A stretch of 64,000 nt of DNA from Andalucia godoyi And28 (lineage: Eukaryota > Protista > Jakobida). The position numbers and the translations under genes were made by a program. The first letter of the stretch is position 1, and every line of letters begins with the position of its first letter. Location of the stretch: positions 259,060 to 323,059 of the forward strand of contig VRVR01000027.1 in assembly GCA_009859145.1 (NCBI GenBank). The letters are read 5' to 3'. The notes beneath the pieces are model-generated. The model was not told the origin of the DNA and made no database searches. It saw nothing but the letters and a program-made list of their open reading frames with translations. This document shows, one piece after another, positions 1-64,000 of this stretch.

Positions 1-154
1 TCACGTGACTACGTGGCTGGGCCGTGGGGAGCATGAAAACACCAGAATTCTTCGCTCTACCTCGAAACCTACAATTTGAAAATCACGTAACTGTCCTCTT
101 TGAGTTTGGTCATTGTTTCGCTTTTTTCTTGTTTGCGGACCTATCGTTGTTATC

Positions 155-3139
155 ATGAAATTCTCCTTGATCAGCTCATGGATTTGTTCCTTCGAAGATT
201 CGAAAATTGACAAGTTGAACTTTGATGTGACAAAAATTCTAGATCTTCTCGAAGAAACCATATCCTGGATTTTATTCAGTCATCGAAAACACGATCCCCT
301 TTCATTTCGGATTTATGTGGATGCTTTTTGGAAGAGCCGTATTTCCGCGCTCGTCACTCAAGGTGATGATGGTTTTCGGAAAATCCAACGTTACCTGAAA
401 CTTGATACATTTTGTGATCAGTGCCTTGGCGGTCGTAGGCCTCAGGGAAACTTTAAATCCGCTTCCAAATTATGGTCGGTATGGTTGGCATTGATTTCAC
501 AAGATCAGACAGCGACCTCACAATTTTGTATGTCGATGTCGAAAGACCTTGGACTTCTTCGCACGCAAATGTGTTCATTTATTGTTCTTACTTGCGAGTG
601 TATGTTTCGGGTGATCGAGATGAATAATTGTTCTATGAGCATCCTTCAGGGTTACCGTCCTTTCTTTGAAGTGATAATCAATGACGAGCAACTTGCTAAT
701 GATATGCCCAACGACATTATCCAATGCGCACTGTGTTTTGCAAACTATGTTATCACCCGGGCAAAGAATGCACCTGTTCTTCAAGATTGTCAAAATCTTT
801 TGAAGATGGCTTCTCAGTTCTGCCAGGTAGAATCATCCGGGGACACAGAATATGCTCGCAGATGGGTTCTTGCCAAAATGCTATTTTACAGCGCTTTAAT
901 CCGTCGTTCGAAGAAAGATTTCGAATCCAATCTTAGAAGATGTATGGAACTCGTGGATCTTCGAAGTTCCTGGAGTCATTGCAGACCGGAATTGCGCGAG
1001 AAAATGCGGATACTTTTGTTTAACGCTCAAGTGCAACATGACCTGGGGTTCTCCTGGACACCAAGTGACAAAGAAGTCGTCATTCTCTCTCATTCATCTT
1101 CAGGTCCCCTTTCTCCTCGAAAAACATCAAAAAAGCAAAAGCAAAATGATGAAGATCTCATGGAGAAACCCACACCCTTCAATCCTTCGCCTTCATGGTT
1201 TATTGAGCGAGAGAACTCTTCTTCCACTCTGCAGTCACTGAGGTTGAATCAAACATCCATGTCGGAATTCTGGACTGCTAGCTTTCATTTCTGCAGAGCA
1301 TCCTTTGAAAGCGGCTTGTCGTCTGGAAATTACGAAGATTTCCTGTTTTCTTTGTTTTGTTGCTTTCAGTGCTTCAAGCAGGTTTATCAACATGATACTC
1401 TTTTGATATCGAAATCTTTTCGCCCTTTTCTAGGTGTCTTCCTGTTTTCCGCTCAACATCTATGGCTTATTTCGACGGATCCTTTGCGGCAAGAAGTTCA
1501 AGATTGCCTTACTTTGACTTACAAATTGCGTTCAAAGCATGTGGATATATCCAGTTCTTTGATCTGGAAGCGCTTGGGTGTGTGGCTTTTCGACCATGCG
1601 TTAATACCGGTTCAAGATCTGATTTTTGACTCAAAGGATATGTTCCTTCATCATTTATGTGATCCAAACAGTCCTCATAACGCCAACGCGACCCATCAAC
1701 TTTTCCCGTCGATCAAATCATTAGATGTTGATGTGCAGCAAAAGTCCCTGAAGATTACTTTTGATGACAGCATCGTCATTTGGGACGCCTGGAATGATAT
1801 TTTACATCTCTCCATCTTTTGGAAATACCACATTCCGAGCTTCAGTAGCATCAAAGATGTTCTTTACGGCTTGTTGCAGCCTTCTATGTCGGTTGTTGCA
1901 CATGCTTTTGTAGGCGGTACTTCATACAAACTGCAGATTCGGAAAAACGGAATGGTTTTAAGTACTTTCTCAGAAGACGAAAACCTTTTCGCTTTGTTTG
2001 AGAGTATATATGAAGATGACACTTTGACATTGTCACAACTCATCGAAAAAGTGCAACTACTGGAATATCGCAGTATCATTCTCCAGTTCTTGTTTGATTT
2101 TTTGTCGAAGAAGGTGACCGGATTTCCTCTGTCTATTCCAGTATTGTCTGTATTTCGATCAAGAACATTATCATTGCTCAAAGGACGAGGCCTGAAGTGT
2201 TTGTATGAAGAAGATATCGAGAAGTCATATCAGTCAACATGGAGCAACTTCCCGGAGATTTCTAAAAAGTGTTTTCTCGACCTGACTAACCGTGAACTTG
2301 GCTGTGTTATTGGTCTTTCATCGTATTCGATCACAGAATATGGAAAATGGGTGTCGCGATGTGTATCGGACAATGGATATGTTCTCTTTGGATTTCTTTT
2401 CGATCTGTCAGAAAATGGAGACCATCTCAGCATTACGTTTGACTGTGCTGAAGACTATAATGACAAGGATTTGCGTGCGATGTTCCATGACCTGTGGAAA
2501 CGTTGTTTTCAAGTTGATTACGTGCCTCATTTGACAATCACACCTCGTCAAACGTTATACCAAAACGTTGTGCAGTCTACAATTCAACAGCTATCTAACA
2601 ACATGCAGACATTGCAGTCTCTCGAGGACTGTAAAAACGCTTGGGACGTCATGTATCAGTTTGGAAAAGGCAATTTGGATCGTCATCTCGATATTTTGAA
2701 TGTCGTTATATGGGTCATTATGCGGTCTTCGTGGGTGCGAAAGGATAAGTTGGAATTGGTCGATATTGCCATTCAAGATTTCGGGTTCGCAAGATTGATT
2801 GAAAAACACAGTGATCTCAACGATCTTTTGTGGTTGACCTTTGACGATGAAAAAAAGCCGAAAATCCCGTGGGACCTCACTGTGGATCAGGTGCTTTCTC
2901 GAGTAGACACTAGAGGATTCGAAATGCTTGCTTCAGACATGCAATGTTTCCGTGACAGTATCAAGGAAATGAGGAAAAATGGACGCAATGTTCTGTCTGA
3001 AGTCTTCAACCATGCTAAATGGTCGGATCGCGAAAAGTTTATTGCGACGAGGACTCTGAAAACTGCTGGGTTTTATTTTACAAACGAGCAAACAAAGCTT
3101 TTTGAACGATACAGGAAAGCCTTTTCTGAGTCTGTGTAG
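155..3139 (+). CDS. Orphan ~995-1008 aa protein, copy 1 (ORF open from 113; first ATG at 155)
   Basis: Long uninterrupted ORF ending in TAG. No recognisable motif apart from a basic patch (SPRKTSKKQKQ). Confidence 0.8.
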   Translation: MKFSLISSWICSFEDSKIDKLNFDVTKILDLLEETISWILFSHRKHDPLSFRIYVDAFWKSRISALVTQGDDGFRKIQRYLKLDTFCDQCLGGRRPQGNFKSASKLWSVWLALISQDQTATSQFCMSMSKDLGLLRTQMCSFIVLTCECMFRVIEMNNCSMSILQGYRPFFEVIINDEQLANDMPNDIIQCALCFANYVITRAKNAPVLQDCQNLLKMASQFCQVESSGDTEYARRWVLAKMLFYSALIRRSKKDFESNLRRCMELVDLRSSWSHCRPELREKMRILLFNAQVQHDLGFSWTPSDKEVVILSHSSSGPLSPRKTSKKQKQNDEDLMEKPTPFNPSPSWFIERENSSSTLQSLRLNQTSMSEFWTASFHFCRASFESGLSSGNYEDFLFSLFCCFQCFKQVYQHDTLLISKSFRPFLGVFLFSAQHLWLISTDPLRQEVQDCLTLTYKLRSKHVDISSSLIWKRLGVWLFDHALIPVQDLIFDSKDMFLHHLCDPNSPHNANATHQLFPSIKSLDVDVQQKSLKITFDDSIVIWDAWNDILHLSIFWKYHIPSFSSIKDVLYGLLQPSMSVVAHAFVGGTSYKLQIRKNGMVLSTFSEDENLFALFESIYEDDTLTLSQLIEKVQLLEYRSIILQFLFDFLSKKVTGFPLSIPVLSVFRSRTLSLLKGRGLKCLYEEDIEKSYQSTWSNFPEISKKCFLDLTNRELGCVIGLSSYSITEYGKWVSRCVSDNGYVLFGFLFDLSENGDHLSITFDCAEDYNDKDLRAMFHDLWKRCFQVDYVPHLTITPRQTLYQNVVQSTIQQLSNNMQTLQSLEDCKNAWDVMYQFGKGNLDRHLDILNVVIWVIMRSSWVRKDKLELVDIAIQDFGFARLIEKHSDLNDLLWLTFDDEKKPKIPWDLTVDQVLSRVDTRGFEMLASDMQCFRDSIKEMRKNGRNVLSEVFNHAKWSDREKFIATRTLKTAGFYFTNEQTKLFERYRKAFSESV

Positions 3140-3270
3140 ACACATGAGATGGCGCTTCGCACCTACACACACATCTTTCTCTATCGCTTCATTTTCCTGC
3201 ATTCTTTAGCGAGCGCTCTGACGGATTCTGGCGATATGGACACATGTGTTTCATCGATTTCCTTCAATTA

Positions 3271-4830
3271 TCAGTATAATTCTTTCTTTTTCGTGTCTGA
3301 ATCGAGTAAATCACCAGAGAGCGCGGATCGAGGGTACTCATACACTCGACAATTCTGAATATCATCAGGTAATTCACATATGTACCTCCGTTTTTCACGA
3401 ATCTGATACATATGAAACTTCCAATCCTTCCTTTCCTTGAAGCTGTTGTTGGGGACAGGCAGCATGTACTTCTGAATCATTCGACCTAGGTTGTTGGCCT
3501 TCGTTCGCCATAATGTGAAAAGATCCACGGAGGATACTGTTGTATCGATGTTTGGACCGAGATGCTCCGTCCACAAATCATGAAAAAGATCGGTAGCAAA
3601 TTTCTCGTCATGTATGGTTGCAATCAATTCTTGATCTTGCTCAAAGCTTCGATCGTTGAAATTGGCTGAACCAATGACCGCAATTTGCTTGTCAACAATC
3701 ATAAGTTTCGAGTGCACATAAATCATGCTACACGATTCGACAAGATATCCACTCTCTTGAGTTGATTGGCTTTTCAAGGAGTAATTCATTAACGCCGAAA
3801 ATGCGATGAAATCTACCACATCATCTCGCTTATCCTCATTCACGCGCGAGCTCACGTGCTCAATGAAGGCATCAATAGAAGTGCGAGTAGCAGCATGTAA
3901 CGGAGAACCCAACGACAAAGGACAGATTTCGGCATCGGGAAAGGCCGGTAAAAGGATCACAACTCTAAATGATTCGTTGTTTTCTACTGCTCGAACTAGA
4001 CGATCCGCCAACGCGGACATTGGCGTATCTCGAATTACTTCTCCTTCCTCATGGATGTGAAGACTGGAAAAATACTGATTTTCTACATATATCAATTCTT
4101 TCGCTGTATGAATGAGATGAATGTACTCCGCTGCAATTGGATGAGGAGTTTCAAAATCCTTCCGGAACGGATTCATGAAGAACCGAACCTTGGAATCCCG
4201 CGAGCATTTCGAAAAGTGATTTTCTCTCATATTCCTCAGAACCTGTACAGCATATTTGTTCTTCCCGAATGCGTGTGTAAGGCGATGGTAGGCATGGGAA
4301 CAAATCTCAGAGCCTGTTCCTTCAAATGAAACATTCAAGTCATGCCAAGGCAGTCGGGTGTCGTGAGCCCATCGTGGAAATAGCTTGTTATATACCCCGC
4401 GCGGAAATGGGACCGTTCCATGGAGTTGTGTATCATACCTATCTGGTAAAATATCGAGACCACCAAAGAATACAGTTCGATTGTCCACGACGACAATTTT
4501 CTCATGCCGGCTCCAGATGACACTTTCACTTAGACTAAACAATCTACTCATTTCTTTCACAAATAACCGTGATCTATGCGTAGAACATAGAAGCTTCCAT
4601 TCCTCGGCATCTGCTTTGATTTTCCAACAAACGATAAACCCACATGAATCTTTGTCTCGCTCCATAACATCGTTCAACGCCTGATGAAGCGCTCTGCCTT
4701 CTTTCAATTGAGTTAACGGATCCAAAGACAAGCCAATAATGATAAAGCATTTTCGACAACTTTGCAATGCTTTGTCAAGTGCCTCAAAATAACTGTTGCC
4801 GTCAACTAAAGATTGAATGGAGTTTTGCAT
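3271..4830 (-). CDS. Phospholipase D, eukaryotic two-HKD type, catalytic core only (copy 1)
   Basis: HKD1 RHEKIVVVDNRTVFFGGLD and HKD2 VHSKLMIVDKQIAVIGSANFNDRSF, plus RLPWHD and IYVENQYF motifs typical of PLD1/2 and plant PLDs. No PX/PH/C2 extension. Confidence 0.92.
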   Translation of the reverse strand: MQNSIQSLVDGNSYFEALDKALQSCRKCFIIIGLSLDPLTQLKEGRALHQALNDVMERDKDSCGFIVCWKIKADAEEWKLLCSTHRSRLFVKEMSRLFSLSESVIWSRHEKIVVVDNRTVFFGGLDILPDRYDTQLHGTVPFPRGVYNKLFPRWAHDTRLPWHDLNVSFEGTGSEICSHAYHRLTHAFGKNKYAVQVLRNMRENHFSKCSRDSKVRFFMNPFRKDFETPHPIAAEYIHLIHTAKELIYVENQYFSSLHIHEEGEVIRDTPMSALADRLVRAVENNESFRVVILLPAFPDAEICPLSLGSPLHAATRTSIDAFIEHVSSRVNEDKRDDVVDFIAFSALMNYSLKSQSTQESGYLVESCSMIYVHSKLMIVDKQIAVIGSANFNDRSFEQDQELIATIHDEKFATDLFHDLWTEHLGPNIDTTVSSVDLFTLWRTKANNLGRMIQKYMLPVPNNSFKERKDWKFHMYQIREKRRYICELPDDIQNCRVYEYPRSALSGDLLDSDTKKKELY

Positions 4831-5068
4831 TTGATTGTAAAAACAAGAAAAGATAGATAGATCTTAATTACCCAGACCGATAAATTTCCTTGTCAAAAAA
4901 GTGCGAAATGCGACAGCGCAACAGTTCTTTTGCACGTTGCATGAAGAGTTTCCAGGCGTCGCCGTTTGCCGACTGATCTTTGACGTTCGAATCTAGAATC
5001 AAATGACGCAGCTGTCTCCCGATCAATGGCACCTCCCAAGCCCGGTGAATTGCTGCAACCACCACTTA

Positions 5069-7237
5069 CACCTAAACATCACGGATTGTGTAAGCGATCC
5101 ATTTTTACAGTCAGGTATCCATTTTGAATTGTAAGGCTTGACGCCAAAGATCCAAAATTCCTTCTTTTTTTCCCGCGTTCTTCTTTATTTCGCTCAGCTG
5201 CACGGTGCACCGCTGTTTTGATGTTTTACGAGGAAAGTCAGACGGAGCGCTCACTTCGAATTTCCTAGTCATCATCATCATCTTGTCCTTCTCCCAGATG
5301 TTGTTGAACAGCATGGATGGTGGCGCCTGCTGGCTGTGGCTCTCCAGTGTCTGATTCTTCAACAGTCTCTTCGTGTTCTTCGCTGAGTCCTATCGATGCG
5401 TCCGTTCTTGCCGGGGTGTACTCCAACCCCCATTCTTTGAATTTGCGAATCGCCGCAGCTTCCTTCTCGTCTCCTGTGTGAACGTGGTCAAGAAGCCGCT
5501 GCGTTGATACCGGCAGACGGTCCAAGGAATCTATGAAGGACGACAGAGTATGATTCCAGGCACCTTTGATTCCAGAAGAAGTGACTTGGCGGTAGGCCTT
5601 GCATATCAAGTCGACAAGATTCTCCTTTGAATGCGGAAGAGTGTTCATCACAATCTGTGTGAAATACCATTTCCACATGCTGAAGACTTCCTCACACGGA
5701 TCGAGAAACGGCGAGTACGGGGGCAAAAAGCACATTTCAATGCCTTCTGGGATTTCAGATTTTTGCTTTGTGGATAGCACAGTTGTCCTGGACAATGAGC
5801 TGTTTTGGATCCCCTTCCTTGGGAATTCCTCCAGTCTTCTGCAACTCGGCGAAGAGATGTTTGAGAAAATCAGCGTATGTTTGCGCTTTGACGCTGCCGA
5901 GGTAGCACCCAAAATACGCGATCCTCTCTTTGTTCACGCCTCGATTGCAGAAACGTTCGGAAGGTCGAGCTTCCATTCGGCACCAGCGGTCTGCATCCTT
6001 TCACACTCAGGCCTTCGCTTGGGAACACGCAAACATTGAACGGTGTCTCGTCGATGAAGATTGCATTGTCGTACTCCGCACGTTTCACAGTCGACATCAT
6101 CTTTGCGTACTGGTACCTTGCTTCGATGATCCTCGGCAAATTTCTGCTTAGGGAGGCTGGATAGAAATCAGTTGCTCAGAATCCCAAATGTAAATGCATC
6201 CAGTGCTGTAGCACTGCAGCCCCGTTTTCCCGATCGTGCTGTTCCAGTTTTGGAAACTGCTTCTGCATCATTCCCACCAGGTCTTTGTAGTGGAGAGTGT
6301 TGTCGATGACCAGTGCCGCGCTGCCCAAAGAAGCTGGTCATCAAAAAATAGTCGAGGTCGTCGGCACTTGGGGATTCATCGCTCCGTGCGCGAGTGGCTG
6401 AAGCGGATCTTCTCCCCATCTCGCCCGCTTTTGCATCCGGTGAAATGTCTGGTACAGAGTCTCTTCTTTGTGATTCAAAACGACGGCCAGATCGTGCAAT
6501 GTGGATGTATCGTTGCGTATGCTGTTCCAGACAATCTCCTTGTCTCTCCGGCAGATGGTGTCCTTTGGTTGTCGATGCTGTGTCGCTTTCTCTTCTTCAC
6601 CTTCGTGCGACTCCTGGTCTTCCTGTTTTTTCTGTTCCACGCTGGTGTCAACGGCCACTGTCATTAAGAATTGACGAACCCCTGCTTGGATGGTGGCCTC
6701 TCTGGCTTTGTTTGCCAGCTCTGCTTTTGCAGTCGCTTCCTTATCTCTTTTTTCTTGCTCCTGAAGACGCAACCTCTGCGATTTCGACATGAAATCCGTC
6801 AGGGTGGTATGGCTGAGCTCTGGAAAGTGGTCTTCGGGCAGCTGGGGCATGTTCTGCTCTCCAACATCGGTGGAGACAACGAGTTGTACAGCCTCACTCG
6901 GTTGCTGCAAGAGCCTGGCTGCATTCACATTTGTTCTCCGTATCGCGGGTGACTTGACTGCCGGGGTACTTGCGTTGTTGTTACCTTGGCTGGTGCTTGG
7001 GGTTAGGTCCCTTGACGGACTCGCTGCAGCACTTCCTGGGGAACTTCCGGAATCGGAATGTTGGACAGGGATTCTTGCGTCTGTTGGGTCGCGGCTTTTC
7101 ATACTTTAAATGGATCGCATTCTTTGTCGGCCATGTTTCTCTGCTTATTCGGTTGCTGTTTTAGGGTAAAGCTGACAATTCAAAATGGATCTCTTACACC
7201 ATAAAATGGACCGCTTGTAATCCGCGATGTTTTGGTG
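5069..7237 (-). mobile_element. Tc1/IS630-like DNA transposon, copy 1, TA target duplication
   Basis: Imperfect ~70-bp TIRs (CACCTAAACATCACGGATT... and CACCAAAACATCGCGGATT...). TA at 5067-5068 and 7238-7239. Encloses a DDE transposase pseudogene. Confidence 0.88.
5265..7102 (-). pseudogene. DDE transposase (IS630/Tc1 superfamily), disrupted by stops and frameshifts, copy 1
   Basis: Motifs AIFIDETPFN, LIVQDNCAIHK and FLPPYSPFLDPCEEVFSMWK are spread over several frames, with in-frame TGA codons. Confidence 0.88.
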
Positions 7238-7505
7238 TAAGTGACAATTGCGACAGTTCGCATGGTTGAGGGGTATCGACTATCGAGACCAAGATTGCCG
7301 CGCAATTCTTCCAACCGACAATTGATGCTGGGAGACAAATTGTTTTTTTGCCACCAGCTCTCGCCCAGCCATTGCAGAAGCGAAATTTGACTGACCTGCT
7401 TTGCGGAGTAAAGTCTTCGCTATTTTCGGTTCCTTTCTGTTTGTTCTCTGAACTGTTTATCCTGAATCTGGAAGAACATTGTGATAAATTCTGTCAACCT
7501 ACCAC

Positions 7506-10500
7506 ATGTTTCAGCGATTATTTTTAACGTACAATGCTTTCAATAGCATCGAGAGTTCGTTGAGCGGCATTGATGCGGACATTCGAATCACTCCTTTACG
7601 GCAACAGTTGTCGGCAGTTCGGCAGTCTCTTGAACAATCCGTCCACGGTCGCAAGGCTGCTGTGGCATTTTTTGGAGAAACTGGTGCAGGAAAGAGTTGT
7701 CTCATCAATGCGTTGCTTGGCACTCCGCTTTGCCTGCCACCTGGTGCAGGGGAGTCTGGAACGCATGTGCCCGTCATTATCCAAAAGGATGATATGGTTG
7801 ATAAATACTCTGTCCGTCGAATTTTTTGGGATCCCAAGGAACTATTGGCGAATCTGTGGGAAGCTGCACGGAGTGCAAAGCTGGTATCAACAAAAGGTTG
7901 CGACCAAAAACTTACCACAACCGGTTTGTCCGATTCTTCTGAGAATTCAACAGCCGGTAATGATTCTCAAAGTTCAGATGTGTATGAAGATTGTTTGCCT
8001 ATGGCTGTTCCTCCGCAACTTCCTGTCCATGATTCTGCTATTTTGGAGGTTGCGGAACAAATATTTGGGAAAGCGACTCGTTTTGAAGACGACAAAAAGA
8101 AGAGATACAGGGAGGTCTTGCATTCTGTGAAACTCAATAGAGATTATCTTCAGAATCCTGAATATTTTGGCGATCCTCAAAGTGTTTTTGAATATATCCG
8201 CGATCATGTTGAGCGGAAAGCCAACACTGTCCATTCTATCCAGACGGACAAAGAGATTGAGAATTTCTTTTTGCGAAATGTTGTCATCAGAGGGCCATTC
8301 CCAGACGCAATGGTCCCTGACGGCATGGTGCTGATGGATATGCCCGGTCTCATGGACGGAGAATGGATGTCTCAGTTTGCTGTTGTGTCCGAACTGCACA
8401 GGTCTTCCAGAGCTGTATTGGTGGTCAAAAATGATACTCCAGGCAATCATCAAATGATCCAAGATTTATTTGCCTTGATATTTTCTCTCTGCTCTTCTTC
8501 ACATAATCTGAACCTGGTGAATAATTTCATCATAGCTATATCCCACAAGGGATGTAAGCCTCCTCAAGTTTCGCAGAAGTATGTGAAGGGGTACCTTGAA
8601 AACTTTGAAACTCAACGAATGAAAGCAAGCCCTGATTCAAACAGCTCGAAACCGACATTCGTTGCTGTCAACTCTGTGATGTGCCTGATTCACAAGAAAG
8701 GTGTTTCTCTAAAGCAGCCTGCGCTTCTGGAAATGTGGAATCTGGAAGCCGATGAATTCGATGACATTTTGCATAATGGCAAAACAACAGCTGTTGCGTA
8801 CATGGCCGACTTATGCGACATGTGTCAAAATTTGTTTTCCACAAATGTAGCCTCTAATTTGAGAGATTTGAAGAAACTTGTGTCATACTTGCGTGCGCAA
8901 TCAAGAGGTGATATTTATTCATCCGAGTTGTTTCGGATTGATTATGAGAAGCTCCGACTGTCTCTTGCTCGTTGTTTACTAAAAGGCCAACGTAGACTCG
9001 AAGACTACTGCAAAGAAACCAAAGACAGGGGACTTTTGCGTTTGGTCGCTCATGTTTCCAGATTCATGGAGGACGCGGAAGACGTTGATGAGACCATCTT
9101 AGTTCTCGCACGGCGTATATTTGTTGGATCTGATGCTCGCCCCCAAATATGGTGGTTTAAGTTTGTTTCATTTGCTTCACAAATTGCAAGGGAAGCATAT
9201 GATGATTGTCTCATTGCTGTCGAGAAGTTTGCTTCACACGCCGATGGACTAAGTGGTGTGCGCCCCGATGACTTTTTGGGATGGCATTGGACTCTTCGTT
9301 TGGAACTAGATCTTCTCTTCAATGGCGTTGCGTCAAGGGCCTCCGCACAGTTAGAAAATTCTGTAGAGATTCTGATGGATTCTATCCGAACTAGAACAGG
9401 AGATATTATTTTGCGAACAAACTCCATTTCTGCACAAGAGTCTGATTCTACTGAAGAAGCTGCAGTAGAAGAACAACAGGTTGTTCAGTTTCAGAATTTT
9501 GTGAAATCTCTGTCAGAAAACTTTTTTTCCGTGCAGAAGTTGGTGAATCTCTTTGATGACCTTCCGAAAAATCCGACATTGTGGACGAAGCGACCTAAAT
9601 CAATTTCAAGCACTATCTTTGATGAAATCACGAATGTTCTGGAATGTTTGGACTCACAGAGCACTTTCAGCGGTCAAGGCTTGATTGGTGACCTGACAGC
9701 TGCACTTCAGCAGTATCGCGAAAGGCTCAAGCAGTTGATGTTTCCACAAAAATGGTCTGCTGGCTCTGAGCCTGGAATCTTCCTAGCAAAATTACTTTCT
9801 GACCCTGCCAAATGTTCTCTTGCGTTAATTTGCAAGAAGCTCGGGGTGTTTTTTGCGCCGTATATGTTTGGCCATTTTGTGGACGAACGATCGTGCCCGA
9901 AGAATGAGCGCCTTGAGAATGCAATGATTGATTATTTCAGGAAGTCGGGTTGGGACGCAACAACTGTACTAAGGGATTTGCACTCGACAGATGACAACGA
10001 TTGCAGGTACACCTGGACTTGGTTTGATTTCCTTATCTCAATTCGTGATCAACTCCATGTTTGCGGATTTTTATTGGATCATGTTGAAGCAACGACGGAA
10101 TTCAAATTTTACCTCAAGCTATCTAGCGACGATGTGTTGGTGGCAGTGCACGATCGACTCTTGTCGCTGTGGCGTCGAAGGATGAACGGATTCACGTGCT
10201 CTCCCCCACCGCTTTGTTTAGTGAAGGAATCTTCATCTTTTGCTTTTGAAAGTGTAGAAGCTTCTGGAATGTCCTTCTGCGCAAATGCGTGTGTTGGAAG
10301 CACATCGAACACTTTGGGTGGCTTCATTTCCGCCGGTGGTCGTGTTTTTGGCGTTCTTTGTGGTCATCTTTTTCTGGACATCAAGGATGTTGTGCGAGTA
10401 GAATGTTGTAAGGTTCCTCTTTTTCCTGATGATGTTGTAAGTCCTACTTCTCAAATCCTTCCCTTATCTGCTGTGGTTATTGACAAGTTTGAGCTCACGG

Positions 10501-11303
10501 ATAGATTTTCTGGAAAGAAAAAAACGTGGACCGGAAAGAGTGATTCTGAATATCTTGATTTTGGAAATCAGATACCGCCACCGACTTCTTCCAAGATGTG
10601 CGTTGTTGCTGGTTCACATTATTGCCTCACAATCCCATCTTTTGTATCATTTTGTCGACAAGGTCGCGCTTCTCTGACGAAGAAAAACAAAACTTTTCCT
10701 CCCCAGCTCATTTCTCGTCCCACTGGAAATGATTTGGCCATTTTTGAAATCTCGGATGTTGACAAAAGCTTGTTGTTCAACTCGGGCAAATTGACTCCTC
10801 TTCTGATGCCCATCGGGACAGAATTGGAAACTTCTACTATTCGGTGGCCTTTTTCTCAGTTTTTTATCCAAGATCCTCTTTTATCCATTTGTGATTTTCT
10901 CACTCAAGCCAGGCGACTTCAGTGTCGATTTGAGTGTTCAAAATTTGGGCTGTCGAGCGGATGGACTGTTGGTTTTCTGGATTCTGTTGCCCCCGTTGGA
11001 AGTTCTCCTCAAGGGTATAATTTTCCGTCGCTTTTGAAGATCAGAGCAGACGTTTCTGGTTCATGTTGCGGTCGGGTATTGTCAGGACCAGGAGATTGTG
11101 GTGCATTATGGATAGTTACAAGAGTGGTATGTCCAAGCATCGTTTCTCAACAAATATCTGATTATGCGCGGTCTTTAGTGAATGTGATAATTGGGGTTCA
11201 CATTTCTGGAGGAACTGAATTGGATTCTTCTGTATTTGCGCGGGCTCTTCCGTCTGAAATATTTATTTCCCAACTCTTTAACTCCGTTGGCAATCTGCAG
11301 TAA
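7506..11303 (+). CDS. Dynamin-like P-loop GTPase fused to a C-terminal trypsin-fold (NAL1/Ssy5-like) protease with Cys nucleophile
   Basis: G1 GETGAGKS (aa 57-64) with LINALLG, and G3 DMPG (aa 278-281). Protease motifs TLGGFI..VLCGHLF (H954), NDLAIFEI (D1076), CSKFGLSSGWTVG and SGPGDCGALW (C1198, TGT at 11097-11099). Confidence 0.8.
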   Translation: MFQRLFLTYNAFNSIESSLSGIDADIRITPLRQQLSAVRQSLEQSVHGRKAAVAFFGETGAGKSCLINALLGTPLCLPPGAGESGTHVPVIIQKDDMVDKYSVRRIFWDPKELLANLWEAARSAKLVSTKGCDQKLTTTGLSDSSENSTAGNDSQSSDVYEDCLPMAVPPQLPVHDSAILEVAEQIFGKATRFEDDKKKRYREVLHSVKLNRDYLQNPEYFGDPQSVFEYIRDHVERKANTVHSIQTDKEIENFFLRNVVIRGPFPDAMVPDGMVLMDMPGLMDGEWMSQFAVVSELHRSSRAVLVVKNDTPGNHQMIQDLFALIFSLCSSSHNLNLVNNFIIAISHKGCKPPQVSQKYVKGYLENFETQRMKASPDSNSSKPTFVAVNSVMCLIHKKGVSLKQPALLEMWNLEADEFDDILHNGKTTAVAYMADLCDMCQNLFSTNVASNLRDLKKLVSYLRAQSRGDIYSSELFRIDYEKLRLSLARCLLKGQRRLEDYCKETKDRGLLRLVAHVSRFMEDAEDVDETILVLARRIFVGSDARPQIWWFKFVSFASQIAREAYDDCLIAVEKFASHADGLSGVRPDDFLGWHWTLRLELDLLFNGVASRASAQLENSVEILMDSIRTRTGDIILRTNSISAQESDSTEEAAVEEQQVVQFQNFVKSLSENFFSVQKLVNLFDDLPKNPTLWTKRPKSISSTIFDEITNVLECLDSQSTFSGQGLIGDLTAALQQYRERLKQLMFPQKWSAGSEPGIFLAKLLSDPAKCSLALICKKLGVFFAPYMFGHFVDERSCPKNERLENAMIDYFRKSGWDATTVLRDLHSTDDNDCRYTWTWFDFLISIRDQLHVCGFLLDHVEATTEFKFYLKLSSDDVLVAVHDRLLSLWRRRMNGFTCSPPPLCLVKESSSFAFESVEASGMSFCANACVGSTSNTLGGFISAGGRVFGVLCGHLFLDIKDVVRVECCKVPLFPDDVVSPTSQILPLSAVVIDKFELTDRFSGKKKTWTGKSDSEYLDFGNQIPPPTSSKMCVVAGSHYCLTIPSFVSFCRQGRASLTKKNKTFPPQLISRPTGNDLAIFEISDVDKSLLFNSGKLTPLLMPIGTELETSTIRWPFSQFFIQDPLLSICDFLTQARRLQCRFECSKFGLSSGWTVGFLDSVAPVGSSPQGYNFPSLLKIRADVSGSCCGRVLSGPGDCGALWIVTRVVCPSIVSQQISDYARSLVNVIIGVHISGGTELDSSVFARALPSEIFISQLFNSVGNLQ

Positions 11304-11824
11304 TTCATAGGACATGTATTGGACAGCTTCTATTTTCAACAGTCGTGATTTCAGTGGTTCTGGTAATTACCTTCACTTTGCTGTTGCCGGTTTGAATGAA
11401 CCATTTCAGAGATAGAGTATTGTGTGTCTTGTCACTTTGAATTGATAAAATAACTTGTGGCTCACGTACATTGTTCTTGTGATATAATTAATTCAACCCG
11501 GAGACATCAGCTTTACTATTAACAGCATTCCCAAGTTTTCTGAGTCAGCAACTTCAAATCCGTTTATTTCACTGCTGAGGGGTTTCCAATTGCACGTATG
11601 TGGATCTGCGATTTGTGTCGAACCCTCTTGAATCGTTTTCATAGAAATTGCCCTTGATGGAGCCGAACTTTGTGGCACCCAGGCTTGCCACAGCATAACA
11701 GAATATTATGGATGTCTTTGAAACATCAGAAATTTGGCACGGGAAAGGATCATATCTCTCGTCGGGAGGACCGCAAAATTGGAGGGGTTGTTGAAAAATC
11801 ACTCATGCAGTCATGCGGCAGGTG

Positions 11825-13993
11825 CACCAAAACATCGCGGATTACAAGCGGTCCATTTTATGGTGTAAGAGATCCATTTTGAATTGTCAGCTTTACCCTA
11901 AAACAGCAACCGAATAAGCAGAGAAACATGGCCGACAAAGAATGCGATCCATTTAAAGTATGAAAAGCCGCGACCCAACAGACGCAAGAATCCCTGTCCA
12001 ACATTCCGATTCCGGAAGTTCCCCAGGAAGTGCTGCAGCGAGTCCGTCAAGGGACCTAACCCCAAGCACCAGCCAAGGTAACAACAACGCAAGTACCCCG
12101 GCAGTCAAGTCACCCGCGATACGGAGAACAAATGTGAATGCAGCCAGGCTCTTGCAGCAACCGAGTGAGGCTGTACAACTCGTTGTCTCCACCGATGTTG
12201 GAGAGCAGAACATGCCCCAGCTGCCCGAAGACCACTTTCCAGAGCTCAGCCATACCACCCTGACGGATTTCATGTCGAAATCGCAGAGGTTGCGTCTTCA
12301 GGAGCAAGAAAAAAGAGATAAGGAAGCGACTGCAAAAGCAGAGCTGGCAAACAAAGCCAGAGAGGCCACCATCCAAGCAGGGGTTCGTCAATTCTTAATG
12401 ACAGTGGCCGTTGACACCAGCGTGGAACAGAAAAAACAGGAAGACCAGGAGTCGCACGAAGGTGAAGAAGAGAAAGCGACACAGCATCGACAACCAAAGG
12501 ACACCATCTGCCGGAGAGACAAGGAGATTGTCTGGAACAGCATACGCAACGATACATCCACATTGCACGATCTGGCCGTCGTTTTGAATCACAAAGAAGA
12601 GACTCTGTACCAGACATTTCACCGGATGCAAAAGCGGGCGAGATGGGGAGAAGATCCGCTTCAGCCACTCGCGCACGGAGCGATGAATCCCCAAGTGCCG
12701 ACGACCTCGACTATTTTTTGATGACCAGCTTCTTTGGGCAGCGCGGCACTGGTCATCGACAACACTCTCCACTACAAAGACCTGGTGGGAATGATGCAGA
12801 AGCAGTTTCCAAAACTGGAACAGCACGATCGGGAAAACGGGGCTGCAGTGCTACAGCACTGGATGCATTTACATTTGGGATTCTGAGCAACTGATTTCTA
12901 TCCAGCCTCCCTAAGCAGAAATTTGCCGAGGATCATCGAAGCAAGGTACCAGTACGCAAAGATGATGTCGACTGTGAAACGTGCGGAGTACGACAATGCA
13001 ATCTTCATCGACGAGACACCGTTCAATGTTTGCGTGTTCCCAAGCGAAGGCCTGAGTGTGAAAGGATGCAGACCGCTGGTGCCGAATGGAAGCTCGACCT
13101 TCCGAACGTTTCTGCAATCGAGGCGTGAACAAAGAGAGGATCGCGTATTTTGGGTGCTACCTCGGCAGCGTCAAAGCGCAAACATACGCTGATTTTCTCA
13201 AACATCTCTTCGCCGAGTTGCAGAAGACTGGAGGAATTCCCAAGGAAGGGGATCCAAAACAGCTCATTGTCCAGGACAACTGTGCTATCCACAAAGCAAA
13301 AATCTGAAATCCCAGAAGGCATTGAAATGTGCTTTTTGCCCCCGTACTCGCCGTTTCTCGATCCGTGTGAGGAAGTCTTCAGCATGTGGAAATGGTATTT
13401 CACACAGATTGTGATGAACACTCTTCCGCATTCAAAGGAGAATCTTGTCGACTTGATATGCAAGGCCTACCGCCAAGTCACTTCTTCTGGAATCAAAGGT
13501 GCCTGGAATCATACTCTGTCGTCCTTCATAGATTCCTTGGACCGTCTGCCGGTATCAACGCAGCGGCTTCTTGACCACGTTCACACAGGAGACGAGAAGG
13601 AAGCTGCGGCGATTCGCAAATTCAAAGAATGGGGGTTGGAGTACACCCCGGCAAGAACGGACGCATCGATAGGACTCAGCGAAGAACACGAAGAGACTGT
13701 TGAAGAATCAGACACTGGAGAGCCACAGCCAGCAGGCGCCACCATCCATGCTGTTCAACAACATCTGGGAGAAGGACAAGATGATGATGATGACTAGGAA
13801 ATTCGAAGTGAGCGCTCCGTCTGACTTTCCTCGTAAAACATCAAAACAGCGGTGCACCGTGCAGCTGAGCGAAATAAAGAAGAACGCGGGAAAAAAAGAA
13901 GGAATTTTGGATCTTTGGCGTCAAGCCTTACAATTCAAAATGGATACCTGACTGTAAAAATGGATCGCTTACACAATCCGTGATGTTTAGGTG
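11825..13993 (+). mobile_element. Tc1/IS630-like transposon, copy 2 (inner end abuts TG, not TA)
   Basis: Mirror of 5069-7237. TA at 13994-13995, but 11823-11824 is TG. Confidence 0.88.
11960..13797 (+). pseudogene. DDE transposase pseudogene, copy 2
   Basis: Same lesions as copy 1: TGATGA at 12719-12724, a further in-frame TGA (LHLGF*ATDF), and frameshifts near RPLV, NVSAI and HKAK. Confidence 0.88.
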
Positions 13994-14231
13994 TAAGTGG
14001 TGGTTGCAGCAATTCACCGGGCTTGGGAGGTGCCATTGATCGGGAGACAGCTGCGTCATTTGATTCTAGATTCGAACGTCAAAGATCAGTCGGCAAACGG
14101 CGACGCCTGGAAACTCTTCATGCAACGTGCAAAAGAACTGTTGCGCTGTCGCATTTCGCACTTTTTTGACAAGGAAATTTATCGGTCTGGGTAATTAAGA
14201 TCTATCTATCTTTTCTTGTTTTTACAATCAA

Positions 14232-15791
14232 ATGCAAAACTCCATTCAATCTTTAGTTGACGGCAACAGTTATTTTGAGGCACTTGACAAAGCATTGCAA
14301 AGTTGTCGAAAATGCTTTATCATTATTGGCTTGTCTTTGGATCCGTTAACTCAATTGAAAGAAGGCAGAGCGCTTCATCAGGCGTTGAACGATGTTATGG
14401 AGCGAGACAAAGATTCATGTGGGTTTATCGTTTGTTGGAAAATCAAAGCAGATGCCGAGGAATGGAAGCTTCTATGTTCTACGCATAGATCACGGTTATT
14501 TGTGAAAGAAATGAGTAGATTGTTTAGTCTAAGTGAAAGTGTCATCTGGAGCCGGCATGAGAAAATTGTCGTCGTGGACAATCGAACTGTATTCTTTGGT
14601 GGTCTCGATATTTTACCAGATAGGTATGATACACAACTCCATGGAACGGTCCCATTTCCGCGCGGGGTATATAACAAGCTATTTCCACGATGGGCTCACG
14701 ACACCCGACTGCCTTGGCATGACTTGAATGTTTCATTTGAAGGAACAGGCTCTGAGATTTGTTCCCATGCCTACCATCGCCTTACACACGCATTCGGGAA
14801 GAACAAATATGCTGTACAGGTTCTGAGGAATATGAGAGAAAATCACTTTTCGAAATGCTCGCGGGATTCCAAGGTTCGGTTCTTCATGAATCCGTTCCGG
14901 AAGGATTTTGAAACTCCTCATCCAATTGCAGCGGAGTACATTCATCTCATTCATACAGCGAAAGAATTGATATATGTAGAAAATCAGTATTTTTCCAGTC
15001 TTCACATCCATGAGGAAGGAGAAGTAATTCGAGATACGCCAATGTCCGCGTTGGCGGATCGTCTAGTTCGAGCAGTAGAAAACAACGAATCATTTAGAGT
15101 TGTGATCCTTTTACCGGCCTTTCCCGATGCCGAAATCTGTCCTTTGTCGTTGGGTTCTCCGTTACATGCTGCTACTCGCACTTCTATTGATGCCTTCATT
15201 GAGCACGTGAGCTCGCGCGTGAATGAGGATAAGCGAGATGATGTGGTAGATTTCATCGCATTTTCGGCGTTAATGAATTACTCCTTGAAAAGCCAATCAA
15301 CTCAAGAGAGTGGATATCTTGTCGAATCGTGTAGCATGATTTATGTGCACTCGAAACTTATGATTGTTGACAAGCAAATTGCGGTCATTGGTTCAGCCAA
15401 TTTCAACGATCGAAGCTTTGAGCAAGATCAAGAATTGATTGCAACCATACATGACGAGAAATTTGCTACCGATCTTTTTCATGATTTGTGGACGGAGCAT
15501 CTCGGTCCAAACATCGATACAACAGTATCCTCCGTGGATCTTTTCACATTATGGCGAACGAAGGCCAACAACCTAGGTCGAATGATTCAGAAGTACATGC
15601 TGCCTGTCCCCAACAACAGCTTCAAGGAAAGGAAGGATTGGAAGTTTCATATGTATCAGATTCGTGAAAAACGGAGGTACATATGTGAATTACCTGATGA
15701 TATTCAGAATTGTCGAGTGTATGAGTACCCTCGATCCGCGCTCTCTGGTGATTTACTCGATTCAGACACGAAAAAGAAAGAATTATACTGA
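14232..15791 (+). CDS. Phospholipase D, copy 2
   Basis: Translation identical to 3271-4830. Confidence 0.92.
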   Translation: MQNSIQSLVDGNSYFEALDKALQSCRKCFIIIGLSLDPLTQLKEGRALHQALNDVMERDKDSCGFIVCWKIKADAEEWKLLCSTHRSRLFVKEMSRLFSLSESVIWSRHEKIVVVDNRTVFFGGLDILPDRYDTQLHGTVPFPRGVYNKLFPRWAHDTRLPWHDLNVSFEGTGSEICSHAYHRLTHAFGKNKYAVQVLRNMRENHFSKCSRDSKVRFFMNPFRKDFETPHPIAAEYIHLIHTAKELIYVENQYFSSLHIHEEGEVIRDTPMSALADRLVRAVENNESFRVVILLPAFPDAEICPLSLGSPLHAATRTSIDAFIEHVSSRVNEDKRDDVVDFIAFSALMNYSLKSQSTQESGYLVESCSMIYVHSKLMIVDKQIAVIGSANFNDRSFEQDQELIATIHDEKFATDLFHDLWTEHLGPNIDTTVSSVDLFTLWRTKANNLGRMIQKYMLPVPNNSFKERKDWKFHMYQIREKRRYICELPDDIQNCRVYEYPRSALSGDLLDSDTKKKELY

Positions 15792-15922
15792 TAATTGAAG
15801 GAAATCGATGAAACACATGTGTCCATATCGCCAGAATCCGTCAGAGCGCTCGCTAAAGAATGCAGGAAAATGAAGCGATAGAGAAAGATGTGTGTGTAGG
15901 TGCGAAGCGCCATCTCATGTGT

Positions 15923-18907
15923 CTACACAGACTCAGAAAAGGCTTTCCTGTATCGTTCAAAAAGCTTTGTTTGCTCGTTTGTAAAATAAAACCCAGCAGT
16001 TTTCAGAGTCCTCGTCGCAATAAACTTTTCGCGATCCGACCATTTAGCATGGTTGAAGACTTCAGACAGAACATTGCGTCCATTTTTCCTCATTTCCTTG
16101 ATACTGTCACGGAAACATTGCATGTCTGAAGCAAGCATTTCGAATCCTCTAGTGTCTACTCGAGAAAGCACCTGATCCACAGTGAGGTCCCACGGGATTT
16201 TCGGCTTTTTTTCATCGTCAAAGGTCAACCACAAAAGATCGTTGAGATCACTGTGTTTTTCAATCAATCTTGCGAACCCGAAATCTTGAATGGCAATATC
16301 GACCAATTCCAACTTATCCTTTCGCACCCACGAAGACCGCATAATGACCCATATAACGACATTCAAAATATCGAGATGACGATCCAAATTGCCTTTTCCA
16401 AACTGATACATGACGTCCCAAGCGTTTTTACAGTCCTCGAGAGACTGCAATGTCTGCATGTTGTTAGATAGCTGTTGAATTGTAGACTGCACAACGTTTT
16501 GGTATAACGTTTGACGAGGTGTGATTGTCAAATGAGGCACGTAATCAACTTGAAAACAACGTTTCCACAGGTCATGGAACATCGCACGCAAATCCTTGTC
16601 ATTATAGTCTTCAGCACAGTCAAACGTAATGCTGAGATGGTCTCCATTTTCTGACAGATCGAAAAGAAATCCAAAGAGAACATATCCATTGTCCGATACA
16701 CATCGCGACACCCATTTTCCATATTCTGTGATCGAATACGATGAAAGACCAATAACACAGCCAAGTTCACGGTTAGTCAGGTCGAGAAAACACTTTTTAG
16801 AAATCTCCGGGAAGTTGCTCCATGTTGACTGATATGACTTCTCGATATCTTCTTCATACAAACACTTCAGGCCTCGTCCTTTGAGCAATGATAATGTTCT
16901 TGATCGAAATACAGACAATACTGGAATAGACAGAGGAAATCCGGTCACCTTCTTCGACAAAAAATCAAACAAGAACTGGAGAATGATACTGCGATATTCC
17001 AGTAGTTGCACTTTTTCGATGAGTTGTGACAATGTCAAAGTGTCATCTTCATATATACTCTCAAACAAAGCGAAAAGGTTTTCGTCTTCTGAGAAAGTAC
17101 TTAAAACCATTCCGTTTTTCCGAATCTGCAGTTTGTATGAAGTACCGCCTACAAAAGCATGTGCAACAACCGACATAGAAGGCTGCAACAAGCCGTAAAG
17201 AACATCTTTGATGCTACTGAAGCTCGGAATGTGGTATTTCCAAAAGATGGAGAGATGTAAAATATCATTCCAGGCGTCCCAAATGACGATGCTGTCATCA
17301 AAAGTAATCTTCAGGGACTTTTGCTGCACATCAACATCTAATGATTTGATCGACGGGAAAAGTTGATGGGTCGCGTTGGCGTTATGAGGACTGTTTGGAT
17401 CACATAAATGATGAAGGAACATATCCTTTGAGTCAAAAATCAGATCTTGAACCGGTATTAACGCATGGTCGAAAAGCCACACACCCAAGCGCTTCCAGAT
17501 CAAAGAACTGGATATATCCACATGCTTTGAACGCAATTTGTAAGTCAAAGTAAGGCAATCTTGAACTTCTTGCCGCAAAGGATCCGTCGAAATAAGCCAT
17601 AGATGTTGAGCGGAAAACAGGAAGACACCTAGAAAAGGGCGAAAAGATTTCGATATCAAAAGAGTATCATGTTGATAAACCTGCTTGAAGCACTGAAAGC
17701 AACAAAACAAAGAAAACAGGAAATCTTCGTAATTTCCAGACGACAAGCCGCTTTCAAAGGATGCTCTGCAGAAATGAAAGCTAGCAGTCCAGAATTCCGA
17801 CATGGATGTTTGATTCAACCTCAGTGACTGCAGAGTGGAAGAAGAGTTCTCTCGCTCAATAAACCATGAAGGCGAAGGATTGAAGGGTGTGGGTTTCTCC
17901 ATGAGATCTTCATCATTTTGCTTTTGCTTTTTTGATGTTTTTCGAGGAGAAAGGGGACCTGAAGATGAATGAGAGAGAATGACGACTTCTTTGTCACTTG
18001 GTGTCCAGGAGAACCCCAGGTCATGTTGCACTTGAGCGTTAAACAAAAGTATCCGCATTTTCTCGCGCAATTCCGGTCTGCAATGACTCCAGGAACTTCG
18101 AAGATCCACGAGTTCCATACATCTTCTAAGATTGGATTCGAAATCTTTCTTCGAACGACGGATTAAAGCGCTGTAAAATAGCATTTTGGCAAGAACCCAT
18201 CTGCGAGCATATTCTGTGTCCCCGGATGATTCTACCTGGCAGAACTGAGAAGCCATCTTCAAAAGATTTTGACAATCTTGAAGAACAGGTGCATTCTTTG
18301 CCCGGGTGATAACATAGTTTGCAAAACACAGTGCGCATTGGATAATGTCGTTGGGCATATCATTAGCAAGTTGCTCGTCATTGATTATCACTTCAAAGAA
18401 AGGACGGTAACCCTGAAGGATGCTCATAGAACAATTATTCATCTCGATCACCCGAAACATACACTCGCAAGTAAGAACAATAAATGAACACATTTGCGTG
18501 CGAAGAAGTCCAAGGTCTTTCGACATCGACATACAAAATTGTGAGGTCGCTGTCTGATCTTGTGAAATCAATGCCAACCATACCGACCATAATTTGGAAG
18601 CGGATTTAAAGTTTCCCTGAGGCCTACGACCGCCAAGGCACTGATCACAAAATGTATCAAGTTTCAGGTAACGTTGGATTTTCCGAAAACCATCATCACC
18701 TTGAGTGACGAGCGCGGAAATACGGCTCTTCCAAAAAGCATCCACATAAATCCGAAATGAAAGGGGATCGTGTTTTCGATGACTGAATAAAATCCAGGAT
18801 ATGGTTTCTTCGAGAAGATCTAGAATTTTTGTCACATCAAAGTTCAACTTGTCAATTTTCGAATCTTCGAAGGAACAAATCCATGAGCTGATCAAGGAGA
18901 ATTTCAT
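15923..18907 (-). CDS. Orphan ~995-1008 aa protein, copy 2 (ORF open from 18949)
   Basis: Translation identical to copy 1. Confidence 0.8.
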   Translation of the reverse strand: MKFSLISSWICSFEDSKIDKLNFDVTKILDLLEETISWILFSHRKHDPLSFRIYVDAFWKSRISALVTQGDDGFRKIQRYLKLDTFCDQCLGGRRPQGNFKSASKLWSVWLALISQDQTATSQFCMSMSKDLGLLRTQMCSFIVLTCECMFRVIEMNNCSMSILQGYRPFFEVIINDEQLANDMPNDIIQCALCFANYVITRAKNAPVLQDCQNLLKMASQFCQVESSGDTEYARRWVLAKMLFYSALIRRSKKDFESNLRRCMELVDLRSSWSHCRPELREKMRILLFNAQVQHDLGFSWTPSDKEVVILSHSSSGPLSPRKTSKKQKQNDEDLMEKPTPFNPSPSWFIERENSSSTLQSLRLNQTSMSEFWTASFHFCRASFESGLSSGNYEDFLFSLFCCFQCFKQVYQHDTLLISKSFRPFLGVFLFSAQHLWLISTDPLRQEVQDCLTLTYKLRSKHVDISSSLIWKRLGVWLFDHALIPVQDLIFDSKDMFLHHLCDPNSPHNANATHQLFPSIKSLDVDVQQKSLKITFDDSIVIWDAWNDILHLSIFWKYHIPSFSSIKDVLYGLLQPSMSVVAHAFVGGTSYKLQIRKNGMVLSTFSEDENLFALFESIYEDDTLTLSQLIEKVQLLEYRSIILQFLFDFLSKKVTGFPLSIPVLSVFRSRTLSLLKGRGLKCLYEEDIEKSYQSTWSNFPEISKKCFLDLTNRELGCVIGLSSYSITEYGKWVSRCVSDNGYVLFGFLFDLSENGDHLSITFDCAEDYNDKDLRAMFHDLWKRCFQVDYVPHLTITPRQTLYQNVVQSTIQQLSNNMQTLQSLEDCKNAWDVMYQFGKGNLDRHLDILNVVIWVIMRSSWVRKDKLELVDIAIQDFGFARLIEKHSDLNDLLWLTFDDEKKPKIPWDLTVDQVLSRVDTRGFEMLASDMQCFRDSIKEMRKNGRNVLSEVFNHAKWSDREKFIATRTLKTAGFYFTNEQTKLFERYRKAFSESV

Positions 18908-19244
18908 GATAACAACGATAGGTCCGCAAACAAGAAAAAAGCGAAACAATGACCAAACTCAAAGAGGACAGTTACGTGATTTTCAAATTGTAGGTTTCGA
19001 GGTAGAGCGAAGAATTCTGGTGTTTTCATGCTCCCCACGGCCCAGCCACGTAGTCACGTGAGACTGTCGTTGCAAAAATCGGTTTTTCCCCGCCTTTTTT
19101 TTGAGGAGTGCACAGCATCCAGCATCAACTATTGATTTTATACAGTGCAGCGACCGAAATTCACCAAAACAACAATTTCCAGAAGTTGATTGCTGCCTCA
19201 GCTTTGTTTTTCTGTTCAACATCTTCTTCTTTTTCTCACGGCAA

Positions 19245-19979
19245 ATGAACGCTAGTGGGTCCGCGAGTTTTTCGCTAAACCAATTAGAATTGGTTTTGAC
19301 TCAGTTGCTTTCGCAACTCAAAGAAAGGGAGGCATCTCTGAGAAACAAGTTATGTTCCAGGTCTCGGACCGGAGGACTGCACAGTCGCGTAGTCGCAAGT
19401 CGTTGTGCGGCCTAACGAGGACGATGCCACGAACAATGATGCACCCGCGGAGACAGGAGCTTCTCGTTCTGCAACTGCCGCTGAACAGTTATCTCCACCT
19501 GCAACAAATTCTCAAAGCCATCCGCAGTCCAATATGACAAGCGCTGGACTTCGGGGTGGCCAGCAACATGTTATCCATTCCTCTTGGCGCACGACTATTT
19601 TTAATTTGTTTCCTAACGAACCCTCCAAGTCTCTTCGACTCACCAGTGAATTGGATTCTTTTGCAAGTATTTGCAAGGCATAACAGAAGTTCTGCTGAAG
19701 AAACGGTCTCGTCCTTCAGGGATGAAGAAACTGACATATGACACCGATGACGAGCTGGACAGAGACTGCAACACCTGTAATGCTCTCTACAATGCATATC
19801 ATCACTCGAGAGACCTGCAAGACTTCGCGAAACGGATTGGGACTGTACGTGATGAGCGCAAAACTCGACGTTCTACAGATAGCGGTAACCGATTCTCGGC
19901 TGATATAAAGCCTCGCCGTGTCTTCGAGCAGCTTGAAGTGTTTGTTGTGTGTTTCCATGAAATGGCCGCATGGCAGTGA
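19245..19979 (+). pseudogene. Possible frameshifted small gene (three consecutive overlapping ORFs)
   Basis: Protein-like segments MNASGSASFSLNQLEL..., PNEDDATNNDAPAETG... and EVLLKKRSRPSG...DCNTCNALY... follow one another in different frames. Confidence 0.25.
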
Positions 19980-20248
19980 TATGCTCTGCGGTGGTTTGAT
20001 TGTTTTGATACTTCTTTTGCTGCCTCTCTATTAAAAATGCTCGATTGTCCGTTTGTTTCCAGAAACTTCTGTCTCGAATCATGGTCAACGACATGGGAAT
20101 CGAATAGCTGAATTTTGTGTAAAGAACTGTCATTGCTTCAGTGTGCAACATCTGATCAATAATAATGAGCGTGTTTCATACGGTTTTTCTTGTTCAGATC
20201 GTTCACTTCTGTAGGTACTGGCAATGACACTCACAGGTAATCAGGAAT

Positions 20249-23200
20249 CTACAGGACTTCTTGCGTTTCGCTGCATAACACGCAAACTCCAGCTTGCTCA
20301 AGGCAGCGATTGAGATCGCGAGACGTTGCATGGGTATCTGGATGATCTGGTCCAAGAACTTGTTCTCGATTGCGTAGAACGTCTCGATATCCTAATAATG
20401 CGGCATCGTAATCCTCTTTGAGCATGCGACACCGGGCAATGCTGTGTCGCGTAGTCAACGTCATCGGATGCAAATCACCCAAAAGTCGCTGCTGTGAATC
20501 CACAACAGACGAAAACTCCTCTAGGGCGTCCTCATACTTGCCTTGATCCATTAGGCAATACGCAATTCCATGACACATCTCATACGTATCAGGATGATCT
20601 GTTCCCAGCAGCCGCTGTCGATCATGTAAAACCGCTTTGTATTCCGATATCGCTGTATCCTTATGTAGTAACATAAGGCATTTTCCATAGTTGTAACGAA
20701 TATCGAGGGTAATTGCATCTTCAGGATCAAGGACTTGCTCCTGATCTTTGAGTAGGCATTCCAACAGCTTCAGTGGAACATCTAAGTCACTTTGAAGCAT
20801 GCGACACGAAGCAGTACTGTTCCGAATACGCAAAACTTCGGGATGCTGGACTCCGAGACGTTTCTCTTGAATATCCAACAAGGTTTCAAACTCCTGAAGT
20901 GCTATGTCGTATTCTCTGCTGAGTTTCAAACAATGGGCAACATCATACAGACAGGTGCACGTAAAAGGATGACTACTGCCGAAAGACTGTTCTGCAGCGA
21001 TGTGAACATCCTGAAATCGTGAGAGGGTCATCTTGTAGTTCCCTTGATCGCATACGGATGAAGCAACGTCCTTTCTTGACTCTAAAGTGTCGACATGTCC
21101 AGCGCCAAAAAGTTGGGTCTTGATAGCTGTCAATTCTTCAAGTGCTCAATCGCACTACCATATTTCCTTTGTGCTCGTAAACATGAAGCAATGTCATGCC
21201 GACGTGAAAGCGTCGCCGGATGCTCGGCACCCAGGACCTCCAATTCAGTTTCAAGAAGAGATTCCAACATCTCCAGCGTCGCATCATACTTGCTTTCGGA
21301 CTGCAATGTCAGAGCTAAGCTGTTCCGCGATCGCAGTGTGTCCAGGTGTCTCGAACCGAAAACCCCCTCTTGAACAGCAATCAACGATTCAAGCTGTTCT
21401 CGTGCAACATCGTAGTGTCCGAGGTCGCGATGACACAGAGCAATGTCATGCCGACGTGAAAGCGTCGCCGGATGCTCGGCACCCAGGACCTCCAATTCAG
21501 TTTCAAGAAGAGATTCCAACATCTCCAGCGCCGCATCATTCTTTCCGTCAAATTGCAATGTGTAGGCCAAATCTTCTCGCGAAAGTAGCGTGTCAGAATG
21601 AGTCACACCGAAAACCAGCTCCTGAACAACAATCAACGATTCAAGCTGTTCTCGTGCAACATCATACTCTTCGAGGTCGCGATGACACAGAGCAATGTCA
21701 TGCCGACGTGAAAGCGTCGCTGGATGCTCGGCACCCAGGACCTCCAATTCAGCCTCAAGAAGAGATTCCAACATCTCCAGCGCCGCATCATACTTGCTTT
21801 CGGACTGCAATGTCAGAGCTAAGCTGTTCCGCGATCGCAGTGTGTCCAGGTGTCTCGAACCGAAAACCCCCTCTTGAACAGCAATCAACGATTCAAGCTG
21901 TTCTCGTGCAACACCGTAGTGTCCGAGGCTGCGATGACAAGCAGCAATGTTGCTTCGACATGTGAGAGTAATTGGGTGCTCAGCACCCAGAACCTCGATT
22001 ACAATCTCAAGAAGAGATTCCAACATCTTCAGCGCTGCATCATACTTGCCTTCAGACTGCAATATCAGAGCCAAGTCGATGCGCGATCGCAGTGTGTCCA
22101 GGTGTCTCGAACCGAAAACCCCCTCTTGAACAGCAATCAACGATTCAAGCTGTTCTCGTGCAACATCGTAGTGTCCGAGGCTGCGATGACAAACAGCAAT
22201 GTTGCTTCGACATGCGAGTGTCACTGCACGATCAGCACCCAGAACCTCGATTACAATCTCAAGAAGAGATTCCAACATCTCCAGCGCCGCATCATACTTG
22301 CCTTCGGACTGCAATATCAGAGCCAACTCGATCCGCGATCGCAGGGTTCTAGGGTGTTTAATGCCAAGCATCTTCTCTTGCATCGAAACAACATATTTGA
22401 ATTGTTCAATAGCTTCCGAATGCTTTCCAATAAAATGAAAACATTGTGCAATGTTAGCCCGCACTTCCAGCGTCTTCAAGTCTTCCTCGCCGAAACTCTC
22501 GATGTTCATTTTCAAAACGGATTGAAACATTGAAAGTGCGTCTTCGCACTTTCCTTGATGAAGAAGACATAAACCCAGATTGTTCCTTATAGAATCAACT
22601 GTGACATTCTGGTTTGTTCCTGTCAATGACCGCTCCAACACACCACTCAGGAGCGGAACGACAGGTTTCAGCTGACCAAGATCAGACAAACAGCTTGCGA
22701 CTTTGCATACAAGATTTGTGCCCAGACCTTCCTTCAAAAGCGACGACACGCATTCCAAAGGGAATAATCTGACAACACACGCACTGTGATTTCCACGACG
22801 AAGGCCAGATACTAAGTGACAACAATGTTCAAAATAGTCGGGCGTATTATTTCCAAACATTTCTTCAAAAATAAGCAGAGTATGTTCCCGGGACGAAGCT
22901 AGCCGTCTCGCATCACTCGGAGACGTGTATATGGCAAGATGTGGACGGCAACTAGTTCGAATGGCATTGGCCACGTGAAACGCGGTCGGCCTACGCGGGA
23001 AATCGCGAGACAGAATTCGCTCCATTACTCGTAACCACACACAATCAACGAATTCTAAAAGGTTCTCAGAAATCCCTGAACATCGAAATGAATCTTGCCA
23101 TTTCTCAAAAGAACTCGAAGAGTCGTCATCCAAACGAGCATTCTGAGGATGAAGCAACCACGACAAAACCAATCCTAGAGAAAAAACATCGGATGCGGTA

Positions 23201-24723
23201 GTGGATTTTTCATATCGTTGTTGTTCCGGACTGTTCCATCCTGGCGTTCCCAACACAGGCTTCGCAGTCTTCTCAACTTGAGCAAGGCCAAAATCACACA
23301 GGCACACATGCATCGAACGGATGGCATCGACACACTTGGAATCGCAAATTTCAACGATACCCTTCTCGATGTTTTCATGAATCCATAATTCATGAGACAC
23401 AAGCACGTTTTCTGGTTTCAAGTCAAGATGCATGTACTCCAGAGAGTGCATGTATCCAACAGCAGAAGCAATCTGAGAAGCCACATGACGACAAACAAGT
23501 AACATCTCGCGCGGTGATGACATCCATCGCGTCGACCAGTCTGTGGATGAAATGTAGTCCTTCAATGAACCATGATCAAAGTACTCTGTAAACACTGCTC
23601 CGTCGTGAGCAAAAACAATTGGTGCAATATGCGAATGACCATCTAAAGCACTCCATGTAGTTTCTTCCACGTGCTGAACATCAGGATGGCATGACACCTT
23701 ACAGGCAAACATTTTTTTCTGTGATCCGAGAAGCACGCGATACACCGCCCCGCATCCACCTACCCCGATGCAGTCCAAGACTTCCATGAGCGACTGCCCG
23801 TCAGAATGACGACAGAGCGTTTGCATCAGATTCTCCATCTTCTCGTGTGCATACATCAACGGCAAACGAGTGCGGATGGAGAGCTCCAAGAAAGAAACTC
23901 GGCCCTTCGCACACGAATTCCAGGTCCAACTTAGCAACACCACACAGCAACAAGCACTGACATCTGTGCAATAGGCGTATACAGGTGGTACGCTTTTCTG
24001 CTTGGAAATCTGCAACTCCAAACAGTAAAGCTGTGGCGTATTGGTAGTAGTACAAGATGCACAATCCGAAATTACTGTTCGGAAATCGTCATGAGATCCA
24101 ACACCGTGAAGAGAAAACTTTCCAAAACATGCAGAAGCTTCCATAGAGCGATCCACTGATTTGCGATTAAATCCGTTGACCGATAACGCATTGGACAATT
24201 GTAAGATTGTGGACTTTCCCATGCCGCCACGGCTCAGCAAGCCTTCCTCATCTGATTTACGGACACAATAGCACATCAAAGGTTTGTGCAGTCGTATTTC
24301 ATGATTCGCATCATATTTCCAATGACGCAGAGCAGTGCAAGAACTGAACGCAGACAAAGAAAGGTCTTTAAATTCTGAGTCCAAAACACACCATGGCTCT
24401 TCAATTCCGACAACCCCCCAAAATAATTTAGACGACCATTTCAGAATACTGTCCTTGATCTGAGAAACATCATCTGCGGATATTGCCTCTTGTCCTGAAA
24501 CCGAAATGCAAAACAGTCTCACCACAGGAGTCGTTTCATTTCCTGTCTCGTTCCGTGGCCAAAGCTTTGCCAGTCGTCGATCATCAGGTGTCAATTGCGT
24601 ATACAGTGTACATAAAATCGGATACACTCTTATAACTGCCGACGACCATGAACTCGGGATACCAAACGACAATTCCTTGAGTCGAAGTTGCGAAAGTGGA
24701 ATTTCCAGTGAATGGTCAAGCAT
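20249..24723 (-). CDS. Ser/Thr kinase with a large N-terminal extension and C-terminal 42-aa (kinesin-light-chain-type) TPR array; one gene split by a 1-nt frameshift at ~21131
   Basis: Kinase motifs GVGGCGAVY, FACK, HLDLKPENVL, DFGLA, NSPEQ and SDVFSLG. Repeats of LG..H..TL.SR..+A continue seamlessly into ORF 20249-21133 if one T is restored (HLKN-LTAIKTQLFG). Confidence 0.88.
21180..22350 (-). repeat. Near-identical 252-bp coding tandem repeats (pairs of 42-aa TPRs), about 4.5 units
   Basis: GCAATGTCATGCCGACGTGAAAGCGTCGC recurs at 252-bp spacing (about 21187, 21439, 21691), with diverged units further on. Confidence 0.9.
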
Positions 24724-24833
24724 TGCAGGGTCGTTGAACAGGATTAACAGGAAAACTCATCGCGGAAAAGAATTCCGCACCTCAGAAGCCGAGATCACCG
24801 GAAATTCAGAAAAGCGGTTTCGGATGACATGAC

Positions 24834-27800
24834 ATGTCAGCTCAAAAAGCAATGCCAGCCCGGGTCCCAAATTTCAAGTCTGCACCAGAAGTTCGCTTTT
24901 GCGTTTCTTTTCACCGTTTCTACGAATTCAAACGTTCCAATATGCTTCCAGTTCTGTTTGATCTTGAGAACACTCTTATTGTTCCTACCAAAAATGAACG
25001 ATGGCTATCACTTTCTTCGTGTTGGATGACAAGTCCTGTTCTTGACGCCAAACAATTGCTAAATCTGATTCACAAACATCTGGACAGTGATGAGTCGGTT
25101 GTCTTTTTAGGATTATGGAGTACTGCTCGCCAGGAGTCTTTGTTCACAGCTGATGATTTCGAGCGTAGAAAATGCCCAGAGATTCAGGAGCATCTTTCTC
25201 AATTCGACGAACTTCTTGTTCTCATTGTTCCTGACTATGTCCGTCCATTTGTGGATAATGTCATTCTTCATCGCAACATTGTGGAATTAGGTTTGCGCGG
25301 AGTTAATCCAGTGAATCCAGATTCACGGACGAGGTATCACGACAAGTACTCAATGTTATCCAAGGAAAACACTCAATCCTTGGGGTGGGCATCAAAGTCG
25401 TTGCTGCATGAATGTCAAGCGAGCGTTTCTGAAATCGCTTGTGATTGGATGTTCCAGTTTGAACAAATCAATTTGTGGAGGTTTGATCGCTGTCTCTCTT
25501 TACTGGGAGACGATGATTCTAGTAATGCAATCTCAAAGGTGTTAAAAGAGGATTTGAACGTCCACATTCAAATTTCCCCTTCGTATACGACTTTGAACAG
25601 GCCATCACTTTTTGGATTTCTTTTTTCGCCGCTAAGCGCGTTTGGACCAGATTCTGCCCAGGAGCCAGTATTCGGCGCAACTTTCGATAATGAAGGCAAG
25701 AAATTTGTTGTTGGATGTTTTTTACATCACGAGGGTTGCGAAGACTCTGAAATTGGCACGTTCGGCAATTTACACCCTTTTGAGAACTCTTCGCTTGAAT
25801 TTCATTTTACAAATGGTGCATTGCGGGTGCGTGGGTTGACAATTGCAGAGATTATTGTTGATGAAAATACCAACCATGTGGCACCAACCAACCAGCGTAC
25901 GTTCTGTCTGCACCATGTACAAATTGAAGTCGACGGAACCATGGTTCTCTGGTTTCGCTGGGGCTCACGGATTCTTCTGTGTCTATCTTTGAGACACATA
26001 GAGGGCGAATTGAAGGAAGTGAGATACAGTCTGTGGACTCTTGATAGTGATACAGGTCAGCGCAACGTCTCACTTGGTTGTGCATCTGTTACATGGTCGT
26101 CGCAGAAAGGTTTTGCGATACTTCCTTCCGACTATTTTAGTCTCCGAAACGGAGTTTCTGTCAGCCTTACGGATGTTCGTCGTTTCCCCGACTTCCAGGT
26201 TGTGTCTGCTGGAATCCGAATGTGTCTCGGGAGCCATTCATCATATGAATGTATGCATGGTTCACAGTCTTTTACGTCTTTGGCCAACTGCGACTGCGGT
26301 GAGATATTATTGTTTGAGCGATCTTCTCATGCGTGCATTGCGAACTTTATCGGACGCATTCGATCTGGTCGCTTGGTGTCCGACGAAGACTGTCGTGAAT
26401 TATGGATGGAACACAACGCTACAATGGAGGGTCGTTTTGTGGACGAGCTTCCGTCAGGAATCATGAAATTGACAATCTGCGGAAATGTGGAATACGCTAC
26501 CTATCGCAACGGCCGCATCGTGGAAGAAATCATATCATTGAGCGAGCGATATGCTGCCTTTATCCAGCAGTTGCGGGATCTGTTCTCGACCGATGAGATC
26601 TTTCTAGATGAGAATGAGAGCTCTCTTTTGATGGTTCTTCATGGTGGCCTGCCAGTGTGCTTGTTTTGTGTTCGGTGTGTGATAGGGAGCGGTGCTGAAG
26701 CAGTTGTGTATCGAGGTCTCACCCTGCACCACGGTCCCGTTGCTGTGAAGATCTTCCGTCGGTCCATCGGCGATGGAACCGAAGAGGCAAAAACTCAACA
26801 ATTCTTTTCTGACCAAATGGACCATTTGGGAGAGGAAGAGTTATTTGGCCGTATTCCTCGGCAGTCGACTGGCCAGTTTCCTAGTTTGGTTCGAGTCTTG
26901 TACATTGGAGCTGTAGATTCCGGAAGGAGTGTCGGAAGTGTTTTGCAGCAAGAGAGCGCTCTTGTTATGTCTTATTATCCTGAAGGAGATGTATTCGGAA
27001 AGAATCGACGGATTCAGGAGAATCTGTCGCCCAGATTATTGTTTCACCAGCTGAATCTCCTTGCCAGCACTGTCGCTGCACTTCATGAGGCACAGTTAAT
27101 TCATCGCGATATCAAGCCGAGCAACATCTTGTTGAATAACAATGGATCGAGCGGTTCTTACTCCTTTTGTCTCACAGATTTTGGAATTTCTTCCGTTCGT
27201 TTGGAGGCGCAAACGTACGTCGATTCCAGTGCAAATCCGAACTATCCACTTGGATCTCCTTGGTGGCGACCTCCCGAATTCGTGCACCAACCAGCGTTGC
27301 GGACGCCCCGTTCGGATGTCTTCAGTCTCGGATGGACTATGTTGTACCTCGCGCAAGTACAACGAATGGGTATGACCAGCGAGTATTTGCAGCATGCCTG
27401 TCAAGTTTCTTCAGCCTTGAATTCTGATCTATTCTCTTCTGGGGACGAGAATGAGTACTTTACTTATTCGGAAATGGTAAATAGAGACTTGCAGTCGTTG
27501 CGGGATGGTCATATTCAGACTCACTTGCGAACAGATGTTCATTCGACGACGACGTCCCGCATCTTGTTTTCCCATCTTCTGAGTCGAATGGTAGCATATG
27601 ATTACACTGACCGTTTGAAAATGAAAGGTGTTGTGATGCATCCTTTCTTTTGGAGCGCAAGCCAGTGTGTACAATTTGTTGTTGACGTTGCTCAGCCGTT
27701 AGCAGATTTGTTTCGAGAAGTTCAAGGCATTGAAGGCTTACATTACCAGAATTTCGAACATGCGCACAGTTCCTTTGCGTTGAATCACTTTTTGAGGCAC

Positions 27801-28286
27801 ACCGTGTCACCGTCTTCCATGCTTCCTTTTTCGTCGCCAGGTCAGCGATCATCACCAGATTCTATGATGTTAGAATCAATGTTGGATGTCATTTCGTTTG
27901 AACAGGCGTTAATGGAATACTGTGTCCATCCCAAGAACAATTATTCCGTGTACAAGCGCCTGTGCCAGCATGGACGGATGTGTGTCTTTTTCGTTTTACG
28001 TTTCATCCGTAACTTAGCATGCCATACCCCGCTGCTATCACGAGTTTTCCGTCAAGATGCGTGTCATCGATATGAGAGTCACACTCTTGTGTATCTTTTA
28101 CTTAGCCAGAGTGGAAAGAATGGAGACCTATTCGGTCGTATTGTTGAAATTGTCAGTGAACTGTCGATGATCTTGTTGGAAAACGAGAGTCAGTTGACAT
28201 TGACAGATCGTCAGATCTTTAAATCTCTTCAAGCTTGCGGATTTCTTCCAAAATCTGATCCCGACGAATTTCTCGAGCATCGTTGA
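24834..28286 (+). CDS. Protein kinase with C-terminal KEN endoribonuclease domain (RNase L/IRE1-like) and ~600-aa unknown N-terminus
   Basis: Kinase motifs GSGAEAVVY, VAVK, HRDIKPSNIL, TDFGIS, RPPE and SDVFSLG, then HPFFWS (kinase-KEN junction) and LRFIRNLACH, which matches the KEN catalytic R-x2-R-N-x3-H. Confidence 0.82.
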   Translation: MSAQKAMPARVPNFKSAPEVRFCVSFHRFYEFKRSNMLPVLFDLENTLIVPTKNERWLSLSSCWMTSPVLDAKQLLNLIHKHLDSDESVVFLGLWSTARQESLFTADDFERRKCPEIQEHLSQFDELLVLIVPDYVRPFVDNVILHRNIVELGLRGVNPVNPDSRTRYHDKYSMLSKENTQSLGWASKSLLHECQASVSEIACDWMFQFEQINLWRFDRCLSLLGDDDSSNAISKVLKEDLNVHIQISPSYTTLNRPSLFGFLFSPLSAFGPDSAQEPVFGATFDNEGKKFVVGCFLHHEGCEDSEIGTFGNLHPFENSSLEFHFTNGALRVRGLTIAEIIVDENTNHVAPTNQRTFCLHHVQIEVDGTMVLWFRWGSRILLCLSLRHIEGELKEVRYSLWTLDSDTGQRNVSLGCASVTWSSQKGFAILPSDYFSLRNGVSVSLTDVRRFPDFQVVSAGIRMCLGSHSSYECMHGSQSFTSLANCDCGEILLFERSSHACIANFIGRIRSGRLVSDEDCRELWMEHNATMEGRFVDELPSGIMKLTICGNVEYATYRNGRIVEEIISLSERYAAFIQQLRDLFSTDEIFLDENESSLLMVLHGGLPVCLFCVRCVIGSGAEAVVYRGLTLHHGPVAVKIFRRSIGDGTEEAKTQQFFSDQMDHLGEEELFGRIPRQSTGQFPSLVRVLYIGAVDSGRSVGSVLQQESALVMSYYPEGDVFGKNRRIQENLSPRLLFHQLNLLASTVAALHEAQLIHRDIKPSNILLNNNGSSGSYSFCLTDFGISSVRLEAQTYVDSSANPNYPLGSPWWRPPEFVHQPALRTPRSDVFSLGWTMLYLAQVQRMGMTSEYLQHACQVSSALNSDLFSSGDENEYFTYSEMVNRDLQSLRDGHIQTHLRTDVHSTTTSRILFSHLLSRMVAYDYTDRLKMKGVVMHPFFWSASQCVQFVVDVAQPLADLFREVQGIEGLHYQNFEHAHSSFALNHFLRHTVSPSSMLPFSSPGQRSSPDSMMLESMLDVISFEQALMEYCVHPKNNYSVYKRLCQHGRMCVFFVLRFIRNLACHTPLLSRVFRQDACHRYESHTLVYLLLSQSGKNGDLFGRIVEIVSELSMILLENESQLTLTDRQIFKSLQACGFLPKSDPDEFLEHR

Positions 28287-29449
28287 AATGTTGTTTTGCT
28301 CAACGTTCTTCAGCATCTTCTTTCTTTTTAAAAAAGGAAAACGTCTGTTTTCGTGTTTTAAGTTCAAATTCGGACTTCGCTGCGATGATTAAGAATGCTT
28401 GAAGTCTTCAGAATGATTGCAGTTGTTTCTCACGTAAAAACCTTCAGTATTTCTTGTTCGATATGCTACCTCAATGCAATGAAGGGTGAAGTCGTTCACA
28501 TGGTTTGCAGGCACAGCAGGAATGTCATAAACGTAGTATTGATTTCGCAATTCAAATCTTTGGATGTTAAGAACGGAATTTTGCCACCTTCTTGACAAAA
28601 TGAAAAATCACGAAAAGTCGCAGCAGCATCGTGTTCGTCAAGAAACCGAAGGGAATGGAAACAAGTGTGAAACTCAGAGCTTTTCAACCGACTGGCATGC
28701 AATTTGGAACAGAAGCCGAAGATGATGATCCAGTTTGTGGATGAATGCAGCAGATCGAATCCAAAATGTGTCCAAGATTACTCCGAATTGACAATGATCG
28801 ATTGTCTCATAGTCGAACGTCGGACAGAAATTCGACAACGAATGATAGTGGATCAGCTATGTTGGCTTTGACCGGGAGTGCAGAATACGGTGCATCCGAG
28901 CTCCTTTCTTCGAAGAGACAACATGGTGCACCAGTTGCGAAATCACAGCATCCTTATAATCACGGTTATTGGAAAACAGAAGGTGGCGTCCGATGTGCCT
29001 GGGAATTCGTTCATCTGTATCAAACGGGATGTCAAAAAGGAGCAGATTAACATCCATCTCATATCATTTAATTGGCTGCCATTCTCAAACGACACATCTA
29101 TGAACATGTTTTCGGTTTATTTCAATCGTCTTCAGCATTCTGCAGATTCCTGGTCATTGCCTTTCGTTAGGAAAGGAAGCAGCTTTACGTTAGTATCATA
29201 GAGAAAAGAACAAAATGTGTGACACTGATGCTTAAAAACTCAAAGAAAACAGAGATTGTACGTCTTTCCGGGCAATATGACACGTATGATACCCGCGTCA
29301 CATTTTCTGAGGAATGCCTGCAGCGTGCGGCATCTTTGTCACGGAGAACAAAGTTATCGTACACTCCGGAATCTCGTCGATGGCCTTACTGATACAACGC
29401 CGAGCAGTTCCCAGGTTTGCATCATCAAGGAGACGGATTGCAACGTTGA

Positions 29450-30043
29450 TCACAACGGAGAGTGACGGTGGGACTTCCTGCCACCGTTCTTCGCAGAGCA
29501 AGAATCAGAAGCGGCCACAGTAGGATCGACGAGTGGCGCACCGTAGCTGGACTCGGGATCGACCTCAGGAGCTCTCTTGTCCTCGAATGACATTGATGCA
29601 CCACCATCACGGTTGGGCGGTGCTGTTTCTGCGAGATTGCCCGCGAGACGGTTCCGCGACTCACGGTCCTGCGCCAATTCCGTCTCCGATTCGATCTCGG
29701 ACTCTGAAGCCGACGATCCGTCGTCTTCCTGCTGCGCATGGTTGAGCTCACACTTCTTCAAGGCAGAAAGAGGCGTGCATTCCTTGGGAAGGCCAGAAGC
29801 GGCGTTTGAAGGGCCGTTGGCTGGCTTCGCCTTCTTGGATGGATTGGCATCCATCTTGTTAGAAATTTCGTCGAAATTATGCTTGATTGAACGTGGAAGC
29901 AACTTGGAGTCTTCAGCAAGATTTCCAGCTTCGACTGCGGCTATGTTGGAGGAAGACGCAGACGGAGAGATGCTGCGGAGTTCCTGAGCGGTTGCCAACG
30001 TTTGGCTTCGCGGAGACTTCACGGCGGTGACTTGTTCAGACAT
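29450..30043 (-). CDS. Low-complexity hypothetical protein (~197 aa)
   Basis: ATG (MSEQVTAV) follows a pyrimidine tract. Ser/Ala/Glu-rich ORF. Confidence 0.5.
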   Translation of the reverse strand: MSEQVTAVKSPRSQTLATAQELRSISPSASSSNIAAVEAGNLAEDSKLLPRSIKHNFDEISNKMDANPSKKAKPANGPSNAASGLPKECTPLSALKKCELNHAQQEDDGSSASESEIESETELAQDRESRNRLAGNLAETAPPNRDGGASMSFEDKRAPEVDPESSYGAPLVDPTVAASDSCSAKNGGRKSHRHSPL

Positions 30044-30558
30044 CAGGATTCTGCAGTTACTTTTCGAGAAGAAATAAGAGGGGAAAGAAGTTGGCAGACT
30101 CAGTGAGAAGAGAAAAAGAAGAAAAAAAAGAAAAAACAAGATGATGGAACAGCTTTATGATCTTCAGAACCTCGTTCAAATTCTTTTTCGTCGCCAAGTC
30201 TTCCGAGTCATGCGAATGCGAGCAGATCTCCGTTGCTCATCCTAATATGGAATGTGCAATGCATGCGAATCTTCTGCAAACGGAATCCTTCGGAGCACAG
30301 TTTGGAGTCGCTGTTACGACGGCTTTCATCGGTTACTGTAAAGACCCGGCCAACGTTCGTTCTCTGTTCTTTCGTTCGCTTTTTCATCATTCGAACATAA
30401 TCCTGCTTATAAATCACTCCAAAGTATTCCATCAAAGTCGTGTATCCTTGTGTTTCATCGAAGCTCGGCCTACAGAGGATTGCAGTGCATGGTCCAGACG
30501 ATGAGGTCGTACTTACAACTTCGAAGTTGCCCGCGTTGATTTCTTGAGGGCTGGACGA

Positions 30559-30700
30559 AGAGTCAAAGATCTCGTCTGTTTCATCGGATTCATGGTATTC
30601 TGTGAAGATGTATGTCATCGGTTCGAGAGCCACACTCTCATGTATCTCCTGCTCAGTCAATGTGGGAACAGCAGGGACGTCTTTGGTCGTGTTACTGTCA
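30559..30700 (+). pseudogene. Fragment of a paralogous KEN-domain C-terminus
   Basis: FCEDVCHRFESHTLMYLLLSQCGNSRDVFGRVT vs FRQDACHRYESHTLVYLLLSQSGKNGDLFGRIV (28047-28145): 21/33 aa identical. Preceded by VKDLVCFIG, a KEN-like V.DL+RFIR motif. Confidence 0.8.
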
Positions 30701-30860
30701 ATTTATTCAGCATATCAAAACAGAAGAAGCAAGCATTTTCTTCAGCAGTGGAACGTTGGCGGCATTTCCAGCGCCTTAATCGATACTTGTCCGTTTGTGT
30801 GCCACAAGAATTGCAGCTGCAGCTTAGAAAGACACATTCCCCGAAAGACTTCTCGAAATC

Positions 30861-31937
30861 TCATCCATCTGCGATCGCGTTCCTATCATGATATGCATTC
30901 GAATTCGAAGCTTCGTTGTTTCGAGACAGTCGACTCGCATTTTGCACATATGTGCGGTGTTTCTCTGCGAGCATACGGCGTTTCTGGATCTTCTTCTTCT
31001 TCAAGCCGTGGTGGCGGCCCAGCGTCAGTTTCGGGCGACTGCGGTTCGATGATTCAGCGTTGAGCTGTTCGTCAGAATCGTTCGGCATTTCTTCAGAAGC
31101 TTCGTCTTCTGTTTCAGTTTCCGGAACGGACTGGTCGGGGTCGGGTGCGGGGGCAGAAGTGACATCCGCATCGTCTGGAGGCGCCTCGGTATACAGCCAC
31201 TGATGAATCTCCGAAAGCACTTCGACTGCCATGTAGTCGACCATGCGCCCAGCAGGGAACTGGGTCAGGCGTCGAAACAATTCATACTCCGCGTACAGCT
31301 TTCCCAGCCAGAGATACTGGTTCATTCGGTGGCAGCTCGGAATCGCGTTCATGAACTCGACTTTTGCAGGACCCGCAAAATCTTGAATCTCTTTGATCAT
31401 GCGGTCCCTGAGTGCCTTCATGCTTCCTCTGTCCGCTTTTTTGCCAACCGGTACTTCGGAAAGTGCGGAGAGGGTTTGACGATCCCCTGACTCTTCGTCG
31501 TCCTTACTCCTCTTCACGGCCAGAGCGAACAGGGCGATTGGCAGGATCCGGATGTACTGCCCATGCTCGAAGAAACGCACACATCGATCCAACAGATTTG
31601 ACAAGGTTGTATCAGGCCCGAGTATATCTTCCAGCTCCTGGGTCGCCGTGAAGTTGTTGAAACGGGACGCAAGGATAGCGTTTTTCAACGCTCGTATGCG
31701 TTGTTCCACGGTCTGTGTTGCAGGGAATTTTATCACCGAATCGGGCTCGGAACGAGGTTCATCGAATTCTCCCGCACTCTCTGTTGCCACCTTTGCTTTC
31801 TCTTCCATGGTTTTCTGAACCCACTGCATGATTTCCGGGGATGTAATGACGGTTCGTCCTACGCTGACGACGTGCGCTTCCTGGATCGTGATCAATGCTC
31901 CGTTGTGGCTGCCCACAATTTCAAATCCCTGAGACAT
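30861..31937 (-). CDS. Hypothetical protein (358 aa)
   Basis: ATG-initiated, protein-like composition, acidic/basic tail. Confidence 0.65.
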   Translation of the reverse strand: MSQGFEIVGSHNGALITIQEAHVVSVGRTVITSPEIMQWVQKTMEEKAKVATESAGEFDEPRSEPDSVIKFPATQTVEQRIRALKNAILASRFNNFTATQELEDILGPDTTLSNLLDRCVRFFEHGQYIRILPIALFALAVKRSKDDEESGDRQTLSALSEVPVGKKADRGSMKALRDRMIKEIQDFAGPAKVEFMNAIPSCHRMNQYLWLGKLYAEYELFRRLTQFPAGRMVDYMAVEVLSEIHQWLYTEAPPDDADVTSAPAPDPDQSVPETETEDEASEEMPNDSDEQLNAESSNRSRPKLTLGRHHGLKKKKIQKRRMLAEKHRTYVQNASRLSRNNEASNSNAYHDRNAIADG

Positions 31938-32988
31938 ATTCGATGCGAATGTTCACAAACTGAAGAAAACAAGAAAATCATCTCCATGATAAGTTGTCCT
32001 GCGTATGTTTATATATGCTGTGAGTTACGCGGGTTGTATTTCCGAGACGGACTGGAATGCGCTTGCTCATCGTTCCAGACTTCGGGAAACGAAAGCTGAA
32101 GTCATTCTGCTTGTAACCTCGGACTGGATCTGCTCCGCTGAAATGACCCGGATTTCCACGATCTACCGTAAACTGTGCTTTCCTATTTCAAAAGCTGAGC
32201 CCGTCGAAACAAATTGTAAATGTGTTTTCTTCTCGAAAGGCGTGCCTTTCTTGTTAATGGATTGAATCGAACCTTTTTCGTCTTTTGGTCTCTTTATGTG
32301 ATTCACAAGCGTCGCATCCCGTCGAGGTCAGCGCTCACTAGCATTTAACGGAAAATGAGAAGCGGTGGACCCGTCATGGCAAGGCATTTCTTTTCTCAAT
32401 TAGAAAAGAGTTGTTACATAAACCATGAAGGTCCGAACGGACCAGCACCATTCTTACATTGCTCAGAGGTCAACCGTAAACCAGAAGCGTCTCCACCTTG
32501 TTCAATTAGTAAACCGAGATGCCTCGTGCCTCATCAGATCGGGATGGACCAGCACACTGCAATCACTGCTGATCATGCACACAGAAATCGAAACTGTCTC
32601 CTTCGAGCTCAATGAGAAAAACAGATGCTTCGTATCTCATGAGATAGCATAAGCCTGATGCTCCAAGGTTGAGTATGTACTTTCACCACTGCATCGAGGA
32701 TCAAGCAGATGATTGACGTGTTCGTCCGCTAACGCTTTCTATTTTACCAGAGGAATGTTTTGCGTGTTGCATGAACGAAAAAGAAAAGGCGGTTCTACAA
32801 CAGATTCTCATCCGCTTTGATTAGCAGGCCAAACGATTCTCCCGGGCAACCGAGATTATCTGTACACGGCGTGTACCGATCTTCACTGAATTGAACGGAA
32901 CTAGACAGATCGATGCACAGGATGCGTTTATTAGTAACGAACAGGGAAAGTAACGCACCGTGTTCTGTCAAGCAGAACCAAGACGGGA

Positions 32989-33999
32989 CTATGCCTTGGG
33001 TCGAGGACTGCGCTCGACCTTGTGAGTTTTCAGCGTCGTGAGAAAAGACGCTACAAGACGGTAAATGCCGTTCAGCTCGTCATCATTTGACACAGTAAAC
33101 TTGATCCAGAAGGGCTTCTTGCGTTGGACGGGAGTCTTCCGCTTCTTGGAGGACTGCGCGGCCTTCTTTGCTTCCTGATGCTTCGAGGCGGCATGTTCGT
33201 CAGCGGCACCAGTCGTTCCCTGAAGAGATCCTGCGCCACGGTTGTCATCCACGTCTTCATCGTGCGCATCTGATTCAGAGCCTTCGCCTCCGTCTTCGTC
33301 AGAAGACGCGTTCTCGCTTACTTTGCGACGCAGGACCGCTGATGACGCCTTGAGCTGAGACAATTTTTCCGCTACCTTGGCATCTGACATCCGTTCGCAA
33401 GCCTGCTTCACAGAAGCCTTGGACAATGACGAAGAGGCCACATGGTCGGAGGTGGTGGCAAAGCGATTGCCATCCTTCAAGCGCTTCTGCGGAAGAGGCT
33501 CCGGGTCCTCCTGATCGTCGTCCGTTCCGGAGGCTAAGGCATCATCATCGTCAGCGCGGCGCTTCGCTTTCATCGGCGCTTTGCCACGCATTCCAGACGA
33601 AGGCTTGTTCTCGGCATCTTCGTCCGATGTCACGTCGCGAGGGCGCTTGACAGGAGTCTTGGGCAAGGACGTCTGCGGACGAGGCTTCGGGATTTCCTGC
33701 GCGTCATCGAGCTCCAAGGTTGGCATATCATCGTCGTCAACGCGGCGCTTCGCGTTCATGGGCGCCTTGTCACGCACGCCAGCTGAAAGCTCGCCCTCGA
33801 TCTCTTCATCAGAGATTGTTTTGCGAGGACGATTGACAGGAGCCGTCGGTGACTTCGGAGACATCTTGGAAACCGACTGCAGGGGAGAACGCTTGGAATC
33901 GTGCGCCGCCGGCTTGGAATGAGGGAGAATCGTCTCATCACGAACGGTGGACTGATCACGAGGCTTGTTGCTGGACACAGGTGAATTGTTGGAGCTCAT
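32989..33999 (-). CDS. Charged low-complexity protein (~336 aa) with an internal duplication
   Basis: ATG after a pyrimidine tract. Duplicated segment SDEEIEGELSAGVRDKAPMNAKRRVDDDD / SDEDAENKPSSGMRGKAPMKAKRRADDDD. Basic NLS-like patch and a short folded C-terminus. Confidence 0.65.
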   Translation of the reverse strand: MSSNNSPVSSNKPRDQSTVRDETILPHSKPAAHDSKRSPLQSVSKMSPKSPTAPVNRPRKTISDEEIEGELSAGVRDKAPMNAKRRVDDDDMPTLELDDAQEIPKPRPQTSLPKTPVKRPRDVTSDEDAENKPSSGMRGKAPMKAKRRADDDDALASGTDDDQEDPEPLPQKRLKDGNRFATTSDHVASSSLSKASVKQACERMSDAKVAEKLSQLKASSAVLRRKVSENASSDEDGGEGSESDAHDEDVDDNRGAGSLQGTTGAADEHAASKHQEAKKAAQSSKKRKTPVQRKKPFWIKFTVSNDDELNGIYRLVASFLTTLKTHKVERSPRPKA

Positions 34000-34541
34000 G
34001 GCTTCTGTTGTTTTCGTTGGGTTGGGATGGAAGAAGGAAGGAAGAGGGGTTTTGAGTAAACGAAAAGAAAAAAGAGAAAGAAGGGATTGCGAAAACATGC
34101 TGCACATCTGATTTATAAATGTTACGCAAGACCGCGGCAAGCGCCACCACATTCGGACTTCTTTTGAAAGAAAGTGAAGTCGTGCAGATGCGTGCAGAAG
34201 TAGACTGCAGAGTCAAGGAGATGCGAGCAGTCTTTCCACAAGCGTTTGCCCATTTTGTCAGTCATTTGAAAGTCGTGCAGGTACGAGCAGATGAAGGAAA
34301 GCTGTCTGAGCAGATCTTCCCAAGAAAAAACACGATTCTCTGCCCAAAGGAAACTCGAAAGAAATGTTGTCTCTCTCGTCATGGAAACGTATCACGTGGA
34401 GCATATCTTCGATTTGTAGTTCTTTCAGATTTATTTCCTATTTATCGCTTGTGAATATCCTCGAGCATATCAATCATCTGCGTTGCTCCAAACCCAATTC
34501 TACGTGTAAATGATTCTCATTTGTGAATTTGAGTCCTCTAT

Positions 34542-35564
34542 TTACATATTAAATTCAAGATGAGAAGCTGTCCATAATAAATTCGACAGTTGGGCGTACC
34601 CGGCTTCCACAATCCTCCACGCGAATATTACGTGAAGAATGAGGATTATGAAAAGAAGCGAGCACAGAGCATCGATGATGCAAAAGAAAACCTTGTGGCA
34701 GATCAAGTCTGCCTGTTCTGATTCCACGCATCGGTGTTTGCGGGACAGAACGCGGAAGGGTTGGCTCTTCACTGAAAAGAATGTCCCTTCCGCAAAGATG
34801 GAGACCACGAGTCGAAGATCCCGTTTCTCTCGAACAGTGGCGTGTTTGAAGCAGAAGTGATGAGAGCCATACAGCTCAATCAATCTGGTCCATGGATTGT
34901 AGCCAGTAGATAAAGGCATCGCGGAGAGGTTGCTACAAAACTCGCCAGTCTCAAAATCAACCAGTGATCCTGATTTAACATCCTCGAGAGTCAAGAAAGC
35001 GGTGACCGGGGAGGAGAACCACGGTGAGGCAATGAATACAGACACACGACCGTCCCTTCCTTCAAGCACTTCTCGCTTACTTCCCAGGACTGGAAGATAT
35101 CCAGCGCTGAGGTCAAAAGCAGATTCATGTTGCCATGAGACGCACACTGTCAATGGAACACCATTCACAGTATGTCCGAGCGTCTCACCCATCGCACCGC
35201 ATACAGACTGTGGCCAAGATGCAGCTGGGATACTTGACGTCGAGACGAGACGAGCAACATCATGCTCAGAAATCTGATCCGGTGTCCCGACAGATTCACA
35301 GTTTGTCGAAACTGCATCCACGGACAGGTCGCTCGTGACATCAGAATCACTGACGTCGTATCCAGTATCCACAGGCTCTGTCATCGAATGTGGTACCGTT
35401 GGATCAACATTGTCCAACCCCTGATTGGGGGTCTGCGTAACAGGAGCGTCTGCGGATACCTCCTTTTCTGCGAAAAGACTGCCAAAGCTGTCAAACAGAC
35501 CGGGGCTATCTATCGCATCATTCTCAAGGTTCCACAGCGGAAGTGAATAATCGTCGATCGTCAT
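34542..35564 (-). CDS. Hypothetical protein (~340 aa): acidic disordered N-terminus plus beta-rich C-terminal domain, possibly a transcription factor
   Basis: ATG (MTIDDYSL) after a pyrimidine tract. C-terminal LRLVVSIF....SVKSQPFRVLSRK resembles the last strands of Ig-fold/p53-like DNA-binding domains (weak). Confidence 0.55.
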   Translation of the reverse strand: MTIDDYSLPLWNLENDAIDSPGLFDSFGSLFAEKEVSADAPVTQTPNQGLDNVDPTVPHSMTEPVDTGYDVSDSDVTSDLSVDAVSTNCESVGTPDQISEHDVARLVSTSSIPAASWPQSVCGAMGETLGHTVNGVPLTVCVSWQHESAFDLSAGYLPVLGSKREVLEGRDGRVSVFIASPWFSSPVTAFLTLEDVKSGSLVDFETGEFCSNLSAMPLSTGYNPWTRLIELYGSHHFCFKHATVREKRDLRLVVSIFAEGTFFSVKSQPFRVLSRKHRCVESEQADLICHKVFFCIIDALCSLLFIILILHVIFAWRIVEAGYAQLSNLLWTASHLEFNM

Positions 35565-35761
35565 TGTTCGCGGGTTTAAATAGTAAAAACAGGAGAAAGG
35601 AGAAAATAAGAAGGGGGGAAAAAAAGAGAAGAAAAGAAAAAGGAAAGAATTTTTTTTTGGTTCTGGTTTTGTTTCTGCAGAACAAAAGAATGACACCAAT
35701 CCGTACCGGCCTACCAGGCGCATACCCCCCTGTTTTGACGGACAACAGGGTTTTCGCAGAG

Positions 35762-37513
35762 TCACAAACGGTGCGTCCGCACGTGCCTGTTCGAAATCGA
35801 CTGACTCACTTGAGGCGTTCCTCTCGCAAGACCTCGTTTTCCTCGAAATCTCAGTTGCAAGCGGTCCTCTGTAACGAAAGCGCGTATCATGGCCCCCAGT
35901 CCAAGAGCATCGTGGACAACAATATGAGCCACATTGTCTATGCTAGGATCGAGTCCTTGGGTATCTGGAGAAAATGCTCGGATCACTCTGCCAATAAGCT
36001 GGTCCAAAGGTGCTTGTGATGCGAACGGCCGACAGATGCCACAGATGGAGAGACTTTTCAAATCAAAGCCTTCTCCTAGGGTTCCCACGTGCACAACAGC
36101 GTCATATCCCCCTTCTCGGAAGTTTCGCAAGTCATTGGAAGATCTTAGTTGCATCGGGTAGCATGGAATATTTCTAGATCCGATTGCAATTGCTTTGAAT
36201 CGCTCATCGCCGTTCTCTGCATGAGAATTAAAGATTTCTTGAAGCTGGATTGCGTGTTGCAAATCCATGGCTTGCAGAATCGCCTGGTGGTGAATCGACG
36301 TCCCCGGTCTGTTCTTCTCTCTCAATAACTGCAGTACACGTTCCACGGTCCATTCCATGGTTGCTCGCGATCGTGCTACACTGTTTCGAACCCATTTCAA
36401 GTATCCTGCTCGTCGGACTTTTTCACAAGAGTTGAACACAATAGGTTTTTCACATGGCTTTGATGCAAGAAATATCAGCTCGGATACTTCGATGGTTTCC
36501 ACGACGAGTTGTTTCCAGGCCCTTTCTTCAAATGCTTGCTTTCGTGGACAGCGGTAAATGAGTGTCGCGTCCAACTGCGTTCCGTCTGCGCGATGCGGTG
36601 TTCCGGTCATGTACACGAGCCTTGCAGTGACGAAGTGCTTGCGGATCTGGCGATAAGTGCAAGAGGTGGCGTGGTGCGCTTCATCCACGATGATGAGATC
36701 GAAGTAGTCTCGCGGAAGCTGTTGAAGTGATCCTCTCGTATTCTGCAAGCGATGTCGTGTTGTAATTATGAAATCACAATCACGAAGTTGATTTAAACAA
36801 CTCGGGTCTGCAGCAACGACCTCCAGGCTTGCCAATTCACGCATGGTCTCTGGATTCCCGTTCGCGCTCACAATCACTCCAATCGAGGGATGTCGACTAT
36901 CCGTGGAAAGGACTCTAATGTTTCGGATGAAGCACTTCGCTGACTTCCATGCGGCATTCCTCACAGCTTCGCGAGCAATTTCTCGGTTTGGAGCGACGAA
37001 GAGCACTCGTCCATTCACCATACCGAACGGAAGAGTCATTGCGATCCCTGTTTTACCCATCCCCATTGGAAGGTGAATCAATGCTGGTTTGTTGCGCTCT
37101 GCGCGAATTCTTGTCTGCCTCTGCACTCCTCTCAGTTCCGTTTCGAGGCGATCATCTCTCTCCCTGTCGTTTTCCGCAAGCTTGTTTTTCAGAAGATGTT
37201 CCTTTTCCACGAAAGTTCGAATGACGTTCAGATCATCCTCGATCTTCAGCTGGTGAAAATGCAAATGAACTGCTGCAATTGCTTCTCGCTGTGCTCCTCG
37301 CAATTGCGTCTTGTCTATGCGCTGACTCCATACATCTGGGTATGGGGCGCGAATGCAAGACTGCGCATCTGGATCGGGAGTATGTCTGCGTTCTGATGCT
37401 TCCGGGTTTACGCTTCTTCCTATGCCTCCTGTCGTACGGAAGACTGGTGACTTCGGGCCGATCGCTGCAGGTTGGAGTTGACCACTGTTCTGTTGCGCAC
37501 CTATACCGTTCAT
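35762..37513 (-). CDS. Superfamily 2 DEAH helicase (ResIII/UvsW/A18-like)
   Basis: Motif I LPMGMGKT, Ia FVAPNREIA, II IVDEAHH, III MTGTP, V GTLGEGFD, VI QLIGRVIR. Confidence 0.9.
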   Translation of the reverse strand: MNGIGAQQNSGQLQPAAIGPKSPVFRTTGGIGRSVNPEASERRHTPDPDAQSCIRAPYPDVWSQRIDKTQLRGAQREAIAAVHLHFHQLKIEDDLNVIRTFVEKEHLLKNKLAENDRERDDRLETELRGVQRQTRIRAERNKPALIHLPMGMGKTGIAMTLPFGMVNGRVLFVAPNREIAREAVRNAAWKSAKCFIRNIRVLSTDSRHPSIGVIVSANGNPETMRELASLEVVAADPSCLNQLRDCDFIITTRHRLQNTRGSLQQLPRDYFDLIIVDEAHHATSCTYRQIRKHFVTARLVYMTGTPHRADGTQLDATLIYRCPRKQAFEERAWKQLVVETIEVSELIFLASKPCEKPIVFNSCEKVRRAGYLKWVRNSVARSRATMEWTVERVLQLLREKNRPGTSIHHQAILQAMDLQHAIQLQEIFNSHAENGDERFKAIAIGSRNIPCYPMQLRSSNDLRNFREGGYDAVVHVGTLGEGFDLKSLSICGICRPFASQAPLDQLIGRVIRAFSPDTQGLDPSIDNVAHIVVHDALGLGAMIRAFVTEDRLQLRFRGKRGLARGTPQVSQSISNRHVRTHRL

Positions 37514-37838
37514 TTTCTTAAGAAGTGGATCACTCGAATCGAGTAAAACCTTACAACTGAACCGTTTGCTTTTGCTTGACCGTCTTTAAAAATGCTCTCT
37601 GGGAACGAATTCGATTCTCCAGGAAATCTCAGTCCGCGTCTGATCATACCTGCACGACTGTCGTTCACATCTGCTTGTACGTCGACGACAGAGCGAATTT
37701 CTTTTCGAAGCTTCGATCGGTCCGTTTAAAAGTTTGAAGTGACAAGACGTACATTATAGCACAATTCTTTTTGGCTTTTTATCGTTGTTGCATCGTTCTT
37801 CTTTCTCCGAAACAAGAACAGAAGATAACAGGAAACGA

Positions 37839-38138
37839 ATGGTGAATTGAAAAAAAGGCAAGATACACAAAATTGGAGGCCAACCAGCCCGATCAAATCT
37901 TCATTGGATCAATAACACGTTGGACACCAGCCGAAACGCAAGCACAGCACAAACTTGCGTATAAAGCATGGAAACAAGAGAAGAAGCTAAAATACAAATA
38001 AATCGAATTCATTGACCAGTACGAACCCGATAATTGCCGTATCATTCTCCTTGAAGAACACCTGGAGAAACCAGGGTCCAGCTGAATGCAAGAAAACAGG
38101 CATCGATCGATAATCCAAAAAAAATTGCAGAAACGTAA
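37839..38138 (+). pseudogene. GIY-YIG endonuclease pseudogene, paralog of 39142-39462 (not in the ORF track)
   Basis: MVN*KKGKIHKLEANQPDQIFIGSIT...YK*IEFIDQYEPDNCRIILLEE(fs)...QLNARKQASIDNP is colinear with the intact copy, and the DNA is clearly alignable. Confidence 0.85.
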
Positions 38139-38264
38139 CCAAGATCTTGCACAATAAACCCTGCATTCAAAACGTAAACAATTCAAAGATCCCAAGTCTT
38201 GTCAGCTCAACGATCGCTGCTTTCCTGAAAGACCTCAGCGAGGCAGCAGAGCACAAACACCAGT

Positions 38265-38760
38265 CTTACGTAAAATCGAGATCATCTCCGTCCGACCTTC
38301 CGGTCCTGCTGAATTACCGGAGCGACTGAAGGTCATGGAGACCACGACGACCATGCTTATGTAAAGCTTATGTAAAATCGAGATCACACCCGTCCGACCT
38401 GCCGGTCCTCCTGACCGACCGGAGCAGCTGAAGGTCATGCAGACCCAGACGACCATGCTTATGTAAAGCTTATGTAAAATCGAGATGCACTCCGTCGCCG
38501 ACGTCCCGTCCTCCTGAACAGCCTGAGTGACTGAAGGTCATGCAGACCCAGACGACCGTGCTTATGTAAAATCGAGATGCGCTTCGTCGCCGACGTCCGG
38601 TCCTGCTGAACAGCCTGAGTGACTGAAGGTCATGCAGACCCAGACGACCGTGCTTATGTAAAATCGAGATGCGCTTCGTCGCCGACCTGCCGGTCCTCCT
38701 GACCGACCGGAGCAGCTGAAGGTCATGCAGACCCAGACGACCATGCTTATGTAAATTCGA
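38265..38760. repeat. 91-bp-family tandem array 1 (5 units of 92-102 bp)
   Basis: Unit starts (CTTAYGTAAAATCG) at 38265, 38367, 38469, 38561, 38653 and 38746. Confidence 0.95.
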
Positions 38761-39141
38761 AAGCACGTTCTCTTTGACAAGGGGTGTGTGTGCTTGAGTC
38801 ACTATTGATACGGATCATGACATCTGTTCCTCCAAACAGGTCGCCTTTCGGGACCCCAACTGTCCTGTTTCTCTAAATTTGGATCGCTACAAACGAGAGG
38901 CTTCTTTCCCCGACATGACTCGCGTTCTACGTGCTGAGCATTTCGATCTTAATTGTTGCACAAGTTTTCAACTTTCCATACTCTCCGGGAATCGTCGAGC
39001 ATTAAGGGATTGAGGTTTGAAGTGACTAAACCTTACGAATGGTGCAACTGCTGAGTTGTTTCAGAACGGGTGTGGTTCCTGCTCTATTCTACAAAACCAA
39101 AAACAATACAAAAAGGTATCTTATTTCTGAGACGAAACGAG

Positions 39142-39462
39142 ATGGTGAACTATCAACAAAGCAAGATATACAAACTGGTGGCAAACAAGCCCGACCAATT
39201 CTTCATTGGATCAACAACTTGTCGGACATTGGCTGAAAGACTGTCACATCACAAATTTATGTACAAAATGTGGAAGGAAGGAAAGGGGTCAACATGCAAA
39301 TCGACCGAATTCATTGACCAGCACGGACCAGATAACTGCCATATCTTTCTTCTCGAAGATTACCCTTGTGAAACCAAAGACCAACTCAATGCAAGAAAAC
39401 AATTGTGGATCGAAAATCCAGTGTCTTTCCAGATCAAAGAGCTCGGTAATCCCAGTATTTAA
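39142..39462 (+). CDS. GIY-YIG nuclease-fold protein of the type common in large eukaryotic DNA viruses
   Basis: YQQSKIYKL...FFIGSTT..TLAERLSHH...LLEDYPCETKDQLNARKQLWIEN. Confidence 0.8.
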   Translation: MVNYQQSKIYKLVANKPDQFFIGSTTCRTLAERLSHHKFMYKMWKEGKGSTCKSTEFIDQHGPDNCHIFLLEDYPCETKDQLNARKQLWIENPVSFQIKELGNPSI

Positions 39463-40305
39463 ATGTTAACCCGCGTTTAACCGTGAAATCCCCTTTTTTT
39501 TGTTTTGTGAATCCGGTGCGGCGTGGTCAGTCCTGCAGGCGTGTTGCTCAGTGATGTTGAGATGCAAGAACCGGGGCATTCTCGGTGTCGATGGACATAC
39601 GCGGAGGGCGTGCTCTGAGCTTTTTTATGCGTGTGTGTTTCAGATTAAAAAGTGCTGGTCTCAAGTCTAGTCTCATTCGAAGTTCTGGGGGCGTTTCATG
39701 ACAGGCGGAAGAACAAAAGGGTGCAATCAACACGCGGTCGGCATGCGTACGATCAGAATCCGTGTCAAAGCAAAACAAGGCCATGTTTTCTGGGACGATC
39801 GTTGATTTCACCGGACTTTTGGCAAATTTGGGTTTTAACAAGAGGATTAAAGGAAGGGCAAACCAAAAAAAGAGAATATGCAAGCAGAATTTTTTCCATT
39901 GGTGACCGGGGTCCGAGGCGATCACCACGGTCACCAGTCCCACGCGAGCACAAGAAAGCATGTTTGTTTGCATGGCGTCCTAATTTGGGACTGCTGAGTG
40001 CTGACGACTCTCTTGATTGCGCTCAAACGAAAGAATGGGGCGATCTTGACTGTGTTCCGTATGGTTCATTGGAGCACAGAAACGATTTGCGCACGCTGAG
40101 GAGAAGCATGATCACATCTTGCAGAACACAACGACGGCTATCCGACTATCTGATCTTTTGGCACTGTGGATTACAGAACACACTCTTTGATTCACGAATC
40201 TCCAAGCGCTCAAAATGACGGAGGGGTCTAGAGGAAATGGATGAGCCTACAAGAATTCAAATTGACGGACCGGAAAAATGAGAGTAAACAACATAAAAGA
40301 AGACC

Positions 40306-41037
40306 ATGTCGGAAGCTACGGTGCTCGAGGTGTTCATCATTGAATGGAAAGGGTCTTGGTTCATTGGTAGCACGGCGTCCTCGCTTTCTCAGAGAAAGGC
40401 AGAATATCGTCGGGAATGGAAACAAATGTCCAAAATCGAGGATTTGCAGCTTTCTCCTCCATATGACATATTTCAAATGGCTGGCGGAGTTGATGAGGTG
40501 AAAATGCGACTGCTTCGTACATGTACGTGCCGAAACAAGAAGGAGCGGAATGCTATTGTAGAACAGTGCCGCGAAGAAAGGCGCAATCAGGGATCCACAA
40601 ACTTTCCTTCCTCGGGCTCTTCATCCTCGTCACATGACAGCACAGGCTCGGAGGAAGAAACTGCAACGCCGATAACAGGCGAGGACGTGCAAGCTGCAGA
40701 CGAACTCTCGCATTCATGGATGGAAATGGAGCAAAATGCCGAGGACGATCTGGAAATTATGTCCTCTACATCAGGAGATGAAGCCGTATCATCGACACCA
40801 GGTAAGGACGTGCAACTGACAAGCTCGCTCCGGTCTCGAAAGAGGGTTTGTGAAGAGATCGACCCGTCAACAATACCAGACAACGAAAAACGGATTTTTT
40901 TCAACCCTGGTGTGAATTGGGATTTGGATTTGGACGGCAAAAAGGGCCCTAATTGGCGAAGAGAATTTGAAGAACAACAACAACGGCTGAAATTGCAAGA
41001 GAACATCCGAAAGAAAGTACGTCTGCCTAGATGGTGA
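40306..41037 (+). CDS. Divergent GIY-YIG-like protein with acidic tail
   Basis: VFIIEWKGSWFIGSTASSLSQR...LLRTCTCRNKKERNAIVEQ aligns with 39142-39462. Confidence 0.6.
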   Translation: MSEATVLEVFIIEWKGSWFIGSTASSLSQRKAEYRREWKQMSKIEDLQLSPPYDIFQMAGGVDEVKMRLLRTCTCRNKKERNAIVEQCREERRNQGSTNFPSSGSSSSSHDSTGSEEETATPITGEDVQAADELSHSWMEMEQNAEDDLEIMSSTSGDEAVSSTPGKDVQLTSSLRSRKRVCEEIDPSTIPDNEKRIFFNPGVNWDLDLDGKKGPNWRREFEEQQQRLKLQENIRKKVRLPRW

Positions 41038-41189
41038 CTTCGTCTTTCCACATCTTACCCGCGTCCTCCGGAATCCTCGAAATGAAGACTGTGCAAATGC
41101 AATAAACAAACTGAAATTAATCTGTAAACGAAGTGCGATCGCTCTGCTTCCATTAACCCGAACGCAGTTGAATACGACTACAACTCACA

Positions 41190-41360
41190 GAACATGACCG
41201 GACCGAACCGGACCGAGCAGTGCCTGGTGGACAGGAGCGGATCGAAGCGAAAAGGACCGAACTGAGGAAACAGGACATGATTGAACCTAACAGAATCAAG
41301 CCAAACAGGACTGAACCAAACCGAACCGGGCCAAGCCAAACCAAACCAAGCAGGACTGAG
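41190..41360. repeat. Degenerate pentamer repeat tract (AACCG/GACCG/AACCA)
   Basis: GACCGGACCGAACCGGACCG ... AACCAAACCGAACCGGGCCAAGCCAAACCAAACCAAG. Confidence 0.55.
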
Positions 41361-41445
41361 GTGCAGCTGCACCACGCAATTTCCAGTTGTGCTCGGCTCG
41401 ACGCACATGTGTTCAGTTTCCTATGGCCATGCTCTTTAGAAACGC

Positions 41446-41905
41446 CTTTGCTCATTGTTTCTGGGTGTCCTGATCTGGGGATATGGGGATATGGGGATAT
41501 GGGAACATCTGGGTGTGAAGGTTCTCTCGTTCCACAACCTTTGCTCATTGTTTCTGGGTGTCCTGATCTGGGGATATGGGGATATGGGGATATGGGAACA
41601 TCTGGGGATATGGGAACATCTGGGTGTGAAGGTTCTCTCGTTCCACAACCTTTGCTCATTGTTTCTGGGTGTCCTGATCTGGGGATATGGGGATATGGGG
41701 ACATGGGAACATCTGGGGATATGGGAACATCTGGGTGTGAAGGTTCTCTCGTTCCACAACCTTTGCTCATTGTTTCTGGGTGTCCTGATCTGGGGATCTG
41801 GGGATATGGGGATATGGGAACATCTGGGTGTGAAGGTTCTCTCGTTCCACAACCTTTGCTCATTGTTTCTGGGTGTCCTGATCTGGGGATATGGGGACAT
41901 CTGGG
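41446..41905. repeat. 93/111-bp tandem repeat (about 4.6 units) containing (ATATGGGG)n G-runs
   Basis: Unit starts CTTTGCTCATTG at 41446, 41539, 41650, 41761 and 41854. Confidence 0.95.
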
Positions 41906-42646
41906 GAGGTCTGGATTGAAAGACCTTCTCCTTCTCCAACCTTATTAATCGCTTGCACGATGTCCCAGAGCGAAGTACGTTTGGGGGTGTGCAGAGATTT
42001 CCGTCTGTTGCTTTTCCCGCCTGTTTGGCTCTGCCGAAATGCGGCGGTGTAATTACGGTTGACGGACAGATTGATGATGCCGTGCTTTCTTCGTATAGCC
42101 GTTTGACCGAATCATGCATCGTCTTTTCTATCTTTTGTCTTTTGTCGAATGTTCGTGAGACTGTTTAGTTCAGCTCATCGCGAAATATTGCTGGAGTGTC
42201 GTCACGTAACTCAAGACGCCGATCGTCGTTTTCTGGATTGTCGATTCGCAACGATATGCTTCCAAGGTTTTGTTTCGACCTCATTTTTCACTGTTGCTCT
42301 GATGCTGATCGTGCAATAATGTTTCTGCTTTTCTTTCCACGCAAAGTACGTCTGCTCTTGTTTGAGATCTGCTTCGTCGTCATTTTCGTCTTTCTGTTTT
42401 GTCTCTCTAAGGCGTTTCCATGCCTCTATGGCCGTGACTTCAGCCGGACGCTATCTTTGCAGGAAATTTTGCGTCTTCTGCAATATCCTTTGGAGCGCAT
42501 GATGCGGCTGGGGTCCTTTTGCGCTTCTCTCAATCAGTATCTCATGCGTCCACGGCCTTATTTACATTCCGAACACTCCCTCTATCCTTTGCTGCATCGA
42601 TGTCCTCCTAAACACTCGAACTTCTCTCTTTTGCCTCCGTCTTTTT

Positions 42647-44026
42647 TCATACAGTTTCTGTCAACAGGACGACACAATCGTCTGCAGAGAGCAGTCCAAC
42701 TTCTTCCTCGGAAATCCCAATTTCGATTCTCTTTCTCCGCACGAGAATTCGCAGAAGAGGGAGAGGTTTTCGCGCAAGGTCTGCTTTCCTGCTGCACGTC
42801 AGCTCGGTACCGGATTCCTCGACATCAGGATTTTTAATCTCTTTGCTTTCCGTCTGAGCTGGTTGAACGCTGTTTTCATCTTCGTCACTGTCGTGAACAT
42901 CCGCGCACGTATGCGTACCGCAAGAATCGGCTAGTTCCTTTCCCAGTTCTCTTTCACAAATGTTTCGCACGGTCTGAGGTTGCCAGTAGTCTCCTCCGCG
43001 CGGTGCCTTTGGAGGTCCAAGATCAGTCATCAGAGGAAGAGCATCTGCGATTTTTTCGTACTGGAATCCTTCTCGTCGCATTTCGATGATCCGTTCGACG
43101 ACGGGTCGCGTCGCAGTGTCATGCACTAGTGTTCTTGTTTCTGGGTTGACTCTATACCCGTAAGGCGGACAACTCATTACGAATCCTTTGGATCGACAGT
43201 GTTCCATTCCTCGTTTAACTCGTTGTCGTATCATCTCCCGTTCGTTTTCTGCCAAAGTCGCATGAAACATCAAGAATGATTTTGAGGCCGGATCCAAGGT
43301 GTCAAGGTTCGTTCGAAGTTCTATGAACCGACAGCCGGCTTGGGCTATTTGTCGCAGGAGGGGAACAGCGATGTCCATGCTCCGAGCAAGGCGACTCACT
43401 TCCGTGACGACAATAATCTCTCCTTTTCGCATGGACCGAAGGAGCTGTGCGAGCCCTGGGCGATGTGTTTCGTCTTTCGCTCCTGAGATGCCTTCGTCTG
43501 TGTATATGCGACGCACTGGAAGCTGTAGACTGTCGGCAGCGTATTTCCGGATAGCCGCTGTCTGGCTTTCCATCGATGCCTCCTGCATGTCCGTCGAGAC
43601 GCGGACGTATCCGAGGACAGATGTCCAGGTCGACACGGTCTTGAGATCGAAATCCGTTGTCTTCGTTCTCCGTTTGTTTCGCTGGTCTTCATGCGGGGTA
43701 CGGAGGGCTTCTGGAAGCTGGTCCTTCCAGGATTTCATGTTCAAATCAACTCGCCCATTTGTCGTTTCTTTAGAATTCTTCACGTTCTTCTCATTTGCAT
43801 TCAGTCTGGCAGGAGTGGAGGGGCACTGTGAGTGATATTGCATTTTTGAGTCGATGAAAGGCATTTGCTTCGAGCTGTCGATTTGTTTTGTATGTAGGTT
43901 ATGAGGTCGTCCTTTTCCTCCAGAACGGGGACCTCCTTTCTGGGACCGTACGGAAAGGTCTCTGCTGGACATAGAAACCCCTGGGTGTGTGGCCTTCTTG
44001 AAGACGACGAGAGGTCTAGACTGCAC
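42647..44026 (-). CDS. Serine recombinase (resolvase/invertase catalytic domain plus short C-terminal DNA-binding region); true start probably 43972 or later
   Basis: VLGYVRVST (catalytic Ser codon at 43595-43597), YTDEGISG, RPGL, VTEVSRLARS, AENEREMIRQRVKRG, PPYGY and YEKIADAL. Confidence 0.92.
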   Translation of the reverse strand: MQSRPLVVFKKATHPGVSMSSRDLSVRSQKGGPRSGGKGRPHNLHTKQIDSSKQMPFIDSKMQYHSQCPSTPARLNANEKNVKNSKETTNGRVDLNMKSWKDQLPEALRTPHEDQRNKRRTKTTDFDLKTVSTWTSVLGYVRVSTDMQEASMESQTAAIRKYAADSLQLPVRRIYTDEGISGAKDETHRPGLAQLLRSMRKGEIIVVTEVSRLARSMDIAVPLLRQIAQAGCRFIELRTNLDTLDPASKSFLMFHATLAENEREMIRQRVKRGMEHCRSKGFVMSCPPYGYRVNPETRTLVHDTATRPVVERIIEMRREGFQYEKIADALPLMTDLGPPKAPRGGDYWQPQTVRNICERELGKELADSCGTHTCADVHDSDEDENSVQPAQTESKEIKNPDVEESGTELTCSRKADLARKPLPLLRILVRRKRIEIGISEEEVGLLSADDCVVLLTETV

Positions 44027-44321
44027 TCCTGTCAGAATGTCTGGTGAAGGGTCTTCTGTTCTTCACGCCCTCTGAGGTTCTGTGGCCGGTCGAGCATTCC
44101 TGCATCCGTTAATTTGGTCCTTTGGTCTCATCCGCTGTCTTATCTCCCGTAGGTTTGCGCCTCTGACCGCTAACGACGTGATCCATGATGATTGGTATCT
44201 CTCTCACTTTCTGAGATCGCCAAATTCTTATGTAGCGAAAACATCATACCTACATGAAGGACAGAAGCAGTCGGTTCGCACGCACCCACCATGATAGAAG
44301 GAATGATTATGATAAAGTTGT

Positions 44322-44792
44322 TTACCTTTCGAGACGATCTTCCGTCAACCGAATGCGCTTCGGTGAGGGACAGGATCCTTTTTCTTCTTCTTCTTCTTCT
44401 TCCTCTTCCTCTTCATCTTCCTCTTCATCAACCACGTCATCTTCGCCATCATTTAGATCGTCAAGGCCGTCGAGATCATCCTCTGAAGGAAAGCAGTCGG
44501 GGTCTTCTGCTTCTTCAATTGCATCGATAATTTCTCTCCACGACCAGAAGTCTTCGTGGTGCCGGTCCGCGTCGTTGATTGTGCCATGCTGCAGTTTCTC
44601 TCTTGCGATCCACACGCCACGGGTCTGAAGGCGTCGATCAATGATGCCATTATTCACAATGTTGTCCCAGCTGCGTTTCACGAAGGAGGGGATGTTGATG
44701 CATGGCATTTCTTTAGATTCCTCATTCTGAGTACGGAATAGAACACCGGTACCTGTGTATCCGGCAACAAAGAAGTTTCGAACAGACGACAT
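44322..44792 (-). CDS. Small hypothetical protein with poly-acidic tail
   Basis: 156-aa ATG ORF with a D/E run near the C-terminus. Confidence 0.5.
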   Translation of the reverse strand: MSSVRNFFVAGYTGTGVLFRTQNEESKEMPCINIPSFVKRSWDNIVNNGIIDRRLQTRGVWIAREKLQHGTINDADRHHEDFWSWREIIDAIEEAEDPDCFPSEDDLDGLDDLNDGEDDVVDEEEDEEEEEEEEEEEKGSCPSPKRIRLTEDRLER

Positions 44793-45135
44793 TCTAACAA
44801 TGATCCACTGAAACGTTTGGGACGAAAATCGCTGTCGTCCTAATACATTTTGATTGTCTAGAAATGCGTGATTTTAGCGATGGAAAAATGGTGGGAAAAG
44901 GCTTTCCTTCCAACTTTTCGAATCGAAACTTTGTCCGGTGTTGTGCGTGACTGTCGCTTGAATTATTGCCTTACAACGGTGCAGCACATGATCCTTTATT
45001 GCGGAGAAACACAAGGACCTTCAGGGCGAACCGCGAGCCACAGAATTAAAAACGACGTCGGTATTCCCATAGAACGATGGTTTTCTCCAACCATCACGCA
45101 CACGGTTTTGCTAAGACACTGACGACAGCAACGAT

Positions 45136-46283
45136 CATGCTTATGTAAAATCGAGATCACCTCCGTCGCCGACCTTCCGGTCCTCCTGAACAGCCTGAGT
45201 GACTGAAGCTCATGGAGACCCAGATGACCAAGCTTATGTAAAATCGAAATCAGCTCCGTCCGACCTTCCGGTCCTCCTGAACAGCCTGAGTGACTGAAGG
45301 TCATGGAGACCACGATGACCAAGCTTATGTAAAATCGAAATCAGCTCCGTCCGACCTTCCGGTCCTCCTGAACAGCCTGAGTGACTGAAGGTCACACAGA
45401 CCCAGATGACCATGCTTATGTAAAATCGAAATCAGCTCCGTCCGACCTGCCGGTCCTCCTGACCAGCCAGAGCAGCTGAAGGTCACACAGACCCAGATGA
45501 CCATGCTTATATAAAGCTTATGTAAAATCGAGATCACACCCGTCCGACCTGCCGGTCCTCCTGAACAGCCTGAGTGACTGAAGGTCACACAGACCCAGAT
45601 GACCATGCTTATATAAAGCTTATGTAAAATCGAGATCACACCCGTCCGACCTTCCGGTCCTCCTGAACAGCCTGAGTGACTGAAGGTCACACAGACCCAG
45701 ATGACCATGCTTATGTAACATCGATACTCCCTCCGTCCGACCTTCCGGTCCTCCTGAACAGCCTGAGTGACTGAAGGTCACACAGACCCAGATGACCAAG
45801 CTTATGTAAAGCTTATGTAAAATCGAGATCACACCCGTCCGACCTGCCGGTCCTCCTGACCAGCCAGAGTAGCTGAAGATGACGAATACCCAGATGACCA
45901 TGCTTATGTAAAATCGAAATCAGCTCCGTCCGACCTGCCGGTCCTCCTGACCAGCCAGAGTAGCTGAAGATGACGAATACCCAGATGACCATGCTTATAT
46001 AAAGCTTATGTAAAATCGAGATCACACCCGTCCGACCTGCCGGTCCTCCTGAACAGCTGGAGCGACTGAAGGTCACACAGACCCAGATGACCATGCTTAT
46101 GTAAAATCGAAATCAGCTCCGTCCGACCTTCCGGTCCTCCTGAACAGCCTGAGTGACTGAAGGTCATGGAGACCCAGATGACCATGCTTATGTAAAATCG
46201 AGATCACACCCGTCCGACCTGCCGGTCCTCCTGAACAGCTGGAGCGACTGAAGATGACGGAGACCACGACGACCAGGCTTATG
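45136..46283. repeat. 91-bp-family tandem array 2 (12 units; 91 bp, or 102 bp with an 11-bp duplication)
   Basis: Unit starts at 45140, 45233, 45324, 45415, 45506, 45608, 45710, 45801, 45903, 45994, 46096, 46187 and 46278. Confidence 0.97.
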
Positions 46284-48431
46284 AAAAAATGAGATTGACG
46301 TTCGCCACCGCTTTGTTTCATTTTCAATCCGTTGATTGATTTCGTTGCCCACGATGGTTGCAATGACGGCTGCTCTATGAGTATGGAGGTCCTCTCGTCC
46401 GTCTCATTAATCGTGTGTTTTTGTCGTAATTGCGTATTCAAGGTGTTGACTACCACGGTCATCGACATTCGAGCAGCGATGTAGGTGGTCTGTATGGAGT
46501 TCGGATCATCAAGAAACGAGCAACAGACATAGCTGTAGCAGAACGGTATGCGGCTTAACGTTGCATGTATGCCGCAAGACTCTTCAAAGAAGTCATTAGG
46601 ATAGCAAAGGGCGAGCTCCTTAACGGAGCGACTGAGGATACCGGCGCATGCATGCTCTGACAGTAAAAGAAATGGGGGTCGCTGAATAACGTTGCTAAAT
46701 GCAGTGGAAACGATGCAAAAGCAATGCAGGTTTCCACCGTGGCAGGAATTGCTCGTACCGCAGGATCGGGCACAGTCGGCAGATTATTCTATTGGTCGGC
46801 GTTATTGTTTTTGGCACGTCGTCTTCCAATACTCATCTTTTCTCTTTTGAGAATTTGCTCCCGGTCGCTGTGCACATATTGTTCTTCGGTGCGGGTTTGT
46901 TACTAAAACAACATCCTTACGACTTTCGCTGTATGATGGGGGAAAGAATGCTTTTCATATTCATCGGTAGAGCTGAAGGTAGATTTCTTGTGGGCAGAGG
47001 ATATCCCAACTCACAAACTAAGTGGAGCAAGGAATGAAAATGTGCTGCTTCGTCCTCACTTTCATCGTAACTGCACGGCCATGCAGATTCTCGTTTTCCG
47101 TTATGTGTGCTTCAATCTGGAGTTTCATTCACGCTGTTCTCATCTGAAGATCCCTGACGACTCCGCTTTGAAAGATGGATTCTTTGACGGCGCACCAGAA
47201 CTCGAAATCTCGGCGGGAATAGGCTGAAGGCACCCCTGCCAATCTGCTATCATGTCTAAAGCACCCTTAGAGCCTTGATTTCGCATCAAACTCGACAGTT
47301 TTCGGAGAATCTCGGTTCTGTTGAACTACAGGAATCCCACAATCTGCATAAGAACGTCGTTCGATTCGCCCTAACGGTATCCATACATCTCACTGCTGCT
47401 GTATTCGGATAACCTGTCTAGAATACTGTCAGAAGGGTCCTCCGATCTTAAAGAGACAGGTGCGTGCAGATAGCGCTGTCTAGATGCCAGAATGCGATGA
47501 CTCTGATCAAGTGCTGTTCGATGATCCTGAGAAAGTGTCTGACCAGATGCAGCTAAAGAAATCAAAGAACAAGGTGGATTGGAGGTACTCCTTGAAACCC
47601 CCTCAACCACTCCTTTCTCCAAAACAGCTTGAATCAGGCTCTGTAATCCAAGTACAGAAGTACGATTGCTTCACGACTTCTTCTAATTTCTTTTAGCATT
47701 CGTGTGTTGCTTTGTAATGGGTCGCAGAGCACATTGAGAAGAGCGTTCTCCTGTAAGCTAAAAGAATTTCCTTTGTTTAAAATGGAAAGAAACCAGGATA
47801 GGCGAAAGTCGCGCAATATCAAGGTTGGTCGACATGAGCAGATCAAACCAGTGAAAAAAACTTCCTTAAAAAAGAAGAAACAGAAAACCTGAAAATGAAA
47901 TCTAGACGTTCAACTTGGAAACAAAATCTCTTTCGGAACAACACGTGGGGGCAAATCCGCGCCAGTCACGTCGTACCGCTGCAGACTTCTGCTTTGCGAA
48001 CAAAATGAATTTGAAGCCCCCTGTTCCTACGACTGCGCGTTGACAGACGACTGTTGTTGCTAACCAACTGTTCTGCACTATGTACCGTAAAAGCCTTCAT
48101 GCAAAATAGAAGGAAGCAAAATGGGTCTATCTACTTCTCAAGGTTCCCTAGCTGGTTGATGTCATTCTCCGGAACTAAACATGACTTGGGAAGATGGAAG
48201 GAAATGGGCGGCCTGTTAAAATCACAGAAACTTTCTTTCCACTTCGCCTCCATGTTCAGGACAGCAAAGGAGTAAGCGAGGAGCATCAAAAACAACTGGA
48301 TCAGCCCACGTGATAATCAGACACAAGGCCGATGCAGGTTTTGGAACTGTGGACGAAGGCATACAATCAGTTCGCACGACCTGTGTGTGTTTGGAATCCA
48401 GAATGCTACTGAGAGTAGTTACGGTCTTCGT

Positions 48432-48944
48432 TTACATGTATGCAGCAAGGAAAACAAAACCAAAAACCAGGGCCAACACACTGGGCATGAGACGAGGAGC
48501 AAGGGCATCGGATGATGGCGGTGGGCCGTTGTCGCATTTCACAGTGCTGGTCATCCCGCGACTCGCGTTATGAGTTGCTCCATTCATCAAAGTGAAGAAT
48601 TCTGGGGACCCAAAGCTGGCCGTATACGAGACAGAAAGAGAACTAGACCCGATGGGAAACAACGGGCCCACGTAGCACAAATTGATACTGTCCTGGCAGG
48701 TCAGTGAAAGACCTATGACATCCAGGTACACCCCAGCGTACGAAACGGAAGTGCCTGCACACGCAACATTGGTCAAACTCCACGAGCCAACAGTTCCAGA
48801 TGAGGAGTTGTAAGGACCTCCGCAGTACGGATTTCCACAGATGTCTGCAAGCAGAGCACTGGAGGTTGTCGGCTTGGCCCCATGCGAAACTCCCACAAGG
48901 ACGAGCGCGACGCAGAGGCAGCTCAGCAGGACACTGAAGTTCAT
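48432..48944 (-). CDS. Secreted, probably GPI-anchored surface protein (~170 aa)
   Basis: Signal peptide MNFSVLLSCLCVALVLVGVSHG, Cys-containing core, and C-terminal SSDA followed by the hydrophobic tail LMPSVLALVFGFVFLAAYM. Confidence 0.75.
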   Translation of the reverse strand: MNFSVLLSCLCVALVLVGVSHGAKPTTSSALLADICGNPYCGGPYNSSSGTVGSWSLTNVACAGTSVSYAGVYLDVIGLSLTCQDSINLCYVGPLFPIGSSSLSVSYTASFGSPEFFTLMNGATHNASRGMTSTVKCDNGPPPSSDALAPRLMPSVLALVFGFVFLAAYM

Positions 48945-49197
48945 TTGCTCGAACAATTACAAAACAAAAAATGAAAAGTCAAAAAGCAAAAAAGATAACG
49001 AAGGCGGTTCGCTTTAATAACGGGGAGCGGGAGCCAGTCCGAAGGTTAGTCGTGGACGACGATACACACAAAGGCTGGTTACTCAATGGTTACACGGTGG
49101 CATCAATCTGGGGCTCTGCAAGAATGGATGTGAGTCGAGCCGGATTCGTTTTACTTGTAAGAGCAGTCCTCGGTCCGTAGCTCGTGGCCCGTAGGCT

Positions 49198-50151
49198 TTA
49201 AATGGGCACAGCCTTTCTGGGAAGAAAGCAACAGCACAATCTATGGGCCATCTTTTCCAGGAATGTCAGAGATTCGCCAACGAGGATCTTGTACTGGACC
49301 CTCTTCAAGAAGAACACGGGATTGACGAAAACAGTGAGGATTCGAAAGCAGAGCACCACGAAGCTTGCAATCGCTACGTATTTAACCACAAGACTGCGAA
49401 TGGACAGCACATTTTCGGTGACATAATCGGAATATGGGTCGTTTTTTGTTGAACAGACATCGGAAGAAACAGAGAGCGGCGGTAGGACCATTCCATAGAA
49501 GGAGAAGAAGAAGACTGCCCGGATCGAAAGTGCAAACATGAGAAACATAAGTACGGTAAAGATGATCTGCACCAGCTCAAACCATTTGTTTTCATAAAGG
49601 ACATCTCCGGAAAGGCGCTTTCTGGTGGTGTAGACTTGGAAGAGCAAGACGATCAGCTCGGAGGCAAGCAAGACGAGGAAGAACGCGGCATTCCTGTGAT
49701 AAACATCGTAATCAAAGTTGGACATGTTGTAGAACTCGTACTGCAGTGGAATTCCCGTACGCACGTATGTTTGCAGAAGGTCAGAAGTGTTTGTGCAGGG
49801 GGCACTGAGTATAAACGCACATCCATCGAATCCATGCATGACCAAGCTACCTTGACGGAACGTGTAAAACACACTTCCATCCACCAGTGCGCCCTTCTCG
49901 CATCGAGGACCACGTGCGGTTGAAGGAAGTTCGTCGAGCATCCAGTAGTTTTGAACAGTAAAATCGTTGCCCAACCCCAGCCAAAGGCACATTGCAGCAA
50001 AGACAAGGACAAGAATGGATGCAGAGGAATGGCAACAATGTGACCAGCGAACGCTCTTCTTGTAGACGTCTGTCAACAGGAGACGCTGGTCCGTTGTCAT
50101 CTTCAAATGATAAGGGGAAACTTGCATTGGGCCAGAGGAAGAGTGGTCCAT
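49198..50151 (-). CDS. Multi-pass membrane protein (about 4 TM helices)
   Basis: Four hydrophobic segments separated by Cys-containing loops. Confidence 0.75.
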   Translation of the reverse strand: MDHSSSGPMQVSPYHLKMTTDQRLLLTDVYKKSVRWSHCCHSSASILVLVFAAMCLWLGLGNDFTVQNYWMLDELPSTARGPRCEKGALVDGSVFYTFRQGSLVMHGFDGCAFILSAPCTNTSDLLQTYVRTGIPLQYEFYNMSNFDYDVYHRNAAFFLVLLASELIVLLFQVYTTRKRLSGDVLYENKWFELVQIIFTVLMFLMFALSIRAVFFFSFYGMVLPPLSVSSDVCSTKNDPYSDYVTENVLSIRSLVVKYVAIASFVVLCFRILTVFVNPVFFLKRVQYKILVGESLTFLEKMAHRLCCCFLPRKAVPI

Positions 50152-51555
50152 GGAATCTGTTCAATCGAAAAAGAAAGAAAAGAAATGCAAGACGGCGGCC
50201 AGAGGAGGATAACGCAACGTACGCGAGACGAACCAATGGGGCGCCAGTCTCCTCCGACAGCAAAGAGCGAATGACGTAGATTCGGTTTCTATTTTGCGGT
50301 TCCCAATCCGTATTTGATTGACTGATGGCGCGTGAATGTCTTTCTATGCAGTTTTGAGGATGGGTGCTTGCGTCGGTACCTGGAGTGGCGCAAAGAACGC
50401 AGTAAAAGATCTCAAGACAGTTTTCCAGTTTATATCAAACCTCGATTTCATTGAACACATGCACGGCCAGTGTGCCGTCTTCTCCTCAAGCCGATGAGAG
50501 AAGCCACGTTCGTAGGTCCCTCGCCAGCAGTCATTACAGACTGCTCTCCCAGGGACCCCGACGGTATTCAGTGTCTCATATACGCACCTGTGCTGTAGGC
50601 CCAAAGGTTCATGCTAGCATCATTGAGAGAAGACAGGAGGATGCCGAATGACAAACAGAATGCCTCTGGCCATCTTCCTGAAGATCGTCAGTTTAAACCT
50701 TGGTTTTTCCATTGAAACACTACCCAAACGGATAGCAACGGGAAACTCGCATGCACTTTGCTGCAAGACAACAAAGGGACGACCGCCTGTGGGATTTCAG
50801 AGCGGCTGCGCGAAGAAGTGCGTACAAGCCGGTCACAACAAATCCACTAGCGGAGATGAGTATCCTCGCCCCCTGCAGTTCTAGTGTTCTTGGTCGGTCA
50901 AATCGGGGCAGATCGCCGGAAACTTGTCATCGTCTGGGGCTCTGTCGTCAAGCTGGGAGGCAGGCAAGGATGACAAACGTTCCTGCTTATTCAGTGCCCT
51001 CGCAGATCAAGCCCGGTGTGACAGCCCATCCATCCGATTGCTGGTTCCGTGACAAGCATCCGAAGACGATCCCCGTCGGCGCGAGGTAGCAAACTTTCCT
51101 GAGATAATGATGTTTGTTATCATGTAAATTCCGAATTGCAGGTACACCCGAATCCACATTCATGCGACCTGCTTCATGAAAATCGATGGCTCTCTGATAC
51201 ACCAATTTCTGATGGTGTTTTTGTAGTAATTCGATAAGAGCACTTTAATGATTGTGAAGCATTTCAAATCCTACGCATCCTTCATTGAAAGGAATGTGAT
51301 CCTCTCGAGCGTCTCGCACCAACACAGGTGGAGCATCTTGGAGTAAGGAAATGCAAAGACGGTATAGCAGCTGTTTATACCTCTCCCGTCTGAGACAAAG
51401 TTCTCTGGGACTTGACTAATAGTATCGAGAGAGATGTAACACTGGCAGCCACGGCTTCGGTAGCCATTCCTCTAGAAACTTGACAAACGCAAGAACATGT
51501 TATTCGTCTTCAACAACCTCGCGGTTGCATCCTTTTGTCCCTGTTTTGACTGATT

Positions 51556-51969
51556 CTACGCCATGTCTTCAGATTCATCTTTTTTCTCTACGCCTGCCAA
51601 GCGATCTGCTTTTGTAGGATGTACTCCTTCCAATCGCTCTCCGTTGGTCTCGGGTGCCGGCGGCTTTTGCTCTCCCCAGCAGCGGAACATGTCTTGCGTC
51701 TTCTCGACCGCGTAAGCACATGTTCGGAAAAACGCCGGGATGTTACCAATCACAATCAGAAGAACGAGAACAATCAGTACGGCGAGCATCATGACAGCGT
51801 CCGATCTTTTATGTAGTAATGAAAAAAGCCAGTTCAAAAACTGCAGCGAATGGTGACTCTCGTTTACCTCTAAGGTTGGAAAAGATTCTCTGGTTCTGGT
51901 CGATTCCACGGCATTCGGTTGATGACCTACATTCACCTTCAACAACAACTTAGGGAGCGAACGTTCCAA
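51556..51969 (-). CDS. Small single-TM hypothetical protein
   Basis: Hydrophobic MMLAVLIVLVLLIVIGNI segment; start uncertain. Confidence 0.35.
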   Translation of the reverse strand: MERSLPKLLLKVNVGHQPNAVESTRTRESFPTLEVNESHHSLQFLNWLFSLLHKRSDAVMMLAVLIVLVLLIVIGNIPAFFRTCAYAVEKTQDMFRCWGEQKPPAPETNGERLEGVHPTKADRLAGVEKKDESEDMA

Positions 51970-53731
51970 TGTACCTCTGATTTTCGACTACTCCATCCGC
52001 TTTCGCAATGGGAAATACGTCTTCTTGCCACGCATCCTGGTTCAGCAGAGCCCATGCATACGCGGTATACTGTCGGACTCTGGCCGCTACTTCGACCGCC
52101 TTGCCGCGGGCGAGATGAGAAGAGACCTCGCTCATCGACCAAGACGGATAGACCATGCAGTAGTGCAATGCCATGAGAGACCAGATAGCGCAGAATCCTG
52201 GCATTTCTCGAAGATCGAGCCGGTCCCATTCCACAGCGGCTTCCAGCGCCTGTGCACCCAAAAAGGGACAAGTCTGTTTAAGAGGACGAATGTTGTACGA
52301 ACGACCTTGGTCGGATGCACTGAGCATCGGCAACATGATCCGTCGAATGCGACTTTCGACAATGTCATTCGAAGCGCAGTGGCCATGCGGCTCAAATCGT
52401 TCTACACGGCGTCCATCTCGGCGCACCACAAGAGCGTTGGCATGCAGGGACTCCGCGTCCTCGCTTCGACGGAAGGAAAGCAGGAAGCCCAGCATGCTCC
52501 ACGTTGGATTCTCCAGAGCAAGTGACAGGATGCGGGATATCTGCTCATCGGTAGTCATTGGCATCGCTGCCGTCAAGACAGAAGCGGGGGCACGCACTCG
52601 GCGTGTCAGTGTGGCAAGAAAGGCCCGCAGGTTCGGATGCACGCTTCTCCATTGGAAATACCGGTTAAGCCGCGTCGCATCTTCTCCAAGGACTGCAGAA
52701 ACGTCAGCTTCCACAATATCATTCGACGCTAAAAGTATGGATCGAATATTCCATCGTGCCCGTTCTCCGGCTTCCCGTCTTGGACGTGCTCCCGAGCGGA
52801 CAAACTGCAACAAACCCTCGTATTCTCGGGGACGGACTGCGAATTCGTTTTGATGAATGCTTCTTCTCAGTGCTTCCGGTACGGCCATCCAGGACGGCCA
52901 CCAGACATCAATCTCGAGATCGTTCACAAAGAAGCGCAACATTTCCTGACTGGAGATCGATCTCCAGTATTCTGGATCCGAAAAGTCTACCGAAAACTGT
53001 TCCACGAGCAAATTCAGCTGCACGAAATGTTCGTGACGAATGAATGCGTGGATTGCACTGGGCGCAAGGACAAGCGCACGGATCTCGATCCCCACGAGGA
53101 CCTCGAAGAAAGCAAGAGTTTCGCGATCCATTTCGCCCAACCAAATGAACATTAAACATTCCTCGCACTCTTCCAAGCTGGAAGACGTATGGCGGTGCAG
53201 GTGCGAAGCAAATGCAAGCTTCTCCTCCCGGGAAACCTGGAAATTCGACAAGACTCGTCTCATGATCTTCAAAGCCTCTTCCAGTGAGAACATCCTATAT
53301 GGATCCAGCAACGAGAGAATGACCGACGGGAACGTGCTTGTCTGCAGCACCCGATCTGCATAAACAAGTTGGTGTTCCACCATCCAACCAGCGAGAGCTG
53401 CATTGCCGATGTCAACTACATGAAACTCCAGAAACACACGCATCCCTCGTGTTGACAGGATGGCATGCAGCATGTTTGCGACCCGCAGGAAATTAGCATC
53501 TGGAACATTCCGCAGGCAGCTCGCCTTCATCAACCAGACCCACGGCCGAGGTCGCACCATCGTGCGTACCGCATCCAGCAACGAGACAATATTCCGCTCG
53601 AGCAGTGTTGGGTCCTGCACGGCTACAGCGAGAAGGATCTCTGCAGTGTCAAAGGTGAGTCCGAAGAACTCGTGCTGAACGACACAGCCGTCCAAGACAC
53701 CGTTCCAAAGAGATTGGAGATCAATCGGCAT
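51950..53731 (-). CDS. Helical N-terminal domain plus clan-CE-like (Ulp1/adenain order H-E-Q-C) cysteine protease of a type seen in giant viruses
   Basis: LHANALVV (His), ERFEPHG (Glu), CPFLGAQ (Gln) and PGFCAIWSL (Cys). Confidence 0.7.
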   Translation of the reverse strand: MPIDLQSLWNGVLDGCVVQHEFFGLTFDTAEILLAVAVQDPTLLERNIVSLLDAVRTMVRPRPWVWLMKASCLRNVPDANFLRVANMLHAILSTRGMRVFLEFHVVDIGNAALAGWMVEHQLVYADRVLQTSTFPSVILSLLDPYRMFSLEEALKIMRRVLSNFQVSREEKLAFASHLHRHTSSSLEECEECLMFIWLGEMDRETLAFFEVLVGIEIRALVLAPSAIHAFIRHEHFVQLNLLVEQFSVDFSDPEYWRSISSQEMLRFFVNDLEIDVWWPSWMAVPEALRRSIHQNEFAVRPREYEGLLQFVRSGARPRREAGERARWNIRSILLASNDIVEADVSAVLGEDATRLNRYFQWRSVHPNLRAFLATLTRRVRAPASVLTAAMPMTTDEQISRILSLALENPTWSMLGFLLSFRRSEDAESLHANALVVRRDGRRVERFEPHGHCASNDIVESRIRRIMLPMLSASDQGRSYNIRPLKQTCPFLGAQALEAAVEWDRLDLREMPGFCAIWSLMALHYCMVYPSWSMSEVSSHLARGKAVEVAARVRQYTAYAWALLNQDAWQEDVFPIAKADGVVENQRYIGTFAP

Positions 53732-53952
53732 TTTTATTAGTTGGCTGGGTCGGGATTACGGAATTATAAATGAATAGGAGAGTGCATGTGTCACAGAAGT
53801 GGTGCATGCTTCGTGTTTTGGAGAAACTCGGCATCCGTCATCAGCGAATGTTCTGCTCTTCTGCACAAAAAATCGACAAGGCGACGGATGCCACGTACGT
53901 CTTTTCTGATTAAATAAACGAAGCTTCATGCAGTCACCATGTTTATGGTAGA

Positions 53953-54900
53953 TTACAGCAAATGCAGAGCGGCCAGAGTGCACAGTACCAACGGAGACAT
54001 CCATGCAGCGGACGCACCTGAGGACACGCCGGTCCCGGTGACTCCGAACACAGCGGTAAATATGATGTTGGCATACCGGTCCTGGGGAATCGCCACGTAC
54101 GTCGTGGTATCGGCATACAGAGAGCCGACCGCGCTCGAAGTTCCATAAGCGGCTACGGCAGTTTCGGCGTTCGTATTGTTCGCATTCACGTAGTACGACG
54201 TTGGAGAAGTGTACACGCCTGCAAACGAGTATGGCCCTCCCTGCCTTGCAACCACCGAAATTCCCCCGTTGGCAATCAGCTTGATGTTCGCAGACGCACT
54301 GCTCGATCCGTCGAACGTGATTTTCTTCTTGCTTTGAGAGCCCCCGACATATGTCTGCAAGTCAAATCCAAGATGTGTGACCCCGGATCCGTACGGCGTC
54401 GAGCGCGGTGCAGGAATTGCAGCGAGGAACGCCTGGCCACGGGTCATCGGCACCGCAGCAGGCAGCGTGTAATTGTAGTTCACCTTCGTGAAGGCAGTGA
54501 TGATGAACGAGGCGTAGATGCGATCGACAGAACAACCCGTCTCCGACAGACAGATGTAGTAGTACACGGAAGGCGTGGTCCCGGCGTTGTGTGCACCCGT
54601 GTACGAAATAAACTTTCCAGCAGGATCCGTCACGATGTCCGCCTGCCAGATGGAACACGCGACCTTCGTAACGGTACCGCTTGTGATTGACGACGGCGTG
54701 ATCGTGTACTCGGTGAAATCGATCGGCGACACTGCAATGCGATTCACAGCATCCCCAGCGGCGAAGTACCGCACTGTGGGGCAGGATGATTCCATGCCGA
54801 GACCTATCACAAGTTCAAGCTCAGGAAGCGTTGTCTGTGTTGACAGACCGCTGGACATGGCCAGTAGCAAGGAAAAAGCAATGGCGAATACAAAACGCAT
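53953..54900 (-). CDS. Secreted, probably GPI-anchored Ser/Thr-rich surface protein (~315 aa)
   Basis: Signal peptide MRFVFAIAFSLLLAMSSG and C-terminal SSGAS followed by AAWMSPLVLCTLAALHLL. Confidence 0.78.
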   Translation of the reverse strand: MRFVFAIAFSLLLAMSSGLSTQTTLPELELVIGLGMESSCPTVRYFAAGDAVNRIAVSPIDFTEYTITPSSITSGTVTKVACSIWQADIVTDPAGKFISYTGAHNAGTTPSVYYYICLSETGCSVDRIYASFIITAFTKVNYNYTLPAAVPMTRGQAFLAAIPAPRSTPYGSGVTHLGFDLQTYVGGSQSKKKITFDGSSSASANIKLIANGGISVVARQGGPYSFAGVYTSPTSYYVNANNTNAETAVAAYGTSSAVGSLYADTTTYVAIPQDRYANIIFTAVFGVTGTGVSSGASAAWMSPLVLCTLAALHLL

Positions 54901-55499
54901 GATGGCCGAGATTAAGCTGAAGGATAACTGAGACTGGGAACAGAAGAACAGAAAAGAAGAAAAGAAAATTAGGCGAACCATAAAGAGCGAAAAGAATAAA
55001 AAGAGAGACGGAAAGGCAGTGGACGAATTCGGAAGTGAGCCGCGTTCTGGGGCGTTGTTGGAAATCCAACCGACACATCTTCGGCTTCCGTCGGAAAAGA
55101 GAGTTCGAATCCGGCATGCAACTTGGCTCCGGATTGGAATGCGAGCTGGACCACCGGTCGGCCGCCATCGCAGCTAATCCCGCATCCCTCTACATTGAGG
55201 CGGGAGAGCCAACTTCGTATGCCCTCGCCTCACTTGTCCCGCTGGAGCCGGTGCTCATGACCTCCATCCCCTGTGAGTCAAAAGGGGAGGAGCCCACGTT
55301 CAGCTGCATGCCTTTAAATCTGTGGCCGCCAGTTCCTACATCAGCCGCCGCGTACTGCGTGGACAGCGGTTCCTGTGCGGCTAACATGATATGCACGACG
55401 AGGGAAACAGGCCGGAGAAGGACCGGCTCTATGGCGCTTGGCCGCCGGTTCGTGCTGACTAAGGAGATCCTGCCTGACCTGCCGCTCTGGCTGTGCATA

Positions 55500-56880
55500 T
55501 CAGATGAATCGGCTTATTGAGCGAGCATCCGTCTTCTCCTCTGATCCTGGAAGTGGTGTCTGTCGCGGGTCTGAACCTTGCACCGATGTATCATCCGATG
55601 TAACCTCGAAGATTGTTGCCTATTTCAGATCTGGAATGGCTCGACGCTGAGGTGCAGCGGCTGCTGTCGGCTGGGTCGATTCGGAGTGCAGCCGACGTAG
55701 ATAGCCTCCTACGGTGTCCGGTTGTCCTGATTTCCAAGGTGAGAGGGGCGCCTGGTTGACGGCCTGCGGGCCGTGCATCATGCTCCTGCTCCAAACTTCG
55801 CGCATCAGATAAGAGGATTGATCCTCGTTGGTTCACCTGACCCAGAGCGAGAACAGCTCTTCTCGGTAGATCTCACATACAGATATCGTGTGGCTTCCCT
55901 GAGCGATCAGTTCTCCGCACTGCGCGGCATTCGGGAGGGACAGCAGCAGTACATATTTCAGATACTCTTCTTCAGGCTGAGTTGGACATCTGACGTCAGC
56001 ACGAAGCTTCGGATGCCACTGAAAGACCACAGCCGCTCGCTTGGGCTTCAAATCTCGTTATACGTCGACGATTTTCTGAGATTGGCACATTTCCACCGAA
56101 CGGGCATGGCCTTACTAAGCTGGTTGACCGTGAAGCTGAATGAAGCTGAATTCGCTGGTAGCCTCTTGTCCTCAAGGAAACATCGGATCGCATCTCAGGA
56201 ACAAGAACACTTGGAATTGATTGCGAATATCCGCAGAACGACTCCTTCAACTTTCGGAGAAATTGGTATCCGAGATCGAGTTTCCTATCAGGAAGTCCAG
56301 TAGAAAGTGCGTGAAACCTGTGGGTCGGTCATGTTGGGGTTCGATGCTTCCAGGCGCCCTCCCATGTGATCCCCTTGGAACCCAGATCGGACGGTCCTTG
56401 GTCCTAGATGCAGGTGGAATTCCTTGGGAGACCAGTTGGTAGCGGGCACAGGTCCGACAGAATCGGAGCCACCCATTGTCTGCCTTATTGGTGCGTTGTC
56501 TTCTGATAGTCGACACCTTATTAGAAGGGCATGTGTCGGATTGGTGGATTCGAACACGATGTAGTCTCTATATCCACGGGCCAAGCATTTCACGAACCAA
56601 CACAGGATCGGCTGCATACATACCACGAGTTGCTGGCGCTGCACCCCTCCGTGTGCGAACCTGCTGATGTTGTCTGCGTTGAGTTCATAGAATGCAATTC
56701 TAGCGTCGTTCGACTCGGCATGAACGATCACGTCATTTACGCTTAGGATGGATGCATCAGCCCTGGCGCAAGCCCTCGGTGTTTCCTCCGAACAGATGTC
56801 GAATTTCCGCCAGTAGAGTTGGAGCTGTGCTGCGATGTTCAGATGCCAAGGAGTGAACGGTTGGTAAAATCTTCGTCTTC
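55500..56880 (+). pseudogene. DIRS/YR-retrotransposon-type reverse transcriptase-RNase H, decayed
   Basis: WLDAEVQRLLSAGSI..CPVVLISK, (fs) RLVDGLRAVH, FSVDL, YIFQILFFRLS..STK, SRSLGLQISLYVDDFL (YVDD at 56061-56072), then RNase H-like HTYHELLAL and VVRLGMNDHVIY. Confidence 0.75.
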
Positions 56881-56906
56881 CACTCCAACACGAAGAGCGC
56901 AACCAC

Positions 56907-57570
56907 TAGGCTTATCTAACATCGAGATCAGCTCCGTCCGACCTGCCGGTCCTCCTGACCAACCGGAGCAGCTGACGGTCGTGGAGACCCGGATGACTGT
57001 GCTTATGTAAAATCGAGATGCGCTCCGTCCGACGTTCCTGACCTCCTGAGCAACCAGAGCAGCTGACGGTCGTGGAGACCCAGATGACCAGGCGTATGTA
57101 AAATCGAGATCAGCCCCGTCCGACGTTCCTGACCTCCTGAGCAACCAGAGCAGCTGACGGTCGTGGAGACCCGGATGACTGTGCTTATCTAACATCGAGA
57201 TCAGCTCCGTCCGACCTGCCGGTCCTCCTGACCAACCAGAGCAGCTGAAGGTCGTGGAGACCCAGATGACCAGGCGTATGTAAAATCGAGATCAGCCCCG
57301 TCCGACCTGCCGGTCCTCCTGACCAACCAGAGCAGCTGAGGGTCGCGGAGACCCGGATGACTGTGCTTATGTAAAATCGAGATGCGCTCCGTCCGACGTT
57401 CCTGACCTCCTGAGCAACCAGAGCAGCTGAAGGTCGCGGAGACCCAGATGACTGTGCTTATGTAAAATCGAGATGCGCTCCGTCCGACGTTCCTGACCTC
57501 CTGACCAACCGGAGCAGCTGAAGGTCACGGATACCCAGATGACTGTGCTTATGTAAAGTTTATGTAAAAA
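56907..57570. repeat. 91-bp-family tandem array 3 (7 units of exactly 91 bp)
   Basis: Unit starts at 56911, 57002, 57093, 57184, 57275, 57366, 57457 and 57548. Confidence 0.97.
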
Positions 57571-57691
57571 TACCGTTCTGCCTGTTTATGGCTTAAAAAA
57601 TCCGTGAGAAAAATAGAGATGAAACGTTTTCTCTTGGTTTCGTGTTTTCTTTTAATCTTTAATCCATTTCAAAGAATCATTTTCAGCAGGC

Positions 57692-58648
57692 ATGCGTTCC
57701 AGTAAGACTTCCGTTTCCACATCAACAGGTCCCTCGGGCTCCGGATCTCGGCAGCCCATGTCCAAGGCACGGAAGAACAGAAACGTATTCTTCATCCGTG
57801 GATGCCGCTGGGGAATTGTTCGACGTCGAGAAGTGAATGGGAGAACGGTGTACGATTGCTGCAATAAGAAGCAAACCGTTGCAGCAGCGCTTTCCGTCGA
57901 ATCCCTCTGCGGCAAGTACCCGAAGCTCGCTCTCAAGTTCGAACAAGAATTTCCACGGCACCATATCCATCCCAATGACCTGGAAGTGTTCTGGCAGTAT
58001 GTACCTGCCACAGCCTCGTGGTTGCCCTGGCCTGCCCCTCCTGGCTCTGGATCGCGCAGGATCACCCGGATGGGATCTCTTCTGGCAAATGAAGCCATTC
58101 GTCTCGCAGCCGACGAGGAAGACCTCCTGCAAGAGGACGACTTCCCGGAACCTCATGAGTTGGTTTCCCTCGGAGATTTGAAACGCTGGATTGCATTCAG
58201 TCGCCCATACTTCAGCGATGATCTCAGATTTGTTCAGCTGTTCACGGGATGCTCAGAAGCATGGTGGAACGTCATGATAGACCAGCCGTTACGTTTCGCA
58301 GTCTTTCAACGAATCGGCAGGTTCGGAATTGAGCGAACTTGCTCGGATCTCAAAGACGTTCTCGGACCGAAGATGATTCCCATGATTGCAACCAGCGAAG
58401 GATGCCAGACATGTGATCACGAGGAAGCCGGCCCTTACGTTCGATTGGCATGCGGAAATGTGCTGTGTGAGAAATGCTTCGCGAGGATGGTCCTGGCCTC
58501 CAAGATGAAGCCGTCGCCGGTTTGCACTTGCAACGGATGGGAGCACAATCTTGAACTTGCAGAAGAATTCCCTGAGGAGAAGAGTGATGAAGAATTCTCT
58601 GAGGAGAAGAGTGATGACGAATTCGACTGCTTTTTCGAGAGCCCGTAA
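57692..58648 (+). CDS. Hypothetical protein with C-terminal RING-like zinc finger
   Basis: CQTC-x9-LACGNVLCEKC-x13-CTC (canonical His replaced by Asn), followed by an acidic tail. Confidence 0.62.
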   Translation: MRSSKTSVSTSTGPSGSGSRQPMSKARKNRNVFFIRGCRWGIVRRREVNGRTVYDCCNKKQTVAAALSVESLCGKYPKLALKFEQEFPRHHIHPNDLEVFWQYVPATASWLPWPAPPGSGSRRITRMGSLLANEAIRLAADEEDLLQEDDFPEPHELVSLGDLKRWIAFSRPYFSDDLRFVQLFTGCSEAWWNVMIDQPLRFAVFQRIGRFGIERTCSDLKDVLGPKMIPMIATSEGCQTCDHEEAGPYVRLACGNVLCEKCFARMVLASKMKPSPVCTCNGWEHNLELAEEFPEEKSDEEFSEEKSDDEFDCFFESP

Positions 58649-58689
58649 CACGGGCAATCGAGTAGGCGGAACTGAGTGCAAACGAAAAC

Positions 58690-60713
58690 GTAAGCTGCAT
58701 AGAAAGCTTCCTATGCGGCTAGGAAGTGAAAGGAAAGCTGTTTCGCTACAAATAAAGTGCGCGTTTTTGCTCGGATGCATCTTTCCCATTCGAAGACAGA
58801 ACAAGTTGGTCAAACAACAAGCCAACTCTGCAATCGAAGTCCGTGTGGCTCAAATCGCATCATCAGAACCGTTTCCCGTTGAATCAGAAGCACATTTGCT
58901 TACAATCCGTTTACGTTCGGCACTCTGAACCACAGGAAACACCGAGCGTCCTGCTGTTCGATTTTGCATCTGCCATTGCAGTTTGCAAATCCCTTTCCAC
59001 ATCTTCTTGTGTGCGGTAACGGTGCGTACCCCCTGCAAGATCACTTGGGCTTCCCATCCTCTTCAACAAGAACGTGAGAAACAATACCATGCTATGATGC
59101 AAAGTTTGCCATCGATAGTAATGTCGAAATGCTGGAGGATTGGCGGCAAGGACTCGTGGGACATCGGCCCCCACGGTGTCGGTGTCCTCCAATAGCCGTG
59201 CACGAAGGGTCCACTGGGCACGGTGCGCTGCCATTCGCTGAGGGCGAACGGAGGAGCGGATGTGCAAACGCAGCAACTCGTATGTGTCTGCTCGAACGGA
59301 CTGATCACCGTCTCATATGCTTTTGCGAAGCGCCGCTGGGACTTTCATCCACCTTGATCATCGCACCCGCACGCCAAGTTCCTCCTTCAGAAACTGCAGC
59401 ATGCTCAAACTCGAAATGGAACTCCAATATTTCGGGTCCGACAAGTCTGCATGGAAATCACTCTCCAGCACTTGCAGTCAGAGAACGTCGTCATTCCGAA
59501 CGGAGATGTACACAAACTTTTCCACCACCTCATCGCTGAGAATGAGATCACTTATTGTCACGTCAAGGAGAGCAGACAACCCATCAAGCCGAGGAGTTGG
59601 AGTGAAATCCAGCCATTTGTCGACGAAGAACGCAACCCGCACGTCGTTGGATTCCAAGAGGTGTGCCGACAAGTTGGCTGCGAAATGGAGAGCATCCGAA
59701 GCGATGACAAACGGATTTGCGAGGGTACAGCCCAACAGTGCAGCGGCCTCTATCGTGGTGAACCTCTTATCGGGCGGCATTGTTGCTTGCAAGACATTCG
59801 GAAAGGACGAGGTGGCAAAGATTCGCTCTGCGTCCATGAGATCGTGCTCGATCATCCACCGAGCCAACGAGACGTTATTCATGTTGAAAGCGTTGAATAG
59901 AAAGTGGAGTCGCACCCCACGAGTCGACAGGTGCTCCAACAAGAGGTCAGCAGCTCGAAGGAGGTCTTGGTCGGATCGAGCGAGTACGCTCGCACGCACC
60001 AGCCACACCCATGGTCGCGGCAAGTGCATTCGGTGCATGGCTGCTTGGAAAGAAGGTATGTTGGCTCTGAACAGTTCAGGACAGCAAACGCCCAATGCGA
60101 GAATTATTTCTGCCCCAACGAATAGAATTTGCCCTATGCGCACTCCTGTGATGCGTCTCTCGACAACGGCGTTGCAAAGGGTGTGGTGGAAATGAGAGAG
60201 TAGACCGCAGTCGGATTCCTCGATCAAAAGAGCGGTTGTCTGTTCCAGAAAGCGTTCGAACGACTGTTTCAGCAAGAAGAGAATGTGGGCAGTTGGAAAC
60301 TGGCGGTCGCGCATGACCATTTCGAGCAACCTCGCGTTTCCCAGCACTCCCGGCATGTAAGCTGGAATGTATGGGTCGATTTTCTGCCATTCGAGATCCG
60401 GGAAAGTGGAATCGTCCAAGAACGCGGAAGCTCGTTCTTCGTATCGCGGACTGTGCCGCAGCAAGAAGATCACGGAGTCAGCGACCTCGGCATACTGGGA
60501 GGTGGGCAGCAGAGGGAACAGTGCGCACGGGATTTCGAACTCTTCCTCCAGGAACTGAGGGATTTGGAAGAATGACAAAGTTACAAATCGCAGGTTGATA
60601 CGAACCCACAAAGGGACTGCTGCGATATCTGCGTTCTGTGAAGTTGTGCTAACGAGGTGAACAATGGAATCAACAGCAGCATCAATGTCCCGGATGTCGA
60701 CGATGGACTTCAT
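58690..60713 (-). pseudogene. Nonsense-riddled paralog of the 51950-53731 protease
   Basis: PRPWVWL, LSTRG, SDPKYWSSISS, VPAALRKSI, GL*ANVLL, MRFEPHG and FLAA*EA align colinearly. Stops at 59478, 59358, 59313, 58900, ~58809 and 58711, with one frameshift near 58940. Confidence 0.85.
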
Positions 60714-63662
60714 CAAAGAGAGGTGTAAGGCTTGTTTTATGTGAGTCTGGAAGAACGGATGGATGGAGAAACCCCTGTGTTGGAAGGAAAACGACGAGAA
60801 ACCGTGAAACATTGGAGAGTGAAGACCACAAGAAAACGAGGAGCAGGTGGGCGCACTGGAGCTCAAGAAGCATGGGTGAGAAATGCGGATTTTGGGAACG
60901 ACGTTGGGGGCACTTTGGGAGCTGGGTCCGGTGATGAGGGGATCTCTCCTCTGAGGGTGAGGAATTCCGAAGATTGTCGAGAAGGATAGAAAAACAGAGT
61001 ATATTGAGAATGAGAAATTATAGAACCCCCTTTATATATCTCAGTTCCCATCATCCATTTCGTGCTTTGTGATTTCATTTGCGTGTTGATCCAATTTCCG
61101 TTTTTTCCCAATCCGCCATCGTGAAGAACAGCACTACCAAATCCTTGCTTGTGTCGAATGCAAGAAAGAGGAAGAAGTTCTTCGCAGATGACAGCGTTAG
61201 CTGGAGAACATCGGAGGTTCGAAACCTCGGTAATGATAATCCTTCGAAAGAAGGTTGTTGCAGATCGGCGATGCAGGTTGAATGGGACCCATATCCATGG
61301 GGGTTTTCTTGCACACAATGTCGTTTCAGAATATGCGATTCAGGTATCGCAATCACGGGGAAAACAATGAGAGAATGTTGATGACAATCTGTGTCATCTG
61401 CCTTCATCTTTACCAGCATTCAAGATCATTCCTCACGAATCAGCGGATTCATTCTTCAGAAGAAGAGGACTCTTCGAACTCGTCCGACTGATGACAGCGA
61501 CATCCGCTGACTTCCTGTTTCCTTTGTATGCAGTAACGGTATGTGTCGGATTTTCGCTTTGGGGCAGTGGAGGTTGGGTTGGTGTTTCCAATCCAGTTTC
61601 AGAATGTCTGATCTGAACAACAGATGCAGATGGTGAAACAGAAGCAGTGCTGGAAACACTGTCCAATAAATTGGCAAGGCTTGGATAACGACATTTCCAT
61701 TTCTCCAAAATACGACAAGGACACCCTCTGGTTCGGCCACCGGAGCCTGAGGGATGGACAGCACAAAGAAAAGAAACTGAAGATTGGTGAATACATGCTG
61801 GACATGATGCTTCTGATTCTCGGCAAGCCACCATCACGGCAATGCGGCGCAGCTTTCTACGTCGAATGATTGTGGAATCACAGTACGCTTGTTCAGAACC
61901 AACCTTCTTCGATGGCGAACGGGGTGGTTCAGAAGAGTGGAACACACTGGCTGCGAGATTATGTCGATTCGACATGTTGCCTGAGGTGTCGAAATCATCT
62001 TCTTAAACGCAGAGGCGCCATCAGCGGAGACTAGCTGCAGAATTTCCAAGTTAAAAGTTCGACTGGCGGACACCTTGAGCGCCGAAAGGCACAAGGTTGA
62101 CATGGATCTCGTTTTGCCTGCATGTGTGCTCGGATGTACGAGGACCTGAAGGGACCCCATCCTCCGTGCTATTTTGATATGTAACCGGGCATTCCTGGTT
62201 TTGGCGAGGTCCGAAGTGTCAAAAAGACTATTTAGAAGAAATGATTCTTTAATAGGGACTTCTTGACTTTGTGTTGTTCCTCCTCAGAAACGAAAAAGAA
62301 TTGCACAATTTCGGAGGCCGAGGTGTTTAACCTGAAGACATGGAGTGGCATTCAAGGTGCACGCGCTCAAAAGAAACAATCGACTGTGCCACTGACGTTC
62401 CCAAGGTCATTGCGGCTTCTCAGCTTCCATTTCTTGTTGTTCGAGCTGTGATCTGTTTGACTGGATCATTCCGCGCTATCGTTCCATCTCTTCACAGCTC
62501 CAATGTTTGTTGCTAGCTTGGTCACATGCAGTCACCTCCAGGTTTGACAAAACACCAGCTCTCCCGTAGTCGCGTTCAGTTTTCGCAATGTCCTCAGGAA
62601 GGCACGATCTCTCCTGCACTCTTTAGAGATTTTCTTTCTGGTTCCGTAACTCACGAAATCTGTACTGTCGCTGAGCTCGTGCAAACAGTGAACCCCAGCA
62701 CGATAGAATGGACCAAAAACTCCACGACTGTAGATGGAATCGCTCAACTACAGCCGTTGGAAATCAGAGCTCCGTTGGCAGCGATGGCAGCTCATACTCT
62801 GTTTTCACGTTGTTTGTAAAGCGCAATTTACTTGCTTTACAACTGACTGGCTTCGAGAAGATCGCTTTGAGAATTCTCGAGTGTCTGGTGGCAACCAAAA
62901 ACAACAAGTCGCCTGTTGTAAACATCATCCCATCATAATGATGGAAGGAGTGAAAGCATCGATTCTGGGAAATCCAAAATTGTTATACAGCAACGACTTC
63001 AAAGCCAAACTCATGCGTGGAGGACCCGATTTATAAAAAATACTCTTTACCAAAATTAAGTTCTATCACTCTTCATGTATCCAACTGAAAGAATGCCCGC
63101 GCATGATACATCAACAGTCCCCACAAGTGCATATCATGAAAAATAATCTCGTCATGGTTCCATTTGCAGCCATGGAGACGGCAGTTGTTCTGAGAGTTTG
63201 GATATCATACTGGATGGCATCCGGAGCGCATCCGGAGATGCTTTCATACGCCAAGAAGAAGACCAACCAAGTCAAACTCGCGGAAATGGTTGTCGTTGAG
63301 CTACACTGAAAAGGCAAAGTTCGAGAACGATGAAAATTCTAGAGCATTGTACAAAAGATGCTTGGAAGTATCGAAGAAATAGGTTTATTTGTGTTGATGT
63401 GGATAACAGCTTCACACTGTCATCGCATCTTGCAAGCTACTTGTTGTCGAATGAAAGAGACAAACACAGAAACGGGATTTCTACCATTCCGTGAACGACA
63501 GCATTTGGCCAAGTTCAATCTTGGAGATAATGTGCTTGCGGGAGGTACTCAGTCACATCAGAACTTCGACAGCATTCAGATAGTATACAGTGAACAGTTT
63601 CATACCGTGTTTGAGATGCAGAATGTCGAGTGGCAAACAGGAACTCGTGTGGCGACACTAGC

Positions 63663-63741
63663 CTAAAAGAGATAACAACAAAGGTTAGTCAGCAAACAAA
63701 GAACAATCCAACACTCTCAGTAAGGGAACCGAACTTCCTAC
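63663..63741 (-). other. Putative spliceosomal intron (79 nt)
   Basis: Minus strand reads GTAGGA ... TGCTGACTAAC CTTTGTTGTTATCTCTTTTTAG: donor, branch-point-like GACTAAC, pyrimidine tract and AG. Confidence 0.35.
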
Positions 63742-64000
63742 CAGAGGGGATGAGACAGAGGTACAAGGGATGAAAGCCTACTAGTGCTTTATAAACCAAA
63801 ACAAGTACAAATAAAAGAAAAGGAAAAGGGAAAGAAAGAAAGAAGAAAGAAAGAAAGAGAAAAGGAGAAACGCCCAGGCACGCGCCTTAAATACTTCGCA
63901 GGGCTTCTAGCCCGTGGCTCCGTACACATTTCCAGTACAACTTGAATATGAATTCGGGGGTTGAACCATCGGTTGATCTTCGACCGGAGCAGGAGGCGGC

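Follow-up and report, generated by a model that had tools for sequence, protein, structure and literature searches.

A mitofusin-type GTPase joined to a probable divergent chymotrypsin-fold protease in a small, undescribed eukaryotic protein family

Does the gene at the centre of a large palindrome in Andalucia godoyi encode a dynamin-like GTPase and a chymotrypsin-type protease on one chain, and what does the cysteine at its nucleophile position signify? In the window (the whole stretch of DNA analysed, 64,000 nt), an ORF of 1265 aa with an ATG start and a stop codon was read at positions 7506–11303 of the forward (+) strand, on which all features of the gene given below also lie. At 44% GC an open frame of 1265 codons cannot have arisen by chance, and neither a stop nor a frameshift interrupts the 3.8 kb gene. 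Composition analysis of the 1265-aa protein revealed no transmembrane (TM) segment, and the product is therefore soluble. The motifs listed in an earlier reading made from the letters of the DNA (the sequence-only reading) were found exactly where it had placed them, namely GETGAGKS at aa 57–64, DMPG at aa 278–281, H954, D1076 and GDCG at aa 1196–1199; its putative H954-D1076-C1198 triad stands at the level of sequence motifs. We consider it reasonably probable that the ORF represents a real, intact, soluble protein belonging to a tiny, undescribed eukaryotic family with a GTPase, a middle region and a probable protease.

Four relatives emerged when 1.84 billion (1.84e9) representatives were scanned exhaustively with HMMER; their sources are the jakobid Andalucia godoyi (EukProt) and one uncultured eukaryote. 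The layout of GTPase, middle region and C-terminal domain is common to all four, and the window protein shares 21–27% identity with them. The family is new, its members being confined, as far as is known, to Andalucia godoyi, one uncultured relative and the window copy. No described counterpart of an architecture combining a GTPase, a middle region and a protease-like domain was found, in agreement with the earlier suggestion that it is unmatched by any described family.

The N-terminal dynamin-like GTPase was confirmed by profile searches. The window protein scores 33.7 bits against Pfam Dynamin_N (cutoff 27), with 32.3 bits for relative P0001 and 23.5 bits, which is under the cutoff, for Andalucia P0003. 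The dynamin-superfamily G domain (aa 53–315; 7662–8450) is nearest to the mitofusin/BDLP type, as evidenced by matches of the family profile A4, mainly over the G1-G2 region, to mitofusin-1 (E 2.8e-6), C. jejuni DLP (5owv, 2.9e-4), mitofusin-2 (3.3e-4) and BDLP (2j68, E 4.6e-3) in the PDB, and PADLOC matches for this domain are limited to a generic LeoA/B/C P-loop. The G1/P-loop motif GETGAGKS (7674–7697) has G57, G62, K63 and S64 invariant in the family, the G3 motif DMPG (8337–8348) likewise has D278, P280 and G281, and the G2 candidate T86 is invariant across the family alignment. There is no conserved G4 motif ([NT]KxD) in the family alignment, where the aligned strand reads AISHKG, VTYFDA, VKLLMR, VKVLER and CTFFGP, and GTP specificity is therefore not assured. 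The G domain is followed by a family-specific middle region of ~550 aa (aa ~346–895; 8541–10190), which can be aligned among the relatives at low identity and has zero matches in Pfam at E<=10. Its composition, with low Gly+Pro, slightly raised helix propensity and no TM segment, suggests that it is probably helical.

The remainder of the protein forms a beta-rich domain of ~330–370 aa (aa 896–1265; 10191–11300) with a probable PA-clan protease fold. The family alignment has 25 invariant columns in ~370, and these include H954, D1076, G1196, D1197, G1199 and H1232. The candidate catalytic His, H954 (10365–10367), is invariant in an xFAVTxGH(L/V) context, stands within LCGHLF in the window protein, and pairs with the HtrA His block in a relaxed alignment. 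The candidate catalytic Asp, D1076 (10731–10733), lies in an invariant ND(L/F)A(I/F/L) block (NDLAIFEIS in the window protein) that aligns to the Asp block of HtrA, S1A and S1E. Between the two is an insertion of ~80 aa bearing an invariant H1038-x-C1040 strand (10617–10625), which may form a structural metal site with C1144 and C1188. By spacing, H1038 is an alternative candidate for the catalytic His, 38 aa before D1076, and competes with H954. Past the nucleophile, H1232 (11199–11201) belongs to an invariant G-x-H block at the position of the S1-pocket wall, and we infer a role in substrate specificity from the Glu/Gln-specific chymotrypsin-fold proteases.

The nucleophile position itself, in the motif G-D-[S/C]-G-A-x-W, is occupied in the window protein by C1198 (codon TGT, 11097–11099). 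GDSG is found in 4/4 independent relatives (P0001, P0002, P0003/P0005 and the second ORF of L003), and GDCG in the window only. The nucleophile codons of the relatives are TCT, TCT and TCA, and the Andalucia Ser is known at protein level. Codon comparison points to Ser (a TCN codon) as the family nucleophile and ancestral state, and to the window Cys as a private single-base C>G change (TCT>TGT), the remaining catalytic-motif residues being intact in the window copy. The proposal that a Cys nucleophile is the signature of this protein, as it is of viral proteases, therefore does not extend to the family. It was also noted beforehand, in the sequence-only reading, that a survey giving Ser in all homologues and a private Cys would refute such a signature. 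Cys1198 could be a base-calling error, since the locus is single-copy. As far as the sequence tells, the Cys copy may be active as a thiol protease, may be weakened, or may reflect an error.

It is possible, if on the unlikely side, that the window copy is crippled or dead, being a pseudo-protease or decaying gene in a region of distinct composition, rich in repeats and transposons, with a Cys that is neutral, degenerative or a sequencing error. Besides the private Cys, the genomic setting is consistent with this. Self-comparison of the window revealed a perfect inverted repeat with arms at 1–7237 and 11825–19061, which are 100% complementary and separated by a 4587-nt spacer; the left arm is truncated where the window begins, and its 7.2 kb is the portion inside the window. 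The GTPase-protease gene is the sole ORF in this spacer, upholding the earlier description of it as single-copy at the palindrome centre, and broken pieces of a DDE transposase adjoin it. Its GC3 is 0.41, against 0.58 in an EukProt-annotated ORF further right, and the protein catalogue of the window's organism lacks this protein, though it lists a neighbouring ORF. A fresh nucleophile swap would also be expected to impair the enzyme strongly, as such an exchange is reported to have brought a ~10^4-fold loss of activity until compensated in the one well-studied chymotrypsin-fold case (PMC4576821). However, the uninterrupted frame and the retention of all other invariant family residues argue that selection still acts on the protein and on its protease motifs.

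More doubtful is the reading in which Cys1198 works. The protein would then be a true cysteine protease of chymotrypsin fold, the cellular counterpart of the viral 3C/3CL enzymes, and a sensor-executioner activated by oligomerisation of its GTPase. GDCG does occupy the precise nucleophile site, H954, D1076, G1196, D1197, G1199 and H1232 are intact around it, and the frame is open across all 1265 codons. The G-x-H block past the nucleophile, which is common to 3C-like and Glu/Gln-specific proteases, would fit as well, and the 21–27% identity to the relatives implies a divergence long enough for the active site to have adjusted to a changed nucleophile. On the other side, the four independent relatives all carry Ser, one base apart, and an uncompensated exchange would carry the cost reported in the case above. 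Furthermore, no relative was found among IMG/VR viral contigs in three scans (one with the window protein and two with family alignments), and no Cys-bearing orthologue is known, so conservation of the Cys cannot be shown.

It is unlikely, in our estimation, that the C-terminal domain is no protease but a family-specific beta-rich domain of another fold, for instance a module that binds metal or some other ligand, or a differently folded Ser hydrolase, in which the H/D/GDSG arrangement is coincidental. The domain of every member is unrecognised by Pfam, NCBIfam, PADLOC and PHROGs even at E<=10, and it has no match in the PDB by phmmer, hmmsearch or profile search. AlphaFold2 gave a pLDDT of 30.0 from the single sequence and 33.3 from a 4-sequence alignment, and Foldseek with these low-confidence models returned noise (best E ~1). 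The domain is also ~150 aa above classical chymotrypsin-fold size, carries many conserved Cys and His residues (H1038, C1040, C1144, C1188), and contains a G-D-S-G-A motif compatible with the alpha/beta-hydrolase elbow, which is small-x-Nu-x-small. Nevertheless, five collinear motif blocks (GH, D-hydrophobic-A, GxSSGxxxG, GDSGAxW and GxHSxG) occur in canonical order and context, each aligning with its counterpart in S1E and HtrA, and the invariant His-Asp-Ser order is that of chymotrypsin and not of alpha/beta-hydrolases. In hhalign, the family scores 25.0–25.6 against a deep HtrA alignment (P 0.007–0.017; probability 2.7–5.4%), equalling the S1A-vs-HtrA control (26.1), a true PA-clan comparison. 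None of 70 column shuffles reached this score (z 4.2 and 5.5), which also exceeds those of reversed alignments and of 12 decoys, real slices cut from the same proteins (12.6–16.6). With the family HMM, DegP, DegQ and DegS each score above every one of 50 shuffled versions of themselves. Comparisons with S1E and S1A were marginal at best, and hhalign probabilities are low throughout (0.7–5.4%). Both AlphaFold2 runs predict, at low confidence, strands on either side of the motifs in the manner of the chymotrypsin fold.

The block order and the HtrA score, which lies above all nulls, suggest that the C-terminal domain is a probable divergent PA-clan, HtrA-like chymotrypsin fold. The trypsin fold named in the sequence-only reading is upheld to this extent, though not by any match to Pfam, NCBIfam, PADLOC or the PDB, and the more specific NAL1/Ssy5-like assignment is not sustained, as neither Peptidase_S64 nor another PA-clan model in Pfam matches any member at E<=10. 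That the gene is virus or mobile-element cargo, with a protease captured from a virus and no cellular family, is very improbable: the window does hold a serine recombinase, a ResIII helicase, DDE remnants, satellite arrays and the palindrome, and subtelomeric scaffolds with 'transposon/viral-like sequences' were omitted from the published Andalucia assembly (PMC7050145), but the recombinase and helicase lie >24 kb from the gene, the IMG/VR scans were empty, and the contigs of the relatives bear ordinary eukaryotic housekeeping genes (DAG kinase, dUTPase, Vta1, CIAPIN1).

Returning to the reading of the family as a GTPase with a probable serine protease, a mechanism can be proposed. Nucleotide-driven dimerisation or oligomerisation is the principle by which dynamin-superfamily proteins commonly work. 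With a mitofusin/BDLP-type G domain (G1-G3 intact, no conserved G4), a middle region of ~550 aa and a probable His-Asp-Ser protease in one chain, nucleotide-dependent dimerisation or oligomerisation of the G domains would draw the tethered protease domains together. This closeness could then turn the proteases on, leading to cleavage of themselves or of a substrate, and the outcome would be a single-chain effector made of an NTPase switch and a protease. We infer such a GTP-gated, oligomerisation-activated protease from the domain arrangement. A bolder version, which we regard as a speculation with little probability, holds that the jakobids, a deep-branching eukaryote lineage, evolved a 'switch plus executioner' on a single chain, in which a trigger (membrane, organelle or invader) causes the mitofusin-type GTPase to assemble and switch on its own protease, with a logic like that of GBP-caspase or apoptosome systems but evolved independently, and that the window copy represents a functional Ser-to-Cys switch (TCT>TGT). 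To our knowledge, a functional switch of this nucleophile is otherwise known just between viral PA-clan families.

If the protease is active, a dynamin GTPase of fusion or membrane-remodelling type would control a protease directly, within one polypeptide. This would be a new wiring of two well-known machines and an addition to the short list of NTPase-gated proteases, in a host lineage, the jakobids, that is important for reconstructing early eukaryotes. Set side by side, the Ser-bearing relatives and the Cys-bearing window copy would also form a natural experiment in exchanging the nucleophile of a chymotrypsin fold. Should the Cys prove to be no more than an error, or the variant dead, there remains a small orphan family whose domain architecture is novel.

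In comparison with known systems, viral 3C/3C-like proteases (clan PA(C)) have the G-x-C-G nucleophile followed by G-x-H in common with the window protein alone, and differ in that the Cys is not conserved in the family, where the four relatives have Ser, and that IMG/VR viral contigs hold no relative. The likeness to Ssy5 (S64) and NAL1 is one of concept only, as these are intracellular chymotrypsin-type proteases restrained by a very large N-terminal region; the N-terminus of the window family is an NTPase and not a prodomain of the Ssy5 type, and no member has a Peptidase_S64 match. At profile level the C-terminal domain matches HtrA/DegP (MEROPS S1C, Pfam Trypsin_2) best, and the blocks around His, Asp and the nucleophile fall into line with theirs. 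Oligomerisation activates HtrA proteases, and this switch is the kind of control proposed for the window family. In contrast to HtrA, however, no family member matches Trypsin_2 or has PDZ domains, the ~80-aa insertion with its invariant H-x-C lies between His and Asp, and the nucleophile block is GDSGAxW with a later G-x-H block instead of GNSGGAL. The apparent similarity to HtrA, as judged from these alignments, is at the level of the clan and not of the family.

The G domain falls in the same branch as mitofusin/Fzo1, BDLP, C. jejuni DLP1/2 and LeoA, the best PDB matches being mitofusin-1, mitofusin-2, 5owv and 2j68. This branch also has G1, the G2 Thr and G3, followed by a long non-globular, probably helical stretch. 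Unlike its members, the window protein is without a TM or paddle segment, and the family is without a conserved G4 and has a probably helical region with no detectable similarity to theirs. We know of no member of the mitofusin/BDLP branch with a C-terminal protease-like domain. In bacterial conflict systems with trypsin-like or caspase-like effectors, the components are mostly multi-gene and the NTPases are other than dynamin, a word with 0 occurrences in the survey of these systems (Kaur et al., 2020, PMC7159879). Whilst the NTPases of such systems are of the STAND, DO-GTPase and MoxR types, the window family would place its switch and its protease in one eukaryotic polypeptide. It may thus be likened to the apoptosome and caspases, to GBP and caspase-4, and to bacterial GTPase- and STAND-centred conflict systems by logic alone, that of an oligomerising NTPase switch with a protease effector, and not by a role in immunity or cell death.

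The open reading frame at 7506-11303 on the forward strand runs uninterrupted for 1265 codons from its ATG start in the ORF reading of the window. The encoded protein is predicted to be soluble, and contains no hydrophobic stretch sufficient for a membrane helix (19-residue Kyte-Doolittle means peak at 1.43). The motifs reported by a sequence-only reading lie exactly where it placed them: GETGAGKS at residues 57-64 (with K63), DMPG at 278-281, H954 in LCGHLF, D1076 in NDLAIFEIS and GDCG at 1196-1199, with the codon for C1198 being TGT at nucleotides 11097-11099 (forward strand). Its assignment of the N-terminus to the dynamin-like GTPases is borne out, as Pfam Dynamin_N matches at 33.7 bits, above its gathering threshold of 27. 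Searched against the PDB, a profile of four N-terminal domains from the family matches mitofusin-1 (E 2.8e-6), the Campylobacter dynamin-like protein 5owv, mitofusin-2 and BDLP. G1, a Thr fitting G2 (T86, in S-G/T-T-H/R-V-P-V) and G3 (D-x-P-G) are invariant across the family, and no conserved [NT]KxD G4 motif was found in the family alignment. These motifs and matches assign the N-terminus to the fusion-type (Fzo/BDLP) branch of dynamin-superfamily G domains, with G4 not conserved. PADLOC matches to LeoA, LeoB and LeoC reflect the generic P-loop only and do not count as evidence for a role in defence.

An exhaustive HMMER scan with residues 66-1265 against 1.84 billion representatives returned four proteins at E ≤ 0.001 (best 1.9e-15), leaving the protein almost an orphan. 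These relatives are P0001 (1186 aa), P0002 (1173 aa, N-terminally incomplete), P0003 (1291 aa, Andalucia ANDGO_08437) and P0004 (511 aa, the GTPase part only). A near-identical second copy of P0003, P0005 (ANDGO_00703), differs from it by a 5-residue N-terminal extension, which suggests a recent duplication, unlike the window copy, which is single between duplicated arms. Andalucia godoyi is the only named source of relatives, and both of its copies are annotated simply as hypothetical proteins. A word-indexed homologue search with the whole protein and with a 5-sequence alignment gave no match although the collection contains the relatives, probably because the index was swamped, and none of the pattern matches that arose when metagenomes were scanned twice and viral collections three times was confirmed. 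By pairwise comparison the family falls into three lineages, the first being P0002 with P0003 (36% over the full length). The second comprises P0001, P0004 and the ORF that follows P0004 (38% in the N-terminal part), and the window protein forms a lineage of its own (24-27% pairwise to the others, 21-25% alignment-wide).

On its contig, P0004 is directly followed by a 652-aa ORF corresponding to the middle region and C-terminal domain, the two ORFs lying 32 nt apart in different frames (contigs L003, 922-4448, and L004, 743-4269); they were analysed here as separate pieces. The two contigs come from independent samples and carry the same split with 100% identity over 4.5 kb, so this is not a random error, and it could represent a genuine split gene, a programmed frameshift or an unusual intron. 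The metagenome relatives lie on 6-19-kb contigs of ∼50% GC among typical eukaryotic genes, those for DAG kinase, dUTPase, Vta1, TMEM234, an M16 peptidase and CIAPIN1, which shows their genomic context to be chromosomal and non-viral.

The sequence-only reading had proposed Cys1198 in GDCG as a catalytic Cys. All four independent relatives (P0001, P0002, P0003/P0005 and the second ORF of L003) instead have GDSG, which identifies Ser as the probable family nucleophile, and this is exactly the outcome named beforehand as refuting the proposal; a Cys nucleophile as a family feature is therefore not supported. The Ser codons of the relatives are TCT, TCT and TCA, and the TGT of the window departs from TCT by a single C>G substitution in the middle base. 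Within present sampling, Cys1198 thus appears private to the window lineage. It may still be real and functional, since all other invariant residues are kept and the 3.8-kb frame is intact, in which case the protein may be an active thiol protease. It may also be a weakened or dead variant: in a study of TEV protease, which has a chymotrypsin fold, exchange of the nucleophile is reported to have cost ∼10^4-fold in activity until further mutations compensated for it (PMC4576821). A base error may likewise account for the single C>G difference.

In the C-terminal alignment (23-26% identity), 25 of ∼370 positions are invariant, including H954, D1076, G1196, D1197, G1199, W1202 and H1232. Five collinear blocks occur in chymotrypsin order and context, namely x-F/Y-A-V-T-x-G-H-L/V, N/x-D-F/L-A-hydrophobic, K/x-x-G-x-S/T-S/T-G-x-x-x-G, P-G-D-[S/C]-G-A-x-W-I/V-I and G-V/A-I-I/V-G-x-H-S/T, and in relaxed hhalign alignments each one falls on the corresponding block of alpha-lytic protease/SGPB and of HtrA. 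The references comprised DegP, DegQ and DegS (annotated E. coli K-12 record), 80 further HtrA loci from bacterial genomes, 119 S1E proteins and three S1A enzymes; checks against the PDB confirmed, over their full length, the sequences of alpha-lytic protease, streptogrisin B, chymotrypsinogen A, elastase and trypsin. In hhalign with the deep HtrA profile, the family scored 25.0 without trimming and 25.6 once its insertions were trimmed, the latter alignment covering 112 columns from the Asp block to past the nucleophile. All 70 column shuffles fell below these scores (means of 13.6-13.8; z 5.5 and 4.2), reversed alignments scored 10-11 against HtrA, and twelve real decoy slices from non-protease parts of the same proteins scored 12.6-16.6. 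The family HMM agreed, with DegP, DegQ and DegS each outscoring 50 of 50 of their own shuffles, which S1E and S1A sequences did not. S1A, a true clan member used as the positive control, scored 26.1 against HtrA; our reading is that the C-terminal domain resembles HtrA to the same degree as trypsin does, which is the level expected between different clan PA families and no more.

The matches of the family to S1E and S1A were marginal (probability 0.7-3.5%, P 0.02-0.09), and trimming of family insertions rescued neither. A close affinity to S1E (alpha-lytic protease/streptogrisin) was rejected on the 0.7% obtained against the deep S1E profile, despite the striking likeness in motifs; comparisons with shallow references were uninformative, as even true homologues scored ∼1%. 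No model in Pfam, NCBIfam, PADLOC or PHROGs matched the C-terminal domain of any member, Ser- or Cys-bearing, at E ≤ 10, and neither phmmer nor the family profile found a protease in the PDB for it. AlphaFold2 reached a pLDDT of 30.0 for this domain from a single sequence and of 33.3 (pTM 0.35) from a 4-sequence alignment that excluded the Andalucia sequence, a failure attributable to too few sequences. Foldseek against the PDB with the latter model returned only noise, and its few DegP, Deg5 and norovirus-protease rows, at E 3-5, were rejected as evidence. The trypsin fold claimed previously for this region therefore stands on its motif blocks and on an HtrA profile score above the nulls, but is without a library or PDB match; from motifs and profiles, we consider it likely, with appreciable room for doubt, that the C-terminal domain adopts a chymotrypsin fold.

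For the catalytic His, we prefer H954 to H1038 on the basis of its textbook context, a choice made from sequence. H954 lies 122 residues from D1076, ∼80 above the usual distance, and the extra stretch holds an invariant H1038-x-C1040 strand. H1038 precedes the Asp by the canonical 38 residues, and default local hhalign places its strand on the catalytic-His strand of HtrA, seven residues out of register. The invariant H1038 and C1040 (10617-10625), C1144 (10935-10937) and C1188 (11067-11069, all on the forward strand) could, together with a CxxC-like pair seen in the relatives just ahead of the nucleophile, form a structural metal (zinc) site; of the 365 residues of the protease-like domain, 16 are Cys. 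A structural metal site is known in some viral chymotrypsin-fold proteases. H1232, after the nucleophile, is at what we take to be the position lining the S1 pocket, where His is typical of Glu/Gln-specific chymotrypsin-fold enzymes, and as a pointer to P1 specificity it is speculative.

The gene was said to be the single-copy centre of a palindrome, and it is indeed the sole gene in a 4587-nt unique spacer between inverted-repeat arms at 1-7237 and 11825-19061, which are 100% complementary over 7,237 bp, the left arm being cut by the window start. Possible origins of so perfect a repeat are an inverted duplication, either very recent or homogenised by gene conversion, a subtelomeric structure and an error of assembly. 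Each arm carries a 1008-aa ORF (113-3139, forward; 15923-18949, reverse) with no Pfam, PHROGs or PADLOC match, and a PLD-superfamily gene with two HKD motifs (3271-4830, reverse; 14232-15791, forward; PLDc_2, PLDc), whose PADLOC matches to DrmC are of the generic PLD kind. The arms also hold short overlapping ORFs (5111-6139, reverse; 12923-13951, forward) with the motif PPYSPFLDPCEE and a Pfam DDE_3 match below the cutoff (E 0.0015, 18.8 bits), which look like a broken Tc1/mariner-type DDE transposase. At 19615-19863 (reverse), a 92-aa stretch is 30% identical to residues 855-941 of the target (E between 8e-4 and 4e-3 when searched within the window), ending at LGGFV, where the His block would start. 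As no protease domain continues beyond it, it was rejected as a paralogue, and is either a tiny paralogue remnant or chance.

Further along is a divergent pair of large protein-kinase genes (20249-24723, reverse; 24834-28286, forward), and in the first of them a 252-bp tandem repeat (21187-22344) underlies a long TPR_12/TPR_10 array. This array resumes past a stop codon in a separate 294-aa ORF, so the gene may be interrupted. A ResIII/DEAD helicase (35762-37513, reverse) and a serine recombinase (42647-44026, reverse; Resolvase N-terminal domain, PHROGs integrase/invertase) are of the kind found in mobile elements or viruses, here in a eukaryotic window. Three satellite arrays of a 91-102-nt unit (GCTTATGTAAAATCGAGATCAC...), with 3-12 copies each, flank the recombinase region (38265-38760, 45136-46295 and 56910-57557), and a separate 93-111-nt repeat at 41472-41897 gives repetitive ORFs on both strands. 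The window has long intron-free ORFs at low density, with no tRNAs and no Rfam matches. GC3 is 0.41-0.45 in the target, the kinases, the PLD gene and the 1008-aa ORF, and 0.58 in the ORFs at 51950-53731 and 57692-58648; with this compositional break between the left 30 kb and 50-60 kb, the left part may be an island of foreign or younger DNA. The 318-aa ORF at 57692-58648 (forward) exactly matches a protein catalogued only in EukProt, which points to a eukaryotic source whose proteome has been published; the target and nine other long ORFs have no exact match. A. godoyi has a small genome with hardly any introns, and subtelomeric 'transposon/viral-like' scaffolds were left out of its published assembly (PMC7050145). 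We infer that the source is a jakobid, perhaps Andalucia itself.

The architecture of dynamin G domain plus C-terminal domain is real, conserved and undescribed; a dynamin-protease fusion was not found in the literature, in keeping with the earlier impression of novelty. The 'novel dynamin-related protein' of the Andalucia genome paper, AgDFP2, proved to be another protein (_08796). GTPase-centred systems with peptidase effectors have been described, with dynamin unmentioned (Kaur et al., 2020; PMC7159879). The component parts are of known kinds, and it is their combination and the C-terminal family that are new. Across the family the domain order is kept, and the nucleotide-binding and triad-like motifs are conserved. 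Nucleotide-driven self-assembly, from G-domain dimers up to larger assemblies, underlies the action of dynamin-superfamily proteins; oligomerisation switches on HtrA proteases, and induced proximity does the same for caspases. Assembly of the G domains would concentrate the tethered protease domains, which might then be activated in trans, as in HtrA and caspases. The present data hold no link between the family and immunity, and the kinase-TPR genes, PLD genes and mobile-element debris around the window copy are suggestive at most. The proposed scheme fits the 'NTPase switch plus protease effector' logic of apoptosis and of bacterial conflict systems.

Follow-up and report, generated by a model that had tools for sequence, protein, structure and literature searches.

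RNase L is viewed as an antiviral enzyme of vertebrates and IRE1 as the universal kinase-RNase of ER stress. In fungal NLRs, the repeat domains carry internal repeats that are highly similar to each other. RNase L and IRE1 are built in the same order, with an N-terminal non-catalytic region, a kinase and a C-terminal helical extension (PMC4061530). Here, we compare these and other described proteins with five large ORFs in a 64,000-nucleotide window of nuclear DNA from the jakobid Andalucia godoyi. We put a rough probability of 55% on an account in which the locus is not one system but a set of small lineage-restricted gene families, with one RNase-L-like pair and a separate GTPase-protease.

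The A. godoyi genome is compact, and the majority of its genes lack introns (PMC7050145). Since the absence of introns is the genome-wide norm, it is uninformative for these ORFs, and the intronless structure which the original prediction took for a special trait is ordinary in this genome. The five ORFs are real and their predicted limits are exact, but one of the genes described as intact, the kinase-TPR gene, is frameshifted. The idea that nearly every large gene encodes an enzyme holds by Pfam for the GTPase, the phospholipase D (PLD) and the two kinases and fails for a 1008-aa ORF, which has no enzyme domain. The GTPase, PLD, kinase and TPR assignments are confirmed; those of the protease and the KEN RNase are tentative and weakly supported. 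Rfam and tRNA scans returned no matches, and an exact-sequence search of the five ORFs against a protein collection returned no identical entry. The interval is a transposon-disrupted stretch of the nuclear genome and, at a guess, a subtelomeric one; transposon- and viral-like sequence occurs on subtelomeric scaffolds of A. godoyi (PMC7050145).

A divergent pair of kinase genes

Two kinase genes face away from each other in the right part of the locus, with the following features.

20249-21133, minus strand: continuation of the TPR array in another frame (294-aa ORF; TPR_12 2.2e-30)
21130-24723, minus strand: kinase-TPR gene (1197 aa; Pfam Pkinase and TPR_12/TPR_10)
21133-22656, minus strand: TPR_12/TPR_10 array, containing recently amplified 252-nt units
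22909-23793, minus strand: protein kinase domain with HLD replacing HRD (non-RD kinase)
23794-24723, minus strand: N-terminal region of the kinase-TPR gene, no assigned domain
24724-24833, no strand: spacer between the divergent kinase-TPR and kinase-KEN-like ORFs (110 bp, by longest ORFs)
24834-28286, plus strand: kinase-KEN-like gene ANDGO_07190 (1150 aa; Pfam Pkinase 1.5e-23)
24834-26633, plus strand: 600-aa N-terminal region, no domain match and no transmembrane segment
26634-27638, plus strand: IRE1-like kinase, with Lys, HRD and DFG all intact
27639-28283, plus strand: KEN-like C-terminal region, with RFIRNLACH at 27999-28025
30556-30714, plus strand: short pseudogene relic of a KEN-like C-terminus (tblastn, 48-52% identity over ~48 aa)

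The product of 24834-28286 is 100% identical to ANDGO_07190 over 883 aa, and its parts stand in the same order as those of RNase L and IRE1. Its closest kinase among solved structures is IRE1. The top 16 distinct PDB matches of the kinase are all IRE1 (E 9e-17 to 1.6e-13) and the next kinase follows at 1.9e-11, so that other kinases trail the best IRE1 match by about five orders of magnitude in E-value. In addition, the alignment to IRE1 does not stop at the kinase-KEN junction but reaches the first helix of KEN (i-Evalue 2.4e-5). No transmembrane-like segment was found in the protein outside the kinase N-lobe, and the protein is predicted to be soluble, as RNase L is. Orthology to IRE1 is ruled out because the protein has neither a transmembrane segment nor a luminal domain. 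It differs from RNase L in lacking ankyrin repeats and in retaining the catalytic residues of the kinase, which is a pseudokinase in RNase L. Its 600-aa N-terminal region matches nothing: residues 1-599 hold no significant Pfam domain, and DUF2145, at E 0.088, falls far below the cutoff. Pairing with a TPR kinase also sets it apart from both RNase L and IRE1.

The C-terminal region is too divergent from RNase L and IRE1 for the Pfam KEN model (PF06479), which matches neither the whole protein nor residues 921-1150 even at E<=10; a KEN-only profile searched against the PDB found no KEN domain either. The region carries an R-x-x-R-N-x-x-x-H motif, which aligned to KEN active sites with an hhalign probability of 65% (E 5.9e-5). 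RFIRNLACH can be aligned to the KEN motif of IRE1 and of fish, where the Tyr can be placed only with an insertion. Against an HMM of known KEN domains the region scores 13.2 bits, and the best of 3000 shuffles scores 9.0. This motif and the junction motif have the same spacing as in RNase L and IRE1, and both are invariant in three paralogues that are only 48% identical in the KEN-like region. The matching His is catalytic in Ire1 and RNase L (PMC8104961). An AlphaFold2 model of the kinase-KEN region, built from a 3-sequence alignment, reached an unusably low pLDDT of 30.6, and a metagenome scan with the KEN-like alignment gave 458 pattern matches, 0 of them confirmed. Judging from the motifs and a weak profile match, the C-terminal region may be a putative KEN RNase. 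In the relic at 30556-30714, the catalytic motif is degraded.

The kinase-TPR protein shares its kinase and TPR_10/TPR_12 array with bacterial Ser/Thr kinase-TPR proteins, which appear among its homologue matches, and its best NCBIfam match is FxSxx_TPR (6e-83). Other comparable proteins are the TPR-type STAND/NLR sensors of fungi and bacteria. The array, which probably turns over rapidly, contains a tandem repeat (period 252, 4.6 copies, 86% matches); its internal repeats are highly similar to one another, a feature also of the repeat domains in fungal NLRs. Unlike NLRs, the protein has no NACHT or NB-ARC NTPase, and its N-terminal 310 aa are restricted to A. godoyi paralogues. Pfam found neither of these NTPase domains in any of the five proteins, which excludes an NLR or STAND receptor. 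Positive selection on the TPR units is likewise rejected, with pairwise dN/dS of 0.42-0.68, below 1. The paralogue ANDGO_07775 shows 54% identity, and the long N-terminal extension is conserved in it (53.5% over residues 1-310). At the end of the ORF, the TPR array goes on in the +1 frame, and from this sequence the 294-aa ORF is read as the frameshifted C-terminal part of the kinase-TPR gene. Reference gene models stop at the same stop codon as the kinase-TPR ORF.

The 110-bp spacer is likely a shared promoter region; tight head-to-head gene spacing is frequent in A. godoyi (PMC7050145). The closest paralogues of the two genes, ANDGO_07775 (kinase-TPR) and ANDGO_07774 (kinase-KEN-like), have consecutive locus tags, from which, rather than from DNA, their adjacency is inferred. 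Kinase-domain identity to the paralogue is nearly equal in both pairs, at 58.6% and 58.4%. Together, the adjacent tags and the near-equal divergence argue that two genes were duplicated and persisted as a pair, although a shared segmental duplication would also explain the matched divergence without functional coupling. Homologue searches did not find a partner for the third genes, ANDGO_06880 (kinase-KEN) and ANDGO_07406 (kinase-TPR). Evidence of functional linkage within the locus thus concerns one unit only, the divergent kinase-TPR and kinase-KEN-like genes at 20249-28286.

By analogy, a sensor and kinase-KEN arrangement resembling RNase L is plausible for this pair. Most likely, the kinase-KEN-like protein would work in the manner of RNase L or IRE1. 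Its N-terminal domain would sense a signal, or the partner TPR kinase would pass one on, and the kinase domains would dimerize back to back in response. The dimer would then form a composite KEN RNase site with the Arg-Asn...His motif and cleave RNA, and the output might be either defence or stress signalling.

The two genes may instead belong, with the rest of the locus, to ordinary lineage-specific signalling and membrane-traffic genes that lie by chance in a repeat-rich region, the pair being no more than a segmental duplication and the KEN-like tail a divergent, non-nuclease helical extension. We consider this possible but somewhat unlikely. It accounts for the failure of Pfam and PDB profiles to recognise a KEN domain and for dN/dS below 1 between TPR units, and head-to-head packing is common in A. 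godoyi anyway (PMC7050145). Against it stand the active-site and junction motifs, invariant in paralogues that have otherwise diverged widely in this region, and the specifically IRE1-like kinase. The state of the genes can be read both ways: the frameshifted kinase-TPR gene and the nearby KEN-like relic suggest decay, whereas both genes of the duplicated pair are intact enough to retain every domain.

The GTPase-protease gene and the inverted repeat

The left part of the locus, together with the sequence before it, contains the following features.

1-7237, no strand: left arm of the inverted repeat, which begins at the window edge and is cut off there
113-3139, plus strand: mirror copy of the 1008-aa ORF in the left arm (tblastn, 100% identity)
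3271-4830, minus strand: mirror copy of the PLD gene in the left arm (tblastn, 100% identity)
5069-7237: mirror copy of the transposon relic in the left arm
7506-11303, plus strand: GTPase-protease gene (1265 aa; ORF and Pfam Dynamin_N)
~7584-8690, plus strand: dynamin-like G domain (P-loop 7674-7697, DxxG 8337-8348)
~10266-11300, plus strand: C-terminal chymotrypsin-like triad domain, from conserved motifs
11825-19061, no strand: right arm of the inverted repeat, with the transposon relic, the PLD gene and the 1008-aa ORF
11825-13993, plus strand: Tc1/mariner-like DDE transposon, degraded (2169 bp, with terminal inverted repeats)
14232-15791, plus strand: phospholipase D gene (519 aa; Pfam PLDc_2 2.6e-16, PLDc 3.4e-14)
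15923-18949, minus strand: 1008-aa ORF (ORF call)

The GTPase-protease shares an N-terminal Dynamin_N domain (33.7 bits against a Pfam cutoff of 27), a P-loop (GETGAGKS) and a DxxG motif (DMPG) with the dynamin superfamily, which includes mitofusin, bacterial dynamin-like proteins and LeoA of Eleos/LeoABC; its matches to LeoA/LeoBC and mitofusin are weak. In contrast to this superfamily, it has a chymotrypsin-like triad domain fused at the C-terminus, neither a stalk nor a GED region can be recognised in it, and its relatives are few. The middle region, between the G domain and the triad domain, has no assigned domain. The protease region matches nothing in Pfam or in the PDB, also when a protease-only profile is used. 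The motifs G-H, D-x-A, GD[S/C]GA-W and G-x-H are invariant in five members (the window protein, P0179, P0180, P0181 and P0183), and the triad in the window copy is His954, Asp1076 and Cys1198, with Ser at the nucleophile position in the relatives. AlphaFold2 modeled the region, from a 5-sequence alignment, at a pLDDT of 34.6. Foldseek on this low-scoring model gave no significant match, and 18 of its top 50 weak matches were of DegS, HtrA, SGPB or trypsin type. The conserved triad columns are consistent with a putative chymotrypsin-like (PA-clan) protease.

A word-index homologue search with the GTPase-protease gave no matches, and an exhaustive search of 1.84 billion representative proteins found only 4 relatives, in which both ends, the G domain and the triad domain, are kept. 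The gene probably represents a separate, very rare family, with Cys as the predicted nucleophile in the window copy. Around three metagenomic relatives, on four contigs, the neighbors are housekeeping genes, and neither a PLD nor a kinase gene is found close by. The locus tags of the A. godoyi paralogues (ANDGO_08437 and ANDGO_00703) are unrelated and distant.

The PLD protein has two intact HKD motifs, HEKIVVVD at residues 109-116 (14556-14579) and HSKLMIVD at 373-380 (15348-15371), in common with classical eukaryotic HKD phospholipases D. In the PDB it comes closest to human PLD1/PLD2 and to plant PLD alpha. Compared to these enzymes it is short, and Pfam found none of their PX, PH and C2 targeting domains in it. 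The neighboring 1008-aa ORF has no match in Pfam, PADLOC, NCBIfam or the PDB.

A repeat search of the window revealed a large inverted repeat with 100% complementary arms of 7237 nt (1-7237 and 11825-19061), the full repeat measuring 7.2 kb or more. The original prediction had overlooked it; transposon, PLD gene and 1008-aa ORF are each present twice through it. The GTPase-protease gene occupies the unique 4.6-kb centre between the arms. The outer end of the right arm pairs only with window position 1, so the repeat may extend further. The transposon relics reported in the original prediction were recovered as one Tc1/mariner-like element in two mirror copies. Its two ends align over ~85 bp, shorter inverted-repeat pairs are also present, and its transposase ORF is broken across at least two reading frames. 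Positions 44-94 and 104-130 of the DDE_3 model match as collinear pieces in two frames, both below the Pfam threshold. As read from the sequence, only the left copy has TA on either side. The terminal inverted repeats of the element begin precisely at the inner boundary of the large repeat. Because the inner edges of the repeat are exact transposon ends, the repeat may be a misassembly, the alternative being a rearrangement of very recent date. The join between the GTPase-protease and PLD genes passes through the transposon end and the perfect repeat. The PLD gene and the 1008-aa ORF adjoin the GTPase-protease gene only via the Tc1/mariner-like element and the inverted repeat.

The locus as a whole

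The original prediction joined the five genes into one antiviral or cell-death system, in which the TPR kinase senses, the kinase-KEN protein cuts RNA, and the GTPase-protease and the PLD act at membranes. We regard a single system of this kind as improbable. Three small families are represented within 21 kb, in a transposon-rich setting, and such settings hold fast-evolving gene families in other organisms. PADLOC also points to domain-level relatives in defence (LeoA/LeoBC, DrmC, and the kinases mad6 and PD-T4-6), but these matches cover generic catalytic cores only. Against the 21-kb circuit stand the housekeeping surroundings of the three metagenomic GTPase-protease relatives, where the other families are absent, the scattered locus tags of A. 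godoyi paralogues of the different families, and the PLD-GTPase junction at a transposon end in a possibly artefactual repeat. The 1008-aa ORF, moreover, contributes no enzyme domain. In relatives and paralogous loci the kinase pair alone recurs, as ANDGO_07775 and ANDGO_07774, and the five-gene island is not conserved. Part of the proposed clustering, that of the two kinase genes, thus survives.

The adjoining region, which had been called virus-like, encodes an SF2 helicase of the ResIII type and a serine recombinase of prokaryotic type that resembles XisF and CcrB (Resolvase 1.2e-35), and interspersed 91-nt tandem arrays lie to the right of the cluster. No viral hallmark was matched there: capsid, polymerase and packaging families had no match in the ten neighboring ORFs scanned, and viral contigs scanned for the helicase, for the recombinase and for the 91-nt repeat gave no matches. 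We consider it very improbable that a large element of mobile or viral origin, including these parts, carries the genes as cargo: the two enzymes, the repeat arrays recurring at three sites and the transposon/viral-like subtelomeric sequence of this genome (PMC7050145) fit it, but the ten ORFs and all three viral-contig scans yielded nothing viral, no element boundaries were identified, and paralogues of the island genes lie elsewhere in the genome.

Our preferred account, small lineage-restricted families with one RNase-L-like pair and a separate GTPase-protease, leaves a cluster that is mixed and rich in transposons, and in it a single candidate RNase-L-like module. A stronger version would make a jakobid family of soluble RNase L-related proteins, each with a novel sensor domain, an active IRE1-like kinase and a KEN RNase, and its paired non-RD TPR kinase a two-gene conflict or stress module, beside an undescribed GTPase-protease fusion; we consider this version unlikely.

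Implications

The locus offers a caution. Intronless genes, "toxic" enzymes in a cluster and transposons close by all stood out when only the sequence was read; intronlessness proved ordinary, relatives do not conserve the clustering, and the repeat is possibly an artefact of assembly. As an architecture, the GTPase-protease fusion is very rare, and it has no described function. If a deep-branching protist has a soluble kinase-KEN family, with a new N-terminal domain and a TPR kinase as dedicated partner, this would suggest early roles of kinase-KEN proteins beyond ER stress. If true, the stronger version would mean that regulated RNases of the kinase-KEN type acted outside the ER stress pathway far back in the evolution of eukaryotes.

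Five large genes and the proposed island

ORF calling recovered five large ORFs at exactly the coordinates of the original prediction, which had grouped them into a candidate ~21-kb defence/effector island made up largely of intact, intronless fusions.

Large ORFs of the window and their Pfam content
7506-11303, plus strand: GTPase-protease gene; N-terminal Dynamin_N (33.7 bits, cutoff 27)
14232-15791, plus strand: PLD gene; PLD with two HKD motifs
15923-18949, minus strand: 1008-aa ORF; no match
21130-24723, minus strand: kinase-TPR gene; Pkinase and a long TPR_12/TPR_10 array
24834-28286, plus strand: kinase-KEN-like gene; Pkinase

The nuclear genome of the jakobid Andalucia godoyi is compact (~20 Mb) and the vast majority of its genes are devoid of introns (PMC7050145). 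Intact genes without introns are therefore the norm in this genome and carry no signal; moreover, the kinase-TPR gene is frameshifted and does not fit the description "intact". The observation holds in part; the single-island interpretation is not supported. The relatives of the GTPase-protease lie among ordinary genes: on four metagenomic contigs carrying three relatives, the neighbours encode Vta1, TMEM234, a WD40 protein, an M16 peptidase, PAP2 and a radical SAM enzyme, together with a DAG kinase accessory domain, dUTPase and CIAPIN1, and no PLD, kinase or 1008-aa homologue is found on them. Within A. godoyi, the locus tags of paralogues of the different families are scattered (00703, 06880, 07406, 0777x, 08437). 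PADLOC matches are limited to generic catalytic cores, and Pfam detects no NLR-type NTPase in the five proteins. Co-occurrence thus fails for the cluster as a whole on the metagenomic contigs and holds for the kinase pair only, through the paralogues ANDGO_07774 and ANDGO_07775.

An IRE1-like kinase with a candidate RNase end, and its TPR partner

The kinase domain of the kinase-KEN-like protein retains the Lys, HRD and DFG elements and is specifically IRE1-like. In searches with the single sequence and with a profile of three paralogues, IRE1 accounts for all of the 16 top-ranking distinct PDB sequences, and the alignment extends beyond the kinase domain as far as the first KEN helix. Further on, the segment RFIRNLACH is invariant in all three paralogues and aligns to the R-x-x-R-N-x-x-H-H/E-H motif of IRE1 and the fish multi-KEN proteins. 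Phosphodiester hydrolysis is carried out by a histidine, H1061 in yeast Ire1 and H672 in RNase L (PMC8104961), and by alignment the final His of RFIRNLACH is its putative counterpart. The RNase activity of S. pombe Ire1 has been assayed through growth inhibition of E. coli (PMC8104961). Several results speak against a KEN domain. The Pfam KEN model (PF06479) does not match the protein even at E ≤ 10, a KEN-only profile retrieves no KEN domain from the PDB, and the structure model of the kinase-KEN region has an unusably low pLDDT of 30.6. With an HMM of known KEN domains the region scores 13.2 bits, where the highest-scoring of 3000 shuffles reaches 9.0. Taken together, we put the probability that the C-terminal region is a KEN domain at about 0.6-0.7. 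Neither a transmembrane segment nor ankyrin repeats were found in the protein. Its layout is closer to that of RNase L than to that of IRE1, although its N-terminal 600 aa are novel.

The ORF is 100% identical to the EukProt entry for the public model ANDGO_07190 across 883 residues. This model (909 aa) follows ORF residues 37-919 and then diverges, so that the KEN-like end is missing. The genomic ORF runs uninterrupted through that end and the paralogue models include it; the annotation of ANDGO_07190 is probably wrong there.

The kinase-TPR and kinase-KEN-like ORFs are divergent, with 110 bp between them. Their nearest paralogues bear consecutive locus tags, ANDGO_07775 for kinase-TPR (54% identity, residues 1-680 fully covered) and ANDGO_07774 for kinase-KEN-like (51-53% identity). 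Since the kinase domains are almost equally distant from their paralogues (58.6% and 58.4% identity, respectively), the pair appears to have been duplicated together and retained in both places. Not every paralogue is paired: searches found no partner for ANDGO_06880 (kinase-KEN-like, 74% identity, with a model that is short at its N-terminus) or for the distant kinase-TPR gene ANDGO_07406. The plus strand at 30556-30714 bears the remains of another kinase-KEN-like gene, 48 aa that share 48-52% identity with the family and in which the active-site motif has decayed.

In the kinase-TPR protein, HLD replaces HRD in the catalytic motif. Its TPR array resumes in another frame 3' of the stop codon, in a 294-aa ORF (20249-21133, minus strand; junction 21130-21133), and the reference gene models end at that stop. 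This points to either a truncation of the gene or an error in the sequence. The frameshift and the KEN-like relic are signs of turnover, as is the divergence of the TPR arrays: between paralogues they are only 28% identical, against 42-59% for the other domains. The 252-nt units within the array share 83-92% DNA identity. Pairwise dN/dS among the units is 0.42-0.68; they are under relaxed constraint and not under positive selection.

Domain content, an IRE1-type kinase, a conserved candidate active-site motif and a duplicated gene pair are established directly. On this basis, the kinase-KEN-like protein would be a soluble, regulated endoribonuclease, turned on by dimerisation of its kinase domain as in IRE1 and RNase L. 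The signal might come from the novel N-terminal domain or from the partner TPR kinase, and could report either infection or stress.

A rare family of probable GTPase-proteases

A word-index search with the GTPase-protease returned no homologues; when 1.84 billion representative proteins were searched exhaustively, four relatives emerged. Two full-length relatives (P0179 and P0180) and one fragmentary relative (P0182) share a JGI metagenome sample; the fourth, ANDGO_08437, comes from A. godoyi, where a second and almost identical copy exists as ANDGO_00703. Conservation in the relatives extends to both protein ends. In the C-terminal 340 residues, the invariant columns G-H, D-x-A, GD[S/C]GA-W and G-x-H have the order and context of the His/Asp/Ser triad of a chymotrypsin fold. 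The nucleophile position is Ser in all relatives and Cys1198 in the window copy. Viral 3C-type proteases have a chymotrypsin-type fold and a functional Cys nucleophile, and the window copy may, by this analogy, be active or weakened. The protease region has no match in Pfam or PDB profile searches. Its AlphaFold model (pLDDT 34.6) gives no significant Foldseek match, and 18 of the 50 best entries in the weak list are DegS, HtrA or trypsin-type proteases. We accept the GTPase-protease label as probable, with motif conservation as its sole basis.

The three metagenomic relatives share the JGI sample 3300042934, with one of them recurring in SRR35185192; they point to an unsampled organism with three members of the family. 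One of the genes (contig L003, 922-4448; contig L004, 743-4269) is split in the gene calls into two successive ORFs (511 and 652 aa), which suggests an intron or a frameshift.

In PDB searches the PLD comes closest to human PLD1/PLD2 and plant PLD alpha, in their catalytic cores; it lacks PX, PH and C2 domains. The 1008-aa ORF has no match in Pfam, PADLOC, NCBIfam or PDB searches.

An inverted repeat and mobile-element-like surroundings

An inverted repeat overlooked in the original prediction surrounds the GTPase gene.

Repeat features
1-7237 and 11825-19061: arms of the inverted repeat, 100% complementary
11825-13993, mirrored at 5069-7237: degraded Tc1/mariner-like element (2169 bp), innermost part of each arm

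The repeat is at least 7237 nt long, as its left arm ends at the window start and its true length may be greater. Each arm carries one copy of the PLD gene, the 1008-aa ORF and the transposon relic, and the unique centre of 4587 bp contains the GTPase gene. The terminal inverted repeats of the element, alignable over ~85 bp, begin exactly at the inner boundary of the large repeat; consecutive stretches of the DDE_3 model are matched by pieces in two frames, each of them sub-threshold. Given identical arms and a boundary that falls on a transposon end, the repeat can be read in two ways. The repeat may be a real palindrome, a very recent transposon-associated inverted duplication. Alternatively, it may be a misassembly in which the path continued from a collapsed copy of the transposon into an incorrect flank; the assembly combined 454 reads and Newbler with joins by hand and Illumina correction (PMC7050145). 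Under both readings, only a transposon joins the GTPase gene to the PLD gene. The GTPase-protease, PLD and 1008-aa genes are most reasonably viewed as unrelated genes that lie side by side in a repeat-rich region, which may be subtelomeric; the genome authors describe subtelomeric scaffolds that consist mainly of transposon/viral-like sequence (PMC7050145).

The adjoining region had been called virus-like. Viral hallmark families have no match in the ten ORFs scanned to the right of the proposed island and scans of viral contigs with the region's sequences found nothing, so mobile-element-like is the fairer label.

Features of the region to the right
35762-37513, minus strand: SF2/ResIII helicase
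42647-44026, minus strand: prokaryote-type serine recombinase (Resolvase, 1.2e-35), similar to XisF and CcrB
38265-38760, 45136-46295 and 56910-57557: tandem arrays of one 91-102-nt unit (81-92% matches), right half of the window

The recombinase and the helicase both lie within a eukaryotic nuclear genome, and may be part of a mobile element or horizontally transferred. The 91-102-nt unit has no match among viral contigs. Another tandem array, at 41472-41897, consists of 93-111-nt units rich in GGGGATATGGG (96-98% matches) and creates spurious long ORFs on both strands, in several frames. Two minus-strand ORFs, 51950-53731 and 59478-60866, have a 226-aa region in common (33% identity, E 5e-28) and, by this similarity, form a local paralogous family lacking database annotation.

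In place of one island, the window holds a candidate two-gene RNase L-like module and a member of a rare GTPase-protease fusion family, both of which merit modest follow-up.

What the first reader, a model, noticed from the sequence alone, without database searches (positions are those of the whole stretch)
24834..28286. RNase L-like kinase-KEN protein with a novel ~600-aa N-terminal region
Seen: an apparently active kinase (HRDIKPSN, DFG), HPFFWS, and the KEN motif LRFIRNLACH (RNase L has LKFIRNLGEH). There is no signal peptide or obvious TM as in IRE1, and no ankyrin repeats as in RNase L. Known: KEN RNases are activated by dimerisation after ligand sensing. Inference: a cytosolic RNase switch with an undescribed sensor. 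It is divergently transcribed from the kinase-TPR gene across only ~110 bp, suggesting a co-regulated pair.
Basis: partly seen in the sequence, partly recalled or inferred. Interest (0 to 1): 0.75.

Follow-up and report, generated by a model that had tools for sequence, protein, structure and literature searches.

The report
Soluble IRE1-like kinase-RNase, orphan N-domain
This gene of the protist Andalucia godoyi encodes a soluble relative of the stress sensor IRE1 (an active-looking kinase followed by a very diverged RNase tail) joined to a 600-residue front part found nowhere else, and it belongs to a small species-specific gene family that the public annotation calls plain kinases.

Summary
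ORF 24834..28286 (+) is intact at 1150 aa and carries HRDIKPSN, DFG, HPFFWS and LRFIRNLACH. It has no signal peptide, transmembrane segment or ankyrin repeats.

The window is Andalucia godoyi (jakobid) nuclear DNA. The public model ANDGO_07190 is cut short by a predicted 112-nt intron and lacks the whole C-terminal tail.

The kinase is specifically IRE1-type. The 16 best PDB sequences are all IRE1, about 6 orders of magnitude in E-value ahead of other kinases.

The tail is KEN-like but very diverged:
- Pfam PF06479 does not match.
- Only the first KEN helix and the R-N-x3-H catalytic motif are clearly conserved.
- An AlphaFold model superposes on IRE1 kinase-RNase structures over its full length, but the IRE1-rich alignment behind it biases that result.

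The N-terminal ~600 aa are an orphan. An exhaustive search of 1.84 billion representative proteins found them only in three A. godoyi paralogues with the same architecture, all with R, N and H invariant.

The best reading is a species-restricted family of cytosolic IRE1-derived kinase/RNase switches with an unknown sensor. "RNase L-like" is analogy, not membership. The 110-bp divergent spacer is normal for this compact genome and does not show co-regulation. I rate it a new variant of a known kind, of moderate interest.

The parts
24834..28286 (+). Complete ORF, 1150 aa plus TGA: orphan N-region, IRE1-type kinase and KEN-like tail (public model ANDGO_07190 covers aa 37-919 only)
24834..26633 (+). 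Orphan N-terminal region, aa 1-600. No Pfam or PDB match. Found only in A. godoyi paralogues. Best-conserved block is aa 460-600 (nt 26211-26633), which holds one MORN-like unit MEGRFVDELPSGIM at aa 531 (unverified)
26679..27650 (+). Protein kinase domain, aa 616-939, IRE1-type. K639, HRDIKPSN 757-764, DFG 782-784 and WRPPE 811-815 are invariant in all four paralogues
27639..28253 (+). KEN-like (HEPN-type) tail, aa 936-~1140. It starts with the junction and helix 1, HPFFWSASQCVQFVVDV, and carries ~40-47 extra residues before the catalytic helix compared with canonical KEN
27996..28025 (+). Putative RNase catalytic motif LRFIRNLACH (R1059, N1060, H1064; an Rx4H HEPN motif), invariant in all four paralogues and aligned with the 100%-conserved R, N, H of 110 IRE1/RNase L sequences
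27591..27702 (+). 112-nt GT..AG 'intron' of the public gene model. It removes HPFFWS, shifts the frame and ends the model at 27783. Probably a mis-prediction
24724..24833 (.). 110-bp spacer between the divergent start codons (218 bp if M37 of the public model is the true start)
   Evidence: PMC7050145
21130..24723 (-). Divergent neighbour: 1197-aa protein with a 310-aa unassigned N-part, a generic Pkinase (aa 314-585) and 8-9 TPR_12/TPR_10 repeats. No specific link to the finding has been shown
30556..30693 (+). Relic of a family member: 48 codons 52% identical to aa 1056-1103, with the RN..H motif lost

Best explanation
The gene encodes a cytosolic, IRE1-derived dual enzyme. It is one of at least four paralogues confined to Andalucia godoyi. 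Each has an orphan ~600-aa N-terminal region, then an IRE1-type protein kinase with a full catalytic motif set, then a strongly diverged KEN (HEPN-type, Rx4H) ribonuclease tail.

Shown here: the architecture, the IRE1 affinity of the kinase, conservation of KEN helix 1, conservation of R-N-x3-H across paralogues down to 27% identity, the absence of membrane anchoring, and the species-restricted distribution.

Inferred by analogy with IRE1 and RNase L: an unknown signal acts on the N-terminal region and drives self-association. The kinase domains then bind nucleotide and trans-autophosphorylate their Ser/Thr-rich activation loop. Back-to-back dimerisation brings two KEN tails together, and metal-independent RNA cleavage follows using R1059, N1060 and H1064.

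The expansion into paralogues, a decayed copy nearby and a surrounding region with mobile-element genes suggest a stress or conflict role (antiviral, anti-element) rather than the housekeeping unfolded-protein response. This last point is a suggestion only.
For: Kinase:
- Pfam Pkinase, 84 bits.
- With the single protein, the 16 best PDB sequences are all IRE1, E 3e-14 to 2e-11.
- With the family profile they are all IRE1 at E 3e-25 to 1.5e-21, against 1e-15 for the next kinases.
- The IRE1-like N-lobe start and G-loop are aligned.
- K639, HRDIKPxN and DFG are invariant in the paralogues.

KEN-like tail:
- HPFFWS plus helix 1 matches a KEN profile built from 98 database IRE1/RNase L sequences: 11.5-14.7 bits by HMM, and hhalign probability 93%, E 2.7e-7.
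- The KEN body without the junction aligns in register (YK...LRxxRNxxxH...LF), with z=4.4 for the single sequence and z=3 for the family, both against shuffles.
- R1059, N1060 and H1064 fall in the columns where 110 canonical sequences have R 100%, N 100% and H 100%.
- The extended motif is expected in 7e-5 of shuffles.
- Paralogue P0126 keeps further canonical residues (DAW, LG..D.F..Y) and bridges the family to canonical KEN.
- The AlphaFold2 model of aa 585-1150 has pTM 0.73, and pLDDT (10-residue block means) of 50-94 across the C-lobe and the all-helical tail.
- The 50 best Foldseek PDB matches are all IRE1 kinase-RNase chains, aligned over 513-562 columns, with TM 0.48-0.57 normalised to the target.
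- The tail is as conserved between paralogues (46-70%) as the N-region (47-70%).
- The tail's reading frame has 0 stops against 12-14 in the other two frames.

Soluble: no TM segment or signal peptide in any paralogue.

Orphan N-region:
- Exhaustive phmmer against 1.84e9 representatives gives 4 hits, all A. godoyi.
- Nothing in viral or metagenome contigs.
- Nothing in Pfam or the PDB.
Against: - Pfam PF06479 does not match this protein or its paralogues, even at E<=10.
- A family HMM of the KEN body scores real KEN bodies hardly better than shuffled decoys: 8% lie above the decoy 99th percentile.
- P0126 alone gives only z=1.3.
- Most other canonical KEN signature residues are replaced: the D of RDLL becomes F, the G of LG becomes C, the P of PD becomes Y, and FP becomes FG. 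The tyrosine equivalent to human Y892 is ambiguous.
- The structure model used an alignment dominated by IRE1/RNase L sequences, so its KEN-like fold is not independent evidence.
- No coordinates were available to check the active-site geometry.
- The sensor role of the N-region, oligomerisation, kinase activity and RNase activity are all inferred and untested.
- I could not establish whether A. godoyi also has a canonical IRE1.
Confidence: 0.6

Rival explanations
1. The protein works only as a kinase. The C-terminal tail is a degenerate, non-catalytic remnant of a KEN domain (a pseudo-RNase or dimerisation helix bundle).
For: PF06479 fails to match. Body similarity to KEN is close to noise. 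Many canonical KEN residues are replaced and there is a ~40-47-aa insertion.
Against: R, N and H of the Rx4H motif are invariant across paralogues that share only ~26% identity in the tail. According to the HEPN survey (PMC3710099), these are the residues shown by mutagenesis to be needed for KEN catalysis. The tail is as conserved as the other domains.
Confidence: 0.2
2. The public gene model is right. A 112-nt intron (27591..27702) is spliced out, the frame shifts, and the protein is a 909-aa kinase with no KEN-like tail.
For: Model ANDGO_07190 exists and matches aa 37-919 and then diverges. The interval has GT..AG ends, and its size lies within the 55-756 nt range of A. godoyi introns (PMC7050145).
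Against: The 'intron' removes the end of the kinase domain and HPFFWS. These residues are conserved in IRE1 and are read through in all three paralogue models. After it, the frame stays open for 232 codons, against 12-14 stops in the other frames, and that stretch is 46-70% identical to the paralogues. Most A. godoyi genes have no introns.
Confidence: 0.08
3. It is the ordinary ER-resident IRE1 orthologue of A. godoyi, with its sensor diverged beyond recognition.
For: The kinase is closest to IRE1. The source annotation names paralogue ANDGO_07409 'ppk4', which I recall as the fission-yeast Ire1 name. The N-region is predicted to be beta-rich, though at low confidence.
Against: None of the four paralogues has a signal peptide or a transmembrane segment between the N-region and the kinase. 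There is no Pfam match, and no sequence match to any PDB chain in the N-region, so no luminal domain is recognisable. There are four or more divergent copies rather than a single conserved gene.
Confidence: 0.03
4. The gene forms a co-regulated two-gene module with the divergently transcribed TPR kinase. For example, the TPR protein might act as the sensor or scaffold and this protein as the effector.
For: The two genes sit head to head, 110 bp apart. Both are multidomain kinases with unassigned N-terminal parts.
Against: Close, oppositely oriented gene pairs are usual in this genome: 38 of 47 sampled close pairs, with spacers of 44-691 nt (PMC7050145). The TPR protein's kinase is generic and only 30% identical over 136 aa. 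The loci of the paralogues could not be fetched, so conservation of the pairing is untested.
Confidence: 0.12

Closest known systems
IRE1 / ERN1 (ER stress sensor kinase-endoribonuclease)
   Same: The kinase domain is closest to IRE1. The HPFFW junction and first KEN helix are shared, as are the R-N-x3-H motif position and the kinase-then-RNase order. The full-length model superposes on IRE1 kinase-RNase structures.
   Different: There is no signal peptide, luminal domain or transmembrane segment. The KEN body is too diverged for PF06479 and carries a ~40-47-aa insertion. The gene is present as several divergent paralogues in one species.
RNase L (2-5A-dependent ribonuclease of vertebrates)
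   Same: It is a soluble protein with the layout sensor domain, kinase-fold domain, KEN. The local motif LRFIRNLACH resembles RNase L's L[KR]FIRN[LM]GEH, and RNase L fragments were the best, though insignificant, canonical hits of the family tail HMM.
   Different: There are no ankyrin repeats. Its kinase keeps all the catalytic motifs, whereas RNase L (from my own knowledge) is a pseudokinase. RNase L is not among the 60 best PDB matches, which IRE1 leads. The resemblance is one of design (an independent soluble offshoot of IRE1), not orthology.
Other KEN/HEPN architectures catalogued by Anantharaman et al. 2013 (PMC3710099)
   Same: It has the Rx4-6H HEPN-type RNase motif, and KEN there is recorded fused to a Ser/Thr/Tyr kinase. 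That survey also lists lineage-specific expansions of KEN.
   Different: The catalogued partners are ankyrin, CCCH, UBI and BRCT, and the recorded expansions are of kinase-less KEN in Oikopleura and monocots. No jakobid family with this N-terminal region is listed. Literature searches found no description of it.

Membership tests
Protein kinase superfamily (PF00069) | Match above Pfam's gathering score, plus the catalytic Lys, HRD..N and DFG | tested here: met
   84 bits against a cut-off of 31.7. K639, HRDIKPSN and DFG are present and invariant in the paralogues.
IRE1 (ERN) family | Kinase domain of the IRE1 subfamily | tested here: met
   The 16 best PDB sequences are all IRE1, with a gap of about 6 orders of magnitude in E-value to other kinases.
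IRE1 (ERN) family | N-terminal signal peptide and luminal sensor domain | tested here: not met
   There is no hydrophobic N-terminus. There is no Pfam match and no sequence match to any PDB chain in the N-region.
IRE1 (ERN) family | Single transmembrane segment between sensor and kinase | tested here: not met
   Kyte-Doolittle scan: the only candidate (aa 599-617) is kinase strand beta1, and the paralogues reach at most 1.46-1.57 in that scan.
IRE1 (ERN) family | Non-conventional splicing of HAC1/XBP1-type mRNA | not testable with these tools
   This needs experiments.
KEN domain (Pfam PF06479, Ribonuc_2-5A) | Match to the family HMM | tested here: not met
   No match at E<=10 for this protein's tail or its paralogues. 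My own KEN HMM gives 13-17 bits in two separate islands only.
KEN domain (Pfam PF06479, Ribonuc_2-5A) | Directly follows the kinase through HPFFW plus helix 1 | tested here: met
   hhalign probability 93%, E 2.7e-7 over 23 columns. The PDB alignments run through this junction.
KEN domain (Pfam PF06479, Ribonuc_2-5A) | Catalytic R, N and H (R-N-x3-H), with an upstream Tyr | tested here: inconclusive
   R1059, N1060 and H1064 are present, invariant and correctly aligned. The Tyr column holds H1046, although Y1040 lies nearby, and the alignment there is ambiguous.
KEN domain (Pfam PF06479, Ribonuc_2-5A) | All-helical KEN fold | tested here: inconclusive
   The model is all-helical and aligns to IRE1 over its full length. 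However, the alignment that fed the model was rich in IRE1 sequences.
RNase L | N-terminal ankyrin repeats that bind 2-5A | tested here: not met
   No ankyrin match in Pfam.
RNase L | Pseudokinase domain (catalytically inactive) | tested here: not met
   The full set of catalytic motifs is present. That RNase L is a pseudokinase is from my own knowledge.
HEPN superfamily | Rx4-6H motif in an alpha-helical domain | tested here: met
   RNLACH is R-x4-H. The domain is predicted helical. The definition is from PMC3710099.
MORN repeat (considered for aa ~500-565) | Match to the Pfam MORN model, or several clear repeats | tested here: not met
   No Pfam match at E<=10. A loose pattern finds one unit per paralogue, which also occurs in 2-7% of shuffles.

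The most novel reading that the evidence does not exclude
This would be a third functional class of kinase-KEN RNase switches, beside IRE1 and RNase L. It would have arisen independently in a jakobid by detaching the IRE1 kinase-RNase module from the ER membrane and joining it to a new, lineage-specific cytosolic sensor domain. It would then have expanded into paralogues that act in cell-autonomous defence or stress-induced RNA decay. That would be a protist counterpart of the vertebrate RNase L solution, with an unknown ligand.
Probability: 0.3. Interest if true: 0.75.

Novelty: new variant of a known kind. Interest (0 to 1): 0.55.

Why it matters
Only two ways of controlling a kinase-KEN nuclease are understood. 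In IRE1 an ER-luminal domain senses unfolded protein, and in RNase L ankyrin repeats bind 2-5A. This family offers a third input domain on the same output module, in a deep-branching eukaryote. If its RNase is active, it would show that the IRE1 module was released into the cytosol and rewired more than once. It would also supply a new sensor domain whose ligand can be sought, and it adds a candidate innate-defence or stress gene family to a protist lineage where almost none is known. On the practical side, the public annotation hides the family: the members are named as generic kinases and this one is truncated.

Tried and rejected
- **Pfam PF06479 on the tail and on the paralogues:** no match.
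- **Word-indexed protein searches:** the full protein and an N+C family profile returned only the gene's own public model. That index did not even return the three paralogues, so it says little about absence.
- **Family tail HMM against real versus shuffled KEN bodies:** almost no separation.
- **P0126 alone against a KEN profile:** z=1.3.
- **AlphaFold of the N-region with a 4-sequence alignment:** mean pLDDT 39. Foldseek against the PDB then gave nothing (E>=0.014, TM<=0.11), so no fold is assigned.
- **Sequence profiles of N-region pieces against the PDB:** only chance-level hits, E>=0.25.
- **MORN-repeat idea for aa 500-565, and a HAD-like reading of DLENT at aa 43-47:** neither is supported by Pfam. 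I keep both only as leads.
- **Foldseek of the kinase-tail model against viral structures:** only generic giant-virus kinases, TM (query-normalised) <=0.31.
- **Viral and metagenome contig scans for the N-region:** nothing.
- **Fetching the paralogue loci to test whether the TPR-kinase pairing is conserved:** those proteins are not on record.
- **Literature searches** for A. godoyi IRE1 or non-canonical kinase-KEN proteins in protists: nothing specific.
- **ER-resident IRE1 reading:** rejected, because no TM segment or signal peptide is present.
- **Using MAFFT alignment A4:** rejected, because it put the family's RN..H out of register. I replaced it with A5, where the registers agree.
Full report
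**Observation.** The window holds an uninterrupted ORF at 24834..28286 (+), 1150 codons ending in TGA.
- HRDIKPSN at aa 757-764
- DFG at aa 782-784
- HPFFWS at aa 936-941
- LRFIRNLACH at aa 1055-1064

It also has a G-loop (IGSGAEAVVY, aa 617-626) and VAVK (K639). Pfam finds one domain, Pkinase, at aa 616-939 (E 1.5e-23, 84 bits). It finds no ankyrin repeats and nothing at all in aa 1-600. The divergent neighbour, 21130..24723 (-), is a 1197-aa protein with a kinase domain and 8-9 TPR_12/TPR_10 repeats. The two start codons are 110 bp apart.

**Source and annotation.** The protein is 100% identical over aa 37-919 to EukProt ANDGO_07190, 'Serine/threonine-protein kinase cst-1', of Andalucia godoyi, a jakobid. 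After aa 919 the public model skips 112 nt (27591..27702, GT..AG), changes frame and stops after 26 more residues. I think this intron is a mis-prediction, for four reasons:
- It removes the end of the kinase domain and HPFFWS, which are conserved in IRE1 and read through in all three paralogue models.
- The ORF frame stays open for 232 codons beyond it, while the other two frames have 12 and 14 stops.
- That stretch is 46-70% identical to the closer paralogues.
- Most A. godoyi genes lack introns (PMC7050145).

The size and ends of the interval do fit real introns of this organism, so only RNA data can settle it.

**Kinase.** With the single sequence, the 16 best distinct PDB sequences are all IRE1 kinase-endoribonucleases (E 3e-14 to 2e-11). 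The next kinases are at 1e-7. With a profile of the four family members, the same 16 reach E 3e-25 to 1.5e-21, against 1e-15 for the next group. RNase L is not among the 60 best. The alignments include the IRE1-specific start of the N-lobe and run through HPFFWS into the following helix. The catalytic Lys, HRD..N and DFG are invariant in all paralogues. So this is an IRE1-type kinase that looks catalytically competent.

PF06479 does not match this protein or any paralogue, even at E<=10. To look closer I fished 120 database KEN sequences. An HMM of 98 of these sequences hits the protein in two islands in the right order. One is HPFFWS plus helix 1 (aa 936-960, 11.5-14.7 bits). The other is LRFIRNLACH (about 0 bits). 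The islands are separated by roughly 40-47 more residues than in canonical KEN.

The profile-profile results are as follows:

| Test | Result |
|---|---|
| Junction, hhalign | probability 93%, E 2.7e-7 |
| Family body without junction | score 19.6; shuffles 12.9 +/- 2.2, max 20.3 |
| This protein's body alone | score 20.2; shuffles 11.9 +/- 1.9, z=4.4 |
| P0126 body alone | z=1.3 |
| Family-body HMM on real KEN bodies vs shuffled decoys | 8% of real above the decoy 99th percentile |

The family-body alignment is in register: YK..., LRxxRNxxxH, LF.

In a 114-sequence alignment, R1059, N1060 and H1064 sit in the columns where canonical sequences have R, N and H at 100%. Most other signature residues are replaced. 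The extended motif arises in only 7e-5 of shuffles of the tail. The most divergent paralogue, P0126, keeps more canonical residues (DAW, LG..D.F..Y). It is also what brings the family into register with canonical KEN in MAFFT.

**Structure model of the kinase and tail.** An AlphaFold2 model of aa 585-1150 from that alignment has pTM 0.73 and mean pLDDT 68.6. The N-lobe is poor; block-mean pLDDT is 50-94 across the C-lobe and the all-helical tail. Its 50 best Foldseek matches in the PDB are all IRE1 kinase-RNase chains. They align over 513-562 columns, with TM 0.48-0.57 normalised to the target. Because the alignment was rich in IRE1 sequences, this shows consistency and is not independent proof.

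My reading is that the tail descends from a KEN domain (about 0.8). It has kept the Rx4H catalytic core under selection but is otherwise remodelled.

**The N-terminal region.** No hydrophobic signal or transmembrane segment exists in this protein or its paralogues. The one hydrophobic 19-mer (aa 599-617) is kinase strand beta1. An exhaustive phmmer search with aa 1-600 against 1.84 billion representative proteins gave four hits, all from A. godoyi:

| Protein | Length | Identity | Notes |
|---|---|---|---|
| ANDGO_07190 | 909 aa | 100% | the gene's own public model |
| ANDGO_07774 | 970 aa | ~50% | |
| ANDGO_06880 | 688 aa | 73% | two identical EukProt entries |
| ANDGO_07409, 'ppk4' | 1144 aa | 27% | |

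All have the same architecture: N-region, IRE1-type kinase, HPxFW, R-N-x3-H. Identity is similar across the domains. Scans of viral and metagenome contigs found no relatives. Pfam, PDB sequence profiles, and a low-confidence AlphaFold model (pLDDT 39) with Foldseek gave no assignment. The best-conserved block is aa 460-600, just before the kinase. It is rich in invariant Gly and aromatic residues and holds one MORN-like unit, which remains unverified.

**Context.** The claim of co-regulation with the TPR kinase has no support beyond proximity. In A. godoyi, close pairs with 44-691-nt spacers, mostly in opposite orientation, are common (PMC7050145). The TPR protein's kinase is generic: its best PDB matches are SOBIR1, PERK and IRE1 at E 1e-10 to 1e-8. 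The two proteins share only 30% identity over 136 aa of kinase. I could not fetch the paralogue loci to test whether the pairing recurs.

A 48-codon relic of a family member, 52% identical to aa 1056-1103 and with the motif lost, lies 2.3 kb downstream at 30556..30693. The wider window looks like an accessory region. It holds a perfect 7237-nt inverted repeat, PLD-like and dynamin-like ORFs, a ResIII helicase, a serine recombinase and many ORFs with no Pfam match.

**Mechanism.** These points are shown: a soluble protein; an IRE1-type kinase with all catalytic motifs; a KEN-derived tail with a conserved Rx4H; an orphan N-region; a paralogue family. The rest is inferred from IRE1 and RNase L. 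A signal acting on the N-region would cause self-association. The kinases would then bind nucleotide and trans-autophosphorylate the Ser/Thr-rich activation loop (aa 785-810). Back-to-back dimers would juxtapose the tails, and RNA would be cut without metal ions by R1059, N1060 and H1064. The paralogue expansion, the relic copy and the accessory-region setting hint at a stress or conflict role, but this is speculation.

**Comparison and novelty.** The protein works like IRE1 or RNase L but belongs fully to neither. It fails the IRE1 tests for signal peptide, luminal domain and TM segment. It fails the RNase L tests for ankyrin repeats and a pseudokinase. It fails the Pfam KEN model, while it meets the HEPN Rx4-6H criterion. 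The HEPN survey (PMC3710099) lists KEN fused to kinases with ankyrin, CCCH, UBI or BRCT, and kinase-less expansions in Oikopleura and monocots. It does not list this architecture, and literature searches found no description of it.

I class it as a new variant of a known kind, interest 0.55. It is a neat independent 'solubilisation' of the IRE1 module with an unknown sensor. However, it rests on one species, on a diverged RNase domain and on no functional data.

Noticed in passing
window 1-7237 and 11825-19061: A perfect (100% complementary) 7237-nt inverted repeat. Each arm carries a 1008-aa ORF, a PLD-like 519-aa ORF and two smaller ORFs. The arms flank a 4587-nt centre with a 1265-aa dynamin-like GTPase ORF (7506..11303). 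One arm starts at window position 1, so the repeat may extend further. It could be a recent duplication, a mobile element or an assembly artefact.
   Followed up: partly
window 42647-44026 (-): A 459-aa ORF with a strong serine-recombinase (Resolvase N-terminal) domain, E 1.2e-35. This is unusual for a eukaryotic nuclear locus. It suggests a mobile or virus-like element in a region where most ORFs have no Pfam match.
   Followed up: no
window 34542-37513 (-): A ResIII/DEAD helicase ORF (35762..37513, 583 aa) overlaps by 4 nt a 407-aa ORF with no Pfam match (34542..35765). They may be one gene split by a frameshift or a short intron.
   Followed up: no
window 20249-21133 (-): A 294-aa ORF made of further TPR_12/TPR_10 repeats abuts the stop of the TPR-kinase ORF (21130) in another frame. 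The TPR-kinase gene may therefore be longer and interrupted by a frameshift, an intron or a sequencing error. The long + strand ORFs at 21087-22533 are mirror images of these near-identical TPR repeats.
   Followed up: partly
window 30556-30693 (+): A 48-codon relic of a family member, 52% identical to aa 1056-1103, in which VKDLVC replaces the RNLACH motif. No other pieces of that copy were detected nearby.
   Followed up: partly
window 27591-27702 (+): The public model ANDGO_07190 splices out 112 nt here, which deletes HPFFWS and truncates the protein. The paralogue models ANDGO_07774 and ANDGO_06880 look N-terminally truncated as well: they begin at positions matching aa 174 and 463 of this protein.
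   Followed up: partly
window 24960-24974 (aa 43-47) and 26424-26465 (aa 531-544): DLENT after a hydrophobic strand resembles HAD motif I (DxDxT); P0126 has DVDSD in the aligned position. MEGRFVDELPSGIM resembles a MORN unit, with half-units about 26 aa to either side. Neither reading is supported by Pfam, and both may be chance.
   Followed up: partly
paralogue P0125 (ANDGO_06880), not in the window: The same 688-aa sequence is listed under two EukProt accessions (P008784 and P008832). This suggests two identical gene copies, as would arise from a perfect repeat like the one in this window.
   Followed up: no
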